In this document: positions 1-64,000 of the stretch, in pieces
Layout of the letters: each line of letters opens with the position of its first letter
Position numbering within the stretch: the stretch's first letter is position 1
Source: a virus
Length of the DNA: 64,000 nt
Virus record (IMG/VR): IMGVR_UViG_3300003323_001324
Location: 93,578 to 157,577 of that record
Direction: 5' to 3' (one strand)
Made by a program: the position numbers and the translations under genes
The notes under the pieces: generated by a model
The model's database searches: none
Seen by the model: only the letters and a program-made list of their open reading frames with translations
Told to the model about the DNA's origin: nothing

Positions 1-109
1 GCGCTTCTCGGATACGCCTTGGACCATACCAGACCGATACTGAGACTTTGTTCGCGAAACGCGTGAGAATACTGATATTTAGACTTCTGCTCGAGACACA
101 GGAGCTGAG

Positions 110-3100
110 ATGACCATCGGACCGTTCACGACCTACGCGCCGCCCGGAGTCTACACCCAGACCATCGTGGACCCCGTTGTGGGGCAGCTGCTCGGAGGCC
201 TCCGGGTCCCGGTCATCATCGGCGTTGGACAGGAGACCCTGACCCAGACGGACGTGGAGATGATCCGCGGCTCCTCGAGCTTTGCGGACACGCCGATCTT
301 CGGCGAGGACCCTACGGGCCGATGGGTCGTCGGCGGCACGGCGAACAACCCGATCCTCGGTCAGCAGGACGGGAGCCGCGCCTCGTTCCGCGTCAGGAAC
401 TACCCGATCGTCACGGGCGAGGGTTCCGGCAAGACGAACTACGACGTCTCGAAGGTCTCGGTCTCGGTCAACGGTCAGCAGACGGTGGTCGCGCAGTGCG
501 ACGGCCTGAACGGCATCATCTCCCTGCTCGTCCCTCCCGGCCCGAACGACGTTGTCTCGGTCAACTACTTCTTCCACCGCAAGGACACCCGCATCACCGA
601 CAACGTGTCGGCGCAGGTGACCTCCGGCCCCGCGGTCCTCGTCACGCCGAAGGCGGAGACCTACGAGATCCAGGCTGACGTCAACGACCTCCTCGAGGTC
701 TACGTCAACGACTCGACCTCCGTCTCGACCGTCAAGCTCACGCCCGGCACCCGCTCGGCTTCCGACATCGCCAGCGACATCAACGCCGCGGCGATCTCCG
801 GCCTGACCTCCTCGGTCCACCTCGACGCGGAGGGCCTCGCCCACGCGCAGCTCGTTGCCCTCGGCAACGTCCGCATCGGCTCCGGCGCCGCCAACGGCAT
901 CCTGGGCTTCAACCCCGGCGACTACACCGGCCGCAACAGGACCTTCCGCGTCTTCAACGGCCCGATCGTCGACGGCTCGGACGGCGGCATCACCACCACC
1001 GACACGACCAAGGTCGTCGTCATGGTGAACGGCCTGCAGGTCGTCCCGTCCTCGGTCGACGGCGCCAACAGCGACGTCACCCTTCCGTTCGCCCCGAACG
1101 ACGGCTCCATCGTCACGGTCCAGTACTGGTTCAACACCTGGCAGGACACGTTCGACTACCTGCCGAACTCGAACGTCGTGTTCGTCGGCAACGTGGGCAT
1201 CGCCCCCGGCCGCCGCGACTACCTCAACGGCCCCGACTTCGTCATCGTCAACGACGGCGACCAGTCCAAGATCGTGTGGGGCACCTCGTGGCAGGTCGTG
1301 GCCGGCGACACCACCGGCTCCACCCCGTTCGACTCCACCCAGGTCGTCGGCATGCTGGTGGACAACCGGATCTTCGGCGTCCCCGTCTCCCGCTACACCG
1401 ACCCGACCACGAACACGGTCTCGACGACCCGCTTCGTCCTCCCGCTCCAGGCCACGACCGGCAACGGCCGCGATACGCCCCTCGGCACCAGCCTGTACCA
1501 GACGATCACGAACGGCCGCATCGACCTCCCGACGAACCGCCCGGACCTCGTCACCGTGTACGTCGGCAAGAGCTTCCGCGACGCGTACGCCCGCCCGCCG
1601 GTCACCGTGCTCGAGGTCGACTCGGCGACGAACATCATCACCCTGAAGGACCCGGTCCCCGCGGACCTGGCCGCCTTCGCGACCTTCTGGTACAGCACGC
1701 TCCAGGAGGACACCTACACCCTCGAGGTCGCGACCCCCGGCCCGAGCGGCGTCGGCAAGTACACCATCCGCTCGCAGGCGCAGAACAACGCGCTCTTGTA
1801 CGGCATCAAGTTCGGCACCAAGACCGCCCTCCCGCAGAGCGTCCAGTGGCCGAGCGGCGTGCAGAACGTGCCGGACGCGATCCACTACGGCGGCCACCCC
1901 GTCGCCGAGACGGTCACCGTCCAGTTCCTGACCTCGCTCCTGCCCGCCTCCCACGCGTCGTTCTCGAACGCCGAGTCAGACCCGTACGACATCTACACCT
2001 ACACCCGCGTCTTCGGCGGGATCGTGGTCGACGGCAACGCCCCGGTCTCGGTGGACCTCTCTACGGCCTTCAAGGCGCAGCTGCTCAGCCAGCCCGTCAC
2101 GACCCCGTTCGCGGCCCTCCCGTCCACCGCCCGCCTGGTCCTCCAGATCGACGGCGTGACCATCACCGTGAACCTGAGCGGCCTGACCTCGGTCTCGGCC
2201 GTCGTCTCGGCGATCAATTCGGCCGTCGACGCCGACGCCCAGGCCCACGCCGACGGGAGCTCCACGTTCGCCACCACGGCCCCGAACAACCTGGCCTCTT
2301 CCGTCACCTACGGGACGGAGGAGCTCCTCAAGGTCGTCGGCAGGAACGTCAAGTCGGCCACGAACGGCCTGCTCTCCAACGTGAAGGTCCTGTCGCCGAC
2401 CGCGGCAGGCCAGACCAACGGCGCGGCGGCCCTCGGCCTCTCGCCGAACCTGGAGAGCCTCGGCTCCTACAACGCCCTGAACGAGCCGGCCCAGCTCGTC
2501 GGCACCAAGACCGGCGCGTACAACATCTCGGCCGGCATCAACGACCTCTTCCTGTTCGGCATCGACGGCCAGAGCTACTCCGCGCAGCTCCCCGCCGGCA
2601 CCGCCGTCCCGGTTCAGGCCGTCGTCGACTACATCAACGCCGGCTACGCCGCCACGGCCCCCGCGGCCGACAAGGCGACCATCCTGGCCGCGGCGGTGAC
2701 CCTCGGCAACGAGATCAAGTCGGACTACAACAACCACCGCACCGCGGTCGGCGTCCACGTCTCGGACGACTCGACGAACATCGTGACGGCGACGAACGCG
2801 ACCGACCTCGCGACGCTGCTCACCCTGTGCGCCGACATCCGCTCGAAGTACCACGCCCACATCGCGAGCACCGTGTTCCACCTCGCGGCGGACACGGAGC
2901 ACACGATCTCCGAGCCCGCCCCGACGGACCTCGCCTCCGCCGTGCGCTTCCTGTACGCGGCCAAGACCGCCTACAACGCGCACATCGCGGACACGACCTA
3001 CCACCAGATCGCGGACGGCTCGAACGCCACCTCGGCCTCGAACGCCCAGGTCGCGGCGCGCGTCGGCCAGGGCGCCCAGGCCGGCCTCGTCGTCCTGGAC

Positions 3101-4777
3101 TCCAGGGTCAACACGGTCTCCTCGGTGGTCACGGCCTCGGCCCTCGGCACCGCGAACACCGTCCTGGGCTTCACGCCCGGCGCCACCTCTCTCCGCCGGC
3201 AGCCCACCGCGTCCCTCATCGCCGCCGCCCTCAACGCCAGCTCGGGCTTCGCGGCCCTCGCCGCCGCGTGGGGCATCCTGGCCCCGGGACTCGGGAACTT
3301 CCTGCGGATCGACTCCCTCACCGCGGGCTCGACCTCGACCATCACGTTCACGAACGTCGGCAACACGACCTTCGTGCCCGACACCGGCATCGGGATCGTC
3401 CCGGGCACGAGCGGCGACTCCGGCGAGGCGGCCCAGTCTGGCTTCCGGGTCTCGAGCTCGGCCCCGGGAGGGTCCTCCGGCACCGGCATCCCCGGCCAGA
3501 CCTACACGGACGCCGTCACCGGCCTGCGCTTCACTGTGCTGCCGCCGACCGCCGGCGACTACGCGGACGGCGGATCGTTCACCCTGATCGTCGACTCGAC
3601 GATCACGGCGGACGCCTCCATCCCGGTCCGCTGCATCCCTGGCCTGGAGATGACGGTCTACAACACCCTCGGCACCGCCGTGGAGACGACCGCCCTCCTG
3701 ACGACCTACGGCAGGAGCGGCAATGAGCCGGCCGTGGGCGACATCTACTACATCAGCTACCAATACGCCAAGACGAGCCTGGCCACCAAGCTCTTCCGCG
3801 ACAAGAAGGCGATCCGCGCCAACTTCGGCCCGCCGACCCCCGACTTCCCGCTGTCGCTGGCCGCCTCGGTGTCCCTCGACAACGGCGCGGTCCTCATTGG
3901 CCTGAAGCAGGTCCTGAAGGCCCCTGGCACGTCCCAGGCCTCGACGGCCTCCTTCAAGGCCGCCATCGACGAGCAGCGCAGCCCCATCGAGGGCTCCGTG
4001 AAGCCGGACGTCATCACCCCGCTCGGCACCGATCCGGAGATCTTCGGCTACCTGAACCAGCACTGCGTGTTCATGTCGTCCCCGCGCCAGGAGGGCGAGC
4101 GCATTGGCGTCGTCGGCCCGGCCGCCGGCACGAACCCGCTGGGCGTGACCTCCATCGCCCAGGGGCTCGCCTCCGAGCTCATGGTGGTGTCCTACCCCGA
4201 CTCGTACGTCCTGTCGGTCCAGGACGCGAACGGCAACACGTTCGACCAGCTGGTGGACGCGACCTACATGGCCGCGGCCCTGGCCGGCTCGTCCTGCAAC
4301 CCGTCCGTGGACGTCGCCACGCCCTGGACCCGCCGCCAGGTCTTCAACTTCAAGAAGCTCGGCCGCGTCCTCGACCCGACCGAGGCGAACCAGGTCGCCG
4401 TCTCCGGCGTCACGGTCATCGAGCAGGTCGACGCCGGGATGCGCGTCCGCCACGGCCTGACGACGAACGTGAGCAACGTGATCACGAGGACCCCCTCGGT
4501 CACGCTGACCATCCAGTACGTCCAGCAGTCCATCCGCCGCGTCCTCGACCCGTACATCGGCCAGAAGTTCACGGGCTCGCTGATCAAGACCGTGGAGAAC
4601 GCCCTCGTCGGCCTCTTCTCGACGCTCATCGACCAGCAGATCGTGACCAAGGTCGCCGGCATCGCGGTCTCGGTGGACGAGGACGACCCGACGATCATGC
4701 GCACCGAGGCGATCTACGTCCCGGTGTTCCCCCTCGAGTACATCACCTCGACGCTCCAGGTCCGCATCAGGATCTGA
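110..4777 (+). CDS. Contractile tail sheath protein, very large (1555 aa) with inserted accessory domains
   Basis: N-terminal PPGVY motif. Sheath-type C-terminus (VRHGLTT...YVQQSIRRVLDPYIGQK...YVPVFPLEYI). SD-like AGGAG upstream and strong GC3 bias. Confidence 0.9.
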   Translation: MTIGPFTTYAPPGVYTQTIVDPVVGQLLGGLRVPVIIGVGQETLTQTDVEMIRGSSSFADTPIFGEDPTGRWVVGGTANNPILGQQDGSRASFRVRNYPIVTGEGSGKTNYDVSKVSVSVNGQQTVVAQCDGLNGIISLLVPPGPNDVVSVNYFFHRKDTRITDNVSAQVTSGPAVLVTPKAETYEIQADVNDLLEVYVNDSTSVSTVKLTPGTRSASDIASDINAAAISGLTSSVHLDAEGLAHAQLVALGNVRIGSGAANGILGFNPGDYTGRNRTFRVFNGPIVDGSDGGITTTDTTKVVVMVNGLQVVPSSVDGANSDVTLPFAPNDGSIVTVQYWFNTWQDTFDYLPNSNVVFVGNVGIAPGRRDYLNGPDFVIVNDGDQSKIVWGTSWQVVAGDTTGSTPFDSTQVVGMLVDNRIFGVPVSRYTDPTTNTVSTTRFVLPLQATTGNGRDTPLGTSLYQTITNGRIDLPTNRPDLVTVYVGKSFRDAYARPPVTVLEVDSATNIITLKDPVPADLAAFATFWYSTLQEDTYTLEVATPGPSGVGKYTIRSQAQNNALLYGIKFGTKTALPQSVQWPSGVQNVPDAIHYGGHPVAETVTVQFLTSLLPASHASFSNAESDPYDIYTYTRVFGGIVVDGNAPVSVDLSTAFKAQLLSQPVTTPFAALPSTARLVLQIDGVTITVNLSGLTSVSAVVSAINSAVDADAQAHADGSSTFATTAPNNLASSVTYGTEELLKVVGRNVKSATNGLLSNVKVLSPTAAGQTNGAAALGLSPNLESLGSYNALNEPAQLVGTKTGAYNISAGINDLFLFGIDGQSYSAQLPAGTAVPVQAVVDYINAGYAATAPAADKATILAAAVTLGNEIKSDYNNHRTAVGVHVSDDSTNIVTATNATDLATLLTLCADIRSKYHAHIASTVFHLAADTEHTISEPAPTDLASAVRFLYAAKTAYNAHIADTTYHQIADGSNATSASNAQVAARVGQGAQAGLVVLDSRVNTVSSVVTASALGTANTVLGFTPGATSLRRQPTASLIAAALNASSGFAALAAAWGILAPGLGNFLRIDSLTAGSTSTITFTNVGNTTFVPDTGIGIVPGTSGDSGEAAQSGFRVSSSAPGGSSGTGIPGQTYTDAVTGLRFTVLPPTAGDYADGGSFTLIVDSTITADASIPVRCIPGLEMTVYNTLGTAVETTALLTTYGRSGNEPAVGDIYYISYQYAKTSLATKLFRDKKAIRANFGPPTPDFPLSLAASVSLDNGAVLIGLKQVLKAPGTSQASTASFKAAIDEQRSPIEGSVKPDVITPLGTDPEIFGYLNQHCVFMSSPRQEGERIGVVGPAAGTNPLGVTSIAQGLASELMVVSYPDSYVLSVQDANGNTFDQLVDATYMAAALAGSSCNPSVDVATPWTRRQVFNFKKLGRVLDPTEANQVAVSGVTVIEQVDAGMRVRHGLTTNVSNVITRTPSVTLTIQYVQQSIRRVLDPYIGQKFTGSLIKTVENALVGLFSTLIDQQIVTKVAGIAVSVDEDDPTIMRTEAIYVPVFPLEYITSTLQVRIRI

Positions 4778-4783
4778 GGCGCG

Positions 4784-4803
4784 GCGCGGGCTTCGGCCCG
4801 CGC
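4784..4803 (+). terminator. GC hairpin after the sheath gene
   Basis: GCGCGGGC-TTCG-GCCCGCGC: 8-bp perfect stem with a cUUCGg tetraloop, 6 nt after the stop. No U-tract. Confidence 0.55.
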
Positions 4804-4832
4804 TCCACGGGACGGCCCGGGGGCGGCGACGC

Positions 4833-5015
4833 TCACCGGGCCGAGCTCTGTCGGCGCAGGAAGTCCGACGCCGCGGCCAGCGCCGTCAGCGCGGCCCCGA
4901 CCGCGAGCCATCCCGTCAGGTGCCTCTCCAAGGCCCCGGTGACGGCGTTGAAGGCCCCACTCCCTCCCCAGTATCCGACCGTCATTGCCGCCGTGTTCCG
5001 CCAGGCGCCTTGCAT
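4833..5015 (-). CDS. Small putative membrane protein
   Basis: ATG at 5015 preceded by AGGAAGG and a TACCGT box. Hydrophobic segment WLAVGAALTALAAA. Confidence 0.45.
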   Translation of the reverse strand: MQGAWRNTAAMTVGYWGGSGAFNAVTGALERHLTGWLAVGAALTALAAASDFLRRQSSAR

Positions 5016-5076
5016 CCTTCCTGACGGTACCAACCCGGTCGTATAGACGAGGCCTCTAATCCCGTCTTCGGTGACC

Positions 5077-6120
5077 ATGTCGGACATCGAGGTCAAGATC
5101 TATAACGATGCCGGCGCTGCCACGGGCCTCCCCGGCGTCCTCATCGTCCCCGGCCCCACCGGCCCGCGCGGTCATACGGGCTCTGTCGGGCCTCAGGGCC
5201 CGACCGGCCTTCAGGGCCCGACCGGCGCGGACGGCCTCGTCGGCCTCACCGGGGCCCTCGGCCCTCAGGGGCCCACCGGCCCGCGCGGCGCCACCGGCGT
5301 CGGCGCCCAGGGGCCCCAGGGATCGCCCGGCGTCACCGGGCCTCAGGGTCAGCAGGGCGCCACGGGCCCCTTCGGCGGGCCTCAGGGCTCCCCCGGCGTG
5401 ACCGGCCCCCAGGGCCCGACCGGCCCCTTCGGCGGGCCCACCGGCCCCCAGGGCCTCCAGGGCTCCCCCGGCGTGACCGGCCCCCAGGGCCCGACCGGCC
5501 CCGGCTTCACCGGCCCGACCGGCCCTCGCGGCAGCACGGGAGCCCAGGGCGCCACCGGCGTGGGCGCCACCGGACCCCAGGGCGCCACCGGACAGGTAGG
5601 CCCGACCGGACAGGTCGGCCCCCAGGGCCCCACCGGCCCCTCCGGCGGCCCCGTCGGCCCCACGGGCGCCCCGGGCCCCACCGGCCCGGCCGGCGTCGGC
5701 TACCAGGGCCCGGAACACATCGCCTCCCCCGGCGGCCTCACGCAGACCATCGACTGGTCCCTCGGCCCGAACCAGGCCGTCGCCGTCGGGACGAACGTCA
5801 CGTTCCACTTCCTGCCCCCGGCCGGCGCCGGCCCCCTCGTCCTCCGCCAGTACTTCACGAGGACCGTCTATAGCGGCCCCGTGTGGCCCGCGGGGGCGAC
5901 CGGCGTGCAGCCGATCCAGAACATCGGGGTGTGGGCGGACGGCCTGAAGAACTCGTTCCTCGAGAACGCGGGCGGCGCCCCCATCGGCTACACTGGCGGC
6001 TTCAACATCGACGAGCTCTACTACGACGGGGTCCGGTACTGGATGCGCGACGCCATCGTTCGCTACGTCCCGACCGCCGCCTCCCCGGCCTACGCGACAG
6101 CGACCGGCGGCATCCCCTGA
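5077..6120 (+). CDS. Collagen-like (Gly-X-Y) fibre protein with a C-terminal globular domain
   Basis: About 190 aa of GPT/GPQ/GAT triplets, followed by a beta-rich domain (TIDWSLG...WP...[10 protein letters not shown]). Confidence 0.8.
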
Positions 6121-6237
6121 TCGTCCTCTCCGGGATGACCCTCCGGGCCGCCGACTTCTGATCGTCCGTAGATCCCGGATCTCCTCCTCTATCTTCCTCC
6201 TCGGGGCTGGCCTGTGCCGCCCCTAGGAGAAACTAAG

Positions 6238-6588
6238 ATGGAGATGAAGAAGATCATTGCGGAAGTCGTGCGTGAGGCTCTCCCGGAGGTCGTCCGGGAT
6301 CTGGTAAGGCAGGAGCTCGGTCTCGGGGCAGCGCCTCGTGGCCGTAAGCCTTCCATGCCCGTCACGCGCCGCAAGCGTCGCCCCTCCGCCGCAGCCGACG
6401 CCGGGGTGAGCGTCGGGCAGCGCTGGTCCGCCAAGCCCTACACGGGGCAGGCCGGGCGCGTCATCGAGATCGCCGAGCTCGGCAAGGACAAGGCCGTCCC
6501 TACCGTGGTGAAGGGGATAGGGACCCGGAGTGTGGCGAAGCCCATCAGCTACAGCATGCTCGTGAAGTGCTACGACCTCGTGAAGTGA
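6238..6588 (+). CDS. Hypothetical basic protein
   Basis: AGGAG SD before the ATG. Amphipathic N-terminal helix, K/R-rich linker and small C-terminal domain. Confidence 0.65.
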   Translation: MEMKKIIAEVVREALPEVVRDLVRQELGLGAAPRGRKPSMPVTRRKRRPSAAADAGVSVGQRWSAKPYTGQAGRVIEIAELGKDKAVPTVVKGIGTRSVAKPISYSMLVKCYDLVK

Positions 6589-6607
6589 CGGCCTGAGGGA
6601 GTGCCGC

Positions 6608-7201
6608 CTAGCGGCACTCCCTCCAGTGCTCGCTCCTCGCGACCTCGGCCTGCCGGCCCCGGATAAGGAGGCTTACGGAGGTCCACCGGACTCTCCCGAC
6701 GGCCTCGCAGTGCTGTTCCTCCGCGTCCTCGACGTGGAGGACGTCACCGGACGTCCGGGAGAGCCAGGCCTCGGCCCGGCACTGGTCCCCTCGGCAGTCC
6801 TTCCAGACCTTGACGAACTCGTCCTGGCCGTCCCCGTCGACGTCGACCGCCCTCACCGCCGGCGCCCCGTCGCCGCGCCAGACCTCCCTCCCTGCCTCGT
6901 GCACGACGAGCTCGTTCCGGGATCCTGGCCCCGAGCACGGCCCGGCCGTGACGGACGTCATCGTCTGGTCGGCCCCCGCCCGCGTGAACGACCCGCCTAT
7001 CTCGGACGTCGCGACCGCGCACTCTTCCTCGGGGAAGGCCGCCCTCGCTCTGGCCTGCGCCTCCTCTCCGGCCTCCCGGGCCTCCAGGTCCTCGAGGGAG
7101 AGGACCTGCACGACCCTGGCGTCCGCGACCGGCGCCTCCGGCCCTTGGCCGCGCGCGCAGGCCGCCGTCAGCGCCGCGATCAGGATCAGGTTTGCTCTCA
7201 T
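6608..7201 (-). CDS. Putative lipoprotein with a DxDxDG (FG-GAP/VCBS-like) motif
   Basis: Signal peptide and lipobox-like MRANLILIAALTAA-C. Contains DVDGDGQDE and several Cys. Confidence 0.65.
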   Translation of the reverse strand: MRANLILIAALTAACARGQGPEAPVADARVVQVLSLEDLEAREAGEEAQARARAAFPEEECAVATSEIGGSFTRAGADQTMTSVTAGPCSGPGSRNELVVHEAGREVWRGDGAPAVRAVDVDGDGQDEFVKVWKDCRGDQCRAEAWLSRTSGDVLHVEDAEEQHCEAVGRVRWTSVSLLIRGRQAEVARSEHWRECR

Positions 7202-7235
7202 GGCGCCCTCTACCCGGCCGCCCTGAGGACCTACG

Positions 7236-8330
7236 TCAGAACGTCCGGTCGATCTCGAACCCGACGTACCCGACGCCTATGCCGACCGCCGACCCGCGGT
7301 CGACCACGATCTCGTAGACCTTGTCCGAGGACAGGAACGAGACCGGCGCGGACGAGTACTTCGCGAGGCTCGACCCGCTGACGGGGAGGGTAGCCACCCC
7401 GGCCCCGCCGTCCGTGACGCTTCTGACCGACACGAACCCGGTCCCGGAGACGCTGCGGTTCGCCATGGCAACCAGCTTTACCGAGAGCGCGGCCCCGCTC
7501 ATCCGGTAGTTGTCGGGGTTGAACGACTGGGCCCCGGCGACGACCGCCCCGCTGGCCGTGTTCGTCAGGCCACCCGCGAAGATCGGGAGGTCGCTCCTCA
7601 GGAGCTGGCCCGGAGCGAACCCGGCGCCCCTCGGGCCCGTGGCCCCGGGGAGCCCCGCCGGCCCCGTGGTGCCGAAGCCCGCCGGCCCCGTCGCTCCGCG
7701 CGGCCCTGTCGGCCCCGGGGCCCCGCCCCCTGTCGGGCCCTGAGGCCCGATGGCGCCCTGCGGGCCCGTCGGCCCCGGCGGCCCCTGCGGCCCCGGGTTG
7801 CCGAACGGGCCGGTCGGCCCCTGGCCTCCGGCCGGCCCCGTCGTCCCCGGCGATCCCTGGAACCCTCGTGGGCCCGTGGGGCCCTGTGCGCCCGTCGGGC
7901 CCTGGACGCCCGTGGCGCCTGTCGGCCCCGGAGGGCCTCCGTACGGCCCGGTGGCGCCCGCCGGCCCCGTCGGCCCGCGGGCTCCCTGATCCCCCTGGTT
8001 ACCCTTCTTCCCGACGTTCCCCTGAGGCCCGGGAGGGCCCATGAACTGGAGAAGGAGCGGGTCCCTCGTCCCGACCTTGACCAGCCGGATCGCGAAGGAG
8101 TAGGCGTACAGGGCCGTGAACGGCTGGGTGACCTCGGAGAGCGTGATCTGGCTGAGGAACCACGACTTCGGGTCCAGCCCCAGGGTTGAGTATATCTGCG
8201 AGAAGACCTTCGGGTCGTTCACCGCCGTGAGCGGGTTCGCCAGGATGGCGTCCGTGTTGAGCAGGACGTACGCGGCAACGACGTTGCTGGCGTCTGACGG
8301 GAGCTTCTCTACGCCTACGGTGAACGTCAT
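7236..8330 (-). CDS. Collagen-like protein with N- and C-terminal globular domains
   Basis: Central Gly-X-Y run (GPPGPQG...GATGPRG). TAGCGT box 6 nt upstream of the ATG. Confidence 0.8.
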
Positions 8331-8365
8331 CGGGTGACGCTACCGTCCTGGCGAAAAAAGCCGAA

Positions 8366-8812
8366 CTATCCGAACGGGAGCTCGAGCTGCCCGGTGTCCC
8401 GCGCCATCTCCGTCCGCTCTTCCGTCCTCCTCGGCACTATCCTCGGGCCGGCCTCGAGGACCTTCCGGAGCTCCTCCTCTTCCTCCATGGTGTCGTTCTC
8501 GAGGGACGCGTACCAGGAGGTGTGGTGTCGCAAGTTGTGGCGCAGGGACTTATCCGGTTCCTCGGACTGCAGAAGCACGATCTCTGCTTCCCGTGCCTTC
8601 TCCGCCGTCTTCCGGAGCTCTCTGTCCAGGACCTCGAGGCTTGCCCTAAGGTCTTCCCTCCGCGGGTGCGTGTCGCACTGCGGGTCGTCGCAGACGTACC
8701 CGCAGTCACCGCAGAGGGGGCACCACTTCAGGCTCCCGTGACAGCAGAGGGATCCTGGGCACTGCCTCACGAGCTCCCCCTCGATTATCTCGTATATGTA
8801 CTCGTCGGACAC
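8366..8812 (-). CDS. Hypothetical Cys-rich (Zn-finger) plus coiled-coil protein
   Basis: CPGSLCCH...CPLCGDC..VCDDPQC..H. The GTG start abuts the stop of the upstream gene. Confidence 0.55.
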   Translation of the reverse strand: MSDEYIYEIIEGELVRQCPGSLCCHGSLKWCPLCGDCGYVCDDPQCDTHPRREDLRASLEVLDRELRKTAEKAREAEIVLLQSEEPDKSLRHNLRHHTSWYASLENDTMEEEEELRKVLEAGPRIVPRRTEERTEMARDTGQLELPFG

Positions 8813-9127
8813 TCAGTTCATCTGCGCCACGATGGCGCGGCGCACGGCCTCGGGGAACGCAGACTGGGCCTCCGCGGTGTCGAACTTTCCCTCGAGGTCC
8901 AGGCCGACCTCTCTCGAGGTCACGGAGACCATGGGCTTCCCGTCGCGCAGGAAAACCCGGACCGTGACGTCCGGCCGCGCCTTCCCGGCGTTCACCACGC
9001 CCTTGCCGAGGTAGATGCAGTCGGTCTTCGTCGACTCGCGGACCGACACTGGGATGTCCCGGAGCAGCCGGTTTAGCTGGTCCGTCATCGTCAGTCTCAT
9101 CAGCTTCGCCATCACTTTCTGTCTCAT
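8813..9127 (-). CDS. Hypothetical protein (104 aa)
   Basis: Real-looking 3' end of track ORF 8813..11221 (MRQKVMAKLMRL...AQMN). The rest of that ORF is antisense to the ATPase. Confidence 0.55.
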   Translation of the reverse strand: MRQKVMAKLMRLTMTDQLNRLLRDIPVSVRESTKTDCIYLGKGVVNAGKARPDVTVRVFLRDGKPMVSVTSREVGLDLEGKFDTAEAQSAFPEAVRRAIVAQMN

Positions 9128-9202
9128 CGCGCCCGCCAGTATCGTGTTCGGGGCCAGATTTCCGGGCCGAAGGATGGTAGGCTTGTTTTGTCCCCTACGC
9201 GC

Positions 9203-10693
9203 ATGAGTCTGTCCAGGGTCGCTGCTTACCTGAGCTCCCTCGCCCCGGCCGAGTACCGGGTGTCGGACGCCGCCGCGGGGGTGGTGAACTACCTCCTGGA
9301 CTCCTATTTCCAGAAGGTGGACCAGAGGCACGCCGCGGCGGACGCGGGCCGCCGCCCCGTCCCCTACGACCTCGTCGCCTACATCAAGGAGCTCTGGCTC
9401 GGCGCGGAGGTCCACAACTGCCTCAGCCTCTCCCAGGGCTACCCCGCCTACGCCAAGAGCCTCAACGCCTGGGCCTTCTCCCGCCTCTTCTCCGCCTTCG
9501 CCGGCCCCGAGGCCCCGTACGACATCGTCCCCTTCCTCGAGAGCTACGAGTGGAAGGAGGCCGTCAAGGGCGAGTTCAAGATCGAGTCGGAGCAGCTGAA
9601 CGTCAGCCTCACCGAGTCGGCCACGATCCCCGTCTTCGGGACCTTCTTCGTGCGGCACCGCGTCACCGGCGCCCAGCTCGTCGTGAGCTGCGACTTCTGC
9701 TTCTACCGCAACGGCTGCCTCGTCTCCGTGATGTCGAACCCCGCCAACCAGGCGGACGCCGAGCGCTTCTACGCCGACCTTCACGCGTCGATGCGCACGA
9801 ACGACATCTACCTCAACCGGTGCCTCTCCTTCGACAAGGGGAAGCTGGACTTCTTCGGCATCAAGCCGACCTCCTGGGGCGACGTCATCCTCAAGGACGA
9901 CAAGAAGCTCCAGATCCGGGACAACACGGTCGGCGTCCTGTCGAACATGTCGGCCCTCGCGTCCGTCGGCATGATCCCGAACCGGAACGTCATCCTCATT
10001 TCCCCGCCCGGCATGGCGAAGACCACCATGTTCCGGGCCACGTCGGACGAGATCGAGGGCTCCGCCACGCGCATCTGGTGCACCGGCAAGTCCATTCTCT
10101 ACCCCGACCACGTGACGGCCATGTTCGAGGCCGCCCGCTCTCTGGCCCCCTGCATCATCTTCATCGAGGACATGGACCTCTTCGGCGGCGACCGCAACAC
10201 GCTCGGCCGGGACAGCTCCGTGCTCAACGAGTTTCTCGCCCAGCTCGACGGGGCCCAGGCCAACTCCGGCATCGTGGTGATGGCCTCCACCAACGACATC
10301 GCCTCCATGGACGAGGCCCTCGTGAACCGGCCCGGGCGCTTCAGCGTGAAGGTCGAGATCCCCTACCCGGACGACGAGGACCGCCGCCTCATGCTCCGGA
10401 AGTTCATGGGGTCCCTCAACGTCGTCCCGGACCAGTCGGTCACCCCCGACACCATCAAGACCGTCATCGACATGTGCGACGGCTTCACGGGCGACTACGT
10501 CAAGTCCGTGGTCGAGGCCGCTGTCATCCGGGCCGTGGCCGCCCGCAGGTCCGAGGGCGGGAAGGTGACGGTCAACTCCGACGACCTCATCTCGGCCGTC
10601 GAGCAGGCCCTGCAGAACTTCAAGATCGGCAAGAAGGCGAAGAAGCACATCCAGGTGGACGTCGCCCTTCAGGACGAGAAGATGCCGGGCTGA
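9203..10693 (+). CDS. Classic-clade AAA+ ATPase (single AAA module, FtsH/Cdc48-like)
   Basis: Variant Walker A SPPGMAKT, Walker B IIFIEDMD, sensor-1 MASTN and SRH/Arg fingers DEALVNRPGRF. Confidence 0.88.
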   Translation: MSLSRVAAYLSSLAPAEYRVSDAAAGVVNYLLDSYFQKVDQRHAAADAGRRPVPYDLVAYIKELWLGAEVHNCLSLSQGYPAYAKSLNAWAFSRLFSAFAGPEAPYDIVPFLESYEWKEAVKGEFKIESEQLNVSLTESATIPVFGTFFVRHRVTGAQLVVSCDFCFYRNGCLVSVMSNPANQADAERFYADLHASMRTNDIYLNRCLSFDKGKLDFFGIKPTSWGDVILKDDKKLQIRDNTVGVLSNMSALASVGMIPNRNVILISPPGMAKTTMFRATSDEIEGSATRIWCTGKSILYPDHVTAMFEAARSLAPCIIFIEDMDLFGGDRNTLGRDSSVLNEFLAQLDGAQANSGIVVMASTNDIASMDEALVNRPGRFSVKVEIPYPDDEDRRLMLRKFMGSLNVVPDQSVTPDTIKTVIDMCDGFTGDYVKSVVEAAVIRAVAARRSEGGKVTVNSDDLISAVEQALQNFKIGKKAKKHIQVDVALQDEKMPG

Positions 10694-10723
10694 TAGCCCT
10701 TCAATTCCGACAGAGGAAAGACC

Positions 10724-11236
10724 ATGAACAAGGAAGCAGCCGTAAAGAGTCTGATCGCCGCGTCCCGCCGCCTGGCCCAGATGGACCCGCAGGACGAGGC
10801 CGTCTCGCGCACTGTCGCCGAGATGCAGGAGACCGCGAAGCTGCTCTCCGAGCAGGCCCGGGAGGACAAGTCGTCCCCCTGGGGCTCTCAGTCCATGAAG
10901 GACGACATCGACTCCATCGGCGACCAGATCAAGCGCCTGAAGGCCGCCTCGGCCATCCCGGCCGCCAACTACCGCCGCATCTACGACATCTGCAGCTCGT
11001 TCGAGCGCGCCTGGGCCGTCGCCTCGCGCCCCCAGAACGCCGCCGTCCGCCCGAAGGTCGCCGGCCTGCTGAAGAAGGTCGCCGGCATCTTCGCCGAGGT
11101 CGACACCGTCCAGGACCTGGCCAAGCCGCTCGACGCCATCGAGAAGGCCGTCCACAGCCTGTACGGCGACCAGTCGAAGAACAGCACGTACTACTTCGAC
11201 CGCCGCGGCAAGGGCCACCACTCGCAGGGCGAGTGA
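10724..11236 (+). CDS. Hypothetical helical protein
   Basis: SD (GAGGA), strong GC3 bias, co-oriented directly after the ATPase. Confidence 0.75.
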   Translation: MNKEAAVKSLIAASRRLAQMDPQDEAVSRTVAEMQETAKLLSEQAREDKSSPWGSQSMKDDIDSIGDQIKRLKAASAIPAANYRRIYDICSSFERAWAVASRPQNAAVRPKVAGLLKKVAGIFAEVDTVQDLAKPLDAIEKAVHSLYGDQSKNSTYYFDRRGKGHHSQGE

Positions 11237-11242
11237 CCCCCG

Positions 11243-11674
11243 TCAGGCCTTGCGCCTGATGAAGTCCCCGAGAGACGCGCTGACGGGCCCCGAGCGAGGG
11301 GCCTCCGGCTCTCGGGGCGACAGCCCCTCCGCCGTCCTGTCGTAGCCCGGGACGCGCTTCTCCCTCTCCCGCTTGACGACGCGGGCCAGGGCCTTCCGCA
11401 CCTCCTCCTCGGTGTGCTCCCGGTTGATGATGAGCACGGGGATGTCGGGATATCTGCGGAAGTGCTTCTTCAGGAACTTCCGGGAGCTCTTGACCTGGAC
11501 CGGCATGTCCCCGACGTCGTGGGTCTCCACGACCACGTCCATGCCCCGGGCGTCCTCCTCCTCGGTCGCCATCCGTATGCGCTTGACCCAGGGGAACACC
11601 CGCGGCCAGCACTGGTCGAAGCAGACCGACGCCAGCATCTCGTGCTCCCGGCTTTGCTTCTTGAGCGGGTCCAT
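11243..11674 (-). CDS. Putative PD-(D/E)XK-fold nuclease
   Basis: EEDARGMDVVV...PVQVKS matches the D...(Q/E)xK pattern. TAGCGT box 5 nt upstream. Confidence 0.6.
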   Translation of the reverse strand: MDPLKKQSREHEMLASVCFDQCWPRVFPWVKRIRMATEEEDARGMDVVVETHDVGDMPVQVKSSRKFLKKHFRRYPDIPVLIINREHTEEEVRKALARVVKREREKRVPGYDRTAEGLSPREPEAPRSGPVSASLGDFIRRKA

Positions 11675-11714
11675 CCCCCACGCTACGCCGGCCGGGGCCG
11701 ACCCTTCGGGCCCC

Positions 11715-11921
11715 TCACGTCTCCGGGAGGGGGAAGTGCGACGCGTACAGGCTCATGAGCTCCGAGTCGGCCGGGACGTCCTGGTCGAGCAGCCTCGTGT
11801 CGTGGCACCTCCGTATGACGGCCGCGACCGCCCCGTAGGTCTCCTGCCTCCTCTCCGGCGTCGCGTAGACGAAGGTCGTGAGGATGAGGAACAGTGCCTT
11901 TCTCTCGTCGTCCCTTTCCAC
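11715..11921 (-). CDS. Small hypothetical protein
   Basis: Fills the gap between two co-oriented minus-strand genes, with plausible codon usage. Confidence 0.45.
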   Translation of the reverse strand: MERDDERKALFLILTTFVYATPERRQETYGAVAAVIRRCHDTRLLDQDVPADSELMSLYASHFPLPET

Positions 11922-11951
11922 CCCGGCCCTCTGTCACCAAAGGCCTCATTC

Positions 11952-13772
11952 TCAGAGCACCTCGTACTGGAAAGAGTAGCAGAAGCCGACCGGGGTCGTC
12001 CCCTCCGTCAGAGGCCGGTACCTCCACTTCGTCATCGCGCTCCGGAACGCCGGGACGAGCGCGGGCGTCCGGGGGCTCGTGACGCTGACCGACGTCGGGG
12101 CCCCGTTGGTCCCCACGCACATCCTGACGCTCGCCTGGAACGGCCCCATGTTCTCTATCGCGCTCGGTATCTGGGGCCGATAGGGCGCGACCGTCGGGCT
12201 TATCGTCAGGCGACGGTGTCCCTCGGAGGAGGACAGGGACCTCGGCCCCGCAGGAGGGGCCTGAGGGTCGAGCATCGTCTCGAAGGGGGTCTTCGACCGC
12301 GGCGCCGTCTTCGGCGGCGGCGCGATGGCGGCCGCCACCGTCGGCGCCGCTGGCGGGGCCGTGTGAGCCTCTTCTACGGGAGCCGGCACCTCCTTCTGCG
12401 CCGGCTCGACCGCCGGGGCCACGCTGGGCTCGGCCTTCTGGACCCTCTCCGCCGTCCGCCTCGCGGCCGGCGCCTGCGGCGCGGGCCTCTCCTCCGCGGC
12501 GGGTTGCGGGGCAGGGGGCGGCTGGACTATCACGGTCCGGACCTCTCCCGGGAGGTACACCGTCTTCTCGACGACCTCCTTCTCCTTGTACAGGTAGGCC
12601 ACGGGGACGAGCAGGGCCATCGGCACGAATATGATCCCCATGACCCAGAACAGGGCCTTCCGGATCTCCCCCATCGTGTCGACCGGGGCCTCCGGCGGCC
12701 TTGACCTGGTCTGGACCCTGGAGACGTCCGGGGAGCTCCGCTCCGCAATCTCCTCGGCCGCCTTGATCTGCGCCGTCGTCTCGCTTATCCGGTCCGACAG
12801 GAGCCTCTCCAGGTACTCCTGGATCTCCCGCTCGATGCCCGGCTCGAACGCCTCCGGGACCGCGGCCTCGAGCGCCCGGAGGACCTCCTCGGCCCCCGAG
12901 TACCTCTTGTCCCTGTTCTTCTCCAGGGACTTCATGACCACCTTCTCCAGCTCCTCCGGGTAGAAGTCCGTCATGTCCGACGGGAGCATCGGCGGCTTGT
13001 CGGAGATGATGCGCGCCAGGATCCCGTCGGGGGTCCCCGCGACGTCGCGGAACGGGTGGGACCCCGTGGTCGCCATGTAGAGCATGACGCCGACGGCGAA
13101 GACGTCCACCCTCCGGTCCACGGTCTGCTGCATCAGCACCTCCGGGGCCAGATAGGACAGCTTCCCCTTCAGCTCCCCCGCCTGCGTCATAGCCGCGCTG
13201 GTGGAGGCCTTCGCTATGCCGAAGTCCAGGAGCTTGGCGACGCCCCCGTACGTCACTATGACGTTCCCCGGGGTCACGTCCCGGTGCACCAGCCCCAGCG
13301 GCCGGCCGCCCTCGTCCACGAGGTCGTGGGCCGCCTGCAGGCCGCGGCACACCTGCCCTATGATGTTCACCGCCACCTTGAGCGGGAGGCCGCCGGCCGC
13401 CTTCGCGGCCTTGAAGAGGCCGAGGAGGGTCTCCCCGCGCACGAGCTCCATGGCGAGGTAGCACACTCCCCGGTGCTCTCCGAAGTCCTCTACGGCCACC
13501 ACGTTCGGATGGTGGATCATCGACGCGAGCCTGGCCTCCTGGAAGAGCATGTCCTCCATCCGCGCCTCCTCGTGCTCTGACGCCAGGATCGTCTTCACGG
13601 CGAGGAGCCTCTTGAAGCCCCTTCCGCCCTTGGCGCGGGCGACCCACACCCTCCCCATGCCTCCCTTCGCCACGGGCGTCAGGAGCTCATAACGGCCGTC
13701 GAGCACGGTCCCCGTCGCCAGGTCCGACTCCGACATCTTTTCCCGGACGTTCTCGGTCTTGGTTGTCTCCAT
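11952..13772 (-). CDS. Hanks-type Ser/Thr protein kinase with TM helix, Pro/Ala linker and C-terminal TonB-C-like domain
   Basis: GGMGRVW, AVK, HRDVTPGN, DFG, YLAPE, DVFAVG. TM segment ALFWVMGIIFVPMALLVPVAYLY. C-terminus VRMCVGTNG...AMTKWRYRP...PVGFC. Start at ATG 13772 with a GGAG SD. Confidence 0.92.
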   Translation of the reverse strand: METTKTENVREKMSESDLATGTVLDGRYELLTPVAKGGMGRVWVARAKGGRGFKRLLAVKTILASEHEEARMEDMLFQEARLASMIHHPNVVAVEDFGEHRGVCYLAMELVRGETLLGLFKAAKAAGGLPLKVAVNIIGQVCRGLQAAHDLVDEGGRPLGLVHRDVTPGNVIVTYGGVAKLLDFGIAKASTSAAMTQAGELKGKLSYLAPEVLMQQTVDRRVDVFAVGVMLYMATTGSHPFRDVAGTPDGILARIISDKPPMLPSDMTDFYPEELEKVVMKSLEKNRDKRYSGAEEVLRALEAAVPEAFEPGIEREIQEYLERLLSDRISETTAQIKAAEEIAERSSPDVSRVQTRSRPPEAPVDTMGEIRKALFWVMGIIFVPMALLVPVAYLYKEKEVVEKTVYLPGEVRTVIVQPPPAPQPAAEERPAPQAPAARRTAERVQKAEPSVAPAVEPAQKEVPAPVEEAHTAPPAAPTVAAAIAPPPKTAPRSKTPFETMLDPQAPPAGPRSLSSSEGHRRLTISPTVAPYRPQIPSAIENMGPFQASVRMCVGTNGAPTSVSVTSPRTPALVPAFRSAMTKWRYRPLTEGTTPVGFCYSFQYEVL

Positions 13773-13864
13773 TCTCCGACCCTCTCGACTTTGGCGGTCT
13801 CCTAACCGCCTTTTCGTCGTCCCGTGCCCTATCCGGCCCCTTCGCGGACTTCCGGCCCGCGCCC

Positions 13865-14098
13865 CTACCGGTCTTCCCACACCATGCTGTAGGGCGTCCT
13901 CTCGTTACCGCACTCGCACCTCGGCGCCTCGAGCCCCCTGGCCTCGCCGACGGCGAAGGGGACGGAGGCCGTGAGCACGCGCCCGCACTCCCCGCACGGG
14001 GCCGAGAACGGCTCCATCCCGAACCTTCTCCTCCACGCCTCGGGGTCGGCCCCGTGCAGCAGTCTCAGCCACCTCGTCCGGGTGAGGACGAGGCGCAC
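13865..14098 (-). CDS. Small Zn-ribbon protein
   Basis: CGECG...CECG motifs. Confidence 0.5.
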   Translation of the reverse strand: MRLVLTRTRWLRLLHGADPEAWRRRFGMEPFSAPCGECGRVLTASVPFAVGEARGLEAPRCECGNERTPYSMVWEDR

Positions 14099-14099
14099 C

Positions 14100-14348
14100 T
14101 CAGCCCTTCTTTCTGCGCTCGTCGAGGTAGAAGTCCATGAGCTCGCTCCTCGGACCGCCCGCGAACATGACCGGGTCCTGGAGGAGGTCGAGCTCCGGCG
14201 TCCTCCCGACGTCCAGGACGCCCATGTCCGTGGCCTTCTTCACCGTGGCCCTCACCGCGGCCTCGCTCCTCGCCCTCTCGTCCGGTCCCTGGTGGACGAA
14301 GTTCACGAGTATGAGATGGAGGGCGCTTCGCTCGACCGAGGCGTTCAT
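14100..14348 (-). CDS. Small hypothetical protein
   Basis: 3' part of track ORF 14100..14897. ATG 14348 has a TAGGGT box 5 nt upstream. Confidence 0.5.
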   Translation of the reverse strand: MNASVERSALHLILVNFVHQGPDERARSEAAVRATVKKATDMGVLDVGRTPELDLLQDPVMFAGGPRSELMDFYLDERRKKG

Positions 14349-14385
14349 GCAACACCCTACGCCTTCGATTGCCCATCCCGTGGTC

Positions 14386-14919
14386 ATGGACCAGGTCCCG
14401 AAGCTTGTCCGCGGCCCCGCCTTCCACCTGGACGGCGACGGGCGGTGGGACGTCCAGGAGCTTCCCTGGGAGGTGCGCCAGAAGGCCGAGTACTCCGGCG
14501 AGATCGAGATCGAGGGCTTCCCCGCCGTCGTCTTCGAGATGCCGGACGGCGACCAGTGGGCCCAGAAGGCCCCCGGGTCTCCCTCCCCGAAGGGGGAGGA
14601 GGCCGTGGAGGACGCTCTCGCCCAGGTTTCGGCCTCCTTTTCGGACCCGTTTCTCGAGATGGGAAAGCGCGTCGTCGCCAAGGTCGAGCTGGAGCAGAAC
14701 CAGCTGGCCTCCGCCCGCGCGCTCCTCCAGGAGCTCAAGGTCTGCAGGGACTCCATCGACAAGGCCCTTCGCCACAGCCGCGCCCTCTCGACCGACTCCT
14801 CCCTCTCCTGGATCCACGACTCGCTGGAGGCCAAGAAGGAGGAGGTCGACGGCATGGCGCAGGGCATCCGAGAGTCGCTCGAGTACCTGACCCGCATGGA
14901 CTTCCCCGACAGCCCGTAG
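14386..14919 (+). CDS. Hypothetical acidic protein with a C-terminal coiled coil
   Basis: GC3-biased part of track ORF 14137..14919, starting at MDQVPK. Confidence 0.6.
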   Translation: MDQVPKLVRGPAFHLDGDGRWDVQELPWEVRQKAEYSGEIEIEGFPAVVFEMPDGDQWAQKAPGSPSPKGEEAVEDALAQVSASFSDPFLEMGKRVVAKVELEQNQLASARALLQELKVCRDSIDKALRHSRALSTDSSLSWIHDSLEAKKEEVDGMAQGIRESLEYLTRMDFPDSP

Positions 14920-14963
14920 ATCCTCCGGACGCCGCGTTACGGCCCCGCAGGAGAAACGGGACC

Positions 14964-15305
14964 ATGAGCGACAAAGAGACTGCGGAGAAGATCTGTGAGG
15001 ACATGGAGTACGTGATCGTCCACTCGGGGCGCCTGCTCGGCCATCCGGCGGAGCCGGACTTCGTGATGGCGATCCGGGAGATCGGCGCCAACGTCGTCGC
15101 CTTCGCGGGCGACGGCCACGTCCCCCTCCCCGCCCAGCTCGAGGTCAGCGACCACGCGCACGCCCTTCTCATCGCCGCGGCCACCAAGGTGAACGTCCGC
15201 GTCCTCGTCAGCCGGCCTCACGGCATCGAGGACAGCGAGCACCTGGAGGACGTCGCCGCCGCCGTCGCCCAGGTCCGCATCGGGGTGGAGCAGATCGCGG
15301 CCTGA
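14964..15305 (+). CDS. Hypothetical protein
   Basis: AGGAG SD. MSDKETAEK... is the 3' part of track ORF 13971..15305. Confidence 0.6.
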   Translation: MSDKETAEKICEDMEYVIVHSGRLLGHPAEPDFVMAIREIGANVVAFAGDGHVPLPAQLEVSDHAHALLIAAATKVNVRVLVSRPHGIEDSEHLEDVAAAVAQVRIGVEQIAA

Positions 15306-15308
15306 CTG

Positions 15309-15314
15309 TAGGCT
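15309..15314 (+). promoter_or_regulatory. TAnnnT -10-like box 6 nt before the rtcB start (representative of a recurrent motif)
   Basis: TAGGCT-ccccgc-ATG with no SD. The same geometry occurs at nine other genes (see findings). Confidence 0.55.
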
Positions 15315-15320
15315 CCCCGC

Positions 15321-16730
15321 ATGTCCATGAAGTACGCGGCCGAGAGGGTGGAGGACGGCCACTACGTCCTCCCGAGGATGACCGGGACGGCCATGAGGGT
15401 GGAGGCCCACGCCTTCCTCTCCGACGCCCTGTACGAGGCCTCGGAGGAGGGCATGTGGCAGCAGCTCGCGGCCGCAGCCTCCTACGAGGGCGTGACCGGA
15501 GCGTACGCGATGCCGGACTGTCACCTCGGCTACGGCGTCCCCGTCGGTTGCGTCGTCGTGACCGACGACGTCATCATTCAGGCGGCCTCCGGGTACGACA
15601 TCTCCTGCGGCGTCCTCTACATGCGGACGAGCCTGACCGCCGCGGACGTCGCCGACCCCGAGCGCCGTCGGTCCTGGATCCAGGCCGTCGAGAAGCGGAT
15701 CGCGACCGGCGTCGGGTCCTCTCGCCCCGACCTCATGCCGAAGTTCAACGTCAGGGCCCAGGAGGACATCCTCCGCTACGGGGCCCGGGCTATGGGCGTG
15801 TCGGCGGACCTTTGCGAGCGCCAGTACATCCCCGTCCCCGAGGACCTGGACCTCGACGCCATCGAGAAGGCCCGGTCCAAGGTCGGCGACCAGCTCGGGT
15901 CCGTCGGCGGCGGCAACCACTTCGTCGAGATGCAGGTTGATCGCGACTCCGGCGAGGTGTTCGTGATGGTCCACTGCGGCTCGCGCGGCTACGGCTGGCA
16001 GACCGCGAACCACTTCTTCTATAAGGGCGCCGAGCTGCGAGAGCTCCCCATGAACCGTCGCGAGGACTCTTGGGTCCGGGCGGACGAGCCCCTCGGCAAG
16101 GAGTACTGGGCCTACCACAACTCGGCCGCGAACTTCGCCGTGGCCAATCGCCACGTCATCGCGAAGGGAGTCGCCAGTTCCCTCCAGGAGGTCTACGGGG
16201 CCGAGTCCTCCGTCTACTACGAGATCTCCCACAACCTCGTCCAGAGGGAGACCCTCGTCCTCCCCGACGGGACGACGAAGAGGGGCTTCGTCCACCGCAA
16301 GGGCGCGACGCGCGCCTTCCCCGCCGGCCACCCCGACCTCGTGGGGACGGCATGGGAGGAGACCGGCCACCCCTGCCTCATCCCTGGCTCCATGTTCCAC
16401 GGCGCCGCCGTCCTCTTCGCCGAGCCAGGATCTCACAAGTCCGCCTGCTCCGTGAACCACGGATCGGGCCGCGTCCTCGGCCGCGGCGCCGCCAAGCGCG
16501 CCCTGGAGTCGAGGCAGGGCGAGATAAACGACGAGATGCGGGACGTCGTCCGGACCTTCGGCGGCGTCCCGGTCAAGGGCATCCTCACCAACACCCGCGA
16601 CGTTGTGCTCGACGAGTGCGGGCACGTCTACAAGGACCTGGACGCCGTCCTCGACACGCTCTCTCAGGCCGGCATCGCCCGCGTGTCCCGTCGTCTCTAC
16701 CCCGTCGCCAACATCAAGGGCGCCGACTAG
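15321..16730 (+). CDS. rtcB: RtcB-family RNA ligase (3'-P or 2',3'-cyclic-P to 5'-OH)
   Basis: MPDCHLGYGVPVG, DISCG, GGGNHF, HCGSRG, HN, HRKGAT, PGSM, NHGSGR and YKD motifs are all present. Confidence 0.95.
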   Translation: MSMKYAAERVEDGHYVLPRMTGTAMRVEAHAFLSDALYEASEEGMWQQLAAAASYEGVTGAYAMPDCHLGYGVPVGCVVVTDDVIIQAASGYDISCGVLYMRTSLTAADVADPERRRSWIQAVEKRIATGVGSSRPDLMPKFNVRAQEDILRYGARAMGVSADLCERQYIPVPEDLDLDAIEKARSKVGDQLGSVGGGNHFVEMQVDRDSGEVFVMVHCGSRGYGWQTANHFFYKGAELRELPMNRREDSWVRADEPLGKEYWAYHNSAANFAVANRHVIAKGVASSLQEVYGAESSVYYEISHNLVQRETLVLPDGTTKRGFVHRKGATRAFPAGHPDLVGTAWEETGHPCLIPGSMFHGAAVLFAEPGSHKSACSVNHGSGRVLGRGAAKRALESRQGEINDEMRDVVRTFGGVPVKGILTNTRDVVLDECGHVYKDLDAVLDTLSQAGIARVSRRLYPVANIKGAD

Positions 16731-16952
16731 ATGGGCGTTCGGGCGCAGAGGAAGAAGGCCGCCAAGACCTTCAAGGTCGGCGACTCGGTCACCTGGGGGA
16801 ACGGCAGCGTCTCCCATCCGGTGGTCGAGGTCTCCCACAACGGGGTGTACGTCGACGCCACCTCTGCCGGCTTCGGCCCGCGCTACTTCGTGAAGTTCTT
16901 CGACAAGAGGTACGGCCTAGACTGCAGTCTCCGGCACGCCGGGAAGACCTGA
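16731..16952 (+). CDS. Small hypothetical protein
   Basis: Starts immediately after the rtcB stop and has a TGATG overlap with the next gene. Confidence 0.55.
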   Translation: MGVRAQRKKAAKTFKVGDSVTWGNGSVSHPVVEVSHNGVYVDATSAGFGPRYFVKFFDKRYGLDCSLRHAGKT

Positions 16953-17215
16953 TGCTGACCGGGAAGATGATCCGGAGGCTCGCGAAGATGGCGGACTTCT
17001 CGGACGTCTCCTATCGTCAGGGAGACCGGCACGTTAGCGATCCCCCGATATCAATGAGGTTCATCATCCACGACTGGAGGCCGACCGCGTTCGGCTATCG
17101 CTGCAGCAGGTGCAAGGCCTTCTGTTCTTCCCCGACCCTGGTCTTCGACTCCACATCCCCGGTCGAGAAGGTGGACTGCCTGACCGCCCTCGTCGAGGAC
17201 GTCATGGAGAGCTAG
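16952..17215 (+). CDS. Small Cys-containing protein ending in VMES
   Basis: TGATG coupling. HDW...CSRC...C-LTALVEDVMES. Confidence 0.55.
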   Translation: MLTGKMIRRLAKMADFSDVSYRQGDRHVSDPPISMRFIIHDWRPTAFGYRCSRCKAFCSSPTLVFDSTSPVEKVDCLTALVEDVMES

Positions 17216-17390
17216 GGCCGGCCGGCTGCTGCGTGTGCTGTCGCTTGCTCGGTAGTTCTCGCTCCGCCTTCAGGTTGGCCATGTGGCAGAGCCAGACGCA
17301 GAACGCGATTGCGATGGCGAACCCGAGCAGGAAGAGCTTGCCGAACCAGGCTCCGAAGCTTCCGTCGTTCTTTGGGTCGTAGCCGCTCAT
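17202..17390 (-). CDS. Small single-pass membrane protein
   Basis: Hydrophobic stretch LFLLGFAIAIAFCVWL. Confidence 0.5.
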   Translation of the reverse strand: MSGYDPKNDGSFGAWFGKLFLLGFAIAIAFCVWLCHMANLKAERELPSKRQHTQQPAGPSSP

Positions 17391-17426
17391 GTCCGTCCCT
17401 ATCCTGGGATAGACCTGACTTACGGC

Positions 17427-17666
17427 CTACGACTCCATCACGTAACGGACGACGCAGGCCTTCTTCTTGCACTCCCACGTGGCCCTCGCGTGGACGCAGA
17501 TCCTCCCTAGCTTCCTCTGGCGGGTCACCCATGCCTCGCACTTGGCGCAGACCGGCCCCTTGACCTCCATCTCCGGCATCAGCGGGGTCAGGGACTCCGA
17601 CAGCTCCTTGCAGAGCTTGCAGCGGTTCAGGTTGGGCCGCGGCGTCTTTCTCTTTCTCTCATCCAT
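17427..17666 (-). CDS. Small Zn-finger protein ending in VMES
   Basis: CKLC...CAKC...CVH...C...CVVRYVMES. Confidence 0.55.
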   Translation of the reverse strand: MDERKRKTPRPNLNRCKLCKELSESLTPLMPEMEVKGPVCAKCEAWVTRQRKLGRICVHARATWECKKKACVVRYVMES

Positions 17667-17923
17667 ACGCGCAGCCTCGAGCAGTTCGCGCATACGATCT
17701 CGCACTTGGCGATTTCCGCCAGCAGCCTCGCTTTCGAGAGGTGGAGCATTCTCGCTATCGGCACCTTCCTCCCTCCCGGGCTGAGCACGTCTATCTGGCT
17801 CGGGTGGTAGCTGTGGCCGCAGTCCTTGCACGGGTGGCGGGACTTCTCCCGGTCGAGGATCGCCCTCGACTCGAACCTCCGCCTGGCCATCTTGGCGGCG
17901 TTCTCTCTGCGGGGATCGAACAT
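17627..17923 (-). CDS. Degenerate HNH-like Zn-binding protein
   Basis: CKDC...EIAKCEIVCANC pattern of small phage HNH proteins, but the DH and the His after CANC are missing. Confidence 0.55.
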   Translation of the reverse strand: MFDPRRENAAKMARRRFESRAILDREKSRHPCKDCGHSYHPSQIDVLSPGGRKVPIARMLHLSKARLLAEIAKCEIVCANCSRLRVWMRERERRRGPT

Positions 17924-17969
17924 ACGAAACCTGTCGTATCCGGGAGCCCGTTAATAGGGGCCCAACGGT

Positions 17970-18641
17970 ATGGCAAGAGACTCCGCCGACAGCTATATCT
18001 ACCGCGTAGGCTCCTCCCCGAACACCCGGGTTGCGATCTCGCAGAAGAACCGCGTGTTCTCTCGCCCCTACACGGTGAACCAGCCGTCGGACAAGCAGAT
18101 CGGCGTCCTGTCGACCTTCGACTACAACGAGTCGCGCGCCATCGACCCCGTCCGCGGCGTCGGCTTCGGCGACAAGATCCAGGAGCTCGTGCCGAACGTG
18201 ACCGAGCCGATGACCGTGACCCTGAACAGGACTCTCCTGTACACGGCCGGCATCATGCAGGAGGTCGGGTACCGCGGCGGCGTCGACGGCCTCGTCCGCT
18301 CGCTGCGCCAGCACCGCTGGCCCTTCGACCTCCGCTCGGAGCTCGTGTTCTCCGAGCTCGTGACGGCCCGCGACTCGGCCGCCGTGCTCGTGAAGACCCC
18401 GGCCACGGACGACCCGAACTACGCCCTCGTGACGTTCTTCGAGGCGTGCTGGCTCAACTCCATCTCGGCGAGCTTCCCGTCCGACTCGGCGATCGTCATG
18501 GAGGACGCCTCGGCGACCTGCACCGACGTGACCGACGGCTCGAGCTTCTACGGCAACGGCCCCGACAACTACGGCCCGCAGCTCGACTCGGGGAACAATC
18601 CCATACTCAAGCCCGGCAGCGGATCTCGTTTGTACGGATGA
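17970..18641 (+). CDS. Tail tube protein
   Basis: Size and pattern (IGVLSTFDYNESR...ELVP...TLNR...PFD...FEACWLNS...IVMED) resemble myophage tubes. Lies upstream of the chaperones and tape measure. Confidence 0.7.
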   Translation: MARDSADSYIYRVGSSPNTRVAISQKNRVFSRPYTVNQPSDKQIGVLSTFDYNESRAIDPVRGVGFGDKIQELVPNVTEPMTVTLNRTLLYTAGIMQEVGYRGGVDGLVRSLRQHRWPFDLRSELVFSELVTARDSAAVLVKTPATDDPNYALVTFFEACWLNSISASFPSDSAIVMEDASATCTDVTDGSSFYGNGPDNYGPQLDSGNNPILKPGSGSRLYG

Positions 18642-18688
18642 CGCAACGCGTCATGAATTGAGACTGGTAGCTGAGCCTCGGGGGCCTG

Positions 18689-18708
18689 CGGAGGTCCTCG
18701 GACCTCCG
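18689..18708 (+). terminator. Hairpin after the tail tube gene
   Basis: CGGAGGTC-CTCG-GACCTCCG, a perfect 8-bp stem. Confidence 0.5.
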
Positions 18709-18722
18709 GCGTACCTTCCGGC

Positions 18723-19061
18723 ATGAAGGTCATCTTCGTCGCCGGCGCGTACAGCGGCGCCAACGCCTGGGAGGTGGAGCGGAACGTCCGCGTCTGCGAG
18801 GAGGCGTCCCTGCTCGTCTCCCGGCTCAACGGCGTGCCCATCTGCCTGAACGTCATGGGCAGGTTCTGGAACGGGACCCTCCCCTACGACCACTGGATAG
18901 AGGCCGCCAAGGTCCTCATACTGAGGTCGGACGCCGTCTTCCTGTCCTCCGGCTGGCAGGTGTCCTCCGGCGTGCCGAAGGAGATAGCCTTCTCCGAGGC
19001 GAACAACAGGCCCGTCCTCTACACGGAGGCCGAGCTACGGGACTACCTGGCCGCCGCCTGA
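18723..19061 (+). CDS. DUF4406/DUF1937-like (nucleoside deoxyribosyltransferase-fold) protein
   Basis: IFVAGAYS...RSDAVFLSSGWQVSSGVPKE...PV pattern. Confidence 0.65.
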   Translation: MKVIFVAGAYSGANAWEVERNVRVCEEASLLVSRLNGVPICLNVMGRFWNGTLPYDHWIEAAKVLILRSDAVFLSSGWQVSSGVPKEIAFSEANNRPVLYTEAELRDYLAAA

Positions 19062-19085
19062 CCCGCCGCCCGGTACCGTCCGGGC

Positions 19086-20126
19086 ATGAGCGATGACGAC
19101 ATTATCGCGGAGATAGACCGCGAGCTCTCCAACGTCAACCTCGACAAGTGCTGGAAGAAGCAGATCGGGGACCTGAACCTCTGGTTCTCGACGGTCAGCT
19201 ACGAGCACTCCAACCTGGCGAAGAAGAGCCTCAAGGAGGAGTTCGGGCTCGAGGAGACGAAGCGCGTCACCCTGTCCGCGGCCATCGTCGGGTTCGGCGA
19301 GACCGACCTCCGGGAGTACCGGATAACCGGGAAGAAGTTCAAGGTCAAGGGCAAGGACGGCAAGCAGGTCTTCCTCAGCCTCCAGGAGTTCATCTACTCT
19401 CGGATCGCCAACTGGGACGCGGAGTTCGTGGACCTCGCCTACGACGTCTTCGCCGACCTCATGGCCTCCCACAACAAGGACCTCTCCAAGAACATCGTCT
19501 TCGAGAACGCCCGCACTCCCCTGGAGGAGCTGGAGGAGCTGGAGGAGCGCGCCGCGGACATGCGGCGTACCCTCGGCCTTCCTCCCCTGGTCGAGGCGCA
19601 GCGCCTCGCCGACGCGGTCGAGGAGGCCTCGCAGGAAGCTCCCCCGGAGGAGGAGCCCGTCCGGGACGAGGCTCCCGCCCCGTCCGCGGCCGACGTGGAC
19701 TACGAGGGCGCGGAGGAGGACTTCGACCCCTTCCAGGCCGTCAAGCGCGGAGCTGCGAGGGTCGCCCGTCCCGCCGAGCCCGCGGCCTCGGATCCGGATC
19801 CGGAGCCCGTCCGCCCGCCCCGCGAGGACGTGTCCGCCATGTCGGACGACGAGGAGCTCCCGTTCCCGAAGGCCGGGGCGTCGGTCCCCGTCCCGACCCC
19901 TCCCCCGGCGGAGCCCCGCACCCCGAGCGCCATCGAGTCCGCGATGGCCGCCCGCTCTCGCAGCACTCCCCTCGCCCCTGGCGTCCCGACCCACGTCGCC
20001 CAGCCTTCGGTCCCCTCCGAGGTCATCGAGAAGCCGGCGGCCGTGCAGGTCGTCCAGCCTCCCCGCTTCGATCCGAAGGCCTCCGCCCAGAGCCGTAACC
20101 CGAGGTTTCGCCGCACCGCGCCATGA
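19086..20126 (+). CDS. Putative tail assembly chaperone with a Pro/acidic low-complexity tail
   Basis: Position between tube and tape measure. ATGA overlap with the next gene. Confidence 0.5.
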   Translation: MSDDDIIAEIDRELSNVNLDKCWKKQIGDLNLWFSTVSYEHSNLAKKSLKEEFGLEETKRVTLSAAIVGFGETDLREYRITGKKFKVKGKDGKQVFLSLQEFIYSRIANWDAEFVDLAYDVFADLMASHNKDLSKNIVFENARTPLEELEELEERAADMRRTLGLPPLVEAQRLADAVEEASQEAPPEEEPVRDEAPAPSAADVDYEGAEEDFDPFQAVKRGAARVARPAEPAASDPDPEPVRPPREDVSAMSDDEELPFPKAGASVPVPTPPPAEPRTPSAIESAMAARSRSTPLAPGVPTHVAQPSVPSEVIEKPAAVQVVQPPRFDPKASAQSRNPRFRRTAP

Positions 20127-21283
20127 GCGCCGACGCGGCCCCCGAGCGCGTCCGGATAAGCCTTCCCGACGCGTACAAGCCGGTCGACGAGGAGGTCTGG
20201 GTCGACCTCGAGGCCTACCTGTACCAGGGGTTCCTGACGTGCTCCGCCCACATCGTGGGCAAGACGTTCGTCTTCAAGACCATCAACCACCACGAGCTCC
20301 GCTATATCGGTTACCTCAAGCCGATGAAGACCTCCCCGGTCGAGGTCAAGGAGGCTCACCGGGCGGCGCTCATCGCCAGCAGCGTCTTCATGGTCGACGG
20401 GGAGAACCTGCTCCCGGACCGACACCGTAAGACCGCGCGCCTCTCCCGGGTCGTCCGTAGGCTCCCCTCGGGCGTCCAGGACACCATAGTCCAGAGCCTC
20501 GCGGCCCTGAACGAGAAGGCGGCCCGCCTCCGGCCTCTCGTCGAGATCTTCGTCCACGAGAACCGATCCAGGTACCGCTGGATGCACACCTCCGGGGCCC
20601 CCGTCCACTCCCCCTCCAACACCGGCGTGGCCGGGACGGACGAGCTCGGGATGAACTACTGTCAGCAGGCCTGGACGAGCCTGAACCGCCTCATGGACTC
20701 CCGGGAGGCCATGGAGCGCGACTGGACGAACGCCAAGTTCATCGGGTCCTGCTTCGCCGGGAAGGGGGTCCGCTCCATCGACGAGAAGGACCGGGCTCGC
20801 GCCGCGCGCGAGAAGGCCGAGCTCGAGGAGCTCAAGATGAAGGTCCTCTACGGCTACCTGAACCGGTCCGGCGCGGAGCAGAAGGAGGCCGAGATCGTCC
20901 TTCCGGACGGCAGGAAGGCGACCGTCGTCGGCCGCTTCCGGGCCGACTCGGCTGAGGAGCTGCGGGCCCAGATGGAGGCCGCCCTCTCGGAGGAGAAGGA
21001 CCATCACGACCTTGTCGTCGAGCAGCAGATAGCCCGTGCCCGGGCCCGCGCCGCCTCCATCGAGGACTCTCGGCAGAGCATATACCGCGCCCCCGTCTTC
21101 TCCGACGGCGTCCCCGTCTCCGGTTCCTCCAGGGTCCTCGGGGGTCGCGAGGAGGCCGAGGCCCTGCTGGCCCGCATCAGGGCCCTCCAGTCCCAGCAGA
21201 TGTCGTCCCACGCCCGCAAGATCCAGGGTGAAGAGAGCTCCGATGAGCCTACTGTGGACGGAGACCTGAATGGCCGCCAGTAA
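20123..21283 (+). CDS. Putative tail assembly chaperone 2
   Basis: Directly precedes and overlaps the tape measure gene. FVFKTIN..E pattern. Confidence 0.5.
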   Translation: MSADAAPERVRISLPDAYKPVDEEVWVDLEAYLYQGFLTCSAHIVGKTFVFKTINHHELRYIGYLKPMKTSPVEVKEAHRAALIASSVFMVDGENLLPDRHRKTARLSRVVRRLPSGVQDTIVQSLAALNEKAARLRPLVEIFVHENRSRYRWMHTSGAPVHSPSNTGVAGTDELGMNYCQQAWTSLNRLMDSREAMERDWTNAKFIGSCFAGKGVRSIDEKDRARAAREKAELEELKMKVLYGYLNRSGAEQKEAEIVLPDGRKATVVGRFRADSAEELRAQMEAALSEEKDHHDLVVEQQIARARARAASIEDSRQSIYRAPVFSDGVPVSGSSRVLGGREEAEALLARIRALQSQQMSSHARKIQGEESSDEPTVDGDLNGRQ

Positions 21284-24200
21284 AGAGACCATCACGACGA
21301 AGGTCCTCGTCAAGCCCGAGTGGGACAAGCCCGCGCTCAAGAAGATGGAGCGGGAGTTCGGGAAGACGCAGAAGAAGCTGGCGTCGATGAAGATGGACTG
21401 GGGCTCCATCTCCAAGAGCTCCGGCTCTGCCGTCCGGGAGGTGGCCAAGATCGCCGCGGCCGCCAAGGCCATGTCCGGCGAGCTCTCCGCCGCGACCAAG
21501 GAGTCCGTCAAGAACATGGCGGCCCTCGCCAAGCAGCTCCAGGAGGCCAAGAAGAAGGCCGAGGAGCTCAAGCGCAAGGCGGCCTCGGCCGGCTCCGCCG
21601 ACGAGCGCGCGCAGGCGGAGGTCGGGGCCTCCGCCGCCGAGAAGGAGATGGCGGACCTGACCCGCCAGCTCCGCGAGAACCGGAAGTTCGAGCGCCAGAA
21701 CCTGAACGAGATCAAGCAGGTCATCAAGGCCCGCAAGCAGGAGCGCGACCAGCTCCGTAAGGCCGCCAACTACTCGGGCAAGGACTTCCAGAAGGAGATA
21801 GGGGCCTCCGTCGGGAAGGCCTTCGGCGGCATGAAGTCGGGCGGCCTGCGCGGCATCCTCGGCGCCGCCGGCTCCGTCCGCCACGCCGTGCGCGCCGGCG
21901 GGAAGATGTCCCAGGCGGCCTCCGCCCGCGCCGCCCTCGGCGAGGGGAGCTCCGTCGTCGCCGGGCTCGCCAAGCTCGCCCCCGTCCTCGGGGGCCTCAC
22001 CGTCGGGTTCGCCGCCTTCCTCGGCTTCGTCGCCAAGGCCTCCTCCGCCATAACCGGCATGAACAAGGCCCTGATCGAGGGCGCGGGGACGGCCAACGAC
22101 TTCACGACGAAGGCTGGCGCCTACACCGAGGCCATCGACGACCTGCGCAAGGGCGCCAAGGACGCGACCGGGCACCTCCTGACGATGGGCGGCTCCGTCG
22201 AGAAGACCGCCGGCATCATCAACTCCTACATGAGGGAGGCCTCCGGGTCCGTCGTCAAGACCCGCGACGCCATGATGACGCTCGGCAAGGGCGACACCGC
22301 GAAGGGTGTGGAGGTCCTCGCGAAGAACGCGATGATGTACGGGAAGGCCCTCGGGATGGAGGCGAACGACGTCGCCGCCATGATGGGCAAGCTCGAGAAC
22401 GAGGTCGGCCTCGGCGCGGACCAGGTCCAGAAGTCGATGGAGAACATCGTGAAGGCGGCCGCCACGTCCGGCATGCCGGTGTCCAAGTTCATGGGCATCT
22501 TCCACGACACCATCCCGTCCCTCGAGCTCTACACCAACCGAATGGAGGAGCTGTCCGGCGTCATCAAGATGCTCTCCAAGAACATGTCCGCCGCCGACGT
22601 GAAGCGGTACATGGACGCGTTCGGGAAGGGCTTCAAGGGGATGTCGTTCGAGGAGCGCGTGAAGCACACGCTCGTCGCGGGGGTCGACACCACGAACAAG
22701 ATCCTCAAGGACGGGTTCCTCAAGAAGGCCGACGTCATCGGCGAGGCCCTGGGCCCCGAGCTCGGGGACAAGTTCGTCGCCGCCTTCAAGAAGGGCGACA
22801 AGGCCGCCATGAACGACATCCTGACCCAGGCCAAGGCCTCGGGCGCGCAGGCGTCGACCATCGGCGAGGCCCAGAAGCTCATGGGGGCGGACGAGGACCG
22901 CCGCAGGGGCGGGGCTCTCGGCGTGGCCTCGGCCACCAAGGGCGCCTCCATGCGCGACACGATGAAGCTCTTCGAGGCGGAGCTCACCCGGATCACGGGC
23001 CACGTCGCCGGCCAGCGCGTCTCCGGCATCAACGAGCACGTTGCCGAGTCCCGCGGCATGTCCTCCGACATGATCGAGGCCCTCAACCAGTACAACTCGT
23101 CGATGGACCTCTACATGAAGTCCCTGCACGAGTACGGGACGACGGTCAGCAAGTCCATGGACTCCGCCCTCCGCGGCATCCTCCAGAAGCGGATGGGAAA
23201 GCAGGAGATCACGGCCGAGGACATGGCCAAGGCCTCGCGCGACGAGATAGAGCAGGCCGCCGAGCTCTCCAACAAGGACGAGAAGGTCCAGCAGACCGCC
23301 ATGGACCTCCAGCGCGAGAACACCGACGCGACGATGTCGCTCGGCGAGAAGCTCGACAACGTCATCTCCTACATCCTGGAGCAGATCTACGAGAAGGTCT
23401 CGGGCATCCTGAAGGTCGTCTCCGACATCTTCAACGGCATGCTCGACTGGTGGAGCGGCGACTCCAAGAAGACGGCGGCCAAGGCCGCCATCGACAAGTG
23501 GAACATCAAGGGCTACGGCGCCGGGGGCCAGGAGTCCTTCAAGAACTACAAGGAGCAGCTCAAGGGCGGGGTCGAGCAGGGCAAGAGCGGCGTGGCCCTC
23601 GCCAACACGGCGGGCGACTACTACAAGTCGCAGTACGACAAGATGATAGCCGAGGGCAAGGAGTCCTGGGCGAAGGCCAACTCCGCGACGGACCCGGCGG
23701 AGCGCAAGCGGTACGCGGAGGAGGGGAAGCGCTCGGACGAGGCGGCGGTCGCCCTGAAGGAGGCCCTGCGCTCGAACATCGAGAAGATGCTGTCCTCCCG
23801 CAAGATGCACCCCGCCCAGCAGGCGAACCTGATGAAGGGCGTGACGGAGGCCCTGGACCAGGGGAAGTTCGGCAAGGCCATGGAGACCGTCGCCGCCTAC
23901 AGCGGCAAGGGCGACGCGGACGCCCTTCTCGAGTTCGGCCAGAACGTGCTGCCGAAGGCCATCACGGAGGCCGACAAGCGGGCGGGGGACCAGGGCGGCC
24001 CCGGCCAGATGCGCCGGGCCGGGACCTCGCAGGCCGAGATCCACAAGTTCCAGAAGGACAAGGAGGTGGCCGACGAGGTCTCGGACACCGTCTCCAACCT
24101 CCAGCGCATCAACGCCAAGTCCGCAGACGCCGCCGCCTCGATGGCGGACGCGGCGAAGGAGACGGCCAAGCCCTCCCCGGCCGCCGTCCCCGGCCAGGCC

Positions 24201-24842
24201 CCGCCCGGCCAGCCTGCGCGCTCGGGGGACTCCCTCCGCGCCTCCGAGTCCGCCCACAAGGAGGCGGTCAACACGCAGAAGGACGGGACGGACGCCGTCA
24301 CGAAGGCGACCGACGACGTCTACGAGGGCGTGCACGACGTAGCCTCCGTCCTCAAGCGCGGCATCAGGTACGAGCCCGGCTTCCTGAACGGCCAGTACTC
24401 CAAGGTCATCCGCGACAGCACCCTCACGTCCTTCAAGGACGCCCTGCTCGAGTTCGGCATCCTCCAGGCCAAGATGCAGGAGTCGCCCGCCATCCGCCGC
24501 ATGATGGCCGACTACGCGTACGGCGTCGGCGTCCAGGGCGGGTCGGCCATGGGGACCCTCGCCACGATGGACACGAACGTCTCGAGCCCGAACGAGGCCT
24601 GGAAGTCCTTCGACGAGAAGACCAAGGGCAGCAAGCAGGTCGGAGGGCCCATCCCCGACACCGGGAACTACCGTCTCCACCGCGGCGAGTATGTGGTGCC
24701 GGCCCTCCCGGCGAACGACACCGGGCGCGAGCGCGGCGGGACCGTGAACGCGACCGTCAACATCAACGGCTCCGGCCTTACCCAGAAGCAGCTCGAGGGC
24801 GCCGTCTTCAACGCGATGGACAAGCTCGCCCGGAGGCCCTGA
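21270..24842 (+). CDS. Tail tape measure protein
   Basis: 1190 aa, Ala/Lys/Met-rich and helical, with a hydrophobic segment and C-terminal GG.I..TG.Y.LHRGEYVVP. Canonical position. Confidence 0.8.
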   Translation: MAASKETITTKVLVKPEWDKPALKKMEREFGKTQKKLASMKMDWGSISKSSGSAVREVAKIAAAAKAMSGELSAATKESVKNMAALAKQLQEAKKKAEELKRKAASAGSADERAQAEVGASAAEKEMADLTRQLRENRKFERQNLNEIKQVIKARKQERDQLRKAANYSGKDFQKEIGASVGKAFGGMKSGGLRGILGAAGSVRHAVRAGGKMSQAASARAALGEGSSVVAGLAKLAPVLGGLTVGFAAFLGFVAKASSAITGMNKALIEGAGTANDFTTKAGAYTEAIDDLRKGAKDATGHLLTMGGSVEKTAGIINSYMREASGSVVKTRDAMMTLGKGDTAKGVEVLAKNAMMYGKALGMEANDVAAMMGKLENEVGLGADQVQKSMENIVKAAATSGMPVSKFMGIFHDTIPSLELYTNRMEELSGVIKMLSKNMSAADVKRYMDAFGKGFKGMSFEERVKHTLVAGVDTTNKILKDGFLKKADVIGEALGPELGDKFVAAFKKGDKAAMNDILTQAKASGAQASTIGEAQKLMGADEDRRRGGALGVASATKGASMRDTMKLFEAELTRITGHVAGQRVSGINEHVAESRGMSSDMIEALNQYNSSMDLYMKSLHEYGTTVSKSMDSALRGILQKRMGKQEITAEDMAKASRDEIEQAAELSNKDEKVQQTAMDLQRENTDATMSLGEKLDNVISYILEQIYEKVSGILKVVSDIFNGMLDWWSGDSKKTAAKAAIDKWNIKGYGAGGQESFKNYKEQLKGGVEQGKSGVALANTAGDYYKSQYDKMIAEGKESWAKANSATDPAERKRYAEEGKRSDEAAVALKEALRSNIEKMLSSRKMHPAQQANLMKGVTEALDQGKFGKAMETVAAYSGKGDADALLEFGQNVLPKAITEADKRAGDQGGPGQMRRAGTSQAEIHKFQKDKEVADEVSDTVSNLQRINAKSADAAASMADAAKETAKPSPAAVPGQAPPGQPARSGDSLRASESAHKEAVNTQKDGTDAVTKATDDVYEGVHDVASVLKRGIRYEPGFLNGQYSKVIRDSTLTSFKDALLEFGILQAKMQESPAIRRMMADYAYGVGVQGGSAMGTLATMDTNVSSPNEAWKSFDEKTKGSKQVGGPIPDTGNYRLHRGEYVVPALPANDTGRERGGTVNATVNINGSGLTQKQLEGAVFNAMDKLARRP

Positions 24843-25639
24843 TGCCCGTCGAGATGCCGAGCGTCAAGAACCCGGCGCAGGCCGACGCGCTCACCGCCCA
24901 GGTCAAGCGCGGCGGGCGGCCGTTCCTGTTCCAGATCACGGACCCGATGCGCCAGCCGCTCTACCCCTACCTCCTGGCGCTGCACGTCAACCCGTCGGAG
25001 CTCTCGGAGAACTTCCAGAAGAGCAAGAACCAGGTGATGACGGTGGGCGGGTACGTGGAGTTCAATTGGCCGGACGAGCTCGACACCCTCTCGGCCCAGT
25101 CCAGCACGGGGGCGTTCCTCGGCCCCGGCGTGGGCCTCACCGCCGGCTCGGACGACACGGCCGGGAGCCAGGGCCAGCCGTCCTTCGCCCGCGGCGGCAA
25201 GGGCCGCCACGCGACCATGGCCTGGGAGAGGCAGCAGGACCTCCTCGAGCTCTTCCATAACAACGGCGTCATCTACGACGGGAACGGCCTCCCGGCCCTC
25301 CGGGGCCGCGTCATGGCCATCTACGACCGCGGCATCTACTTCGGCCACTTCACGAGGTTCGAGGTCAAGGAGACCGACGAGAAGGCCTTCGCCTTCGACC
25401 TCAGCTGGGAGTTCGCCGTGGAGGAGTCCCTCTACACCTTCCCTGGCTCGACGAGCCGCGTCGTGTTCCCGAGCCAGCGCGGCGTCGCCCCGTCCCCCTC
25501 CCCGAGCCAGAGCGAGGCGGACCTCCTGTCCGGGAGCGGGGACTTCGCCCAGAACGGGCCCGCGGTCGCCCCGTCCCCGCAGACCGCGGACGACGTCATC
25601 AACGCCGCGCTCTTCCCGGGCGTCGGGGGAGGCGGCTGA
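24842..25639 (+). CDS. Baseplate/tube-initiator (tube-fold) protein
   Basis: TGATG-coupled to the tape measure gene. LHVNPSEL...YFGHFTRFEV.E......F..SWEF motif. Confidence 0.6.
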   Translation: MPVEMPSVKNPAQADALTAQVKRGGRPFLFQITDPMRQPLYPYLLALHVNPSELSENFQKSKNQVMTVGGYVEFNWPDELDTLSAQSSTGAFLGPGVGLTAGSDDTAGSQGQPSFARGGKGRHATMAWERQQDLLELFHNNGVIYDGNGLPALRGRVMAIYDRGIYFGHFTRFEVKETDEKAFAFDLSWEFAVEESLYTFPGSTSRVVFPSQRGVAPSPSPSQSEADLLSGSGDFAQNGPAVAPSPQTADDVINAALFPGVGGGG

Positions 25640-27363
25640 TGGCGATACCCAAGGTCGTCGCCGAGAAGTTCGCCTACCCTCTGACGAACGTCCTTTCCCA
25701 GATGGAGAGGCTCGTCATGCCCCGCGGCTTCGGCCTCGCCGCCCCGGGCGACGTCACGACCGGCGTCTACGGCAGCGCCATGCCCGCGCGCCGCAACTTC
25801 AAGCCGTTCATCGTCGGCCTCATCCCTCCCGACGTCCCGGTCGACTTCCTTCCCTACAAGCGGGTCCAGACGACCCTGACCGAGTACGAGGTCGCCCCTC
25901 CCCCGGCGAGCTCCGGCCCTCCCATCAAGAAGGCCGACGGCAAGCCCCTGAACAACACCCGGTTCCAGGCCAGCAACGCCGGCCTCCAGGCGAGGACGAG
26001 GACCGAGGTCAACATCGCCGAGCTGCGGCAGAAGATACGCGACGCCTACGCGGACGGCAGGTACGGGGCCGGCGTCGTCCCGACCGAGGCCACCATCAAC
26101 CTCATCGCCTCCCAGATCTTCAAGGAGTCGGGGCGCGTCCCCGGCTCGAGCTCCTTCAGGACCTACAACTACAACCTCGGCTATAGCCTGGCCCCCGGCG
26201 CGAAGCGCGGGACCTACGCCCCAGGTTCCGCGAACCTGAAGGACAGGCAGGCCCAGTTCGGGAAGGGCTCCGAGAACAGCCCCGAGTCGGGCATCGTCGA
26301 CGCCCCGAAGGAGCCCGGCGGCGGGACCTACTACCTCAGCGTCGACTACGACGGGAACAACAACGCGTTCCCCATGTACTACAAGGGCAACGTCTCCCTG
26401 GACGAGGCCGTCAACTACCACGTCAACCTCCTCGTCAGGGCCTACCCCGACGCCGCCGTCGCCCAGACCCCGCAGGAGTACACGGACGGCCTCCTGAACG
26501 GCGTGGGGGGCCGCAAGTACTTCCAGGCCTCCCCCAAGGTCTATCAGGACGGCCTGACCATGCACTACAACGCCCTGAGCGCCGAGGTGGCCGCCGGGCG
26601 CCACGGCGGCAACATCGGGGCGGACTCGGGCCCCCCGAAGGACCCGAACGTCAGCGAGACCGCCGACGCCGAGGAGGCCCAGGTCCGGGGCTCCATCATG
26701 ACCACCGGGTCGACCCAGCTCGAGTCGGACGCCGCGGGCGACCGCATAGGGAAGCTGGTCGAGTTCGACGCCTCCCGCCTGGAGATCACGCGCCTGCAGA
26801 CCGACGCCCTCCGGCGCCAGATAGAGGCCGTCCGGGCCGTCCCCGGCCTCCTCATGATGGTGAACCCGAGCGAGTTCACCCTCAGCTTCGAGCCGACCGT
26901 CGACAACACCGTCAAGGGCCGGAACGGGAACATCGTCCACGTCTGGCTCGAGAAGCCCGTGGAGCTCTCCTGCTCGGGCGTCACCGCCGGCCAGTACGTC
27001 GTCGACTCCTCCGGGAACGGGGGCATCACGGGCGAGCTCCGCACCTTCAGCGCGAGCCACCAGAACCTGCTCTCCCTCCTCGCGATCTACAAGACGAACG
27101 GCATCATCTTCTCCGGCCCGGAGGCCCCCGCGAACCAGGGGGTGGCCGAGCTCGGGTACAGCGTCTTCATCTACTTCGACAACTTCCTCTACGTCGGCTC
27201 CTTCACCTCGTTCGAGATAACCGACTCCGACATGAAGCCCCACAACATGGCGTACAGCTACCGCTTTAGCGTCAGATACTACTTCGAGGTCGGGAACGAC
27301 GGGAGGTTCACGGACTTCGAGGTCGGCGTCAACGGCGGGTTCCGCCCGGCGGTGGGCCAGTGA
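25639..27363 (+). CDS. Baseplate tube-fold protein with an internal GH73/glucosaminidase-like domain
   Basis: C-terminal MVNPSEF...YVGSFTSFEI is paralogous to the upstream gene. Central SQIFKESG...NYNLG...SLDEAVNYH..LL..Y...YFQASPKVY. Confidence 0.6.
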   Translation: MAIPKVVAEKFAYPLTNVLSQMERLVMPRGFGLAAPGDVTTGVYGSAMPARRNFKPFIVGLIPPDVPVDFLPYKRVQTTLTEYEVAPPPASSGPPIKKADGKPLNNTRFQASNAGLQARTRTEVNIAELRQKIRDAYADGRYGAGVVPTEATINLIASQIFKESGRVPGSSSFRTYNYNLGYSLAPGAKRGTYAPGSANLKDRQAQFGKGSENSPESGIVDAPKEPGGGTYYLSVDYDGNNNAFPMYYKGNVSLDEAVNYHVNLLVRAYPDAAVAQTPQEYTDGLLNGVGGRKYFQASPKVYQDGLTMHYNALSAEVAAGRHGGNIGADSGPPKDPNVSETADAEEAQVRGSIMTTGSTQLESDAAGDRIGKLVEFDASRLEITRLQTDALRRQIEAVRAVPGLLMMVNPSEFTLSFEPTVDNTVKGRNGNIVHVWLEKPVELSCSGVTAGQYVVDSSGNGGITGELRTFSASHQNLLSLLAIYKTNGIIFSGPEAPANQGVAELGYSVFIYFDNFLYVGSFTSFEITDSDMKPHNMAYSYRFSVRYYFEVGNDGRFTDFEVGVNGGFRPAVGQ

Positions 27364-30300
27364 CGAGGGTCTCCGCCTTCCGCGGGACTTGGGGCCCGAA
27401 CCGCCGCCCGTTCGTCTCCCTGACGCCGGACGTGTACGTGTCCATCCAGGGGGAGACGACGGTCATCGCGTGCGGCGAGTGCCGCCGCGAGATCGACGTG
27501 AACCGCTACGTGACGGCGGTCAACACGGAGGCCTCCGTCGACTCCCCTCCCGGGAGCGCCAGCATCACCCTCTCGGTCCCCGACACCGACGTCAACAACT
27601 TCTACGTCGACGGCCGGCTCGTCATCATGTCGATGATGGAGATCGAGGTCTACGCCAAGGGCTACTACACGGTCGGCGGGACGCCCCAATACTACCGGAC
27701 CTTCTGGGGCATCGTCTCCTCCGTCACCCGCTCCTGGAGCAACGGGGTGACGACCATAACCCTGCAGTGCAAGGACATCCTCCGGTGGTGGGAGCTCACG
27801 AACTTCTCCACCAACGCGGCCTGGACGGACCAGGACAAGACCCAGTCCGGGTGGAACATGTTCGGCAACTACTTCGCCGGCATGAACCCCTACACGGTCA
27901 TCGTCGCCCTCGCCAGGGAGGCGATGGGCGACTTCTCCATCACCACCGGCTCCTTCCTCTCCTTCCGCCCCGAGTACGGCGCCGAGCAGCAGGTCGTCGC
28001 CCAGTACGCCAAGGACATCATGGCGTACTGGCAGCTGAAGTTCGGCAACATCTGGAACAGCCTCGTCCTGTACGGGTCCAGCGGCCAGGCCTACACGTTC
28101 TCCGGCGTCCCGGGCGACACCTCGCCCCTCAAGATCTCCAGGGCCATCTTCGAGCAGGAGGCCCAGAACCTCGGGCTCAACCCGGAGACGAACCTGTTCA
28201 AGACGCAGCCGGGGGAGGTCGCCGTCTTCAAGAAGGAGCTGTCGCGCGCGGCGGAGCTCAACTTCTTCCAGACCGACACGCAGAGCAAGCTCCAGATAGC
28301 GATGACCGCGGCTCAGCAGGCCGGGGCCTACGAGTTCTACTGCGACCCGACCGGCGACATCGTCTTCAAGCCGCCGTTCTACAACCTCAACGTCCTGCCG
28401 AACAAGCCGGTGTCCTGGATCCAGGACTTCGAGATGATGGACGACTCCATCACCGACAACGAGCAGGACGTGTACACGCACGTCACCTCTCACGGAAACG
28501 CCTTCGGCGGCGTGATGGACTGGGGCCTGAACTCCGACATCACGACCCCGCGCACCGGCGTCATCGACTGGCATCTGCTCAAGCGCTACGGCTGGCGCCG
28601 CATCGACGTCGAGATAGAGTGGGCCGGCGACGCCAAGAAACTCTTCTATCACCTCCTCGACCACATCGACAAGGTCAACTCCAAGCGCGAGTCGGGGACC
28701 GTCACCATCCCCATGCGCCCGGAGCTCCGGATGGGCTTCCCCGTCTGGATCCCGCGCTATGACGCGTTCTTCTACGTCGCCGGCGTCTCCCACGCCTACG
28801 CGGTCGGCGGCCAGGCCACGACGACCCTCACCCTGACCGCGAAGCGCGGAAAGTTCGTCGCCCCCAAGAACATCGGGCGCATCATGGCCAGCGGGAGCAC
28901 GAGGCCGAGCACGTTCGTCAACCCGGACACGAAGAGGGCGAGCACCGTCCAGGAGCCGACCTACGTCGTGAACTTCCCCTCCAACGTCGGGGAGACAATG
29001 GGCCTGACGGAGACCGGGCAGACCGAGGACTTCGGCGGCCCGATGGTCCTGCGCGAGCCCAAGACGGGGAAGCTCCTCGGCTTCCCCAACGCCGTCATGG
29101 TCTACCGGCAGACCCTGGACGGGCAGGTCCTCTCCCGCATCCTCCAGCAGAGCGGCAGCACGAAGGGCGCGAAGCCGAAGACCCAGGACCAGCAGAACCA
29201 GGAGGGGCCGAAGGCCACCTACGACCGGACCGCGGGCGACGTCCTGGCGAGCCTCCAGAACAACCGGAGGTCCCAGATCATCGACCGCCTCCGCCTCAAC
29301 CGGTACGAGGCGGGGATGACGAACGCCGGCCTCTACGACTACGCGCACGACGTCGGCGGCCACTTCCTCGAGTTCTCGGTCATCCCGGCCGACAAGATCT
29401 CCTGGGACCCCTCCATCACGGCCGAGACGACCACGGCGGAGCAGAAGAAGCAGCGCCAGGCCTCCCTCGCCGAGGACGTGAAGGCCCTGGAGGCCGAGCG
29501 CAAGGAGGCGCTCGCGCTCTCCAAGGCCGCCAACGCCGACAAGCTGAGGGCGGAGAAGGACCTGGCGGCCTTCAAGCGCAAGAACCCGCCGAAGGGCAAC
29601 GAGCTCTCGGCGGAGGCGAAGCTCCTGCAGACCGCCGCGGACCTCGCGGCCTCCGCCGCCGCGACCGCCGCGACCCGGCTGAAGGCGGTCGAGACCTCGA
29701 TCGTCTCGAAGAAGACGGAGTCGCAGTCCATCCGGACCCTCACCTCCATCAACATCATGGTCCGCCCCGTCTCGGACGAGTACGGGTTCGAGGTCATCGG
29801 CCACAACCGGTACGGCCGCGGCGCCTTCATCGACCGCGGCCAGGTCCAGCTCCCGGACCCGAACCAGCAGGCGTCCAACCCTCAGACCTCGGTCAACCAC
29901 CTCGACATCCAGTTCGCGGCGGTCGGAGGGCTCCTCACCGACAACCCGGCGCAGCCCAACCTCGGCCCCCAGTCGGCGAACTTCGCCGAGATGTTCGAGA
30001 AGATGTCCCCGGACGACTACGTGACGGGCGCCTCCTTCAAGGGGTCGAACTACGCCGCCGGCGCCCCCGTCCAGGAGCTCTCGACGGTGAAGCAGGCCAC
30101 GTACACGAAGGCGATAAACGACAGGGCCGGGAGGGCGGTGTTCGCCGAGGCGGACGCCGTGCGGCGCGCCGTCACCCTCGCGGAGCTCAGCCCGACGCTC
30201 TCCACCGGCATCTCCGCCGTGGGCTACAACCGCTGCTCCTGCGCCCTCTCCAGGGCCTCGTGGCTGACGGTCTTGCCGCAGAACCTGATAAGGCAGATCC

Positions 30301-30980
30301 TCGGCCCCGTCACCTCGACCCCGGCCGGCCTCGCCGCGGACGTCGGGGAGGCCCTGGTGGACGGATCCGAGGGCCTCGGGGCGGACGGGATCGCCGGGGT
30401 CGTCGGCCAGGACGAGGTCAACGCCGCCACCTCGACCATCCTGTCGGAGCAGGACCAGGCCCTCGGCAACAGCTTCGACGTCGAGTCCCCCGAGGGCTTC
30501 TTCGGCGTCCTCCGGAACTACCTTGTCACGAAGTTCCAGGCCGAGTACCGCGACAACTCCGCCCGCGAGCAGTACGCCCGCAACGGCGGGAGGACCGTCG
30601 TCCGTCCGAACGAGGGCTCGGAGTCCACCAACATCCTGAAGGACCCGTCCTCCGGCCTCCTCCAGCGCGCCTCCATGGGCGACCCCGCGGCCCTCCAGGC
30701 CCTCCAGGGCGAGGTGAACCTGAACTTCGGGCGGACCACGGACGCGGTCAAGAAGTTCAACGAGACGTTCGCGGACGGCGGCCCCCAGGACCAGCTGAAC
30801 GCCTCCGCGAGCGCGCTCCCGGGCTCCATCTGGGACGCCTCGAAGCGCGGCCTCGTCCCGGCCGCCTCGGTCGGCGGCTCCCAGAACACGCCGGGGAACG
30901 TCCGGCCGCAGTACCAGCCCCCGGGCCGCGTGCCGAAGGTCGGGGAGACCATCAACCCGGGCCCTCCCCAGGGGACCTAG
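27360..30980 (+). CDS. Baseplate hub protein (gp27/gpD-like) with a long C-terminal extension
   Basis: YEFYCDPTGDIVFKPPFY and GTVTIPMRPELRMGFPV...YVAGVSH...TTLTL hub motifs. Located before the spike. Confidence 0.72.
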   Translation: MTRVSAFRGTWGPNRRPFVSLTPDVYVSIQGETTVIACGECRREIDVNRYVTAVNTEASVDSPPGSASITLSVPDTDVNNFYVDGRLVIMSMMEIEVYAKGYYTVGGTPQYYRTFWGIVSSVTRSWSNGVTTITLQCKDILRWWELTNFSTNAAWTDQDKTQSGWNMFGNYFAGMNPYTVIVALAREAMGDFSITTGSFLSFRPEYGAEQQVVAQYAKDIMAYWQLKFGNIWNSLVLYGSSGQAYTFSGVPGDTSPLKISRAIFEQEAQNLGLNPETNLFKTQPGEVAVFKKELSRAAELNFFQTDTQSKLQIAMTAAQQAGAYEFYCDPTGDIVFKPPFYNLNVLPNKPVSWIQDFEMMDDSITDNEQDVYTHVTSHGNAFGGVMDWGLNSDITTPRTGVIDWHLLKRYGWRRIDVEIEWAGDAKKLFYHLLDHIDKVNSKRESGTVTIPMRPELRMGFPVWIPRYDAFFYVAGVSHAYAVGGQATTTLTLTAKRGKFVAPKNIGRIMASGSTRPSTFVNPDTKRASTVQEPTYVVNFPSNVGETMGLTETGQTEDFGGPMVLREPKTGKLLGFPNAVMVYRQTLDGQVLSRILQQSGSTKGAKPKTQDQQNQEGPKATYDRTAGDVLASLQNNRRSQIIDRLRLNRYEAGMTNAGLYDYAHDVGGHFLEFSVIPADKISWDPSITAETTTAEQKKQRQASLAEDVKALEAERKEALALSKAANADKLRAEKDLAAFKRKNPPKGNELSAEAKLLQTAADLAASAAATAATRLKAVETSIVSKKTESQSIRTLTSINIMVRPVSDEYGFEVIGHNRYGRGAFIDRGQVQLPDPNQQASNPQTSVNHLDIQFAAVGGLLTDNPAQPNLGPQSANFAEMFEKMSPDDYVTGASFKGSNYAAGAPVQELSTVKQATYTKAINDRAGRAVFAEADAVRRAVTLAELSPTLSTGISAVGYNRCSCALSRASWLTVLPQNLIRQILGPVTSTPAGLAADVGEALVDGSEGLGADGIAGVVGQDEVNAATSTILSEQDQALGNSFDVESPEGFFGVLRNYLVTKFQAEYRDNSAREQYARNGGRTVVRPNEGSESTNILKDPSSGLLQRASMGDPAALQALQGEVNLNFGRTTDAVKKFNETFADGGPQDQLNASASALPGSIWDASKRGLVPAASVGGSQNTPGNVRPQYQPPGRVPKVGETINPGPPQGT

Positions 30981-31405
30981 CCCTCGTCGTCGGCGTCGTC
31001 CGCGGGGTCCGGGTCCGGGCGGCGCCGCGCCCCGATGGCCGCCAGGAACTTGGAGTCGCAAGACTCCCGGTCCATGAGGTAGGCCATGACGGCCTCGACC
31101 GTCCGGTTGAGCGGCTTCAGCCAGGCGATGGTCTCCACCTCGGGCTTGCCGTCCCCGGCGTCCAGGAAGTGCGAGAACTTCTCGAGGAAGTACCCGAGGG
31201 TCACCGACTGCCCGCCGTCCTCCTCCCTCTCGAGGACGCACTCCTGGGCCTGGGCGTTCGCCAGGTACTTCAGGAGCTTGGCGTCCTTGAAGGGGACGTT
31301 CACCCGGACGTGCTCGCCCGACGACAGCCTTCCGAGGTCCTTTACCTTCCAGCTCGCGGCCTCCAGAATCTTGCCGCCCATGTTCGTGACCTGGATCGTC
31401 GCCAT
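30977..31405 (-). CDS. Hypothetical protein inserted antisense between hub and spike
   Basis: Fills the intergenic gap. TAACGT box 5 nt upstream of the ATG. Confidence 0.6.
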   Translation of the reverse strand: MATIQVTNMGGKILEAASWKVKDLGRLSSGEHVRVNVPFKDAKLLKYLANAQAQECVLEREEDGGQSVTLGYFLEKFSHFLDAGDGKPEVETIAWLKPLNRTVEAVMAYLMDRESCDSKFLAAIGARRRPDPDPADDADDEG

Positions 31406-31458
31406 GCGGGACGTTACCCTGTTATGGTCCTCCGGGAGGTACCGTCCGAGGACGGAGC

Positions 31459-33708
31459 ATGGCGAAAGACGAACTCCACATCCCGCCGCCCACCTACACC
31501 AGGCCGGGCGGGGCTCGCCAGTCCTCCCAGGAGACCGAGGCCTCCCGGAGCCTCATGTGGGCCGCCCGCATCGTCCACGTGGACGTCGAGTCCATGTGCT
31601 GCTCCATCCAGCTCGAGAGCGGGACCGGCGTCTATCACGACGTCCCCCTGCCGGCGCCCGGCGGGGCCGGCCCGCGCTCCTGGTCCGGGAACGTCCCCGA
31701 GCGCGGCTCGAAGTGCCTCATCCAGTGGCGCCGCTACAGCGAGCGCAGCTACTCCCCCTCCATCGTCGAGTGGATGACGGTCGGGACGTACGGGGCCCGC
31801 GACTTCGCCCCCTTCTCCGTCATCGACCCGGCCGACGCCGAGGAGGTCCGCAGGGTCGCCCCCGAGCTCTTCGACGACCCGCACCTCGGCCTCGACCAGG
31901 TGCGCCTGAAGCTCCGGAAGGTGTACTCCGGCGACTATCTCGCCCAGGCCGGGTCCGGCGCCGAGGCCGTCCTGGACCGGGACGCCCGCATCGCCAACCG
32001 CGCCGGGAACGAGTACTGGCTCCGCGACTCGGACCAGACCTCGGTCCTCCAGACCGTGAACGAGCTCTCGAACAACGCGGCGGGCACCTACCGGCGCGGG
32101 CTCATTCGGAGGGACGCCTTCAACCTCCTCCCCGACCTCGCCATCTCCGGGTTCGACCCCGCGGTGGACGACTACGACCGGTACGTGGCGGGGAAGCTCA
32201 CGGAGTCGGCGGACGGCCTCCGGACCCTGGTGACGAAGGTGGAGCCCGGGAGCGAGGCGTACTCCAAGCTCCTGGAGTTCGGCCTCATAAACCCAGACGG
32301 GACGCCGGTCGAGGCCGTCGGGTCGGACCCCGAGGACCCGTTCTACCCCTACGTCGTCCTCCCCGACGGCCGACGGTCGAGCTACGTCGTCATGGGCGAG
32401 CACGACCTGTCCTTCGCCGAGACGGACCAGGGCTACGTCGAGGACCGCGCGGACCTGCGGCACACCAGCGACGGCGTGATGGCCGTGACCGAGGACGGGG
32501 ACGGCGTCCAGGTCGACCAGGTCCCGCCCATCTTCATCGAGGACGTCAAGGGGACGGTGGTCGGCAACGACCCGTACACGGAGGCCGGCCGCTCTCTCTA
32601 CAAGCGCATCCTGAAGATGCGGGTGTTCGACGACCCCGACCAGCAGTCGTCCGCCTCCGCCCCGGTCCTCGAGCCCGTCGACACCACGACGAGCCAGACC
32701 GAGGCGGACACGAAGGCGCTCGCCCGCCTCTTCCGGGTGCAGAGCCCGACGACGAGCAACCAGTTCGTCTTCGGGGTCTCCAAGGAGGGCCGCGTCTACC
32801 TTCACGTCCCGAAGACCCGGACCGGGACCGCCCAGGAGCGCGGCAAGTCCGTCGACGCCAACATCCTCGGCCTGCTCAAGGCCGTCATCGGCGCCGACGA
32901 GAACTCGGGGAAATCTATCGACCTCCGCACGATGGGCGGCGTGCGCGCCGAGATCGGCGCGTTCCAGGACTACTCGACCGGGACCCCGGAGCAGGTCTCC
33001 ATAGACCTCGTCCTGCACGGCAAGATAAGGACGACCTACGCCGGGACCCAGGGCCGGGAGCAGATGGTCGGCGGCTCCGACTTCAGGAGCGTCTCCGGCT
33101 CCACGATGGACGTCGTCGGGGGCAACGCCGTCAGGAACGTCGGCGGGTCCGAGGCCGTCGAGGCGAGCTCCGTCACCCACAACGTCGGCTTCGGGGGCTA
33201 CAAGCTCAAGTCCGCCGGCGACGTGAACCAGACGTTCCTCGGCAAGACGACCGAGCTCTACGGCCAGCTTCGCCAGTCGACCTTCGCCCTGTCGGACACG
33301 AAGACCATGGTCGCCGGCGTCGACTCGGCGACGGTCCTGGTCGGCGGGATGACGAGGACTGTGGTCGCGGGCTCCGGCATCTCGGACACGGTCGCCGCCG
33401 GAAACATGCTCTCGAGCGTCGGGGCCGGCAACATGGGCCTGACCGTCGGGGCCGGCAACCTGACGGCCTCCGTCGGGGCCGGCAACCTCGCGATGTCCGC
33501 CGGGGCCGGCACGGCCTCGGTCACCGGCGGGATCTCGGCCTCCCTCATGTCCGGCGTCATCGCCATGATGGCCGCCCCGGTGAACAAGATAGGGACCGCC
33601 CCCGTCGGCTGCGCCGTGGCCGGCGTCCCTGGCCCTCCCGCCCCTGCCCTCGATTACGTGACCGGCCTCCCGCTCCTCGGCATCCCCACCGTTCTCATCG
33701 GCCCCTGA
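31459..33708 (+). CDS. Central spike (gp5/gpV/VgrG-like)
   Basis: N-terminal OB-fold-like segment (ARIVHVD...PERGSKCLI). C-terminal beta-helix-type repeats (VGG, VGAGN x3-4). Confidence 0.68.
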   Translation: MAKDELHIPPPTYTRPGGARQSSQETEASRSLMWAARIVHVDVESMCCSIQLESGTGVYHDVPLPAPGGAGPRSWSGNVPERGSKCLIQWRRYSERSYSPSIVEWMTVGTYGARDFAPFSVIDPADAEEVRRVAPELFDDPHLGLDQVRLKLRKVYSGDYLAQAGSGAEAVLDRDARIANRAGNEYWLRDSDQTSVLQTVNELSNNAAGTYRRGLIRRDAFNLLPDLAISGFDPAVDDYDRYVAGKLTESADGLRTLVTKVEPGSEAYSKLLEFGLINPDGTPVEAVGSDPEDPFYPYVVLPDGRRSSYVVMGEHDLSFAETDQGYVEDRADLRHTSDGVMAVTEDGDGVQVDQVPPIFIEDVKGTVVGNDPYTEAGRSLYKRILKMRVFDDPDQQSSASAPVLEPVDTTTSQTEADTKALARLFRVQSPTTSNQFVFGVSKEGRVYLHVPKTRTGTAQERGKSVDANILGLLKAVIGADENSGKSIDLRTMGGVRAEIGAFQDYSTGTPEQVSIDLVLHGKIRTTYAGTQGREQMVGGSDFRSVSGSTMDVVGGNAVRNVGGSEAVEASSVTHNVGFGGYKLKSAGDVNQTFLGKTTELYGQLRQSTFALSDTKTMVAGVDSATVLVGGMTRTVVAGSGISDTVAAGNMLSSVGAGNMGLTVGAGNLTASVGAGNLAMSAGAGTASVTGGISASLMSGVIAMMAAPVNKIGTAPVGCAVAGVPGPPAPALDYVTGLPLLGIPTVLIGP

Positions 33709-33711
33709 CGC

Positions 33712-34296
33712 ATGGCCCTCCTCCCTCCTCCGGTGGCCGGCATACTCCTGGCCAACTTCGCAGGCCAGACCATCCTCGGCATCTCCGCCGTCCAGATGGC
33801 CGCGGCCGTCTCCGCCGGGTTCTGCGGGTACATGGTGTCCGCGCCCGTGGTCACGACCGCGGACGTGGGGACGCTCGGCGCGGGCGCCGGCGTCGGGTTC
33901 GGCCCCGTGCTCGCCCCTCCGTCCCTGGCCTCCGCCCTCCGCTCCTCCTTCGACGCCCACGCCATCAAGGGGAACAACCGGGACATGCTCATCGCCGCGC
34001 TCTCGAACGGCCTGTCGCAGTCCCTCCTCCTGGCCCAGATACTCACCGTCAACGCGGGGACCGCAATAGGGACGGGGAAGGTCGTCGGCGTCGCGCCCGT
34101 CCCGGCCGTGTCCATCCCCCTCATGATAGCGTCCTTCGTCGGCTGCGGCCTTCTCGGGATAGCCTCCATAAACCTCGCGACCGCCATCGCCCAGGGCGTC
34201 GACCAGGCCCTCCCGCAGGTCCAGGCCCAGGTCGTCATCGCCGGTCCCTCGTCCCCGTTCCCCGGGGGCGGCGCCGGCGTCGGGAAGTTCCTGTAA
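33712..34296 (+). CDS. Gly/Ala-rich hydrophobic protein next to the spike
   Basis: Starts 3 nt after the spike gene, with strong codon bias. No PAAR motif seen. Confidence 0.6.
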   Translation: MALLPPPVAGILLANFAGQTILGISAVQMAAAVSAGFCGYMVSAPVVTTADVGTLGAGAGVGFGPVLAPPSLASALRSSFDAHAIKGNNRDMLIAALSNGLSQSLLLAQILTVNAGTAIGTGKVVGVAPVPAVSIPLMIASFVGCGLLGIASINLATAIAQGVDQALPQVQAQVVIAGPSSPFPGGGAGVGKFL

Positions 34297-34347
34297 TCTC
34301 GGCCGGCCCCGTCGGTAGGGCTCGAATTGCCCCGGTAAGGTCGCCCA

Positions 34348-37300
34348 ATGCCCCTCGACACTAGCGGAGCCCTCCTCGAGGGCGTGAGGATCAGCGAGGG
34401 GAACAACCCCTACTCCTTCCCTCCCCGGGACGTCGTGTCCGACTGGTCGGCCTTCTCCGCCGTCTCGGAGCGCGCCGAGTACGTCCTGGTGACCTACTCG
34501 ACGGACCCGGCCAAGCTCGAGCTCGAGATAGCCGACCCGACCCTGCGGTTCCGCTGGACGAGGAACGAGTCCTCGGTCCAGCGCTTCTCCTACGACTCCT
34601 TCTCGAAGCGCTGGCTCCCCGCCCCCGGCTCCGCCCCCGACGTCCTCGGCCCCCTCTCGAACGACGAGAGGCTCGTGATGCCGGTCCCCGACCCCTCGGT
34701 CACCTCCGCCCCGTTCGCGGTCTACGTGGGATCCCCCGTTCGCGCCGTGACCTTCACGATCGTCATCGTGGGCGAGGAGGCCGACTTCTCCCCTCCGGCC
34801 TCCGTCCCCGCGGGGACCGTCCAGGTCTCGTCGCGCGACGGGAAGATGAACTTCAGCGCCGCCGACGTCGCCGAGTACGGGGGGAGCGACGTGCTCTCGC
34901 AGCGCCAGAGCTTCCTCGACCGGAAGTCGGCCACCGGGCGCTTCGGGACCCTCCCCGCCTCCTCGGACGTCGACTACTTCCTCTTCCTGAACCCGCGGCC
35001 CGCCTCCGGGCAGACCCCGCTCGTGAGGATCGGGTACGGCCTCCACCTGACGGCGGTCCAGTACGCGACCGAGGCGTCCCTCCCGCCGAGCCCGGCCGCC
35101 GGGACGTTCGCCTGGTCCGTGGACACCGGGCGCGTCGTGTTCTCCCCGTCCGACGTGGACGCACACGCCCGTGAGGGCGCCTACTACGACGGGGTGTCCA
35201 TAGGCTCCGTCGCCCCCGCCCGCACCTCCCTTCCCTCGCACCCCGGTTGGCCGTCCGTCGCCTTCACGGTGCCCCTGGACGCGGTCGGCGTCCTCGACAA
35301 CCGGTACGTCCTGTTCGCCGAGCTCGGGGGAGTCCGGACGTACTGGGAGATGGAGGTCTCCGCCTCCGCCCCGACGAAGGCCCCAAGGACCGGAACCTTC
35401 GTCGTCAGGACCGACACGGGGCAGTGCTACGTGTCGGCCGAGGACGTCGCCGACTTCGCCTCCTGGTCGTGGGCTTGGCTGGACTCCCTCATGCCGATAG
35501 AGGACGGGGTCTCCGTCCAGGTCTACCGCAGCGGCGTCAACGGCTCCGGCGAGCCCGTCGCCCCCGACTTCACGGTCTACTACGCGGTCGAGAACCAGGT
35601 GCTGGTCGACGGGATATCCCAGTCCCCGTTCGTGATGCTCCCCACCGTCCCCGTGGACGGTCCCTCCCTGACCTACCGGATAGAGCAGGGGCCGTCGAGC
35701 AGCGGGACCTTCACCGGCGACCTCGCGGACGGGACGGACCCGGCGAAGATGGGCATGGCCTACCTGCTGAACCTCGACCAGAGGCAGCTGAAGTTCGCCT
35801 TCAGGAAGGAGGTCGTCGTCACCCTGGCGACGTCCACCCCCGCGGTCAAGCTCCCGGAGGCCGCCATCTCCGAGCTCGGCCTCGAGGCGGAGATCGACGG
35901 CCACGCGGCGGAGCCCGGCGTCGACTTCGGGTTCGACCCCCAGACGGGCATCGTGACCTTCACCGAGCCGCTCGGCCAGAGCGACCCCGGGGACGCCTCC
36001 GGCCTCCTCGGTACCGTCACCCTCCCCGTCTTCCTGGAGACCGCGGCCGGCTTCTCGGACGCGGACGTCGGAAAGTGGGTCCTCGTCGAGTCCGGCCCGA
36101 ACGTCGGGGCGAGGCAAATCCGGGCCGTCACCTTCGGCCGGGCCACCGTCTCCCCCGCCTTCGTCCAGCCCGGGTCCCAGACCTTCGACGTCAGGTCCGC
36201 CGCGGACGTCATCGTGGACCGGATATGGGCGGAGCTGGACCCTCCGTACAAGAAGTTCTCCCTGGCCTCCGGCCCCTCCGCGTCGGGCCCCTTCTCCTCC
36301 GTCCCGAGGAGCGGCTTCTCCGTCCTCCCCACGACGAGCCAGGTCAACCTGACGGACCCGGCGGAGCCGGGCCAGGCCTTCCTCGCCACCTACGTCGGGC
36401 TCGTGACCGACGACGAAGGGGCGACCTACAGCCCCGTGAACCTCGTGGAGCTCGCGACCTTCAAGGTCCGCCAGGAGACCGCGACCTCGACCCCGGGGTC
36501 CCCCGTCGTCACGTTCAACCCCGAGGGCCGGCCCGTGTCCGCCGACTCCGGGATGAAGGTCTACGTCAACGGCGTCCCCCTCGAGCCCGGCTTCTTCGAG
36601 TACCAGGCCCCCGGGACCCTCCGCCTCGCGGACCCGGTCCAGTCCGGCCAGACCGTCGTGCTCGACTACTGGGTCCAGGTCGCCCTCGGAGGGGAGACCT
36701 CCTTCAACCTCCGCGTCCAGCCCCTGGACCTCGACTCGCTCCAGGTGGCGGCCGGGTCGGACACGTTCACGGCGAACGGGGACCAGACGGACAAGGTCTC
36801 CGCCGGCTCCGTCATCCTCGTCGGAGGGGCCGAGGCGGCCCTCGTGGACGGCTCCTCCTACGACCCCGTGAGCGACGTCACCACGGTGACCCTCGCCGCC
36901 CCGATGGCGGCCGCCTCCGCCGGGGCCGACGTCCTCTCCTGCGCGCCCCTCCCCGAGTCCTACATCGTCCCGGAGACCTCCTCTGTCGGCTCCGTCGTGG
37001 CCGGCTCCAACTCGTTCGTGATCGCCGGGGACGTCACCGCCTCGTACCCCGGCGGGACCCTCGTCTTCTTCGGCGACGACGTGTACCGCGTCTCCGCCTC
37101 CCAGTACCTCGCCCCTTCCGGCAGCACGAGGATCAACCTGTCCTCTCCCGCCCGGAAGAACTACGTCCTTCCCGAGGTCGAGAGGACCGTCCGCCCCGTG
37201 GCCTTCCCCGACGTCTCGTTCAAGACGACGAGGGACGCCGACCTCTCCTCTCCGTTCCAGCTCGTCAGGATGGGGAGGAGCCCCGCCGTCCTCGTCGCGG

Positions 37301-39774
37301 GCGTCGACTATCAGGTCCTCGCCGGCGGGTCCATCACCCTGCGCGAGCCCGCGGTTTTCGGGGACGAGCTCATCGCCTTCTACGTCGCGCAGTCCCCCCT
37401 GCCCGCGGGGACGGTCCTGACCTTCAACTATGCCTACGCCGTGGCGCCGAGCGCGCAGAACGGCCTCGTCGGGCAGCGCCTGGTGTCCGACTACGTCCTC
37501 TACGCCCCGGACACCTTCTACTACCGGGTGGAGACGGTCCTGACCTTCCTTCCCGAGGTGCAGGACCTCCTCCGCTCGGGCGCCACGTCGTCCGGGAGCT
37601 CCGGCCCCAGCACGCAGAGCGCGACCGGGATGTCCAACAAGGACTTCGGCCGGCCGAGCCTCTACTACGAGGAGCAGCACCAGGGGAACCTGGACGCCGT
37701 CACCGTCCGCCTCCTGAAGTTCTACAACGACCTCGTGAACCTGTACGAGGACTTCCTGGCCGACCTGGACGGCCGCGTCGTCGGGGGCCAGGACGGGAGG
37801 TTCCGCTTTGACGGGAACCTGAGCAACCCGCCGCGCGCGAGCTATGCCGCCGTGACGAACGACATCGACGACCTCGTCACCCTCTACTACCGCAAGAAGC
37901 TCGCCGGGTTCTACTTCTACCAGAACGTCCCCGTCTACGGGAAGATGGCGTTCCCCAACTCTGTCTCCCGCCTCTTCCCGACCGCCGTCACGAGGTCCGT
38001 CGCCCTGAGCGACCAGGTCACGTCCGCCGACCGCGGGGAGGCTATCGGGAGCCTCGACCTGGAGAACATCCAGTCTGTCGGGACGATGACGAGCGCGCGA
38101 TCCAACCAGTTCTTCACCTCCGCCTCCGGGGCCTCCTACGTCGTCCAGGAGAACGGGCAGGAGGACCTGCTCGTGCCGCCGTTCGTCGCCGGCCAGAAGG
38201 TGAGGGTCTTCGCCGACGACGGCTCCCCCGACGTCGACGGCTCTGTCATGTCCGTCACGGGCTCCGGGCCGTTCGCCGTGGTGCTGGACGCCCCGACGAC
38301 GCTCCGCCGGGGCAGCATACTCAGGGACGTGTCCGAGGTCCCGGCGACCCCGACCGCCGACTCGAACCACTTCTACCAGCCCGGCCGCGACGTCGGGGTC
38401 GACCCCGAGAGCGGTCAGGTCCTGAACGCCACGGTCGGCCCTCCCTTCCTCCCCGACCTCGGCGGGAGCCAGGCGAGGGTGTGGGGGTCGGAGATCGTGG
38501 ACGCCCGCGTCAACTTCGGCAACAAGGACATCGCCGCCCTCCGGATCCCGGCTCTCGACGGCTCCACGCTCGACGACGACGGCCGGGTCCCCGCGCCGCG
38601 CCTGCTCATGGAGGCGGAGTCGATCCTTCTCCAGGACGAGCTCGCCGCCATCGGGGGCGTCGGCGTCGGCTCGTCCGCCGTCGGGTCCGCGAAGGTCTCC
38701 CTGGACGGGATAACCCTTACCGGGGTGACCGTGCCGTTCGCGGTCGGCGACGTCCTTGTCTTCACCTCCGGCCTCAACTCCGGCCTCCGCCGCGCCGTGG
38801 CCTCCGTCATCGACGTGAGCACCCTGACGGTCGACTCGGCCCTCGACGAGGACACCATCGCGGAGCCCCTGGCCTCCCTCTCCGTGGTCCTCACCCCGGC
38901 CACCGTCGCGCCCGGCGCGGGAGTCCGCTTTCTCAGCGGCCCCAACGCGGGCGGGGTCTACACCGTCTCCTCCTCCGGGCCCGGGTTCTTCCGCGTGGGG
39001 CAGCTCGCCCACGTGGATCCTGGGAGCAACTTCGAGACCGCGGCCCAGGGCGTCGTCCTGACCGACGTCCTCGCCCGGGAGCTCGGTGTCCTCGCCACCA
39101 ACGTGGCGGCCGCCCCCGTCCCTCCCGCCCTCGTCGGCAGGGTGGCCTCTGAGCTCTCGTCCCTGGCCGCGGTCGTCCAGTACTCGGGCCCGGTCCTCGC
39201 GTCCGGCACGGGCACCTCGGCCGGGACGACCCTCTCCGACCCGTCCGTCAACTTCATCCTGGCCGGGGTCGTCGCCGGGTCCCTCCTCTGGCTCACCGGG
39301 TCCGGGTACGGCCTCTATAAGGTCTCGTCCGTCGCCTCCCACGTCCTGACCCTGGACGTCGCCGCGCCCTTCGCCCCCGTCCCGGTCACGGGCTCCGTCG
39401 CCTACCAGGTGATCCAGCCCGAGTCCTTCCTCCGTCCTGCCCAGTGGGGCACCGTCTCCCAGGCCATAAGGGAGACGAGGGCCTTCTACTTCGCGACCGT
39501 CGCCTGGTACGGGTCCATCAGCCCGGCCGGCATCCCGGCGAGGGCGGCCGCCATCGCGGCCCGCCTGGCGCAGCTCGACGCCTACTACACGGCCTTCGGG
39601 AAGATCCTCGTCGACGGGAAGCTCTACGAGACCCGGTATCTCTGGATCAACCAGCGCGTGGACCGCCAGGACGGGAACCTCGTCCAGCAGTCGCAGGCTG
39701 CTGCGCGCAGGGTGAAGAACCTGGCGAAGATGCTGGCGGACCAGACCAAGCTCCTAGTCGCGGACTCCATATGA
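34348..39774 (+). CDS. Large beta-rich virion structural (baseplate-associated) protein, 1808 aa
   Basis: Long GC3-biased ORF in the baseplate cluster with repeated beta-sandwich-like modules (e.g. GVDYQV, SGPN.G). Confidence 0.65.
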   Translation: MPLDTSGALLEGVRISEGNNPYSFPPRDVVSDWSAFSAVSERAEYVLVTYSTDPAKLELEIADPTLRFRWTRNESSVQRFSYDSFSKRWLPAPGSAPDVLGPLSNDERLVMPVPDPSVTSAPFAVYVGSPVRAVTFTIVIVGEEADFSPPASVPAGTVQVSSRDGKMNFSAADVAEYGGSDVLSQRQSFLDRKSATGRFGTLPASSDVDYFLFLNPRPASGQTPLVRIGYGLHLTAVQYATEASLPPSPAAGTFAWSVDTGRVVFSPSDVDAHAREGAYYDGVSIGSVAPARTSLPSHPGWPSVAFTVPLDAVGVLDNRYVLFAELGGVRTYWEMEVSASAPTKAPRTGTFVVRTDTGQCYVSAEDVADFASWSWAWLDSLMPIEDGVSVQVYRSGVNGSGEPVAPDFTVYYAVENQVLVDGISQSPFVMLPTVPVDGPSLTYRIEQGPSSSGTFTGDLADGTDPAKMGMAYLLNLDQRQLKFAFRKEVVVTLATSTPAVKLPEAAISELGLEAEIDGHAAEPGVDFGFDPQTGIVTFTEPLGQSDPGDASGLLGTVTLPVFLETAAGFSDADVGKWVLVESGPNVGARQIRAVTFGRATVSPAFVQPGSQTFDVRSAADVIVDRIWAELDPPYKKFSLASGPSASGPFSSVPRSGFSVLPTTSQVNLTDPAEPGQAFLATYVGLVTDDEGATYSPVNLVELATFKVRQETATSTPGSPVVTFNPEGRPVSADSGMKVYVNGVPLEPGFFEYQAPGTLRLADPVQSGQTVVLDYWVQVALGGETSFNLRVQPLDLDSLQVAAGSDTFTANGDQTDKVSAGSVILVGGAEAALVDGSSYDPVSDVTTVTLAAPMAAASAGADVLSCAPLPESYIVPETSSVGSVVAGSNSFVIAGDVTASYPGGTLVFFGDDVYRVSASQYLAPSGSTRINLSSPARKNYVLPEVERTVRPVAFPDVSFKTTRDADLSSPFQLVRMGRSPAVLVAGVDYQVLAGGSITLREPAVFGDELIAFYVAQSPLPAGTVLTFNYAYAVAPSAQNGLVGQRLVSDYVLYAPDTFYYRVETVLTFLPEVQDLLRSGATSSGSSGPSTQSATGMSNKDFGRPSLYYEEQHQGNLDAVTVRLLKFYNDLVNLYEDFLADLDGRVVGGQDGRFRFDGNLSNPPRASYAAVTNDIDDLVTLYYRKKLAGFYFYQNVPVYGKMAFPNSVSRLFPTAVTRSVALSDQVTSADRGEAIGSLDLENIQSVGTMTSARSNQFFTSASGASYVVQENGQEDLLVPPFVAGQKVRVFADDGSPDVDGSVMSVTGSGPFAVVLDAPTTLRRGSILRDVSEVPATPTADSNHFYQPGRDVGVDPESGQVLNATVGPPFLPDLGGSQARVWGSEIVDARVNFGNKDIAALRIPALDGSTLDDDGRVPAPRLLMEAESILLQDELAAIGGVGVGSSAVGSAKVSLDGITLTGVTVPFAVGDVLVFTSGLNSGLRRAVASVIDVSTLTVDSALDEDTIAEPLASLSVVLTPATVAPGAGVRFLSGPNAGGVYTVSSSGPGFFRVGQLAHVDPGSNFETAAQGVVLTDVLARELGVLATNVAAAPVPPALVGRVASELSSLAAVVQYSGPVLASGTGTSAGTTLSDPSVNFILAGVVAGSLLWLTGSGYGLYKVSSVASHVLTLDVAAPFAPVPVTGSVAYQVIQPESFLRPAQWGTVSQAIRETRAFYFATVAWYGSISPAGIPARAAAIAARLAQLDAYYTAFGKILVDGKLYETRYLWINQRVDRQDGNLVQQSQAAARRVKNLAKMLADQTKLLVADSI

Positions 39775-40145
39775 CCAAAGAACTTCCTGCGCGCCCCTGG
39801 ACCTCCGAGCACGTGCGGGCCCTCATCGGCGTTAGCGACGCCGTGAGCCAGGTCCGCATGAACCCCTACAACTATGCGGACATACGAAGGTTCGCCCGTG
39901 ACGCGATGGACCTCGAGGAGAGGCCGGAGATGCTCGCGACCGGCCTGGTAAGCCATTTCGAGGGCGTCCCCACGTACGTCGACAAGTCGGTCCTTCGGGG
40001 AGTGTCCGTCTCCGTCGCCAAGGACGGGTCCGATATAGCCCATATGGTGTCCTATCAGGACGGGGAGCCGACCTTCGTCCACCTGGGGTCATTCCACGCC
40101 TGCTCCGACGAGCGCTGCGTCCTGCACTCCGTGATGAACTCCTGA
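39771..40145 (+). CDS. Small hypothetical protein ending in VMNS
   Basis: ATGA overlap with the upstream gene and less biased codon usage. Ends H-A-C-SDER-C-VLHSVMNS. Confidence 0.55.
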   Translation: MTKELPARPWTSEHVRALIGVSDAVSQVRMNPYNYADIRRFARDAMDLEERPEMLATGLVSHFEGVPTYVDKSVLRGVSVSVAKDGSDIAHMVSYQDGEPTFVHLGSFHACSDERCVLHSVMNS

Positions 40146-40177
40146 GCGCGTAGGGTTCCTTTGCCGAGGGAACCCGC

Positions 40178-40354
40178 ATGGCCGAGAAGGAAGAACCGAA
40201 GAAGGCCGCCTGGAGCCACGACGCTAAGCTGGACCTCGGCGGCCTCCGGGACTCCGTCCAGAAGACCCGGGACGACACGGCGGCCGCCCTGAAGAAGCTC
40301 CAGGAGGAGCTCGAGAAGAAGAGGGCCGTCCTCGCCCGGTTCGGGAGCCGCTGA
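40178..40354 (+). CDS. Small coiled-coil protein (58 aa; below the track cut-off)
   Basis: MAEKEEPKKAAWSH...LKKLQEELEKKRAVLARFGSR*. GC3-biased and ends 3 nt before the next gene. Confidence 0.6.
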   Translation: MAEKEEPKKAAWSHDAKLDLGGLRDSVQKTRDDTAAALKKLQEELEKKRAVLARFGSR

Positions 40355-40357
40355 CCG

Positions 40358-42709
40358 TTGGCCAACTGGCAGTCCATAACCGTCAAGTTCGACGTCTTCG
40401 AGCCGCTGCGCCCGCCGCTCGAGACGACGCTCCAGGCCCTGGAGACCGTCGAGGCCGTGCTCGAGGCCATCCTCGCCCTCCTCAAGCCCTTCTTCCTCGA
40501 CCTCTCGAACCCCCTGCGCGCGCTGGTCGCCCTCCTGCTCGCCGCCGTCCGGGCCCTCATCAACCAGATAAGGTCGGCCGGCTTCTCCGTTCTCCTCGTC
40601 CACCCCGACTTCAGCCAGCCCGACTTCTCCGGGGTCCTCTACTCCGTCAGCGGCGCCTACCCCGGCTTCGAGTCGAAGGTCGTCGGGAAGTTCTACGACA
40701 CGTCCGACGAGTTCCGTCCTCAGTACCCGCCGGGGTCCTCCGTCGCCATGCTCGTCCTGTACGTCGGGGCCGACTCGCCCGGCGACCTCATGGGCCTTCT
40801 CTTCTCGCTGCTTGCCCTCATCAAGCACCCGATAAACCTCACCGGGCTCCCCGCGCCGGTCGGCCTGAAGGTCCTCCCCGTCAACCAGTCGGGCTCCTCC
40901 GTCTCCCAGTTCCGCCAGCTCTTCGACCCCGGGCTGAAGCAGGCGCTCCAGCTCGAGTGGCGGATGCCGCAGTCCGCCTCCGGCCTCGCCAGCCAGGGCT
41001 TCGCCGGCCAGGCGGTGTCCCTCTACAACCAGTTCAGGTTCCCCAACTTCGTCGTCGAGCGCACCGGCCCCTTCCCCCAGGAGGAGGGCGAGGCGCAGCT
41101 CTCGCCGCAGGGCGAGACCGTGCAGATCCAGGTCAGCACCCAGACCCTCGGCAAGGGCGTGGTCGACGGGATCGTGGAGAAGTACGACTTCCCGGCCGTC
41201 GGCTCCCTCGTCGCCCTGCGCGAGCAGGACGGCTCGGTCTACAAGCACTTCCCGACCAGGATACCCATCCAGTTCGGGGCCGGCGGGGTCGCCCAGGCCG
41301 GCATCTCCCAGGGGAGCTCCGCCTCCGCGCTCGCCCAGGCCGGGACCCTCGTCACCGGCATCGCGACCGGGAAGTACAAGTTCCTCGACGAGGACCCGTC
41401 GCTCAAGCCCGGCAAGACCTACTACTACCGGGTTCGCGCGTTCTTCGGCGACGCGACCGACTACGTGGCGGCCACCGTCGGCTCCCTGCAGAACCCCGGG
41501 AGCCCGCTCGTCTTCACCCAGGGCAACCAGCGCGTGATGCGCACGGACCCGAAGATGAACATCGGCCGCCCGTCGCCGGTCGTGAAGGGGTTCGTCCCCA
41601 GGAAGCTCGTCGACGAGTCCGGCGCCTCCCTCTCGTTCAACGCCTACGAGGACGTGTTCCGCGCCGTGCAGGCGGCCCTCCTCCTGAACTTCGACCTTCC
41701 CGCCACCTTCCCTCCCGGGAGCGGCATCTCCAACTCGGTCTTCCGGAACGAGCAGCGGACCGGGTGGGGGACGCTCGGGAGCGTCGGCGGCCAGATCGGC
41801 GCCCTCAAGTCCGCCTACCCGCGCTCGGACCAGCTCCGCTCCTCCGTCGTCTTCAAGGCGACCGCGCGCCGCCTCGCCAACAAGTGCGCGACCGTCCTGC
41901 AGGACACGCCCGAGCTCGTGGACATGCTGGCCAAGATGTGGGCCGGGACGGTCGAGGAGGTCGTCAACCGCATCGTCCCGAAGTCCGGGTCGACCGGGTC
42001 CGCCTCCTCGGCCTTCGTCGCCAACAGCGTCGTGTCGGACGCCAAGAGGAAGGACTCGGAGCTCTCGAACCAGGAGACGTGGGCCTTCGTCGGGGTCGTC
42101 GGGGGGATCACCGAGGAGGTGGCCCTGAAGATAGAGGCGTACCTGGCACGGGAGGAGACGTACGCGGACGGCGGCGAGCTTACCGGCCCCCTCCCCCTCG
42201 CCCCGGTTGCCGGGGCCCCCTACGTCAACGTCGAGGAGAGGCAGGCCCTCGCGGACTTCGTCCGCTCGGCCCTCTCCACCGTCAGCACCCAGACCTCCTA
42301 CCTGTCCTGGTACTCGCTCACGGTCGGCGACCTCTTCCCCGCCCTCGTCCCGTTCGTCTTCGACTTCGAGCAGTTCCTCAAGTCTCTCCTCAAGGCCTTC
42401 GAGTCCGCCCTCTCGGAGATCACGGACATCATCGAGACCCTCCTGCAGAAGATCCGCGCGCTCGCCCAGACCATCCAGACCCTGGACGACATCCTCCGCA
42501 TCCTGAACGTCTCGGTCACCGTCTCCGTCCTCGCCGTCTCCTCGACGAACGGGAGCGCCGACTCCCTCGTCCAGGACCTCCTCTCGTCGGAGGACAAGCC
42601 CGGGTCCTCGCCCTTCGGCCTGCACTCGGGCCTCGTCATGACCTTCGGCGGCCCCGGCGCCGGCTCCGTCGCCGCCCTGAATGCATTAAAATTTATCCTA
42701 GGCCTCTAG
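40358..42709 (+). CDS. Putative virion structural protein (783 aa)
   Basis: TTG start. Amphipathic helical termini, FN3-like PGKTYYYRVRA motif, baseplate context. Confidence 0.6.
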   Translation: MANWQSITVKFDVFEPLRPPLETTLQALETVEAVLEAILALLKPFFLDLSNPLRALVALLLAAVRALINQIRSAGFSVLLVHPDFSQPDFSGVLYSVSGAYPGFESKVVGKFYDTSDEFRPQYPPGSSVAMLVLYVGADSPGDLMGLLFSLLALIKHPINLTGLPAPVGLKVLPVNQSGSSVSQFRQLFDPGLKQALQLEWRMPQSASGLASQGFAGQAVSLYNQFRFPNFVVERTGPFPQEEGEAQLSPQGETVQIQVSTQTLGKGVVDGIVEKYDFPAVGSLVALREQDGSVYKHFPTRIPIQFGAGGVAQAGISQGSSASALAQAGTLVTGIATGKYKFLDEDPSLKPGKTYYYRVRAFFGDATDYVAATVGSLQNPGSPLVFTQGNQRVMRTDPKMNIGRPSPVVKGFVPRKLVDESGASLSFNAYEDVFRAVQAALLLNFDLPATFPPGSGISNSVFRNEQRTGWGTLGSVGGQIGALKSAYPRSDQLRSSVVFKATARRLANKCATVLQDTPELVDMLAKMWAGTVEEVVNRIVPKSGSTGSASSAFVANSVVSDAKRKDSELSNQETWAFVGVVGGITEEVALKIEAYLAREETYADGGELTGPLPLAPVAGAPYVNVEERQALADFVRSALSTVSTQTSYLSWYSLTVGDLFPALVPFVFDFEQFLKSLLKAFESALSEITDIIETLLQKIRALAQTIQTLDDILRILNVSVTVSVLAVSSTNGSADSLVQDLLSSEDKPGSSPFGLHSGLVMTFGGPGAGSVAALNALKFILGL

Positions 42710-42714
42710 TCCCG

Positions 42715-43419
42715 GTGGAACAGGTCGTGATTTGGACTGTTTACTGTCACACTCATGTTGAGACGGGGCGTCGTTATGTCGGAGTCACTTCGCGGACTTG
42801 GCAGCGTCGATTTGCTCAACATCTTTGCCAGTCCAAGCGGCCAACTCGTCGATCTGGCAGGTCTCATTTCCAGAACGCTCTCCGTTTGTACGGGAAGGAT
42901 GCCTTCTCTCATGAGATCCTCGAGATCTGCGAGACCCTCGAGCTCGCGAACGCGGCTGAAGAACACTGGATCGAGAAGTTAGGGACGACAGACCCTTCAA
43001 GGGGATTTAACCTGGCAAAGGGAGGCGGCAGGTATGAACCGAAATCCCTGAAGAGGAACCCCTGGTCGCGTCCCGAGTACAGAAAGCGGATGGCCGAGGT
43101 CAAGCGCGAGCTTTGGTCTGATCCTGTCTACCGTTCCTCCCTCACCGGTTGGAAGCACTCCGAACAGACCAGGAGGAAGATATCAGACTCCGGGAAGGGG
43201 AAGGTACACTCTCAGGAGACGAGGGATAAGATCGCCTTATCCCTCAAGACTACGAAGGCCGACGCCGTTCAGGGAGAAATCTTCTGCAAGAAATGCGGAC
43301 GCTCGAGCCTGAAGGTGTCCTTCTGCCGAAGGTCTCGAACCAGTAACTTCCTTCGCTCGACGTGCTGCGACTGCAACAACGCCCGTATTCGTAAGAAGTC
43401 TCGTCCTGTAGGCCTGTAA
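42715..43419 (+). mobile_element. Free-standing GIY-YIG homing endonuclease with NUMOD3 repeats
   Basis: VY...RYVGVT...R...H, FQNALRLYG..AF, E, GFN..GG. Two KHSEQTRRKIS/VHSQETRDKI repeats and terminal CxxC pairs. Lower GC than the flanks. Confidence 0.85.
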
Positions 43420-43433
43420 TAGTCATACCGGGT

Positions 43434-43604
43434 ATGTCGTCCATCCTGCGCGCGGCCGAGCCCGTCCTCCGGGTCGCCGTCCCCGTCCTCGTCTACAGCG
43501 TCGTCGTCCCGGGCTTCATCGTCGGGCTCGCGGCCCAGGGCGCCTACCTCTCGCTGCGCCGCAGGTACCGTGAGGGACAATGGGTAACTGGACAATCCAA
43601 GTAA
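43434..43604 (+). CDS. Small membrane protein (56 aa)
   Basis: MSSILRAAEPVLRVAVPVLVYSVVVPGFIVGLAAQGAYLSLRRR...; GC3-biased. Confidence 0.4.
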   Translation: MSSILRAAEPVLRVAVPVLVYSVVVPGFIVGLAAQGAYLSLRRRYREGQWVTGQSK

Positions 43605-43777
43605 AGGGTCTCGGCATCCACCACAACAAGCGCCCGGACGACGCCAACGAGATGGCGAAGGTGTTCGTCGAGGCCCTCCGGTCCGCCGGTCACCAGATCC
43701 TGGGCGCGACCTTCACCGTCGGGAGCCCGGACGAGGACATCTCCGCCCCGCTTCCTCCCGCCACTAAGGCGGAATGA
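43580..43777 (+). CDS. Small hypothetical protein
   Basis: MGNWTIQVKGLGIHHN...; ATGA overlap with the HNH gene. Confidence 0.55.
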   Translation: MGNWTIQVKGLGIHHNKRPDDANEMAKVFVEALRSAGHQILGATFTVGSPDEDISAPLPPATKAE

Positions 43778-44445
43778 AGAGTTGTCGGGGGTGCGGGATC
43801 CCGGAGTCAGACACTCCCAACGGATTCCGCATTCACTCCAACGGCTCCAGTACTCGCCTTATCTGCCCGTCCTGTAGCGCCCGCTCGCTCCGGGAGCGAA
43901 ACCGGGCAATGCGTCGAAGATGCTACGAAATCCTTGGAGGAGCCTGTCTTCTCTGTGGAGAGGGCGAGCACGAGTTCCTGACCGTCGATCACGTCTTCGG
44001 GGACGGGGCCGAAGAACGCCTTTCTCTGACTCCCGACCAAATCAAGGCGCGGATTCTGAGAGATCCGACCATTCGTCATCGATACCGAGTACTCTGTCGA
44101 AACTGTAACGACAGCACCGCCTTTCCTTCCAAGCAACCGAATACGTCCCGCGATGAGAGAAGACGGGCGAACCGTCTTTTGCTCAAGGGGAAGATCATTG
44201 GCTTCCTTGGAGGGTCTTGCACTTGTTGTCCGGAGTCCCGAGTTGACCGCCTGACGGTTGATCACGTCCACGACGACGGGAACAGAACTGATCTGCCGAG
44301 AGGCGGAACAGACCTTTATAAGAAGATATTAGACGGCATCGCGCTCCGATCGGACTTTCAACTGCTCTGCTGGAACTGCAACTACAGCAAGCATCTGGGT
44401 GGAGGCTCCTGCATCCATCGCAGAAGACAGGTACAGGTGACGTGA
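43774..44445 (+). mobile_element. HNH endonuclease with two tandem HNH domains
   Basis: GGACLLC...LTVDH...LCRNCN and GGSCTCC...LTVDH...LCWNCN. Lower GC than the flanks. Confidence 0.85.
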
Positions 44446-44448
44446 ATC

Positions 44449-45178
44449 ATGGCATTCAACTTTTTTCGGCACGTTCACTACCGGTCAGTGGGAAGCCTTC
44501 AGGGCCTTTGCCCGCGTTCAGCGCCATGACGTGGAGCTCCGCGTCCAGTGGCTGCAGAAGCAGCTGTCCATGAACGGCATCTTCTCGACGGAGTACGACG
44601 GCTCGAACCCGGTCTCCTTCACCGCGTCGGCCGGGAGCTACGCCGCGAAGCTCCTGTCGGCCTACCGGGTGCTCGGCGGGGTCCCGGAGAGGGACATGCT
44701 TCTCCGCACCCGCGATAAGCCGGTGTTCAAGAAGAAGGCGCAGAACATCACCACCGTGACCGCCGGCGTCACCGAGGGCGGCTTCTCCGACCTGTACTCC
44801 AACGGGCGGAGGGAGCGCGGGACCCAGCGCTTCGACCGCGACCTCGGGCTCCGCGTCGAGCGCTTCAAGAGCTGGCAGCTCGAGGCCGTGAAGGCCAAGC
44901 GCGAGCGCATCGAGTTCAAGATAAAGCGCGCCCTGGACTACTCCGACCAGCTCCAGGAGGAGATCGCGGCCCTGACCGCCCTCCTGGACGAGTCGTCCGC
45001 CGCGTCCTTCGACTCCCAGATGGTGTCGGTTGAGAACCAGATGTCGACCCCGGAGGCGATGAACGTCGTCCAGAACCTGGACGACGTCTTCGGCCTCGCC
45101 GTCGGGAAGCCGGGCGACCTGTCGTTCAAGGACGCCCTCCAGCAGGGCCGAGAGAACGACGAGCGCGTCCCCACCTGA
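44449..45178 (+). CDS. Hypothetical (likely structural) protein; 5' end out of frame at a T6 tract
   Basis: Track ORF 44531..45178 extends to ATG 44449 (MAFNFFGTFTTGQWEAFRAF...) if one T of 44461-44466 is skipped. Confidence 0.6.
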
Positions 45179-45185
45179 GGAGAGC

Positions 45186-46346
45186 ATGTCCTTCGAGTTC
45201 GCAACCTCCGCCGTCTGCCCGCACCAGGTCCAGTTCGAGTCGAGCCCCATCGACCCGATCACGCGCCAGTGGGCGGACTTCCCCCGCCCTCCCGCCAACG
45301 CCGGGGTCTCGGTCTACGTCGACCGCGTGAAGGTCCCCCAGGACGGCCTTTGGTCCCGGGCCGAGCTCCCGTTCTTCAAGCCCGGCCCCTACAGGATCCA
45401 CCGCGGCCAGAACGACCTGCTCCTCATGTCGTCGGGGTTCGACCCTCCGCGCCTGATACAGCTCACCCCCGGGCCGGCCGTCCCGGCCTCGGACATGGCC
45501 GTCGGCCTCCAGCGCCAGCTCCCGGAGTTCCTCGTCTACGCGAAGGAGAACCGCGTGGTCGTCTCCACCCGCAACCCGGTGAGGGGGACCGGGTTCCAGT
45601 TCAAGGACCCGAGGTGGACCGACAGGTCGGAGTCCCTGCCCACGACCGCCCGCGTCATGGCCGCCTACTCCGACGTCGGCATCGTCCCCGGGCGCGCGGC
45701 GACCGGGAGGAGGCTCTTCCCCGGCTGGTCCGTCCAGCGGGACCCGACCTCCCCGCTCCCCCAGGACAAGCGCCTGGTGTTCTCGGACCCGCTGCCGAAC
45801 GCCGACCCCCTCATCGAGCTCTGCTACGTCACGCCGTCCCAGTACTGCCGCCGCTGTTTCGGCTCCAAGGTCGAGTACGACTACTCGGTGGAGAACGGGA
45901 CGTACGCGCAGGTCCGGAACGTCGACCTCCTCGCCCAGGAGTTCGAGAAGTACCTGATGACCAAGATAGGGTCCCACTGGAAGTGGAACTGGCTCGGCTC
46001 CGGCCTCGTGGACCGCATCGGCGGGAAGGGCAACACAGGCCTCGTCTCGGCCTCCGCCCTCATCTCCGTGGACGTCACCCAGGCCTTCGCCACCTATCAG
46101 CGCATGAAGTCGCAGCAGGAGCTGAACTTCCCGCAGCAGCAGATCACGGACGCGGAGTTCCCGATGGACCTCGCCTCCGTCAACGTCCAGTTCCTCCCCG
46201 ACGACCCGACGGTCGCCGTGCTCGACACCGTCATCGTCAACCGGAGCCAGGTCGACGTCCCCCTCATGCGCGTCGTCGGGAACCCGAGCCCCTTCAGCGT
46301 CGGCTCCGACCCCTCCCGGGTCCTGAGGCTCCTCCCGGGCGGCTGA
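45186..46346 (+). CDS. Baseplate wedge/sheath-initiator protein (gp25-like C-terminal domain)
   Basis: CRRC...LAQEFEKYLMTKIGS...W.GSGL..IG pattern. Directly before the baseplate J-like gene. Confidence 0.6.
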   Translation: MSFEFATSAVCPHQVQFESSPIDPITRQWADFPRPPANAGVSVYVDRVKVPQDGLWSRAELPFFKPGPYRIHRGQNDLLLMSSGFDPPRLIQLTPGPAVPASDMAVGLQRQLPEFLVYAKENRVVVSTRNPVRGTGFQFKDPRWTDRSESLPTTARVMAAYSDVGIVPGRAATGRRLFPGWSVQRDPTSPLPQDKRLVFSDPLPNADPLIELCYVTPSQYCRRCFGSKVEYDYSVENGTYAQVRNVDLLAQEFEKYLMTKIGSHWKWNWLGSGLVDRIGGKGNTGLVSASALISVDVTQAFATYQRMKSQQELNFPQQQITDAEFPMDLASVNVQFLPDDPTVAVLDTVIVNRSQVDVPLMRVVGNPSPFSVGSDPSRVLRLLPGG

Positions 46347-46374
46347 CGAGACCCTTTATCGGTAGCGTTGGCGC

Positions 46375-49300
46375 ATGACGACGGCCCCGAGGATAAACTA
46401 TTTCGACGGATCCGGGGACACCGACTCCCTGCAGGTCACGACCAACATCTCCTCCGTCGTCCTGACCGGGACCGTCGGCCAGAACGTGGTCGACGTCCAG
46501 ATCAACGTCAACGGCGCCGGGTTCGTCTCCGACCCATCCCTCGTCGACCTGGCGCTCCCGGGCTTCACCGTCCCGAACCTCGCCGCCTACCCCGGCGGCC
46601 TCGTCCTCGAGCGCGGGCGGAACGTCATCCAGCTCCGCTCCGTCGACCTCTCGGGCTCCGTCAGCCCTCCCTCGACCGCCGTCCTCGACGTCGTCTCCCA
46701 GTCGGACCTGCAGACCGTCCTCGCGCCGCCGACCGGGGTCCTCCTTCAGAGGAACGCCAAGAGCGTCCAGGTCCAGTGGTCCAACTTCTCCCCGGACGAG
46801 CCCACGGGCTACAACGTGTACGCCTCGACCGGGGCCGGCGGCTCCGGGTCCGGGTACCTTCGCGTCAACGCGGAGACCATCCCCTACAACTCCCCGACGA
46901 AGATCGAGGAGGTCGCCTTCGACCTGTTCTCCTCGCAGACGACGTTCGACAACCCCGACTCCTCCGACCCGTTCCTGACGGCGGCCTCGAACTTCGACAC
47001 CGTCGACCTCCTCCTCTCCTCGGACCTCGTCGCCTCGGCCACCGGCCAGGTCATCGCCCCCGTATCGAGGACCAGGGCCCCGCTCGGGTCGGACCCGAAG
47101 TACAGGCTCTCGGTCGCCGTGCAGTCCGTCCGGCAGACGAGCTTCTTCAGCTTCGTCCACGACCGCAACGACGGCATCACCAACGGGATCCTGAACAACG
47201 ACGTCTTCTCCGTCGTCGACCCGGAGGACCCCCTCTACTACGTGGTGACGGCCGTCTACTTCGACAAGGCGACGGGCCAGCTCCAGGAGAGCCGCTACTC
47301 CGCCGAGATCCCGGGGGCCCCGCTCCCCCTCGACACGACCGTCCGCGGCATCCGGATCCGCGAGCAGAACGTTATCGTCCGCGACTATATCATGGAGGTG
47401 AACGAGGCGGAGCCCGCGCTCGCCCTCATCCCCGCCTCGACCGTCCGCGAGGTCCACATAGAGCCGTTCGGGAACGAGGTCCAGAAGGCCTACTTCCTGA
47501 TGGACTTCGTCCACCGCGGCAAGTCCTTCGCGGCCATGCTCCAGGTCGACGACCCGAACCTGACCGGGACGAGCGTCCCCGTCTCGGACTCGGGCTACAA
47601 GCAGAACCTCAAGTCTGCCCTCTCGCTCTCGAGCGACGCGGCCGTCCAGTCCCTCATCGACGGGTCCTTCGACTCGCTCTCCGCCAACTTCGGCGTCCCC
47701 CGCCTCGGCCGCCGGCCGGCCCAGGTCTACCAGACCTTCTACACGACGTCCCTCCCGACGAAGGACCTCGTGGTCGCCCAGGGCGCCATCGTCTCGTCGT
47801 CGACGAACAGCTCTGCCCCGCGCTTCGTGACGAGCGGGTCCATCTCCATCCTCGCCTCGAACGCCCAGGCCTACTACAACCCGAACACCCGGCGCTACGA
47901 GGTCAAGATCCAGATGGTGGCCGAGACCCCGGGGTCGCTCGGCAACGTCCCGGCCGGGGACCTCGACACCGTGGTCTCGGGGGCGGACGGCCTGCAGACC
48001 GTGAACGAGACGGCCGCCGACTTCGGCCGCGACCGGCAGAGCAACCTCGAGCTCTCCGAGGTCGCCTCCCGCAAGCTCTACTCCCTCGACGCCGGGACCC
48101 AGGGCGGCTACGAGATGACCGCCGTCGGGACCCCGGGCCTGCTCGAGGTCCTCATCGTCAAGTCCGGGGACCCCGACATGATGCGCGACTACGACCCGGT
48201 GCGCATGAAGCACATCGGGGGGAAGGTCGACGCCTGGGTGAAGGGGACCATCGAGAGGACCGTCACCGAGACCTTCGCGTTCCAGTTCACCGTCGCCAAG
48301 AACGTCCGGTTCGACGTCGTCGACGCCGTGAACCTCGTCTTCCGCGCCCGCGACTCCCGCCTCACGGAGTCGAACCCGATAGACGAGATGCTCTACAACC
48401 CGTCCCAGGGCCTCGGCCTCCGGAACCACTCCAACACCCCGGTGACGGAGTACGACCTGACCGGGGTCGAGCTGGTCGACTATCGGACCATCAGGCTCAA
48501 CACCTCCATCCCCCAGCCCCCGACGCTCCTGGACGACTTCGTCGAGGGCGACTACCGCTACCGGAGCAACAACCGCTTCACGGCCACGGTCCAGCCCGTC
48601 ATGCGCGTCACGTCCGTCGTCGGCGAGGTCTCCGGCCCGCTCGACCCCGACGACGGGTACGAGCTCTACAAGCTCCAGGACCCGCTCCTCGAGGGCGAGT
48701 CCACCATCGCCACGGACTTCGTCGAGATCACCCAGGTCAACGGGGTCCCGTCCGGCAACTCCGTGCCGGTCAACGGGGAGGCGCATGTCCTCATCGGGCA
48801 GTTCGAGGAGCCCCTCGACTCCGTCGGCGTCAACACCTTCACGCTCCGCGTCTACAGCGCGGACAGGTCCGTCGAGTTCAGGGGCCCGAACCTCCCCGAC
48901 CCGGACTTCCTCGTCGTCGCGGGCTCGCAGACCACTCCCCTCAAGATCGTCCGCTCCACCCTCTCGAACATCGAGAGCGGCCAGGCCGTCTCGGTCGACT
49001 ACGAGCACGACGAGAACTTCCAGGTCACCTACGTCGTCAACGACGTCCTGCAGCAGCTCCAGCAGCGCTACAACAAGATGCGGCACGTCACGGCCGACGT
49101 CCTCGCCAAGCAGTCGGTCGAGAACCGCATGTCGGTCGAGTCGACGGTCCAGCTCGCCCCGAACGCGGACCAGGCCTCGACCGACTCCCAGATCCGGACC
49201 AACATCACCGTCCTGACGGACTCGAAGGGGGTCGGCGGGTCCGTCCGCCAGTCGGACGCCGTGTCCGTCATGGACCGACCGGGCGGGGTCGACTTTCTCG

Positions 49301-49842
49301 TCCAGCCCTTCACCAGGTTCACGCTCGCGGACGGGGCGATGCGCGTGCGCGACGAGGTCCTGTCGGACTACGTGGTCCTCCCCTCCCTGAGCCAGTTCTC
49401 CAACCAGGTCTTCCTCCTGACCCAGGCCCTCCCATTCGACACCTCGGACGGCGGGGGCGGGCCGACCGTCCATCACGGCGTCTACAAGGACGAGCTCATC
49501 ATGGCCCAGGCCACGTCCCTCGAGGACGTCGGGACGGCCGTGAACAAGTCCTGGATCATCGGCAGGCTCGGCGCCGTCATCCCCGGGTACAGCGACGACA
49601 CCACCCTCCTCCCCGTCTACCTGACCCAGGAGGCGGTCGTCGCGGCCCGCATCCGCCTCACCGCGAACCGGGTGGTCGTCTCCCTGAACGCGGGCCTCGT
49701 CCCTCCTGACGTCCCGACGGCCCACTCCTTCGCCGCCACCTACATCGTGAGCGGCGACCGCGGCGTCAAGGACCTGGAGACCAGTCAGGTAGAGTACCTG
49801 ACTCCCGGCGACATCGTCCTGACCTACAGGAGCGCCACTTGA
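46375..49842 (+). CDS. Baseplate J/gp6-like wedge protein
   Basis: LSANFGVPR, AETPGSLGNVPAG, VN..A.FGRDRQSN.EL, GT.GGY and GGKVDAWV motifs. Confidence 0.8.
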   Translation: MTTAPRINYFDGSGDTDSLQVTTNISSVVLTGTVGQNVVDVQINVNGAGFVSDPSLVDLALPGFTVPNLAAYPGGLVLERGRNVIQLRSVDLSGSVSPPSTAVLDVVSQSDLQTVLAPPTGVLLQRNAKSVQVQWSNFSPDEPTGYNVYASTGAGGSGSGYLRVNAETIPYNSPTKIEEVAFDLFSSQTTFDNPDSSDPFLTAASNFDTVDLLLSSDLVASATGQVIAPVSRTRAPLGSDPKYRLSVAVQSVRQTSFFSFVHDRNDGITNGILNNDVFSVVDPEDPLYYVVTAVYFDKATGQLQESRYSAEIPGAPLPLDTTVRGIRIREQNVIVRDYIMEVNEAEPALALIPASTVREVHIEPFGNEVQKAYFLMDFVHRGKSFAAMLQVDDPNLTGTSVPVSDSGYKQNLKSALSLSSDAAVQSLIDGSFDSLSANFGVPRLGRRPAQVYQTFYTTSLPTKDLVVAQGAIVSSSTNSSAPRFVTSGSISILASNAQAYYNPNTRRYEVKIQMVAETPGSLGNVPAGDLDTVVSGADGLQTVNETAADFGRDRQSNLELSEVASRKLYSLDAGTQGGYEMTAVGTPGLLEVLIVKSGDPDMMRDYDPVRMKHIGGKVDAWVKGTIERTVTETFAFQFTVAKNVRFDVVDAVNLVFRARDSRLTESNPIDEMLYNPSQGLGLRNHSNTPVTEYDLTGVELVDYRTIRLNTSIPQPPTLLDDFVEGDYRYRSNNRFTATVQPVMRVTSVVGEVSGPLDPDDGYELYKLQDPLLEGESTIATDFVEITQVNGVPSGNSVPVNGEAHVLIGQFEEPLDSVGVNTFTLRVYSADRSVEFRGPNLPDPDFLVVAGSQTTPLKIVRSTLSNIESGQAVSVDYEHDENFQVTYVVNDVLQQLQQRYNKMRHVTADVLAKQSVENRMSVESTVQLAPNADQASTDSQIRTNITVLTDSKGVGGSVRQSDAVSVMDRPGGVDFLVQPFTRFTLADGAMRVRDEVLSDYVVLPSLSQFSNQVFLLTQALPFDTSDGGGGPTVHHGVYKDELIMAQATSLEDVGTAVNKSWIIGRLGAVIPGYSDDTTLLPVYLTQEAVVAARIRLTANRVVVSLNAGLVPPDVPTAHSFAATYIVSGDRGVKDLETSQVEYLTPGDIVLTYRSAT

Positions 49843-50375
49843 CCGAGTACATGATCGTCGAGACCTACGCGAACACCCTGTATGAGGGTCACCGGTGCCA
49901 CAGGTACTGGGTGCCCGGAGGCTTCTTCATCATGGTCGGCGGCTCCCTCCTCGGGCCCGAGGACTGGGAGCACCTCCGGTCCGAGTACGGCATCACTCAC
50001 GTCATCAACGTCGAGACGGAGCACGACGATGCCGGGAAGGTGCCCCCAGAGCGCCTGTGCCAGGCCCGCGTCCCCGACGACGGGACCCCGTTCCCGGCGG
50101 CGAAGGTCCTGGCCGCCTGCCTCTTCGCCGCCGAGAAGGTGGCCAACGCCCCGGCCGGCGAGGATCCGCGCTTCTACGTCCACTGCCAGATGGGCGGCTC
50201 CAGGAGCCCCGCGTTCGCCTACGCCCTGATGCGCGCGGTGTTCGAGATGTCCGCCGAGGGCGCCCTGGCGGCCATCCGGGGGACCCACAAGTCCGACTAC
50301 GGCCACCACGACTTTCACAAGTCGTATATAGCCAGCGTCGAGGCGGCCCTCGCCCCGGTCTTCGGGGGCGGCTGA
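49839..50375 (+). CDS. Dual-specificity (PTP-superfamily) phosphatase
   Basis: HCQMGGSRS (CX5R P-loop), GITHVINV and a putative acid loop VPDDG. Confidence 0.88.
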   Translation: MTEYMIVETYANTLYEGHRCHRYWVPGGFFIMVGGSLLGPEDWEHLRSEYGITHVINVETEHDDAGKVPPERLCQARVPDDGTPFPAAKVLAACLFAAEKVANAPAGEDPRFYVHCQMGGSRSPAFAYALMRAVFEMSAEGALAAIRGTHKSDYGHHDFHKSYIASVEAALAPVFGGG

Positions 50376-51196
50376 TGGCCATCGTCAGGGTGTCCTTCGA
50401 CGCCTACGACGACGGCGAGCAGTACCGGGCCCGCCTGATCGCCGAGGCCAACAGCATCTTCCAGGTCTTCCTGTCGATGCTGTCCTCTTACTGGCAGTCG
50501 ACCATCGACGGCCCGAACTACGCCCGCGAGATCAAGGCGATGTCCATCGAGCTCGCCCGGGTCCGCCTGGCCCTCGAGGACGTCCGGGGCGACGTCCGCT
50601 ACTCGGCGACCCGCACGGAGTTCCTCTACCAGGTCCTCTCGTCCATCATGTTCCCGGCGGACCCCGGGGTGCCGAACCCGAACCTCTCGGACCAGGACCT
50701 GAAGGCCCTCCTCATCAAGATCCTCGACATCTACTTCAAGGGGAGCGTCCCCGCCTCCATGAAGGCCGCCGCCGAGCTGTTCTACAAGGGCGCGACGGTC
50801 GTCCTGAAGGAGGCCTTCCTCGAGGCCCGGAAGCCGGGCTCCGGGTACGACATATCGGACGAGTACGGGTTCGAGATAGACGTCATCTTCTCCTCGCTCG
50901 CCGGGACGGACGTCATCCTCTCGGACCGGATGACGCGGATCCTGCTCGACATCATCCGCCCGGCGCACACCCTCTTGCGCATCAAGCACGTCCTCCAGGA
51001 CGAGTGGCCCGGCCAGGGCGACCCCGACCCCTCGAAGGACAACCTGGCCAAGATCGCCGACTCTTTCCGCTTCCACCTCGCCAACTACGGGTATGAGGAC
51101 CTCCGCAAGTACGTGGGCGGCGTCTACGGCGTGGACGAGCTCGGCTTCAAGCGCTCCAAGTCCGTCGTCGGCGAGGACCACTCGGGTGACTTCTAG
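50375..51196 (+). CDS. Baseplate wedge subunit (gpI/gp7-like)
   Basis: TGATG-coupled. IYFKGS and IIRPAHT motifs. Follows the J-like gene. Confidence 0.6.
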   Translation: MAIVRVSFDAYDDGEQYRARLIAEANSIFQVFLSMLSSYWQSTIDGPNYAREIKAMSIELARVRLALEDVRGDVRYSATRTEFLYQVLSSIMFPADPGVPNPNLSDQDLKALLIKILDIYFKGSVPASMKAAAELFYKGATVVLKEAFLEARKPGSGYDISDEYGFEIDVIFSSLAGTDVILSDRMTRILLDIIRPAHTLLRIKHVLQDEWPGQGDPDPSKDNLAKIADSFRFHLANYGYEDLRKYVGGVYGVDELGFKRSKSVVGEDHSGDF

Positions 51197-51303
51197 GCAT
51201 GCGTTAGCCGTCTGATTGCCGCGGGTCGACGGCGTGTCCTCGCGCCGACCGCGCGGGCCACGTCCTCCGGGCCGGCGGACGAGGACGGCGATGAAGGACG
51301 TCG

Positions 51304-54300
51304 ATGGCTGTCGAAAGATTCTCTAACCTCGCGCAGACCACGATCGCCACCGGCGGCGGCATCTCGCCCGTGGCGCTCACCTTCGACGTCGCGAGCGCGG
51401 CCCTCTTCCCGGGCGCGCCGCAGTTCCGCATCCGGATCGGGGACGAGCTCATGCTCGTCACCGGGGTCTCCGGGAACACCTTCACCGTAAAGCGCGGCAT
51501 CGAGGGGACGACCCCGGCCGCCCACGCGTTCGGCGACACGGTCACGCACATCCTGACCGCCGGCGCGATGAGCCAGTTTGCGTTCGACCTGACCGGCCTC
51601 ACCGGCCCGGCCGGTCTCCAGGGCTCCCCCGGCCCCCAGGGCATCCAGGGCTCGCCGGGCGTGACCGGCGCCACCGGCCCGAAAGGGACCACCGGGCCCG
51701 CGGGCCCGCAGGGCGCCCAGGGTCCGACGGGGTTCGTCGGGGCCACCGGGTCCACCGGCCCGCAGGGGCCGACCGGCCCCAAGGGCGACCAGGGTTCACC
51801 GGGCTCCACCGGCGCCACCGGCCCGCAGGGTCCGACCGGCCCGTTCGGCGGACCGCCCGGCGCGACCGGCGCCACCGGCCCGCAGGGTCCGACCGGCCTC
51901 GCGGGCTCCCAGGGCTCCCCCGGCCCGACCGGCCTCCAGGGCTCCCCCGGCGTGACGGGCCCCCAGGGCGTCCAGGGCGCGACCGGCGTCGCCGGCCCTC
52001 CCGGACCGTTCGGCCCGACGGGTCAGCAGGGCAACCAGGGCTCCCCCGGCGTCGCCGGACCCACGGGCCCGGCCGGCCTTACTGGCGCCACCGGACCCCA
52101 GGGCTCCCCCGGCGCCACCGGGCCTACCGGCCCGCAGGGCTCCCCCGGCCTCGCGGGGGTCACCGGCCCTCAAGGCCCGACCGGACAGCGCGGTCCGACG
52201 GGCGCGACCGGACCCCAGGGCTCCCCCGGCGTGACGGGCCCCCAGGGCGTCACTGGCCCGTTCGGTGGCCCGCCCGGCGCCACGGGCCCCCAGGGCCCGA
52301 CCGGACCCACAGGCCCGCGCGGCAGCACCGGAGCGACCGGCCCCCAGGGGCCGACGGGGGCCCAGGGTGTCCAGGGCGTGACCGGGTCTACCGGCCCGGT
52401 CGGCCTCACCGGCGCCACCGGCCCCGCCGGCGCCACCGGCCCCGGCTTCACCGGCCCTCGAGGCGACACCGGAATCCAGGGCCCGACCGGCCCGACCGGC
52501 CCGCAGGGCCCGACCGGCCCCGGTTTCACCGGTCCGACCGGACCGCAGGGGGCGACCGGAGCCACCGGCCCGGTCGGCTTCACCGGCCCTCAGGGGCCGA
52601 CGGGCCCCCAGGGCGTCACCGGCCCCACCGGCGCCCAGGGCATCCAGGGCGCCACCGGCGTCGGCGCCACCGGCGTGATGGGCATCTATCAGGTGCGCCA
52701 GCACGGGGTCGAGTTCTTTCCGGCCGCCCTCTGGCAGCTCGACGGGAACCTGCTCGACATCTTCGGTAGCTCGAACCTGTCCGTCGCCTCGGGCGTCCAG
52801 AACTATAGCGAGGTAGGCCCAGGCCTACGCGGGTTCTCCTTCGACGGCTCCCAGAGCCTGAACGGCCCCAACACGCTCGGCTTCACCGGCCCGATGTCGT
52901 TCGTCGGCGTGATGAACCTTCCGGACGTGGGGACCGGGATCTTCCCTCTCATCGCGTTCGGCGGGCCGAGCGAGGACCCCGGAGACAACCTCCAGTACGA
53001 GGTCTCCTTCGACGCCGCGAGCAGGTACGCCCGTTATCGCTCCGAGTCCGGCGGGGGCACTGACAACGTCTCGGTCGCCACGGGCGTCCGCGCCCCGCTC
53101 GGCCAGCCCTTCCACTTCGGCCTCACGAGGAGCGCCGCGGGCGTCCTCGGCTGGTACCTGAACGGGAAGCTCTACGCGACCGGCCCGTCCGTCGCGGCGG
53201 ACGGAGGACAGAGCGGCTTCTTCCGCCTCGGCGGCCAGGTCGACGGCCCTGCCGTCCTCCCGCCCGGCGCGGTAGTCGCCTCCGCCAAGGTCTTCCCGTC
53301 CGAGCTCTCCGTCCAGAACGTCTACGACGAGTATAGCAAGACCGTCGGCGCCGTCTTCATCGGTTACACCGGCGCGCAGGGTATCCAGGGCGCCACCGGC
53401 CTCCAAGGCCCCCAGGGCGCCACCGGCCTCACCGGCCCCCAGGGCAACGTGGGCTCCCCCGGACCGACCGGCGCCCAGGGCCCGCAGGGCCCCATGGGTC
53501 CTGCCGGCCCCACCGGCGCCGGCGTCCAGGGCTCCCCGGGACCGGCAGGGCCGACCGGTCCTGCCGGCGCCACCGGCGCCGGCATTCAGGGCTCCCCGGG
53601 ACCGGCCGGACTCACTGGCGCGCTCGGCGTATACCAGCTCCGTCCGCACGACACTACCTACAGCCCCGTCGGGCTCTGGCAGCTCGACGGTAGCCTGGCC
53701 GACTCCTCGGGACTCGGCAAGAACCTGACCGTCGCCTCCGGCATCGAGAACTACACGGAGGTCGGACCCGGGATGCGCGGGTTCTCCTTCGACGGCCTCG
53801 AGTTCCTCAGGAGGAGCGTCCACGACCCCGAGCTCTTCATAACCGGCGCGATCACCATCGAGGGCGTCATTAGGCTCCCGAACCCCGTGTCCGCGGCCGT
53901 CCCTCTCGTCAGTCACGCGGGCGTCGGAGAAGGCTCGAGTGACAACGAGGTCTACGGGGCGGCCTTCGCCGGGACGACCCGCTATCCGCAGTTTCTCTCC
54001 GAGTCCGGAGGCGGCGTCGACGCGCAGACCGTGGCCACCGGCGTCGTGGCCCCCGTGGATGAGCCGTTCCACTTCGCGGTCGTCCGCGACGCGGGCCTCA
54101 ACCTCGCCTGGTACATGAACGGCAGGCTTTACGCGACGGGGGCGGCCGCTGCCGTCAACGGCGGTCAGAGCGGCGTCTTCAAGGTTGGCGTCTTCGCCGA
54201 GCAGGCGACCGGCGCCCCAAGGAACCTTGTCGTCGCCTCTCTCAAGGTCGTCCCGACCTCCCTGTCACAGGACGCGATCTACGGCGAGTTCCAGCGGACG

Positions 54301-55047
54301 GTCGGGTCCGTGTTCGTCGGACAGACAGGCCCTCTCGGGGCGACCGGCTCTGTCGGCCCGACCGGCCAGATCGGCCCGACTGGGTACGGATCCCAGGGAT
54401 CCCCCGGGCAGACTGGAGCGACCGGCCCTCAGGGGCCGACGGGAGCCCAGGGCGTCACGGGCTCCATCGGCCCCGCAGGCTCCACAGGCCCCCAGGGCGC
54501 CACCGGTCCGGCCGGGATGGGTTCCACAGGCCCCCAGGGCGCCACCGGCCTCGCGGGGGCCACAGGCCCCCAGGGCGCCACCGGCCTCGCGGGGGCCACA
54601 GGCCCCCAGGGCGCCACCGGCCCGCAGGGCCCGACCGGACAGCGCGGTTCGACGGGCGTCACCGGGCCCCAGGGCGCCACCGGCGCCACGGGGCCAGCGG
54701 GCGCCACCGGCCCTCAGGGACCGCAGGGATCCCCCGGAGCCGGCTCCACCGGCGCGGTCGCCCTGACCGTCACGAGCCCCAAGCACGGGACGTACTCGGC
54801 GAACTTCGGGGAGCTCGTCCTCGTCGTCCCCTCCGCCATCTCGACCGGCTTCTCCATCATCGTCCCGGTCCCGACCCTGAACGTGAACCGGGAGGTTGGC
54901 ATCAAGAACATCACCGACTCCTCCATCCCCGTCTTCGTCACCCCGGCGGACTCCTCCGACGTCGACGGCTCGACGGGCTACGTGATGAACTCCGGGAGGC
55001 AGTACGTGATCCTCAAGTCGATCGGGACGGGCTACATCGTCATATGA
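51304..55047 (+). CDS. Collagen-like tail fibre with two internal LamG/ConA-like domains
   Basis: N-terminal anchor (IRIGDE.M.VT...FTVKRG..GT..AAH), long GXT/GXQ tracts, and two domains starting LWQLDG.L.D with HF...R...WY.NG. Confidence 0.8.
54525..54622 (+). repeat. Perfect 36-bp tandem repeat (about 2.7 copies) in the collagen tract
   Basis: CACAGGCCCCCAGGGCGCCACCGGCCTCGCGGGGGC at 54525 and 54561, with a partial copy at 54597. Confidence 0.85.
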
Positions 55048-55754
55048 GCTATCCCGGAAGCGGCAGGGCAAACTACCATGACGCCAGGTTCGGTCCTCTG
55101 GCGCTCTGGCAGCTCAACGACTCGCTCGCGGACTCCGCGGGCGCCGGCGGCTCGCTGTCCCTCGAGGCGGGGACGTCCGTGTTCTGCGACGTCCTCCCCG
55201 GCCTCCGCGGCTTCTACTTCGACGGCTCGACGGCCCTTTGGCGCAATGCGTCCCAGGCGGCCCTCCAAATAGTCGGGGACCTCTCCATCGAGTGCATCGT
55301 TACAAGGAGCCTCGTCGAGGCGGACAAGCCCATCGTGTGCCACGACGGCCAGCTCGAGAGCCAGGGCGACAACTACCTGTACGACCTGTACGTCGACTCG
55401 GCCCAGCAGCTCAACTACTTCGCCGAGTTCGGGTCGGGTTCCAACATCTCCTACACGGCGACCGGGCTCTCCATCCCCGTCGGCACCCCGTTCCACGTGG
55501 CGCTCGTCAGGCGCTCGAATCAGGTGACATTCTACGTCAACGGCAGGCAGTTCGGGCCGTCCTCCACCGGGCTCGTCGCTCCCGAGGGCGGGACCAACGG
55601 AAAGTTCAGGATCGGCGGGGACATCGGGAGCAGCCCTGTGCAGAGGATGACCGGCGCGGTCTCCTCCGTCAAGCTCCTCAACAAGCCCCTGACGGCCGCC
55701 CAGGTGGCCGAGGACTACAACGTGACCCTCGGCGGGGTCTACGGGTACGTATGA
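55044..55754 (+). CDS. Stand-alone LamG/ConA-like domain protein
   Basis: [13 protein letters not shown]...FHVALVR...FYVNG...DYNVTLG; paralogue of the fibre domains. Confidence 0.75.
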
Positions 55755-56458
55755 GCTACTCCGGCAAGAACGCGTCCGTGAGGGGCCACAACGCCTCCAA
55801 GGGGCCCGTGGCCCTCTGGCAGCTCGACGGGAACATGGTCGACTCCATCGGGGGCCTCAACCTCTCGGTGTCGACGGGGACGGAGAAGTACTCGCAGACC
55901 GTCCCCGGGATGGCCGGTTTCTCCTTCAACGGCTCGACCGAGCTCGCGCGCCCCGGGTTCGACGCCTCCCTCGCCCTCGCGGGGGACGTGACCGTCGAGT
56001 GCGTCGCCCGCGTCGGCGCCTCGAGCAACATCCTCTGGTCCTTCGGCGGGAACGGGTCGACCGAGGCCCTGAACATCCTCTACAGCCTCAGGGTGGCTGA
56101 CTCCGTCAACTACCTCGGCATGGAGTGCCTGCACGAGCAGGGGGCCGGGAACAGCGTCGTGTACGACCGGAACGACTGCTTCCCCATCTACGTCCCCTTC
56201 CACGTCGCCCAGGTCCGCAGCGGGAACCAGTACACCCTCTACCTGAACGGCAGGCAGATAGGGCCGGCGTCCTCCGTCCTGACCGCCCCGACCGGCGGGA
56301 CCTCGTCCTCCATGCGGGTCGGCGGCTTCTTCGGCTCCAACTTCTTCAACGGCGTCATCTCCTCCCTCATCGTCTACGGGCGGGCGCTGTCGTCCAAGGA
56401 GGTGGCCTCGGACTATAACCTGACCCTCGGTCCGGCTTACGGCCTCTACTCCCCCTGA
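55751..56458 (+). CDS. Stand-alone LamG/ConA-like domain protein
   Basis: [13 protein letters not shown]...FHVAQVR...LYLNG...DYNLTLG; ATGA overlap with the previous gene. Confidence 0.75.
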   Translation: MSYSGKNASVRGHNASKGPVALWQLDGNMVDSIGGLNLSVSTGTEKYSQTVPGMAGFSFNGSTELARPGFDASLALAGDVTVECVARVGASSNILWSFGGNGSTEALNILYSLRVADSVNYLGMECLHEQGAGNSVVYDRNDCFPIYVPFHVAQVRSGNQYTLYLNGRQIGPASSVLTAPTGGTSSSMRVGGFFGSNFFNGVISSLIVYGRALSSKEVASDYNLTLGPAYGLYSP

Positions 56459-56474
56459 CCCGGTAGGATCCGCA

Positions 56475-58922
56475 ATGGCTTTCACGGGAAGACTCGGGAC
56501 CCCGAACAGCAGGTTCGCCGACATCGTCTTCGCCGCGGTGGATGGGTTCGGGCCCGCCGCCCCGGACTTTCAGGCGCACCAGCTCACGTCCCGGAGGTTC
56601 CGCGTCCTGTTCAACCTCCAGGTGACCGAGAGCGCGCTCTCGGCCGCCGCCTACTCGCTCTCCGCGGTCGGGTCGGGGACGGTCCCTCCCATCGTGTCGG
56701 TCACGTGGTACGACGAGACCCACGACTCGGTCGTGATAGAGGTCTCGGCGCCGCTGACGACCTCGGCCCAGTACACGGTCTCCGTCTCCTCCGTCGAGGG
56801 GTCCGACGGGGACTTCGTCCTCTCCGCCGCCAAGAACTTCACGGCGAACGTCGTCGACCCGCCGAGGGCCCGCGGGGCCTTCCTCTCGAAGCGCGGCCAC
56901 GTCGACGTCCTGTTCGACAAGCCCGTCGGCCCCTACTCCTCGGGGGCCTCGTTCTCCATCCGGGACGCCTCTGGAGGCCCGGCCGTCGCCATGACCCAGG
57001 CTGCCTGGGGCGGCGAGGGGATCCCGGAGACGACGCTCCGCCTCCAGATACCCGCCGGCGTCCCCACGGCGAACGCCTTCGTCATCTCGACCTCCGCCGT
57101 CGAGGACTACTCGCAGAACACGTCCGCCGAGGACGTGCCGCTCACGCTCGTCCTCCGGTCGCCCGCGCCCTACTCCTACGCGGACCTGACCCAGCTCCAG
57201 CTGACGGACGCCTTCGTCACCGACGTCTCCTCGGACTTCCTGAGGACGGCGAACGTCCGGGTCTTCTTCAGCTGCCCCGTCCAGGGGGCGACCTCCCGAG
57301 GCTCCTGGTCGGTCTTCGCGGAGGCCGCCCACAGGCGGACCGACGACCAGGATGTCCTGACCGCCCCTCCGGCCACGGACCTCCCCTCCCTCATCGTCCT
57401 CCTGAACGACCTGAAGTCCGTCCTGAACAGCCACCTCCGGATCGATCAGGTCCACCTGGCCCGGGCGACCGCCGACCTGGTCACCGCCCCGGACGCCTCC
57501 GACCTCCCGACCTCGGTCGACCTGGCCAACGCCCTGATAGGCTCGCTTCCGGGCCACATGCTCCGTCCCCGGGTCCACGTCTACCTCGACACCGTCAACG
57601 CGGTCTCCCTCGCCCCGGTCCCGCCGGGCGACCTCCCCGCCGCCGTGTCCGCCGCGAACGCCCTCGCCTTGTCCTACTCCGGGCACCTGGAGGAGGAGTA
57701 CCCCCTGTCCTTCTCGGAGGCCTACCAGTCCCCGATCGGGGACATCACCGCGTACGCCGAGGAGCTCGTCCCCGACCTGTGCATGGACGTGGAGGGGCCG
57801 CACACTTACTACGCCGACCTGCGCGTCATCCTGGACGTGGAGCGCCCCTCCCTGAGGGTGGAGGCCAGCCTGACCAGCGAGGACGGCGGGAGCTCCTGCT
57901 CCCCCTCCGACTACACGGGCAACATCGTCGCGCGCTCGGCCGACCACCCGGTGACCGTCCTCTCCTCGCTCGTCTCGGTGGACGAGGCCGTGTCCCTCCG
58001 GACGGACCGGAACGTAGACTCCGTCTCGGACTCGCCGCTCGTCATAGTCGGCGAGGACGGGGTCGAGATCCCGACCACGCCCGAGCTCGCGGCCACCCTC
58101 CCCTCCCTCCTCTGGGCCTACAACAACGCCCTGGAGGCCTACCGGCGACACATCGTCCCCGGCGCCGCGGGCCACCAGGTCGACGACGACGTCAACATCG
58201 TCACCCCGTCGGACTACGCCTTCCTCCCCCTCGCCTCCGCGATGTCCGGGGCGAACGACGTGCGGCAGAAGGTCATGGCCCACATGGCCTCCGCGATCTA
58301 CCACTACCACGCAGACCCGACCGCGGTCACGGCCCCTCCGGCCACGGACCTCGAGTCCTTCGCCGTCCTCGTGGCGGACCTGGCCTACGTCCTCTCGTCC
58401 CACCTTGTCCGCGTCGGGCCCCACGTCTTCGCCGGCTACCGGATGGTCTCCGCCCCGGTCTTCGACGTCATGGTCCTCTCCTCCGCCCACATGAGGGACG
58501 GCACCGAGAGCCGGGCCCGTGGGAGCCTGATGGACCACCACGTCTACAACGGCCTCCCGGTCTCCCCTCCCCCCGCCCAGCCCGCGGCGAGGTCTCATCT
58601 TGTCCCGGTCGACCTCCCCTTCGTCGCCCTCGCAGTCCGTCCGTCCCTCGCGTCCGCCCTCCCGCAGAGCGGGCTGTCCTTCGACCCCGTCCGGGGCCCG
58701 AAGCTGGAGGCGGACGCCGTCCAGGCCTTCTTCTCGAAGCCGATGAGGGAGGTCCCGGTGACCCCGGCCAACCTCTCTTTCACCGGCGGCTCCATCCAGT
58801 TTATCGGGTCCGGGTGGGTTAGCCCTTCGCTCGCCTCCGTCGCCGTGACGCGAATGGAGAACATCCCATACTCCCTGGTCGCCTCCGGAATGACCGACGT
58901 CGCCGGCAACGAGGTGTACTGA
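56475..58922 (+). CDS. Virion structural protein with Ig-like domains and His-His-Asp repeats
   Basis: Ig-like beta modules at both ends. Two clusters of TDL..L.N.L....H......H repeats. Confidence 0.7.
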   Translation: MAFTGRLGTPNSRFADIVFAAVDGFGPAAPDFQAHQLTSRRFRVLFNLQVTESALSAAAYSLSAVGSGTVPPIVSVTWYDETHDSVVIEVSAPLTTSAQYTVSVSSVEGSDGDFVLSAAKNFTANVVDPPRARGAFLSKRGHVDVLFDKPVGPYSSGASFSIRDASGGPAVAMTQAAWGGEGIPETTLRLQIPAGVPTANAFVISTSAVEDYSQNTSAEDVPLTLVLRSPAPYSYADLTQLQLTDAFVTDVSSDFLRTANVRVFFSCPVQGATSRGSWSVFAEAAHRRTDDQDVLTAPPATDLPSLIVLLNDLKSVLNSHLRIDQVHLARATADLVTAPDASDLPTSVDLANALIGSLPGHMLRPRVHVYLDTVNAVSLAPVPPGDLPAAVSAANALALSYSGHLEEEYPLSFSEAYQSPIGDITAYAEELVPDLCMDVEGPHTYYADLRVILDVERPSLRVEASLTSEDGGSSCSPSDYTGNIVARSADHPVTVLSSLVSVDEAVSLRTDRNVDSVSDSPLVIVGEDGVEIPTTPELAATLPSLLWAYNNALEAYRRHIVPGAAGHQVDDDVNIVTPSDYAFLPLASAMSGANDVRQKVMAHMASAIYHYHADPTAVTAPPATDLESFAVLVADLAYVLSSHLVRVGPHVFAGYRMVSAPVFDVMVLSSAHMRDGTESRARGSLMDHHVYNGLPVSPPPAQPAARSHLVPVDLPFVALAVRPSLASALPQSGLSFDPVRGPKLEADAVQAFFSKPMREVPVTPANLSFTGGSIQFIGSGWVSPSLASVAVTRMENIPYSLVASGMTDVAGNEVY

Positions 58923-61900
58923 TGGTCGACTTCACCGGCATCGCCTCGGTCGCCGACCGGACCCTGTTCACCAACAAGGGCCCGATAGTCAAGAAGCCCC
59001 TGCCGCTCCTGGTCGGGTCCGACCTGAGGGTCTCCTCCTTCTCCGGGGTGACGATAGCCTCGGGCGGGTTCTCCCAGGCGGACGTTGGGAGGCTCCTGAA
59101 GATCGAGGGTTCCCCCGGAGGGAGGAACGACGGGACCTTCCAGATCTCCGAGGTCCTGTCTGCCACCGCGCTCCGCCTCCAGGGCGCGTCCTTCAGCATC
59201 TTGGACGAGGCGGCGACGGTCCAGTCCTGCTGCGACCTCGCCAACGACCTTAAGGTCCAGTACAACCTCCACCGGACGAGGCTCGTGACCGTCGGCGGCG
59301 AGCAGGTCGGCGTCCACGGGACGGACGACGTGACCAACGTCGCGAACGCCGGGGACGCCGTGGACATGGCGTCCGCCATCACCCTGGCCAACGACCTCCT
59401 GGCGAAGTTCGACGCCCACGCGGTCCTCGTGTCCGGGGACCCGAAGGTCCACCTCGAGCCCGACACGGACAACGTCGTCGCCGTCGGCCCGGCCGGGTCC
59501 CTGTCGGACCTCGTCACCCTCCTGAACGAGATCCGGCGCCGCTACGAGCTCCACCGGCAGGACCACTTCGTGCACCAGCACGTGGACCTCGTCGACCGGG
59601 TCGGGGCCCCTCCGGTGCGCGCGACCGTGGACGTCTACCCGGGCCCCCTCACCGGTCCCTTCTCCTGGACCCTCCTCGACCCTCGCTACGGGCAGCCCGC
59701 CGACAGCCCCTACGACGTCCAGGTCACCGTCAACGGGAGCCCGGCCGCGGTCGACGCGGTGTTCGGCCTCATGGGCGCCGTCGTCCTCTCGTCCAAGCCC
59801 TCCTGGGACGACGAGGTCTCCGTCGACTACGACCACATCAGCAACCCCCCTTCTCGCTTCATGCGCCTGAACTCCCCGGAGTTCGTGCTGAACCAGTACG
59901 GCAACACGGCGCTCGCCGGGCTCCCGAAGCACAGGTACCGGTCGAGCTCCCACCTGCTCACGGACGTGGACGGCCCGGAGCTGGCGGCCCCGTTCCAGCC
60001 CGTCCGCCGAGGCTGGAAGTACAAGGCCGTGGAGCGCGCCTACACGGCGGTCCTGAACGACCCGACGAGCCTTCTCCTCAACGTCCCGACGAACAAGCTC
60101 TCCTATCCCGTCCTGGTCGAGCGCGTCCCGGAGGTGACCGTCAGGTACGACCCGCTCACGCTCCCCCAGAACGCCGTCGACCCCTGGACGTTCGAGGGTC
60201 AGGGCACCCTCTCCCTGGCCCCGGGCGGGACCGCCCTGACGGTCGTCGACTCGAGCACCCAGACGGGGGTCGACAGCCGCCCGCCGTTCTTCACCCACCC
60301 TCTGAACCTCGACACCGAGAGCGCCGTGTCCTCGGCCTTCCGGGCCAGGATGTCGGCCGACCCGGCCGTCTTCCTCCCCGACGGCGTCTTCAGCGGCGTC
60401 AGCTTCGGGGTCGCCGACGGGCGCCACATCGCGATCGCCGGCTTCATACTGACCGAGGCGACCGGCCTGACCTCGGCCGTCGTCATGGCGAACGACGCCA
60501 AGGCGCAGCTCAACGCCCACGTGCAGAACGTCGGGTCCCACTTCCCGGACGACCTCTCCGACCAGGTGCTGGTCGTCGACGCGACGGGGCTCCCCTCCCT
60601 CCTCGTCCTCGTGAACGCCCTGAGGGCCTCCTATTCCTCGCACGCGGCCAAGGGCTCGGGCGTCGGGCACGTGCACCTGGCGGCCGACTCCGTCAACGAG
60701 ATATCGCTTCCGGAGGCCGAGGACCTGGCCTCGGCCGTCGCCCTGGTGAACGAGATCCGGGCGAGGCTGAACGCCCACGGGACCCAGGCCGGCGTCCACT
60801 TCGCGGCCGACTCCTCGCACCAGGTCTCCCTCGTGCGCCAGGCCGGGATCCTCACGAACCGCGGGTTCCCGGAGCTCGCCTCCTCCTGGAACGCCTTCGC
60901 GTCCGACTGGACCCAGTACAGGACCTACCGTGTCGCCCGGGACCCGGACGGCGGGGTCGGGGTCTACGTCAACGGCGGCATCGTTGCCTCCGCGGCCGCC
61001 GCCGTCGGGGACCTGCCCGCCCCCTCGGACGTCGACGCGCGGTTCGACGTGATCCAGCAAGCCTTCTTCGGGACCATTGGCCGCGACTCGAAGAGCTCCA
61101 GCGACTGGCAGTTCGTCCGGGTCAACGTCAGCCCCGTCGACCACGACCTCATCGAGAACAATAAGCAGGTCGACTACCCCGCGGCCGTCGTCCCGGAGCT
61201 CGACCCTGATGCTCCCTGGATCACCTACGGCCAGGGCGGGGCCGAGCGGATAGTGGCCCCCGGCGTGCTCATGCTCGACTCGACGGACTCGGCCGCTCCC
61301 GAGGACGTCCCCGAGCTTGGCCTCGTGTCGGGCGCCTACCGGGGCTTCGTCCGCTACGAGCCTATCCTGTCCGTGGACAACGCCATGGTGGCCGAGTTCC
61401 GGATGGGGGCCGACTACTGGACGCAGAGCGTCTCGGACCGCGCCTTCGGCCTGTTCATGTCCGACGGGACCTTCTCGGTCCAGCTCGCCTTCCTGCAGGC
61501 GTCCCCGACCCCGGCCGTCACCGTCGGGACCGTCGCCGAGCCCTTCGTCCTCGTCAACGGGGACACCCTCATCGTCCAGATGGGGACCGACCCGGCCGAG
61601 ACCGTCTCCTTCCTCATCCCGCCGGGGACGAACACCGCTGCCTCCGTGGCGGCGCGCATCAACTCCGTGCTCGGGTTCGCGTTCGCGTCGGCCGTCTCGG
61701 GCCACGTGCAGCTCGCCTCCGAGGGCCTCGGGGCCTCGGCCAGCTTCTCCATCATCGCCGGCTCCTCGCTCGCCAAGCTCGGCCTCTCCCCCGGCGTCTA
61801 CTTCGGCTCCGACTCGAGCCCGGAGCCGCGCATGTCGTGGTTCGGGGCGAACCTGCCGGAGCTGGACGACCCGACGTGGGTGCGCAGCGGCGGCCAGCCG

Positions 61901-64000
61901 GCGTCCCTCTACAACCGGGTGCTCCGGGTCACGGACTCCTCGGTGGGCGACTACGCCGCCTGGACGCTCGAGGACCCGCTGGTCACCAATCAGGTCCTGA
62001 ACCCCCTGACGGACTGGAAGTTCGACGTCCGCCTCTCCGTCCTGTCGTTCCTCGCCGGCCCGACCGTCCCCGCTTCCGGCCCCCATCAGCCCCTCGACTT
62101 CGCGGGCGCCCTCATCTCCGTGGACGAGGGCCCGTCCGGGAAGAACGTCGAGCTCCACCTGGCGACCTCCTCCTCCTCGGGCGCCCCCTTCCTGAACCTC
62201 CTTACCTACGACCAGTCGAGCGGGAGCCTCGAGGTCGTCGCCCAGTACGCGTTCGGGTGGAACGACGGCAGGCCCCACACCCTGAACGTCTACACGAACA
62301 AGGGCGCCAACTCCCTCATGGTCCTCGGCGACGGGGCCCTCCTCGCCCCGTACGCGGGCCCCTCCCCCTCCTACTCCGACCTCAGGTCGGGCGTGTCCGG
62401 CCCGTCCATGTCCTTCGGCTCCGGCGGGGAGCCCGTGGTCGGGTCCGACCTGCGCGTCGCCAAGTCCGTCGTCGACTGGTACTCGGTCGCCGCCTTCAGG
62501 GACAGCAAGCTCGCCGACCCTGGGTCGGCGGACCGCCGCTATGTCGGGGTCTACAAGGGCGGTCCGGCCGACGTCCTCAGCTCGTACTACCTTCACCAGG
62601 TTGACTGGGCCCCGTACCACGTCTACCGCGTCGTCCGGGACCCGTCCGCCGGCCTCCAGGTCTACCTCGACGGCTCGGCGACCCCGTCCATCTCGGTCCC
62701 CTACGACGTCCTGAACCTTCCGCCCTCCTCGACCTCCTTCCTGGACGAGGCCGCGCGGGGCCGTCCCTTCGTCGCGTTCGGGGCCTTCTCGCCGAGCTCC
62801 ATAACCCGGACTCGCTGGGACTACCTGCGCTACTCCGTCGGGAAGATCACCCTTACCGACCTCCTCGTCCCGCCCCACCAGGTCCTGAACCAGGCGAACG
62901 TCGTGTCCTCCCCGGACCACCTGCGGACCCAGGTGGCGCACCGTCACCAGGGCTTCACCGTCTACTCGGGAGGCACGCCGACGGACGAGTTCATGGCCGA
63001 CGCGGCCGTCTCCCCGTTCACCGTCCTCGGGGACGGGACCCCTCCCGTCCCGGCCACCCAGAACCTGGAGACCCGCCACGGGATGGTGAAGGTCGGGACC
63101 CCGATGGAGAGCGTCCCGGCCGTGGACGTCGTCAACTTCAAGGGCTTCACCTCGGACCTCGTGGACGACCTTGTCAACGTGGCCGGGGAGGACGCCGTCA
63201 CGGAGGAGGACGCCGTCCAGTCGGTCGTCGACCTCGCCAACTCCTTCCGGGGCGCCTACGAGTCACACCGGACCTGGCCCGGGGTCCACTCCGTAAACGA
63301 CACCTTCAACAGCATCTCGGCGTCCGCCGCCACGGACCTTCCGACCGCCATCACCCTCCTGAACGACGAGAAGGCGAAGTTCAACCTCCACCTTGTCCAG
63401 GCCGGCGTCCACGTCCCGGACGACGAGGAGCACGAGGTCGGCGCGCCGGACGCCACGGACCTCCCGTCCGCCGCCGAGCTCGCGAACGCCCTCCGCGAGG
63501 CCTACGCCGGGCACGCGGGGACAGGGGCCTTTCACCTCTCTCCCGACCTCGTCGACACCGTCTCCGCCCCGGACGCCTCGGACCTTCTGTCGGCCGCAGT
63601 CCTCGCCGCGACCGCCGCCGACGCCCTCCAGGACCACGCGCTTTCCACAGCCTTCCACGAGGTCGCCGACTACCCGAACGGAAGGTTCGCCCCGCCGGCC
63701 CTCCCGGGCGTCGGCAAGGCCGGGGTCGCCGGCCTCTCCGTCCTCACCACCTCGGACTCCCTCGGCCCGGGCCAGCTCGTCCTCTTCGTCGACGGCCCGA
63801 ACTCCGGCCAGTCTCGAGTTGTTGTTTCCAAGCTCTCGTCCGCCCAGTACTCCGTCGCCCCGGGCTTCATCTTCAACGACCCGGGCCGCAGCCGCTACAT
63901 CAGGCTCGGAAGGACCGCCCTCACGACGGCCAGGGCGACCGCGGGAGTCGGCTACTCGCAGGTGGACGTCACGGGCGAGCCCGTCTCCCCGGCTGTCGGG
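58922..64000 (+). CDS. Giant virion structural protein (>1690 aa, runs off the window) with His-His-Asp repeats
   Basis: TGATG-coupled ATG at 58922 (MVDFTGIASVADRTLFTNKGP...). The same frame was checked by hand near 59.3, 60.5 and 63.3 kb. Missing from the track, consistent with having no stop in the window. Confidence 0.8.
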   Translation, partial: MVDFTGIASVADRTLFTNKGPIVKKPLPLLVGSDLRVSSFSGVTIASGGFSQADVGRLLKIEGSPGGRNDGTFQISEVLSATALRLQGASFSILDEAATVQSCCDLANDLKVQYNLHRTRLVTVGGEQVGVHGTDDVTNVANAGDAVDMASAITLANDLLAKFDAHAVLVSGDPKVHLEPDTDNVVAVGPAGSLSDLVTLLNEIRRRYELHRQDHFVHQHVDLVDRVGAPPVRATVDVYPGPLTGPFSWTLLDPRYGQPADSPYDVQVTVNGSPAAVDAVFGLMGAVVLSSKPSWDDEVSVDYDHISNPPSRFMRLNSPEFVLNQYGNTALAGLPKHRYRSSSHLLTDVDGPELAAPFQPVRRGWKYKAVERAYTAVLNDPTSLLLNVPTNKLSYPVLVERVPEVTVRYDPLTLPQNAVDPWTFEGQGTLSLAPGGTALTVVDSSTQTGVDSRPPFFTHPLNLDTESAVSSAFRARMSADPAVFLPDGVFSGVSFGVADGRHIAIAGFILTEATGLTSAVVMANDAKAQLNAHVQNVGSHFPDDLSDQVLVVDATGLPSLLVLVNALRASYSSHAAKGSGVGHVHLAADSVNEISLPEAEDLASAVALVNEIRARLNAHGTQAGVHFAADSSHQVSLVRQAGILTNRGFPELASSWNAFASDWTQYRTYRVARDPDGGVGVYVNGGIVASAAAAVGDLPAPSDVDARFDVIQQAFFGTIGRDSKSSSDWQFVRVNVSPVDHDLIENNKQVDYPAAVVPELDPDAPWITYGQGGAERIVAPGVLMLDSTDSAAPEDVPELGLVSGAYRGFVRYEPILSVDNAMVAEFRMGADYWTQSVSDRAFGLFMSDGTFSVQLAFLQASPTPAVTVGTVAEPFVLVNGDTLIVQMGTDPAETVSFLIPPGTNTAASVAARINSVLGFAFASAVSGHVQLASEGLGASASFSIIAGSSLAKLGLSPGVYFGSDSSPEPRMSWFGANLPELDDPTWVRSGGQPASLYNRVLRVTDSSVGDYAAWTLEDPLVTNQVLNPLTDWKFDVRLSVLSFLAGPTVPASGPHQPLDFAGALISVDEGPSGKNVELHLATSSSSGAPFLNLLTYDQSSGSLEVVAQYAFGWNDGRPHTLNVYTNKGANSLMVLGDGALLAPYAGPSPSYSDLRSGVSGPSMSFGSGGEPVVGSDLRVAKSVVDWYSVAAFRDSKLADPGSADRRYVGVYKGGPADVLSSYYLHQVDWAPYHVYRVVRDPSAGLQVYLDGSATPSISVPYDVLNLPPSSTSFLDEAARGRPFVAFGAFSPSSITRTRWDYLRYSVGKITLTDLLVPPHQVLNQANVVSSPDHLRTQVAHRHQGFTVYSGGTPTDEFMADAAVSPFTVLGDGTPPVPATQNLETRHGMVKVGTPMESVPAVDVVNFKGFTSDLVDDLVNVAGEDAVTEEDAVQSVVDLANSFRGAYESHRTWPGVHSVNDTFNSISASAATDLPTAITLLNDEKAKFNLHLVQAGVHVPDDEEHEVGAPDATDLPSAAELANALREAYAGHAGTGAFHLSPDLVDTVSAPDASDLLSAAVLAATAADALQDHALSTAFHEVADYPNGRFAPPALPGVGKAGVAGLSVLTTSDSLGPGQLVLFVDGPNSGQSRVVVSKLSSAQYSVAPGFIFNDPGRSRYIRLGRTALTTARATAGVGYSQVDVTGEPVSPAVG

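What the first reader, a model, noticed from the sequence alone, without database searches (positions are those of the whole stretch)
2670..63670. A ~40-aa His-x6-His-x3-Asp repeat shared by the sheath and two distal structural proteins: candidate virion metal-binding module
Seen: one motif, roughly TDLxSAxxLxNxL(K/R)xx(Y/F/L)NxH-x6-H-x3-D-xxNxV, recurs in clusters of 3-4 in three different genes. Sheath at ~2670-3030: YNNHRTAVGVHVSDD, YHAHIASTVFHLAAD, YNAHIADTTYHQIAD. ORF 56475 at ~57330-57690 and ~58090-58440: LNSHLRIDQVH, LPGHMLRPRVHVYLD, YRRHIVPGAAGHQVDD, VMAHMASAIYHYHAD, LSSHLVRVGPH. ORF 58922 at ~59230-59600, ~60470-60830 and ~63220-63670: e.g. LNAHVQNVGSHFPDD, LNAHGTQAGVHFAAD, YESHRTWPGVHSVND, FNLHLVQAGVHVPDD, YAGHAGTGAFHLSPD, LQDHALSTAFHEVAD. 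That is about 19 copies. Known: two His plus a carboxylate is a common transition-metal ligand set, and sheath subunits occur in many copies per tail. Inference: an amphipathic helix plus His loop forms small bundles that display many metal sites along the tail and baseplate. Possible roles are stabilisation, docking between proteins, a metal/pH trigger for contraction, or iron piracy/receptor mimicry. I do not recognise this as a named family.
Basis: partly seen in the sequence, partly recalled or inferred. Interest (0 to 1): 0.85.

Follow-up and report, generated by a model that had tools for sequence, protein, structure and literature searches.

The report
Histidine-capped three-helix module on phage tail
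Three tail proteins of an uncultured large phage carry an undescribed, widespread domain of about 125 residues, made of three 41-residue repeats that fold into one small three-helix bundle ending in a cluster of near-invariant histidines that probably clamps a metal ion, although no metal binding has been shown.

Summary
A profile built from the repeats finds exactly 19 copies with a 41-aa period. All lie in three + strand genes: 3 in the probable giant sheath, 3+3 in the 815-aa protein, and 3+3+4 in the giant last protein, which the contig end cuts off. There are no copies elsewhere in the 157.6-kb virus contig.

Three consecutive repeats form one domain. AlphaFold2 gives pLDDT 95.4, and my own coevolution analysis independently gives a parallel, in-register three-helix bundle with return linkers in the grooves. 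The first His sits in a core position at the end of each helix.

In about 1,090 repeat units from 154 other proteins, the first His is about 100% conserved, the second His about 90%, and the Asp about 80%.

No Pfam, NCBIfam, PHROGs, PDB, BFVD or GenBank-phage match exists. An exhaustive search still finds 1,691 protein clusters. They include small proteins encoded beside capsid genes and two TcA-toxin-like proteins.

The best reading is a single-chain copy of the six-His metal site found on the axis of trimeric phage fibres (phi11 Gp45 type). Metal binding is untested.

This scan has already found the same module on four other genomes.

The parts
110..4777 (+). P0001, 1555 aa, probable giant tail sheath. 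It has conserved N- and C-terminal core regions and about 1000 aa of insertions.
   Evidence: GC3 is 0.97. PF17482 Phage_sheath_1C matches the extreme C-terminus at E 0.007, below the Pfam cut-off. Among 15 C-terminal homologues, 4 hit PF17482 (best 8e-6) and 2 hit PF04984. Orthologues P0009, P0082, P0076 and P0061 are 62-70% identical.
2660..3019 (+). Sheath module S1: three 41-aa repeats (aa 851-970) with six His and three Asp.
   Evidence: HMM E-values are 1.3e-15 to 1.8e-15. The AF2 model of aa 847-977 has pLDDT 95.4 and pTM 0.88, with helices at 9-30, 54-73 and 95-114.
56475..58922 (+). P0002, 815 aa, a beads-on-a-string virion protein. It has Ig-like beta domains, bundle, beta domain, bundle, then beta sandwiches.
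   Evidence: PF13205 Big_5 matches at 7.6e-6. The full-length AF2 model has pLDDT 90.5 and pTM 0.85. Foldseek finds only generic Ig/FN3 and S-layer-like arrays. About 38 orthologous cluster representatives exist.
57360..57689 (+). Module A1 (aa 296-405). It has five His. The third repeat ends at its first His, and the chain leaves straight into the next beta domain.
   Evidence: See: helices 303-321, 344-362 and 387-404, with a strand starting at 408. Across orthologues the sixth His is replaced by L/T/I/M/V/S/Y.
58089..58433 (+). Module A2 (aa 539-653), with six His.
   Evidence: See (H559, H567, H603, H610, H643 and H650 are invariant in 33 orthologues).
58922..64000 (+). P0003, more than 1692 aa, a giant distal tail protein. 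Its start overlaps the stop of P0002 by one base, and its 3' end is cut by the contig end.
   Evidence: About 44 orthologous representatives of 1.5-2.6 kaa exist. No Pfam, PHROGs or PDB hit.
59201..59593 (+). Module B1 (aa 94-224). Its His loops are longer than in the other modules.
   Evidence: The position is conserved at about residue 100 in nearly all orthologues.
60449..60814 (+). Module B2 (aa 510-631).
   Evidence: The position is conserved at about residue 505 in orthologues.
63194..63553 (+). Module B3 (aa 1425-1544): three repeats.
   Evidence: HMM E-values are 5e-15, 7.5e-17 and 3.4e-15.
63560..63673 (+). A fourth repeat (aa 1547-1584). It is probably the first repeat of a further module that is interrupted by inserted beta domains and lost at the contig end.
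   Evidence: HMM E-value is 5e-10. In the 63-65% identical orthologue P0012, four repeats are followed by about 150 aa of beta domains and then five more repeats, so 4+5 = 9 = three modules. A last triplet follows.

Best explanation
Each group of three 41-aa repeats is one autonomous domain: a single-chain, parallel, in-register three-helix coiled coil about 3 nm long. After each helix the chain makes a short His loop and then runs back down a groove to start the next helix. Both termini therefore lie at the same end, and the domain can be plugged into loops of other proteins.

The first His of each repeat occupies the last core (d) layer of the coiled coil, so three His point at the axis. The second His, usually six residues later in a non-helical loop, folds back over them. 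The result is a six-His cage at the distal tip. The Asp four residues after the second His acts as a second-shell hydrogen-bond partner.

I think this cage most likely holds one transition-metal ion (Fe, Zn or Ni). [quoted passage not shown] The ion would lock the bundle into a rigid, stable surface strut or decoration on the sheath, the distal tail proteins and, in other phages, probably the head.

Basis of each step:
- Shown computationally: the repeat, the triplet domain, the bundle topology and the conservation.
- Inferred: convergence of the six His.
- By analogy only: the metal and the stabilising role.
For: - 19 units in groups of 3, 3+3 and 3+3+4.
- In 154 other proteins a group size of 3 is the mode: 143 of 366 groups, against 15 of size 4. 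An apparent 4+5 in P0012 is nine repeats split by inserted domains.
- AF2 on a 126-sequence alignment gives pLDDT 95.4 and pTM 0.88, with three helices plus three ordered linkers. The same bundles appear twice in the full-length P0002 model.
- Independent mean-field DCA on 288 triplets gives same-level helix contacts 9-9, 12-12, 16-16 and 19-19. It also gives K20(n)-D5(n+1) at 4.3, N17(n)-A6(n+1) at 3.1 and A3-E18 at 2.6, against a background s.d. of 0.3. This means parallel in-register helices with linkers in the grooves. The a/d core positions are 9, 12, 16, 19, 23 and 26, so the first His (26) is a core residue.
- VIA-align's best match is a single-chain gp41 helix bundle (Z 7.8, rmsd 3.0 A over 115 residues), which has the same topology.
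- Conservation: the first His is present in all 1086 units (1082 by the automatic anchor; the other 4 carry it on inspection). The second His is present within x4-12 in 90% (x6 in 62%). The Asp is present in 80%. All six His are present in 209 of 280 triplets.
- In sheath orthologue P0009 a beta domain of about 75 aa is inserted between the two His of one repeat, and H-x3-D is retained after it. This fits a loop whose two ends stay together.
- phi11 Gp45 has His42-x7-His50 at the C-terminal end of a trimeric coiled coil, six His around Fe3+ and a carboxylate second shell (PMC4901313).
Against: - No coordinates are returned by the tools, so His-His distances in the model were not measured.
- Coevolution signals inside the His loops are weak: 29-36 at 1.0, 35-31 at 0.74, 32-32 at 0.63.
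- 21-25% of triplets have only five or fewer His, and a whole orthologous family (module A1) lacks the sixth. A strict His6 octahedron is therefore not obligatory.
- The two His are one heptad apart. If the helix continued they would be too far apart to share an ion, so the reading depends on the predicted helix break.
- No sequence or fold homology to any metal-binding structure was found.
- There are no metal data of any kind.
Confidence: 0.55

Rival explanations
1. Metal-free polar cap or pH sensor. The His layers and Asp form a hydrogen-bonded network that terminates and registers the short coiled coil. The bundle would loosen when the His are protonated at low pH.
For: The bundle is predicted with very high confidence without any ion. 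Five-His variants are common. The Asp is replaced by G/S/N/E/A in about 20% of units. Polar core layers are a known register device in trimeric coiled coils (established knowledge).
Against: Near-absolute conservation of His specifically, with no Gln, Asn or Tyr, over about 1,090 units is unusual for a purely structural polar layer. Buried clusters of six neutral imidazoles without an ion are rare. AF2 never models ions, so its confidence says nothing either way.
Confidence: 0.2
2. One reading: each repeat carries its own His-His-Asp (2-His-1-carboxylate) metal site. That gives 19 sites in the window and three per bundle.
For: The motif H-x6-H-x3-D recurs in each unit. The domain insertion between the two His in P0009 suggests that the two His of one repeat are close together.
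Against: The first His is in a core d position facing the axis together with its two counterparts. The Asp is much less conserved than the His, at 56% in repeat 3. Repeats occur as triplets, not singly.
Confidence: 0.1
3. A binding tip. The exposed His cluster, with or without a metal, is the business end of a small stalk. It would contact host-surface polymers or neighbouring virion subunits, so the module would be an adhesion or docking domain rather than a strut.
For: The module sits in the slot where TcA-like toxins carry variable receptor-binding domains, next to PA14. It also occurs in distal tail proteins made of Ig-like domains and in small proteins encoded beside capsid genes. The termini lie at one end and the His at the other (inferred from topology).
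Against: Apart from the His/Asp and the core or linker contacts, surface positions are highly variable, so no conserved ligand surface exists. In module A1 the chain continues out of the His end, which would bury the tip.
Confidence: 0.1
4. The helices assemble between chains. Each repeat would pair with the same repeat of two other subunits, as in ordinary homotrimeric fibre coiled coils.
For: P0003-type fibre proteins are often trimers (general knowledge). Groups of 1, 2, 4 and 5 repeats are detected.
Against: The monomer folds into an intrachain bundle with pLDDT 95. Coevolution shows contacts between repeat n and repeat n+1. The module occurs in a sheath, which is not a trimer. Odd group sizes are explained by inserted domains and weak repeats.
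Confidence: 0.05

Closest known systems
Fe3+ site in the stem of the Staphylococcus phage phi11 receptor-binding protein Gp45 (PMC4901313)
   Same: [quoted passage not shown] A second His lies 7-8 residues later where the helix is interrupted, and a carboxylate at i+4 acts as second shell. It is proposed to act as a lock that keeps the bundle rigid.
   Different: In Gp45 three separate chains each give two His. Here one chain supplies three helix-loop repeats and forms a self-contained domain of about 125 aa that is reused as a plug-in. The spacing is x6 rather than x7. The carboxylate follows the second His, not the first. No sequence similarity was detectable. No metal has been shown here.
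His-x-His iron sites of trimeric beta-helical fibres and spikes (T4 gp37 tip, P2 gpV and phi92 gp138 spikes, R-pyocin fibres)
   Same: Six His from three symmetry-related segments sit around one ion on the axis of a phage tail protein (as summarised in PMC4901313; PMC6116203 was listed).
   Different: Those sites use H-x-H in intertwined beta structure of true homotrimers. Here the motif is H-x6-H in a helix-loop of a single-chain pseudo-trimer.
Single-chain gp41-5 helix bundle (PDB 3o3x), the best structural match
   Same: It has parallel inner helices with return segments packed antiparallel in the grooves (Z 7.8, rmsd 3.0 A, 115 residues aligned, 8% identity).
   Different: It is an engineered construct and is unrelated. 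A Z below about 13 is not significant for helical bundles, according to the tool's own note. It has no His cluster.

Membership tests
Any named protein family (Pfam-A 2025, NCBIfam 20.0, PHROGs v4) | A profile match over the repeat region | tested here: not met
   No hit over the repeats in P0001-P0003 at E <= 0.1 (Pfam) or <= 0.01 (PHROGs). No hit in small single- and double-module homologues or in multi-repeat homologues.
phi11 Gp45-type His6 metal lock on a trimeric coiled coil | Three parallel helices in register | tested here: met
   AF2 model and DCA same-level contacts 9-9, 12-12, 16-16 and 19-19.
phi11 Gp45-type His6 metal lock on a trimeric coiled coil | [quoted passage not shown] | tested here: met
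   The heptad core is 9/12/16/19/23/26 and the first His is at 26. The helices end about 2 residues after it. The second His is at x6 in 62% of units and x7-8 in 15%.
phi11 Gp45-type His6 metal lock on a trimeric coiled coil | Six imidazole nitrogens about 2.2 A from one ion (octahedral) | not testable with these tools
   Model coordinates are not returned and AF2 does not place ions.
phi11 Gp45-type His6 metal lock on a trimeric coiled coil | Homotrimer of three chains, and sequence homology to Gp45 | tested here: not met
   The bundle is intrachain. A profile search of all PDB sequences gives nothing better than E 0.44, to triosephosphate isomerase.
T4 gp37-type H-x-H fibre repeat | An H-x-H motif in a trimeric beta-helix | tested here: not met
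   The motif is H-x6-H and the secondary structure is helix plus loop.
Contractile tail sheath (PF04984 / PF17482), for P0001 | A C-terminal sheath domain at the extreme C-terminus | tested here: inconclusive
   PF17482 matches at E 0.007 (16.8 bits against a cut-off of 26.9), covering profile positions 11-104 of 104 at residues 1464-1552. Of 15 homologues, 4 match PF17482 (best 8e-6) and 2 match PF04984. There is no PDB sequence match. The context includes a Baseplate_J protein.

The most novel reading that the evidence does not exclude
The module is a new, widespread class of single-chain His6 metal-clamped domain that loads one transition-metal ion per triplet onto exposed parts of injection machines: the sheath, distal tail proteins, probably heads, and TcA toxins. 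A virion would then carry hundreds of ions. The metal or the protonation state of the cage would work as an environmental switch for stability, adhesion or firing.
Probability: 0.15. Interest if true: 0.8.

Novelty: new variant of a known kind. Interest (0 to 1): 0.6.

Why it matters
If the cage binds metal, this is a compact, autonomous pseudo-trimeric His6 domain of about 125 residues. Nature has reused it thousands of times on phage sheaths, tail proteins, head-module proteins and Tc-toxin shells, yet it is in no domain database.

Describing it would annotate more than 1,600 protein clusters from metagenomes. It would also help explain how giant sheath proteins of uncultured large phages are built from plug-in modules. 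Finally, it would give protein engineers a natural single-chain scaffold for an axial metal site that so far is known only from three-chain fibres and designed peptides.

If it does not bind metal, it is still a new, very confidently predicted decoration fold with an unexplained invariant His cluster.

Tried and rejected
- My first conservation table gave 100% for all three of H, H and D. That was an artefact of local HMM alignments being trimmed where they stop matching. Anchored recounts give about 100%, 90% and 80%, and I use those.
- Foldseek against PDB and BFVD viral models gave nothing at E <= 1.
- VIA-align wide gave only generic helical-bundle matches with Z <= 7.8.
- PDB sequence searches with the triplet profile, P0001, P0002, P0003 and a sheath C-terminal profile gave nothing.
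- tblastn of three different triplets against 50,697 GenBank phage records found no match, even at E 0.1. Megablast of the sheath gene also found no match.
- The ESM Atlas feature search on the sheath triplet gave no usable hit.
- The raw histogram of group sizes is noisy. Weak repeats are missed, many proteins are fragments, and domains are inserted between repeats. It therefore supports 3 as the mode but does not prove a strict multiple-of-three rule.
- DCA could not settle the geometry of the His loops because the signals are weak and the key residues are invariant.
- Joining the contig's end to its start does not continue ORF 58922 sensibly: it gives a low-complexity, Arg/Pro-rich read-through of 71 codons. 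I therefore treat the gene as truncated, not as wrapped around a circle.

Full report
**What the window is.** The window is the last 64 kb of a single 157,577-bp contig with 68% GC. The tools treat it as a virus record. Genes are told apart by very high GC3. The + strand encodes:
- a 1555-aa protein whose extreme C-terminus weakly matches the phage sheath C-terminal domain;
- an AAA ATPase, RtcB, two collagen-like proteins and a 1155-aa Baseplate_J-like protein;
- at the end, an 815-aa protein and a protein of more than 1692 aa that runs off the contig.

The sheath call is probable, not certain. PF17482 is below its cut-off in P0001. It recurs in 4 of 15 homologues (best 8e-6), and PF04984 recurs in 2. 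No solved structure is detectable by sequence.

**The observation.**
- A simple regular expression already picks out the units in the coding frames of the three genes.
- An HMM iterated on all six-frame ORFs finds 19 units and nothing else. The next best score is 4.7 bits.
- The rest of the contig has none.
- The period is 41 aa. The grouping is 3; 3+3; 3+3+4.
- The modules within the window share only 26-46% aa identity. They are old, and each sits at a position conserved in orthologues.

**How wide the family is.** A profile of the six triplets was scored against 1.84 billion cluster representatives. It finds 1,691 proteins at E <= 1e-3, 941 at <= 1e-10 and 139 at <= 1e-30. Among the best 150:
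- about 44 are orthologues of the giant last protein;
- about 38 are orthologues of the 815-aa protein;
- 4 are orthologues of the sheath;
- the rest are other architectures, namely runs of up to 12 contiguous repeats, proteins with beta-propellers, and small proteins.

None of Pfam, NCBIfam or PHROGs has a model for it. No GenBank phage record matches by tblastn. ESM Atlas clusters that resemble the model or a small homologue are unnamed and mostly viral.

**The fold.**
- AlphaFold2 on the sheath triplet with a 126-sequence alignment gives pLDDT 95.4 and pTM 0.88. The model has three helices of about 20 residues and three ordered non-regular linkers.
- The same two bundles appear in a full-length model of the 815-aa protein (pLDDT 90.5). 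There they alternate with Ig-like beta domains.
- The tools return no coordinates, so I ran my own mean-field DCA on 288 triplets. The strongest couplings recur in each repeat pair:
  - K20 of repeat n with D5 of repeat n+1;
  - N17 with A6 of the next repeat;
  - A3 with E18 of the same repeat;
  - same-level contacts 9-9, 12-12, 16-16 and 19-19 between helices.
- This independently gives a parallel, in-register three-helix coiled coil whose linkers return in the grooves.
- The best PDB alignment, a single-chain gp41 bundle, has that topology too, though the score is not significant for a helical protein.
- The core positions are 9, 12, 16, 19, 23 and 26. The first His is residue 26, so it forms the last core layer.

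**Conservation.** Anchored counts over 1086 units from 154 other proteins give:
- first His: present in all (1082 by the automatic anchor; the other 4 carry it on inspection);
- a second His within 4-12 residues: 90% (exactly x6 in 62%);
- Asp four residues after the second His: 80%.

Per triplet, all six His are present in 209 of 280. The third repeat most often lacks the second His (15%) and the Asp (44%). In module A1 of the 815-aa protein the chain leaves the bundle directly after the third helix. The sixth His is missing in the whole orthologous family. The exposed helix positions are variable.

**Two observations from orthologues.**
- In the sheath orthologue P0009 a beta domain of about 75 residues is inserted between the two His of one repeat, and the H-x3-D is kept after it. 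This suggests that the ends of that loop stay together.
- In P0012, an orthologue of the last protein, four repeats, then about 150 residues of beta domains, then five repeats make nine in all. A final triplet and a C-terminal domain follow. The window's odd fourth repeat is therefore probably the start of a module that the contig end cuts off.
- The number of modules in the sheath varies between orthologues: one here and two in P0082 and P0009. That fits an accessory decoration.

**Mechanism.**
- Three core-facing His at the end of a trimeric coiled coil, a second ring of His from the following loops, and a nearby carboxylate are what the crystal structure of phi11 Gp45 shows around an octahedral Fe3+. 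[quoted passage not shown]
- The same paper lists the H-x-H iron sites of the P2 and phi92 spikes and the T4 gp37 tip.
- I therefore read the module as a single-chain version of that lock, with one site per triplet. I give this 0.55.
- What is missing is any measurement of the His geometry or of metal content.

**Other places the module occurs.**
- Two TcA-like toxin subunits, P0085 and P0087, carry two modules. They lie between a PA14 domain and the ABC_toxin_N and neuraminidase-like domains.
- A family of single-module proteins of 160-180 aa (about 50 clusters) lies zero to two genes downstream of an SU10-type major capsid gene. This held in all four kinds of contig I looked at, after terminase, portal and scaffold genes. 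That is the usual place for a head decoration or head-completion protein.
- The module is therefore a general surface plug-in and not tail-specific.

**Earlier notes of this scan.** The same module was reported on four other genomes, with the same reading. I reached the triplet and His6 idea from the data here and tested it with my own DCA and counts. The pointer to the phi11 paper came from those notes, and I read the paper myself.

**Verdict.** The feature is real. It is an undescribed but widespread domain family whose structure is well supported computationally. Metal binding is plausible but unproven.

Noticed in passing
P0085 (3370 aa) and P0087 (2977 aa; locus L006:1-8931): Two TcA-like (Tc/ABC toxin A subunit) proteins from metagenomes carry six His repeats, which makes two modules. 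The repeats lie between a PA14 domain and the ABC_toxin_N, neuraminidase-like and TcB-binding domains, which is where TcA subunits carry variable surface domains. The module is therefore not restricted to phages.
   Followed up: partly
L007:2943-3473, L010:5001-5537, L011:5001-5549, L012:5001-5528: Single-module proteins of 175-182 aa lie 0-2 genes downstream of an SU10-type major capsid gene in head-morphogenesis clusters of contigs of up to 73 kb (5.4-73 kb), two of which also encode a sheath-sized (505-510 aa) protein downstream. In L007 the neighbours hit the PHROGs head scaffolding family (3.9e-6) and major head protein family (2.3e-17). These proteins are candidate head decoration or head-completion proteins.
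   Followed up: partly
window 58922-64000 (contig end): ORF 58922 has no stop before the contig ends. Orthologues are 1.86-2.58 kaa long, and P0012 shows two beta domains, five more repeats, a last triplet and a C-terminal domain after the point where the window stops. The gene, and so the repeat count, is incomplete here.
   Followed up: yes
P0009 residues about 975-1125 (loci L003 and L004, gene 10001-15829): In this 1942-aa sheath orthologue, small beta domains (weak Pfam E1_FCCH match) are inserted between repeats and, in one case, between the two His of one repeat. The H-x3-D is retained after the insertion. This is nested domain insertion inside the module.
   Followed up: partly
window 58919-58924: The stop codon of ORF 56475 and the ATG of ORF 58922 overlap by one base (coordinates). 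This suggests that the two repeat-bearing genes are translationally coupled.
   Followed up: no
L001:13175-19128, next to P0041 at 10001-11296: On a 342-kb metagenomic contig, a 431-aa two-module protein lies a few genes upstream of a gene cluster made of a GT2/TPR/GT4 glycosyltransferase, an epimerase, and a GT4 fused to a radical-SAM domain. Whether virion proteins that carry the module are glycosylated is unknown.
   Followed up: no
window 49839-50375: A gene for a small dual-specificity-phosphatase-like protein (PF00782 at 2.2e-7, just below the cut-off) sits directly after the Baseplate_J-like gene, inside the tail gene block.
   Followed up: no

Follow-up and report, generated by a model that had tools for sequence, protein, structure and literature searches.

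A phage-borne receptor-type Ser/Thr kinase with a C-terminal TonB_C domain, related to a kinase family of Polyangiaceae-type myxobacteria

A gene in a 64,000-nucleotide stretch of a virus record (hereafter the window) encodes a protein in which a Hanks-type Ser/Thr kinase is joined through a single transmembrane (TM) helix and a Pro/Ala-rich spacer to a TonB_C domain. The most likely overall reading is a membrane-anchored Hanks-type Ser/Thr kinase that is predicted to be catalytically competent, and it appears to belong to a family common to Polyangiaceae-type myxobacteria and their large phages. We propose, with a probability of roughly 55%, that the protein is an unenergised, TonB-mimicking receptor kinase; its gene would serve signalling or takeover in an auxiliary role and would not be part of a transport system.

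Results

Organization of the gene and its product

The window derives from an IMG/VR virus record, a linear fragment of 157,577 bp whose completeness was estimated at about 37% by CheckV and whose G+C content is 65–74% (2-kb windows). The ORF lies on the minus strand, starts with the ATG at 13772, comprises 606 codons and ends with the stop codon at 11952–11954, and the N-terminus of the protein (P0002) is the start point of the homologues as well. Five parts follow one another, namely the Hanks-type kinase, cytoplasmic helices, one TM helix, a Pro/Ala linker and a TonB_C domain with a Cys pair. This agrees with the order of kinase, single TM helix, Pro/Ala spacer and TonB_C in the preliminary description, which was made from the letters alone, and the motifs quoted there (GGMGRVWVAR, RGFKRLLAVK, PLGLVHRDVTPGN and GELKGKLSYLAPE) were all found. 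The features are as follows:

11952..13772, minus strand: whole gene, 606-aa receptor-type Ser/Thr kinase with C-terminal TonB_C (ORF and translation)
12873..13697, minus strand: Hanks-type kinase domain, predicted cytoplasmic, aa 26–300 (Pfam Pkinase, PHROG 2361, motifs, AlphaFold2 (AF2))
12678..12872, minus strand: juxtamembrane helices, predicted cytoplasmic, aa 301–365 (AF2 helices, conservation)
12588..12677, minus strand: single predicted TM helix, aa 366–395 (Kyte–Doolittle, AF2)
12228..12587, minus strand: Pro/Ala-rich spacer, predicted periplasmic, aa 396–515 (composition, pLDDT)
11955..12227, minus strand: TonB_C domain, aa 516–606, with the Cys pair C552/C598 (family profile, AF2, Foldseek)

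The GC3 of the kinase gene (0.91) is similar to that of the adjoining phage genes. A scan around the gene found no sigma-70 promoter, and the one terminator-like hairpin near it (plus strand, 13793–13810) was no better than shuffled sequence; a search for tRNA genes was negative.

The kinase domain and the membrane-proximal parts

Pfam PF00069 (Pkinase) matched aa 30–298 with an E-value of 1.3e-34 (120.3 bits, cut-off 31.7) and PHROG 2361 ('serine-threonine kinase') matched aa 17–305 with 2e-43. The catalytic set is complete: the Gly loop GGMGRV is at 37–42, followed by K60, E79 of alpha-C, D165 of the HRD motif, N170, D183 of DFG and APE at 209–211, and K60, E79, D165, N170 and D183 are invariant across 54 relatives. 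The kinase had been called intact, and the Pfam match above the cut-off together with the full set of catalytic residues confirms this. The nearest solved structures to the domain are Mycobacterium tuberculosis PknA (E 8e-41) and PknB, and the AF2 pLDDT over the domain is mostly 80–98.

Downstream of the kinase, AF2 placed juxtamembrane helices at 306–309, 313–324, 326–345 and 349–353. Sequence conservation indicates that they are kept in both viral and cellular family members: L301, A308, F309, E340 and E344 do not vary among 54 sequences of viral and cellular origin, and R328 and R332 hardly do. The single TM helix, also noticed earlier, was recovered by both methods applied, as Kyte–Doolittle analysis (19-residue mean >1.6) gave one segment only, with windows starting at aa 370–378 and a maximum of 2.4, and AF2 gave one helix at 366–395. 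This helix would be oriented N-in, C-out. It contains neither a His nor the S-x3-H motif, and the His is absent from the TM of 89 of 94 family members, whereas the host TonB has S-x3-H.

The Pro/Ala linker of the preliminary description is present as well, but its length is about 120 aa (396–515) instead of the approximately 100 aa given there, the family median being about 155 aa. A 100-residue sample covering the distal linker and the start of the C-terminal domain (aa 441–540) contains 21% Pro and 19% Ala, and the AF2 pLDDT is below 50 across most of 396–502; the spacer is thus predicted to be disordered or extended.

The C-terminal domain

When the last ~91 aa were searched alone against Pfam PF03544, only a weak match was obtained (E 0.004–0.008, 17–18 bits, below the cut-off of 24.6). 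At the level of the family, 57 of the 60 aligned relatives matched PF03544 (best E 9e-10), and the profile of the 60 relatives matched the C-terminal domains of Escherichia coli and Pseudomonas TonB in the PDB with an E-value of 1e-5. The domain was modelled with an AF2 pLDDT of 89.4, and TonB-family C-terminal domains accounted for 15 of the best 17 Foldseek matches in the PDB, the best being 6i97_D (TM(target) 0.70, rmsd 2.0 Å). The family-level sequence evidence and the predicted fold therefore indicate a true TonB_C fold. C552 and C598 are invariant in all 60 aligned relatives, and the window protein keeps all 11 family-invariant C-terminal residues, both Cys included; the pair would form a disulfide. 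While these results uphold the TonB-C-like domain with a Cys pair that had been reported, the link drawn at the same time to the gliding proteins GltG/GltJ failed: the NCBIfam GltJ model (NF033761) scored 15.2 bits against a cut-off of 450, and its match spans aa 359–515, that is, the TM helix and the low-complexity spacer. The closest paralogue of the phage C-terminal domain is instead the operon-encoded TonB of the host. The phage domain has diverged, since a near-invariant Asp of the cellular forms (D of 'PALD') is replaced, and the P0004-6 lineage has one loop that is shorter.

Phage context

The window carries genes for a baseplate wedge protein, collagen-like tail fibres and a giant sheath-like protein, the match of the sheath C-terminus being weak, and the remainder of the record consists mostly of ORFans with a weak TerL match. 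The baseplate, tail-fibre and sheath-like genes of this IMG/VR record bear out that the gene is phage-borne, as had been stated. A chimeric host insert, which had been named as a possible pitfall, was argued against by another, independent assembly (L001), where a 75%-identical kinase copy occurs in the same gene order; RtcB, an AAA ATPase, a 170-aa ORF (88% identity) and 1189-aa and 386-aa genes are the neighbours common to both. Full-length homologues were found at 75%, 59%, 58% and 59% identity on other contigs, three of which were checked and are phage-like. No conserved partner gene stands beside the kinase across the viral lineages, and hence none that would hint at a substrate. In the 157-kb record we found no ExbB (MotA_ExbB), ExbD or TonB-dependent receptor, and no FHA, PP2C, response regulator or second TonB_C; with no more than an estimated 37% or so of the genome covered, the missing ExbBD and phosphatase partners are weak evidence.

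Comparison of 11 kb around the gene with GenBank phages by megablast yielded only a 43-bp match in the RtcB gene, which indicates that no cultured phage relative is present there. By tblastn of the protein against 50,697 GenBank phage records, kinase-domain matches only were obtained, at no more than 38% identity and none above 47% coverage. A scan of IMG/VR with the viral-clade alignment gave one distant match (31%), indicating that, the window's own record aside, the viral clade is nearly absent from this collection.

The viral clade and selection on its members

In the final tree, which included outgroups, the viral clade consists of 15 sequences, the window's and 14 relatives (UFBoot 97, SH-aLRT 84). 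Its sister group is formed by 30 cellular kinase–TonB_C sequences (100/100), the two together are supported by 100/98, and the viral clade is separated by a stem of 0.55 plus a shared branch of 0.14. All nine viral-clade contexts checked are phage-like; P0016, P0029 and P0075 are on phage-like contigs. Viral and cellular proteins are 40–43% identical over the full length and 50–55% in the kinase domain, and this low full-length identity means that the gene was not inserted recently. The viral and cellular clades are sisters and reciprocally monophyletic, so the tree is compatible with transfer from host to phage as well as from phage to host. The phylogeny indicates that the phage copies are a separate, old clade, which goes beyond what the preliminary description had read from the sequence.

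One viral subclade (P0007–P0012) lost the TonB_C domain while keeping the kinase, the TM helix and a Pro-rich tail, therefore the docking domain is not indispensable to whatever the kinase does. Five of the six TonB_C-less forms share another conserved C-terminal tail, LDPW ... [YP]IR[RK][DE]L. An integrase gene adjoins the kinase in the contig of P0008, thus at least some carriers may be temperate.

The dN/dS values, computed against the sister phage at dS 0.6–0.8, were 0.16 for the kinase domain, 0.29 for the juxtamembrane region and 0.11 for TonB_C (85% aa identity). The spacer diverges faster, with 65% aa identity as compared with 83–85% in the two folded domains. These values indicate that the kinase and TonB_C domains are under purifying selection in the phages, and such selection in an old, purely virus-borne clade, carried by at least nine large phage-like contigs, speaks for a genuine function during infection.

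The cellular family and the host TonB

The closest cellular homologues belong to Myxococcota, namely to Polyangiaceae/Sorangium-type MAGs, in line with the myxobacterial affinity suggested at the outset. The kinase–TonB_C architecture, as judged from the sequences, is common in Polyangiaceae cells, a point not seen in the preliminary description. The cellular proteins, represented by P0058 (885-kb contig) and P0015 (243-kb contig), are annotated as 'protein kinase' or 'TonB family protein', are about 600–690 aa long and have an identical architecture; at about 40% full-length identity, they have the invariant C-terminal residues, including the Cys pair, in common with the viral forms. The cellular copies are chromosomal, with GH28, alcohol dehydrogenase, haem-oxygenase-like and histidine-kinase/response-regulator genes as conserved neighbours. 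In comparison, the spacer of the viral forms is shorter (about 120 vs. a median of about 155 aa), their TM helix is more hydrophobic, and the second strand and one loop of their TonB_C are altered.

Each of five Polyangiaceae-type genomes (7.5–10 Mb) contains 2–4 copies of the TonB_C subfamily (E ≤ 1e-5). One or two copies per genome end open frames of 634–695 aa, which is the size of the kinase fusions, and the other copies end TonB proteins of 249–284 aa that have S-x3-H and are followed by exbB-exbD-exbD. Thus, the same Cys-pair domain ends the canonical TonB of the tonB-exbB-exbD-exbD operons in these genomes. The identity of the host TonB domain is 42–49% to the cellular kinase-fused domain and 34–41% to the phage TonB_C. 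No exbB or exbD was found beside the cellular kinase genes in the two loci L004 and L005. In the literature, we found no work on a kinase–TonB fusion or experiments on the kinase–TonB_C family, and nothing specific on kinases in myxophages or jumbo phages. The taxonomy of the homologues and the 65–74% G+C content provide a clue that the host may be a Polyangiaceae-type member of Myxococcota.

Discussion

The S-x3-H motif in the N-terminal TM helix couples TonB to ExbB/ExbD. The TonB proteins of E. coli and P. aeruginosa (PDB 2gsk, 1u07, 6i97) and of Polyangiaceae resemble the phage protein in the N-in TM helix, the Pro-rich spacer, the C-terminal fold and the W-x-Y-x-P motif, and the operon TonB of Polyangiaceae also in the Cys pair. 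Unlike TonB, the phage protein has about 365 cytoplasmic residues, the kinase included, before the TM helix, and it has neither S-x3-H nor linked exbBD genes; consequently, it is not expected to transduce proton-motive force. The TM helix without S-x3-H and the record without ExbB, ExbD or a TonB-dependent receptor together suggest an unenergised TonB mimic. As TonB_C is a paralogue of the C-terminal domain of the host TonB, and considering its predicted fold, it most likely docks on Ton boxes.

According to the model we favour, the kinase and the helical juxtamembrane region would face the cytoplasm, followed by the one TM helix, the ~120-aa Pro/Ala spacer would cross the periplasm, and the disulfide-stabilised TonB_C would sit at the outer-membrane side. 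There it would dock on TonB-dependent transporters of the outer membrane, pairing a beta-strand with their Ton-box-type segments and binding without energy transduction, so that the state of the envelope would position or gate the kinase. During infection, the phage would use the kinase to phosphorylate proteins of the host, and perhaps its own, at the inner membrane, presumably in the service of host takeover or inter-phage competition, and in this way phages may plug into the envelope-to-cytoplasm signalling of the host. Detection of superinfection and rewiring of motility or development signalling, both put forward in the preliminary description, are conjectures; the results fit a general host-takeover kinase equally well.

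This plan has parallels in known systems. The PASTA-sensor kinases of Gram-positive bacteria (PknB, PknA, StkP), whose kinase domains are the closest solved ones (E 8e-41 to 2e-30), likewise consist of kinase, juxtamembrane region, one TM helix and extracytoplasmic sensor; the NCBIfam model PknB_PASTA_kin aligns with aa 21–397 at 233 bits, far under its equivalog cut-off of 450. In contrast to them, the phage protein has no PASTA repeats, its sensor would be a TonB_C on a long spacer, and the envelope concerned is that of a diderm. FecR-type anti-sigma factors offer a functional analogy, and no sequence kinship is claimed: these single-pass inner-membrane proteins contact a TonB-dependent transporter with their periplasmic end and relay its state inward, their output being proteolysis and release of a sigma factor, whereas that of the window protein would be phosphorylation. 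A precedent for a phage kinase steered by its C-terminal domain is T7 gp0.7 (T7K), whose C-terminal domain biases the choice of substrate (PMC13645617). T7K is divergent and restricted to phages, its DFG-like motif is altered and its C-terminus binds DNA (PMC13645617), while in the window protein the DFG is canonical and the kinase is joined to a TM helix and a predicted periplasmic domain.

A possible alternative, though one to which we give clearly less credit, is a device of inter-phage competition that protects the infected cell or lysogen against other phages. TonB_C could sense adsorption or DNA entry at TonB-dependent receptors and trigger a kinase-driven abortive or exclusion response (cf. 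Stk2, PD-T4-6), or it could occupy the Ton boxes, so that these receptors cannot support superinfection. Phages commonly use TonB-dependent transporters as receptors and some of them require TonB, which fits this explanation, as do the integrase beside the kinase in the P0008 contig, the IetA-like matches of the adjoining AAA ATPase, and a match to NCBIfam MAD6. The strongest PADLOC matches were MADS mad6 and the PD-T4-6 single-gene kinase models (E 4e-71, aa 19–504), but the PD-T4-6 models are generic profiles that fit any Hanks kinase, so the match is no evidence of defence. Moreover, the viral loci checked have no defence-island context, and the kinase is the most conserved part in every lineage, even in those without TonB_C, although a protein that only blocked Ton boxes could do without it.

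We regard as doubtful a sensing variant of the favoured model, in which a trans-envelope device of large myxophages would read through the exposure of the Ton box whether transporters are occupied, be it by a nutrient, by a bacteriocin or by a superinfecting phage, and convert this state into Ser/Thr phosphorylation in the cytoplasm. Such phosphorylation could, for example, set the time of lysis, keep competitors out or halt the development of the host.

It seems unlikely that the protein is a takeover kinase independent of the envelope, acting constitutively on cytoplasmic targets, with the TM helix, spacer and TonB_C inherited as a mere membrane or peptidoglycan anchor that transmits no signal. 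The TonB_C-less subclade, which retained the kinase, the TM helix and the Pro-rich tail, and the lack of conserved partner genes would be explained in this way. However, TonB_C is the most constrained part in the window's lineage (lowest dN/dS, and 85% vs. 65% identity in the spacer) and keeps all the family-invariant residues, and the new conserved tail of the TonB_C-less forms suggests that a periplasmic contact was replaced rather than absent.

The topology in common with TonB and the paralogy with the host domain would also suit a working phage-encoded TonB, which would couple to host ExbB–ExbD and energise transport at the outer membrane, such as the uptake of nutrients or DNA, with the kinase as an add-on. 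This is very improbable, as the TM helix lacks the His and the S-x3-H that the host TonB keeps, about 365 cytoplasmic residues precede it, and exbB/exbD are absent both from the 157-kb record and from beside the cellular kinase genes checked. Finally, although the nearest relatives among cellular proteins are of host type and the record, a linear fragment, consists mostly of genes with no family match, a mis-joined piece of host chromosome or a contig that is not phage is hardly credible in view of the gene order recurring in an independent assembly, the GC3 like that of the neighbours, the long-separated viral clade, the structural genes in the window and a divergence from the cellular proteins too large for a recent insert.

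The known phage kinases are soluble enzymes that serve takeover or act against defence. If our proposal is true, a phage receptor kinase crossing the inner membrane and extending to the outer one with a TonB docking domain would be unlike them, and a virus would then link what happens at the cell surface to phosphorylation in the cell interior. For a large phage that is otherwise almost unannotatable, the gene also provides the clue to a Polyangiaceae-type host. Our results draw attention to a cellular family that is widespread in Polyangiaceae, for which we found no literature and whose sensor appears to be a duplicate of the end of the cell's own TonB. This offers a concrete, testable hypothesis of how the kinase-rich Polyangiaceae may sense the state of their outer-membrane transporters. 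If the sensing variant holds, the cellular kinase–TonB_C family would be a phosphorylation-based counterpart of FecR-type cell-surface signalling.

Domain architecture of the kinase

The gene of P0002, the kinase of the window, and its catalytic domain were delimited as follows.

11952–13772, minus strand: kinase ORF, start ATG 13772, 606 residues
aa 30–298 of P0002, same strand: protein kinase domain (Pfam, E 1.3e-34)

The ATG at 13772 was taken over the upstream in-frame GTG at 13880 because homologues begin at the equivalent Met. The third-position G+C of the ORF (0.91) is like that of the neighbouring genes, and the G+C content of the window ranges from 62 to 74%. The catalytic set is complete, comprising the Gly-rich loop (37–42), K60, the alpha-C Glu E79, D165 of HRD, N170, D183 of DFG and APE (209–211), and K60, E79, D165, N170 and D183 are invariant among 54 relatives; together with the Pfam match, this bears out the intact kinase claimed in the preliminary description. 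The nearest solved kinase domains were those of mycobacterial PknA and PknB, staphylococcal PknB and pneumococcal StkP.

Only one hydrophobic segment qualified as a candidate TM helix (19-residue Kyte–Doolittle window mean >1.6; windows starting at aa 370–378, maximum 2.4). The full-length AlphaFold2 model of P0002, based on 54 relatives, was confident for the kinase and for juxtamembrane helices as far as about aa 345, contained one long helix at 366–395, fell below pLDDT 50 across most of aa 396–502 and closed with a confident globular end at about 511–606. In the distal spacer, sampled over 100 residues (aa 441–540), Pro makes up 21% and Ala 19%. Both the single TM helix and the Pro/Ala linker that had been proposed were thus recovered.

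Since P0002 alone reached only 17–18 bits against Pfam TonB_C, under the cut-off of 24.6, an alignment of the last 110 residues from 60 relatives was made. PF03544 was matched by 57 of these relatives (best E 9e-10), and the profile of the alignment matched TonB C-terminal domains of known structure, among them those of E. coli and Pseudomonas (E 1e-5 to 1e-3). The phage domain was modelled by AlphaFold2 with a pLDDT of 89, and 15 of its best 17 Foldseek matches in PDB were TonB-family C-terminal domains, headed by P. aeruginosa TonB bound to FoxA (6i97_D; TM 0.70, rmsd 2.0 Å). Eleven positions are invariant in viral and cellular proteins alike, including W-x-Y-x-P and the two cysteines that are C552 and C598 in P0002. 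Judging from the TonB fold, these cysteines would sit on the first and last strands and likely form a predicted periplasmic disulfide. The C-terminal domain of P0002 is TonB_C, with the Cys pair noted earlier. In a library of 1.84 billion representatives, this domain subfamily (48 representatives at E ≤ 1e-30, 1186 at E ≤ 1e-10) was also found in TonB-sized proteins, other long fusions and multi-repeat proteins.

Phage context of the kinase locus

The virus record, of which the window forms the terminal 64 kb, comprises 157,577 bp at a CheckV completeness of about 37%, which, taken at face value, implies a full genome of ~400 kb. The features of the window considered besides the kinase are listed below.

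110–4777, plus strand: 1555-aa protein, weak tail-sheath C-terminal match (E 0.007)
9188–10693, plus strand: AAA+ ATPase (PF00004, E 1e-20)
15321–16730, plus strand: RtcB RNA ligase (PF01139, E 8e-89)
46375–49842: gp6-like baseplate wedge protein
49839–50375, plus strand: 178-aa ORF flanked by baseplate genes, match to the dual-specificity phosphatase catalytic domain (PF00782, E 2.2e-7; at 31.2 bits slightly below the cut-off of 33.5)
51304–55047, plus strand: collagen-like tail fibre, matches to numerous tail-fibre families of PHROG (best E 4e-129)

ORFans predominate in the 93 kb upstream of the window, which also hold a weak TerL ATPase match, glycosyltransferases and a transglycosylase. 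An unrelated assembly contains a kinase of 75% identity on a 43-kb contig (L001), where the RtcB gene, the AAA ATPase beside the kinase locus, a 170-aa ORF (88% identity), a 386-aa gene and a ~1190-aa gene are kept as neighbours. Kinases at 58–59% identity occupy another, equally phage-like setting (Phage_phiTE_072, DUF6094 giants, runs of small ORFans). The kinase gene is phage-borne, and the chimeric host insert considered in the preliminary description is contradicted by the equal neighbours on L001.

Several further observations were made in these surroundings. The 1555-aa protein is unusually large, if a sheath, and a second, smaller collagen-repeat protein is encoded at 7236–8330 (minus strand). 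RtcB lies two genes away from the kinase, a linkage kept in L001; 43 bp of it (16289–16331) are 97.7% identical to an RtcB-like gene of Halorubrum virus BJ1, probably a G+C-rich, conserved part of the active site. The AAA+ ATPase gave IetA-like and TRIP13-like PADLOC matches (E 5e-17). At 61617–63596 (minus strand) of the whole record (4617–6596 of the extracted stretch L095), the phage encodes a 660-aa protein with a peptidoglycan glycosyltransferase domain (Transgly, PF00912, E 9e-46), an unusual envelope-related phage cargo. ARAGORN detected no tRNA or tmRNA genes in the 157,577-bp record. The phosphatase-like ORF and the kinase could be a phosphorylation writer/eraser pair. Three related viral contigs (L006, 11667–12284, minus strand; L098, 1757–2128, plus strand; and the contig of P0008) have lone response-regulator receiver genes at 2–9 kb from the kinase, whereas the window's 157-kb record has none; large myxophages may encode several signalling components of host type.

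Relatives, phylogeny and selection

A search of 5.8 billion proteins yielded hundreds of Pkinase + TonB_C proteins of about 600–690 aa, labelled Polyangiaceae, Myxococcales or Myxococcota. With one genome per prokaryotic species, full-length matches were confined to MAGs labelled Polyangiaceae, Sorangium or Myxococcota, in keeping with the resemblance to myxobacterial kinases noted originally, and the kinase domain alone was matched elsewhere. Two cellular copies lie in ordinary chromosomal surroundings (contigs of 885 and 243 kb).

In a maximum-likelihood tree built from the kinase region and rooted with outgroups (62 rows, LG+C20 PMSF), the TonB_C-bearing kinases formed one group (support 100/98), within which a cellular clade of 30 sequences (100/100) is sister to a clade of 15 including P0002 (97/84). 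All nine members of the latter that were checked had a phage-like context, that is, dense small ORFs, almost no family matches and phage-specific families. The viral and cellular clades are sisters of each other, a topology compatible with an original transfer in either direction. Six viral sequences without TonB_C (P0007–P0012; e.g., L007, 10001–11536) are nested inside the viral clade (98/92), so their loss of the domain is secondary. They retain the TM helix and a Pro-rich tail, all six have an LDPW periplasmic motif and five end in [YP]IR[RK][DE]L; this conserved motif may be a short linear motif replacing the docking domain.

dN/dS of P0002 regions relative to a sister phage (dS about 0.6–0.8)
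Kinase domain: 0.16
Juxtamembrane helices: 0.29
TM helix (27 codons): 0.50
Spacer: 0.27
TonB_C: 0.11

Both folded domains, the kinase and TonB_C, are maintained in phages.

Relationship to host TonB

The C-terminal profile was run against five Polyangiaceae-type genomes of 7.5–10 Mb, each of which contained 2–4 copies of the domain (E ≤ 1e-5). In each genome, one or two copies form the C-terminal end of 634–695-aa open frames, the size of the kinase fusions, and the remaining copies that of 249–284-aa proteins. In the two short proteins examined, a TM carrying S-x3-H at the N-terminus precedes a poly-Pro spacer and the Cys-pair domain; exbB, exbD and exbD come immediately downstream of each gene:

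L088, 4343–7745: tonB-exbB-exbD-exbD operon of a Polyangiaceae-type MAG, preceded by a TPR protein
L090, 4456–6977: tonB-exbB-exbD-exbD operon of a Polyangiaceae-type MAG

These are the canonical TonB systems of such organisms, and a disulfide-locked TonB domain appears typical of the lineage. In one genome, the tonB operon is ~4 kb away from the kinase gene. Identity in the C-terminal domain is 42–49% between cellular kinases and host TonB, 34–41% between the window's phage clade and host TonB, and 43% between phage and the cellular kinase P0058. From these identities and the shared Cys-pair domain, we concluded that the sensor of the kinase family is a duplicated copy of the docking domain found in the cell's TonB. 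Judged by this kinship, the probable ligand class is most likely TonB's own, the Ton-box strand of TonB-dependent transporters in the outer membrane. The His is absent from the kinase TM in 89 of 94 family members, and no ExbB, ExbD or TonB-dependent receptor genes were found in the 157-kb phage record; we therefore interpret the protein as an unenergised TonB mimic, not a TonB.

Discussion

P0002 is an intact receptor-type kinase under selection, with a TonB-derived putative periplasmic end, in a large-phage clade with Polyangiaceae cellular relatives. The core observation of the preliminary description is real and more solid than a reading from sequence alone could establish. As a functional hypothesis, the protein would lie N-in/C-out with a spacer long enough to span the periplasm, its C-terminal domain would dock on Ton boxes by beta-strand pairing, and the kinase would act at the inner membrane, phosphorylating proteins of the host or the phage. 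We prefer, at a probability of about 0.55, a kinase with an auxiliary role in signalling or takeover; its contacts with outer-membrane transporters would govern its position or activity.

The chief alternative, a distinctly less probable one, is inter-phage competition, in which the protein senses or blocks superinfection at TonB-dependent receptors or triggers a Stk2/PD-T4-6-like abortive response; the PADLOC PD-T4-6 matches to P0002 are strong, yet they are generic kinase matches and silent on a defence role. A third, improbable reading, that the periplasmic part is an anchor alone, suits the loss of TonB_C in some viral lineages but fits poorly with the very low dN/dS of this domain. A working TonB and, more firmly still, an assembly artefact are effectively excluded.

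No paper describing a kinase–TonB_C fusion from phages or myxobacteria was found in the literature search. Neither a protein kinase of such kind nor TonB is mentioned in a comparative review of jumbo phages, and the words "kinase" and "TonB" are both absent from a 2026 preprint cataloguing 790 myxophages. The best-studied phage kinase, T7K, is soluble, phage-restricted and has an altered DFG-like motif (PMC13645617). It sets a precedent for a phage kinase being directed by its C-terminal domain (PMC13645617), although its architecture is unlike that of P0002. No description of the virus-borne clade around P0002 was found in the literature, and the protein itself unites known kinds, namely receptor Hanks kinases, TonB_C domains and phage kinases, in a variant form.
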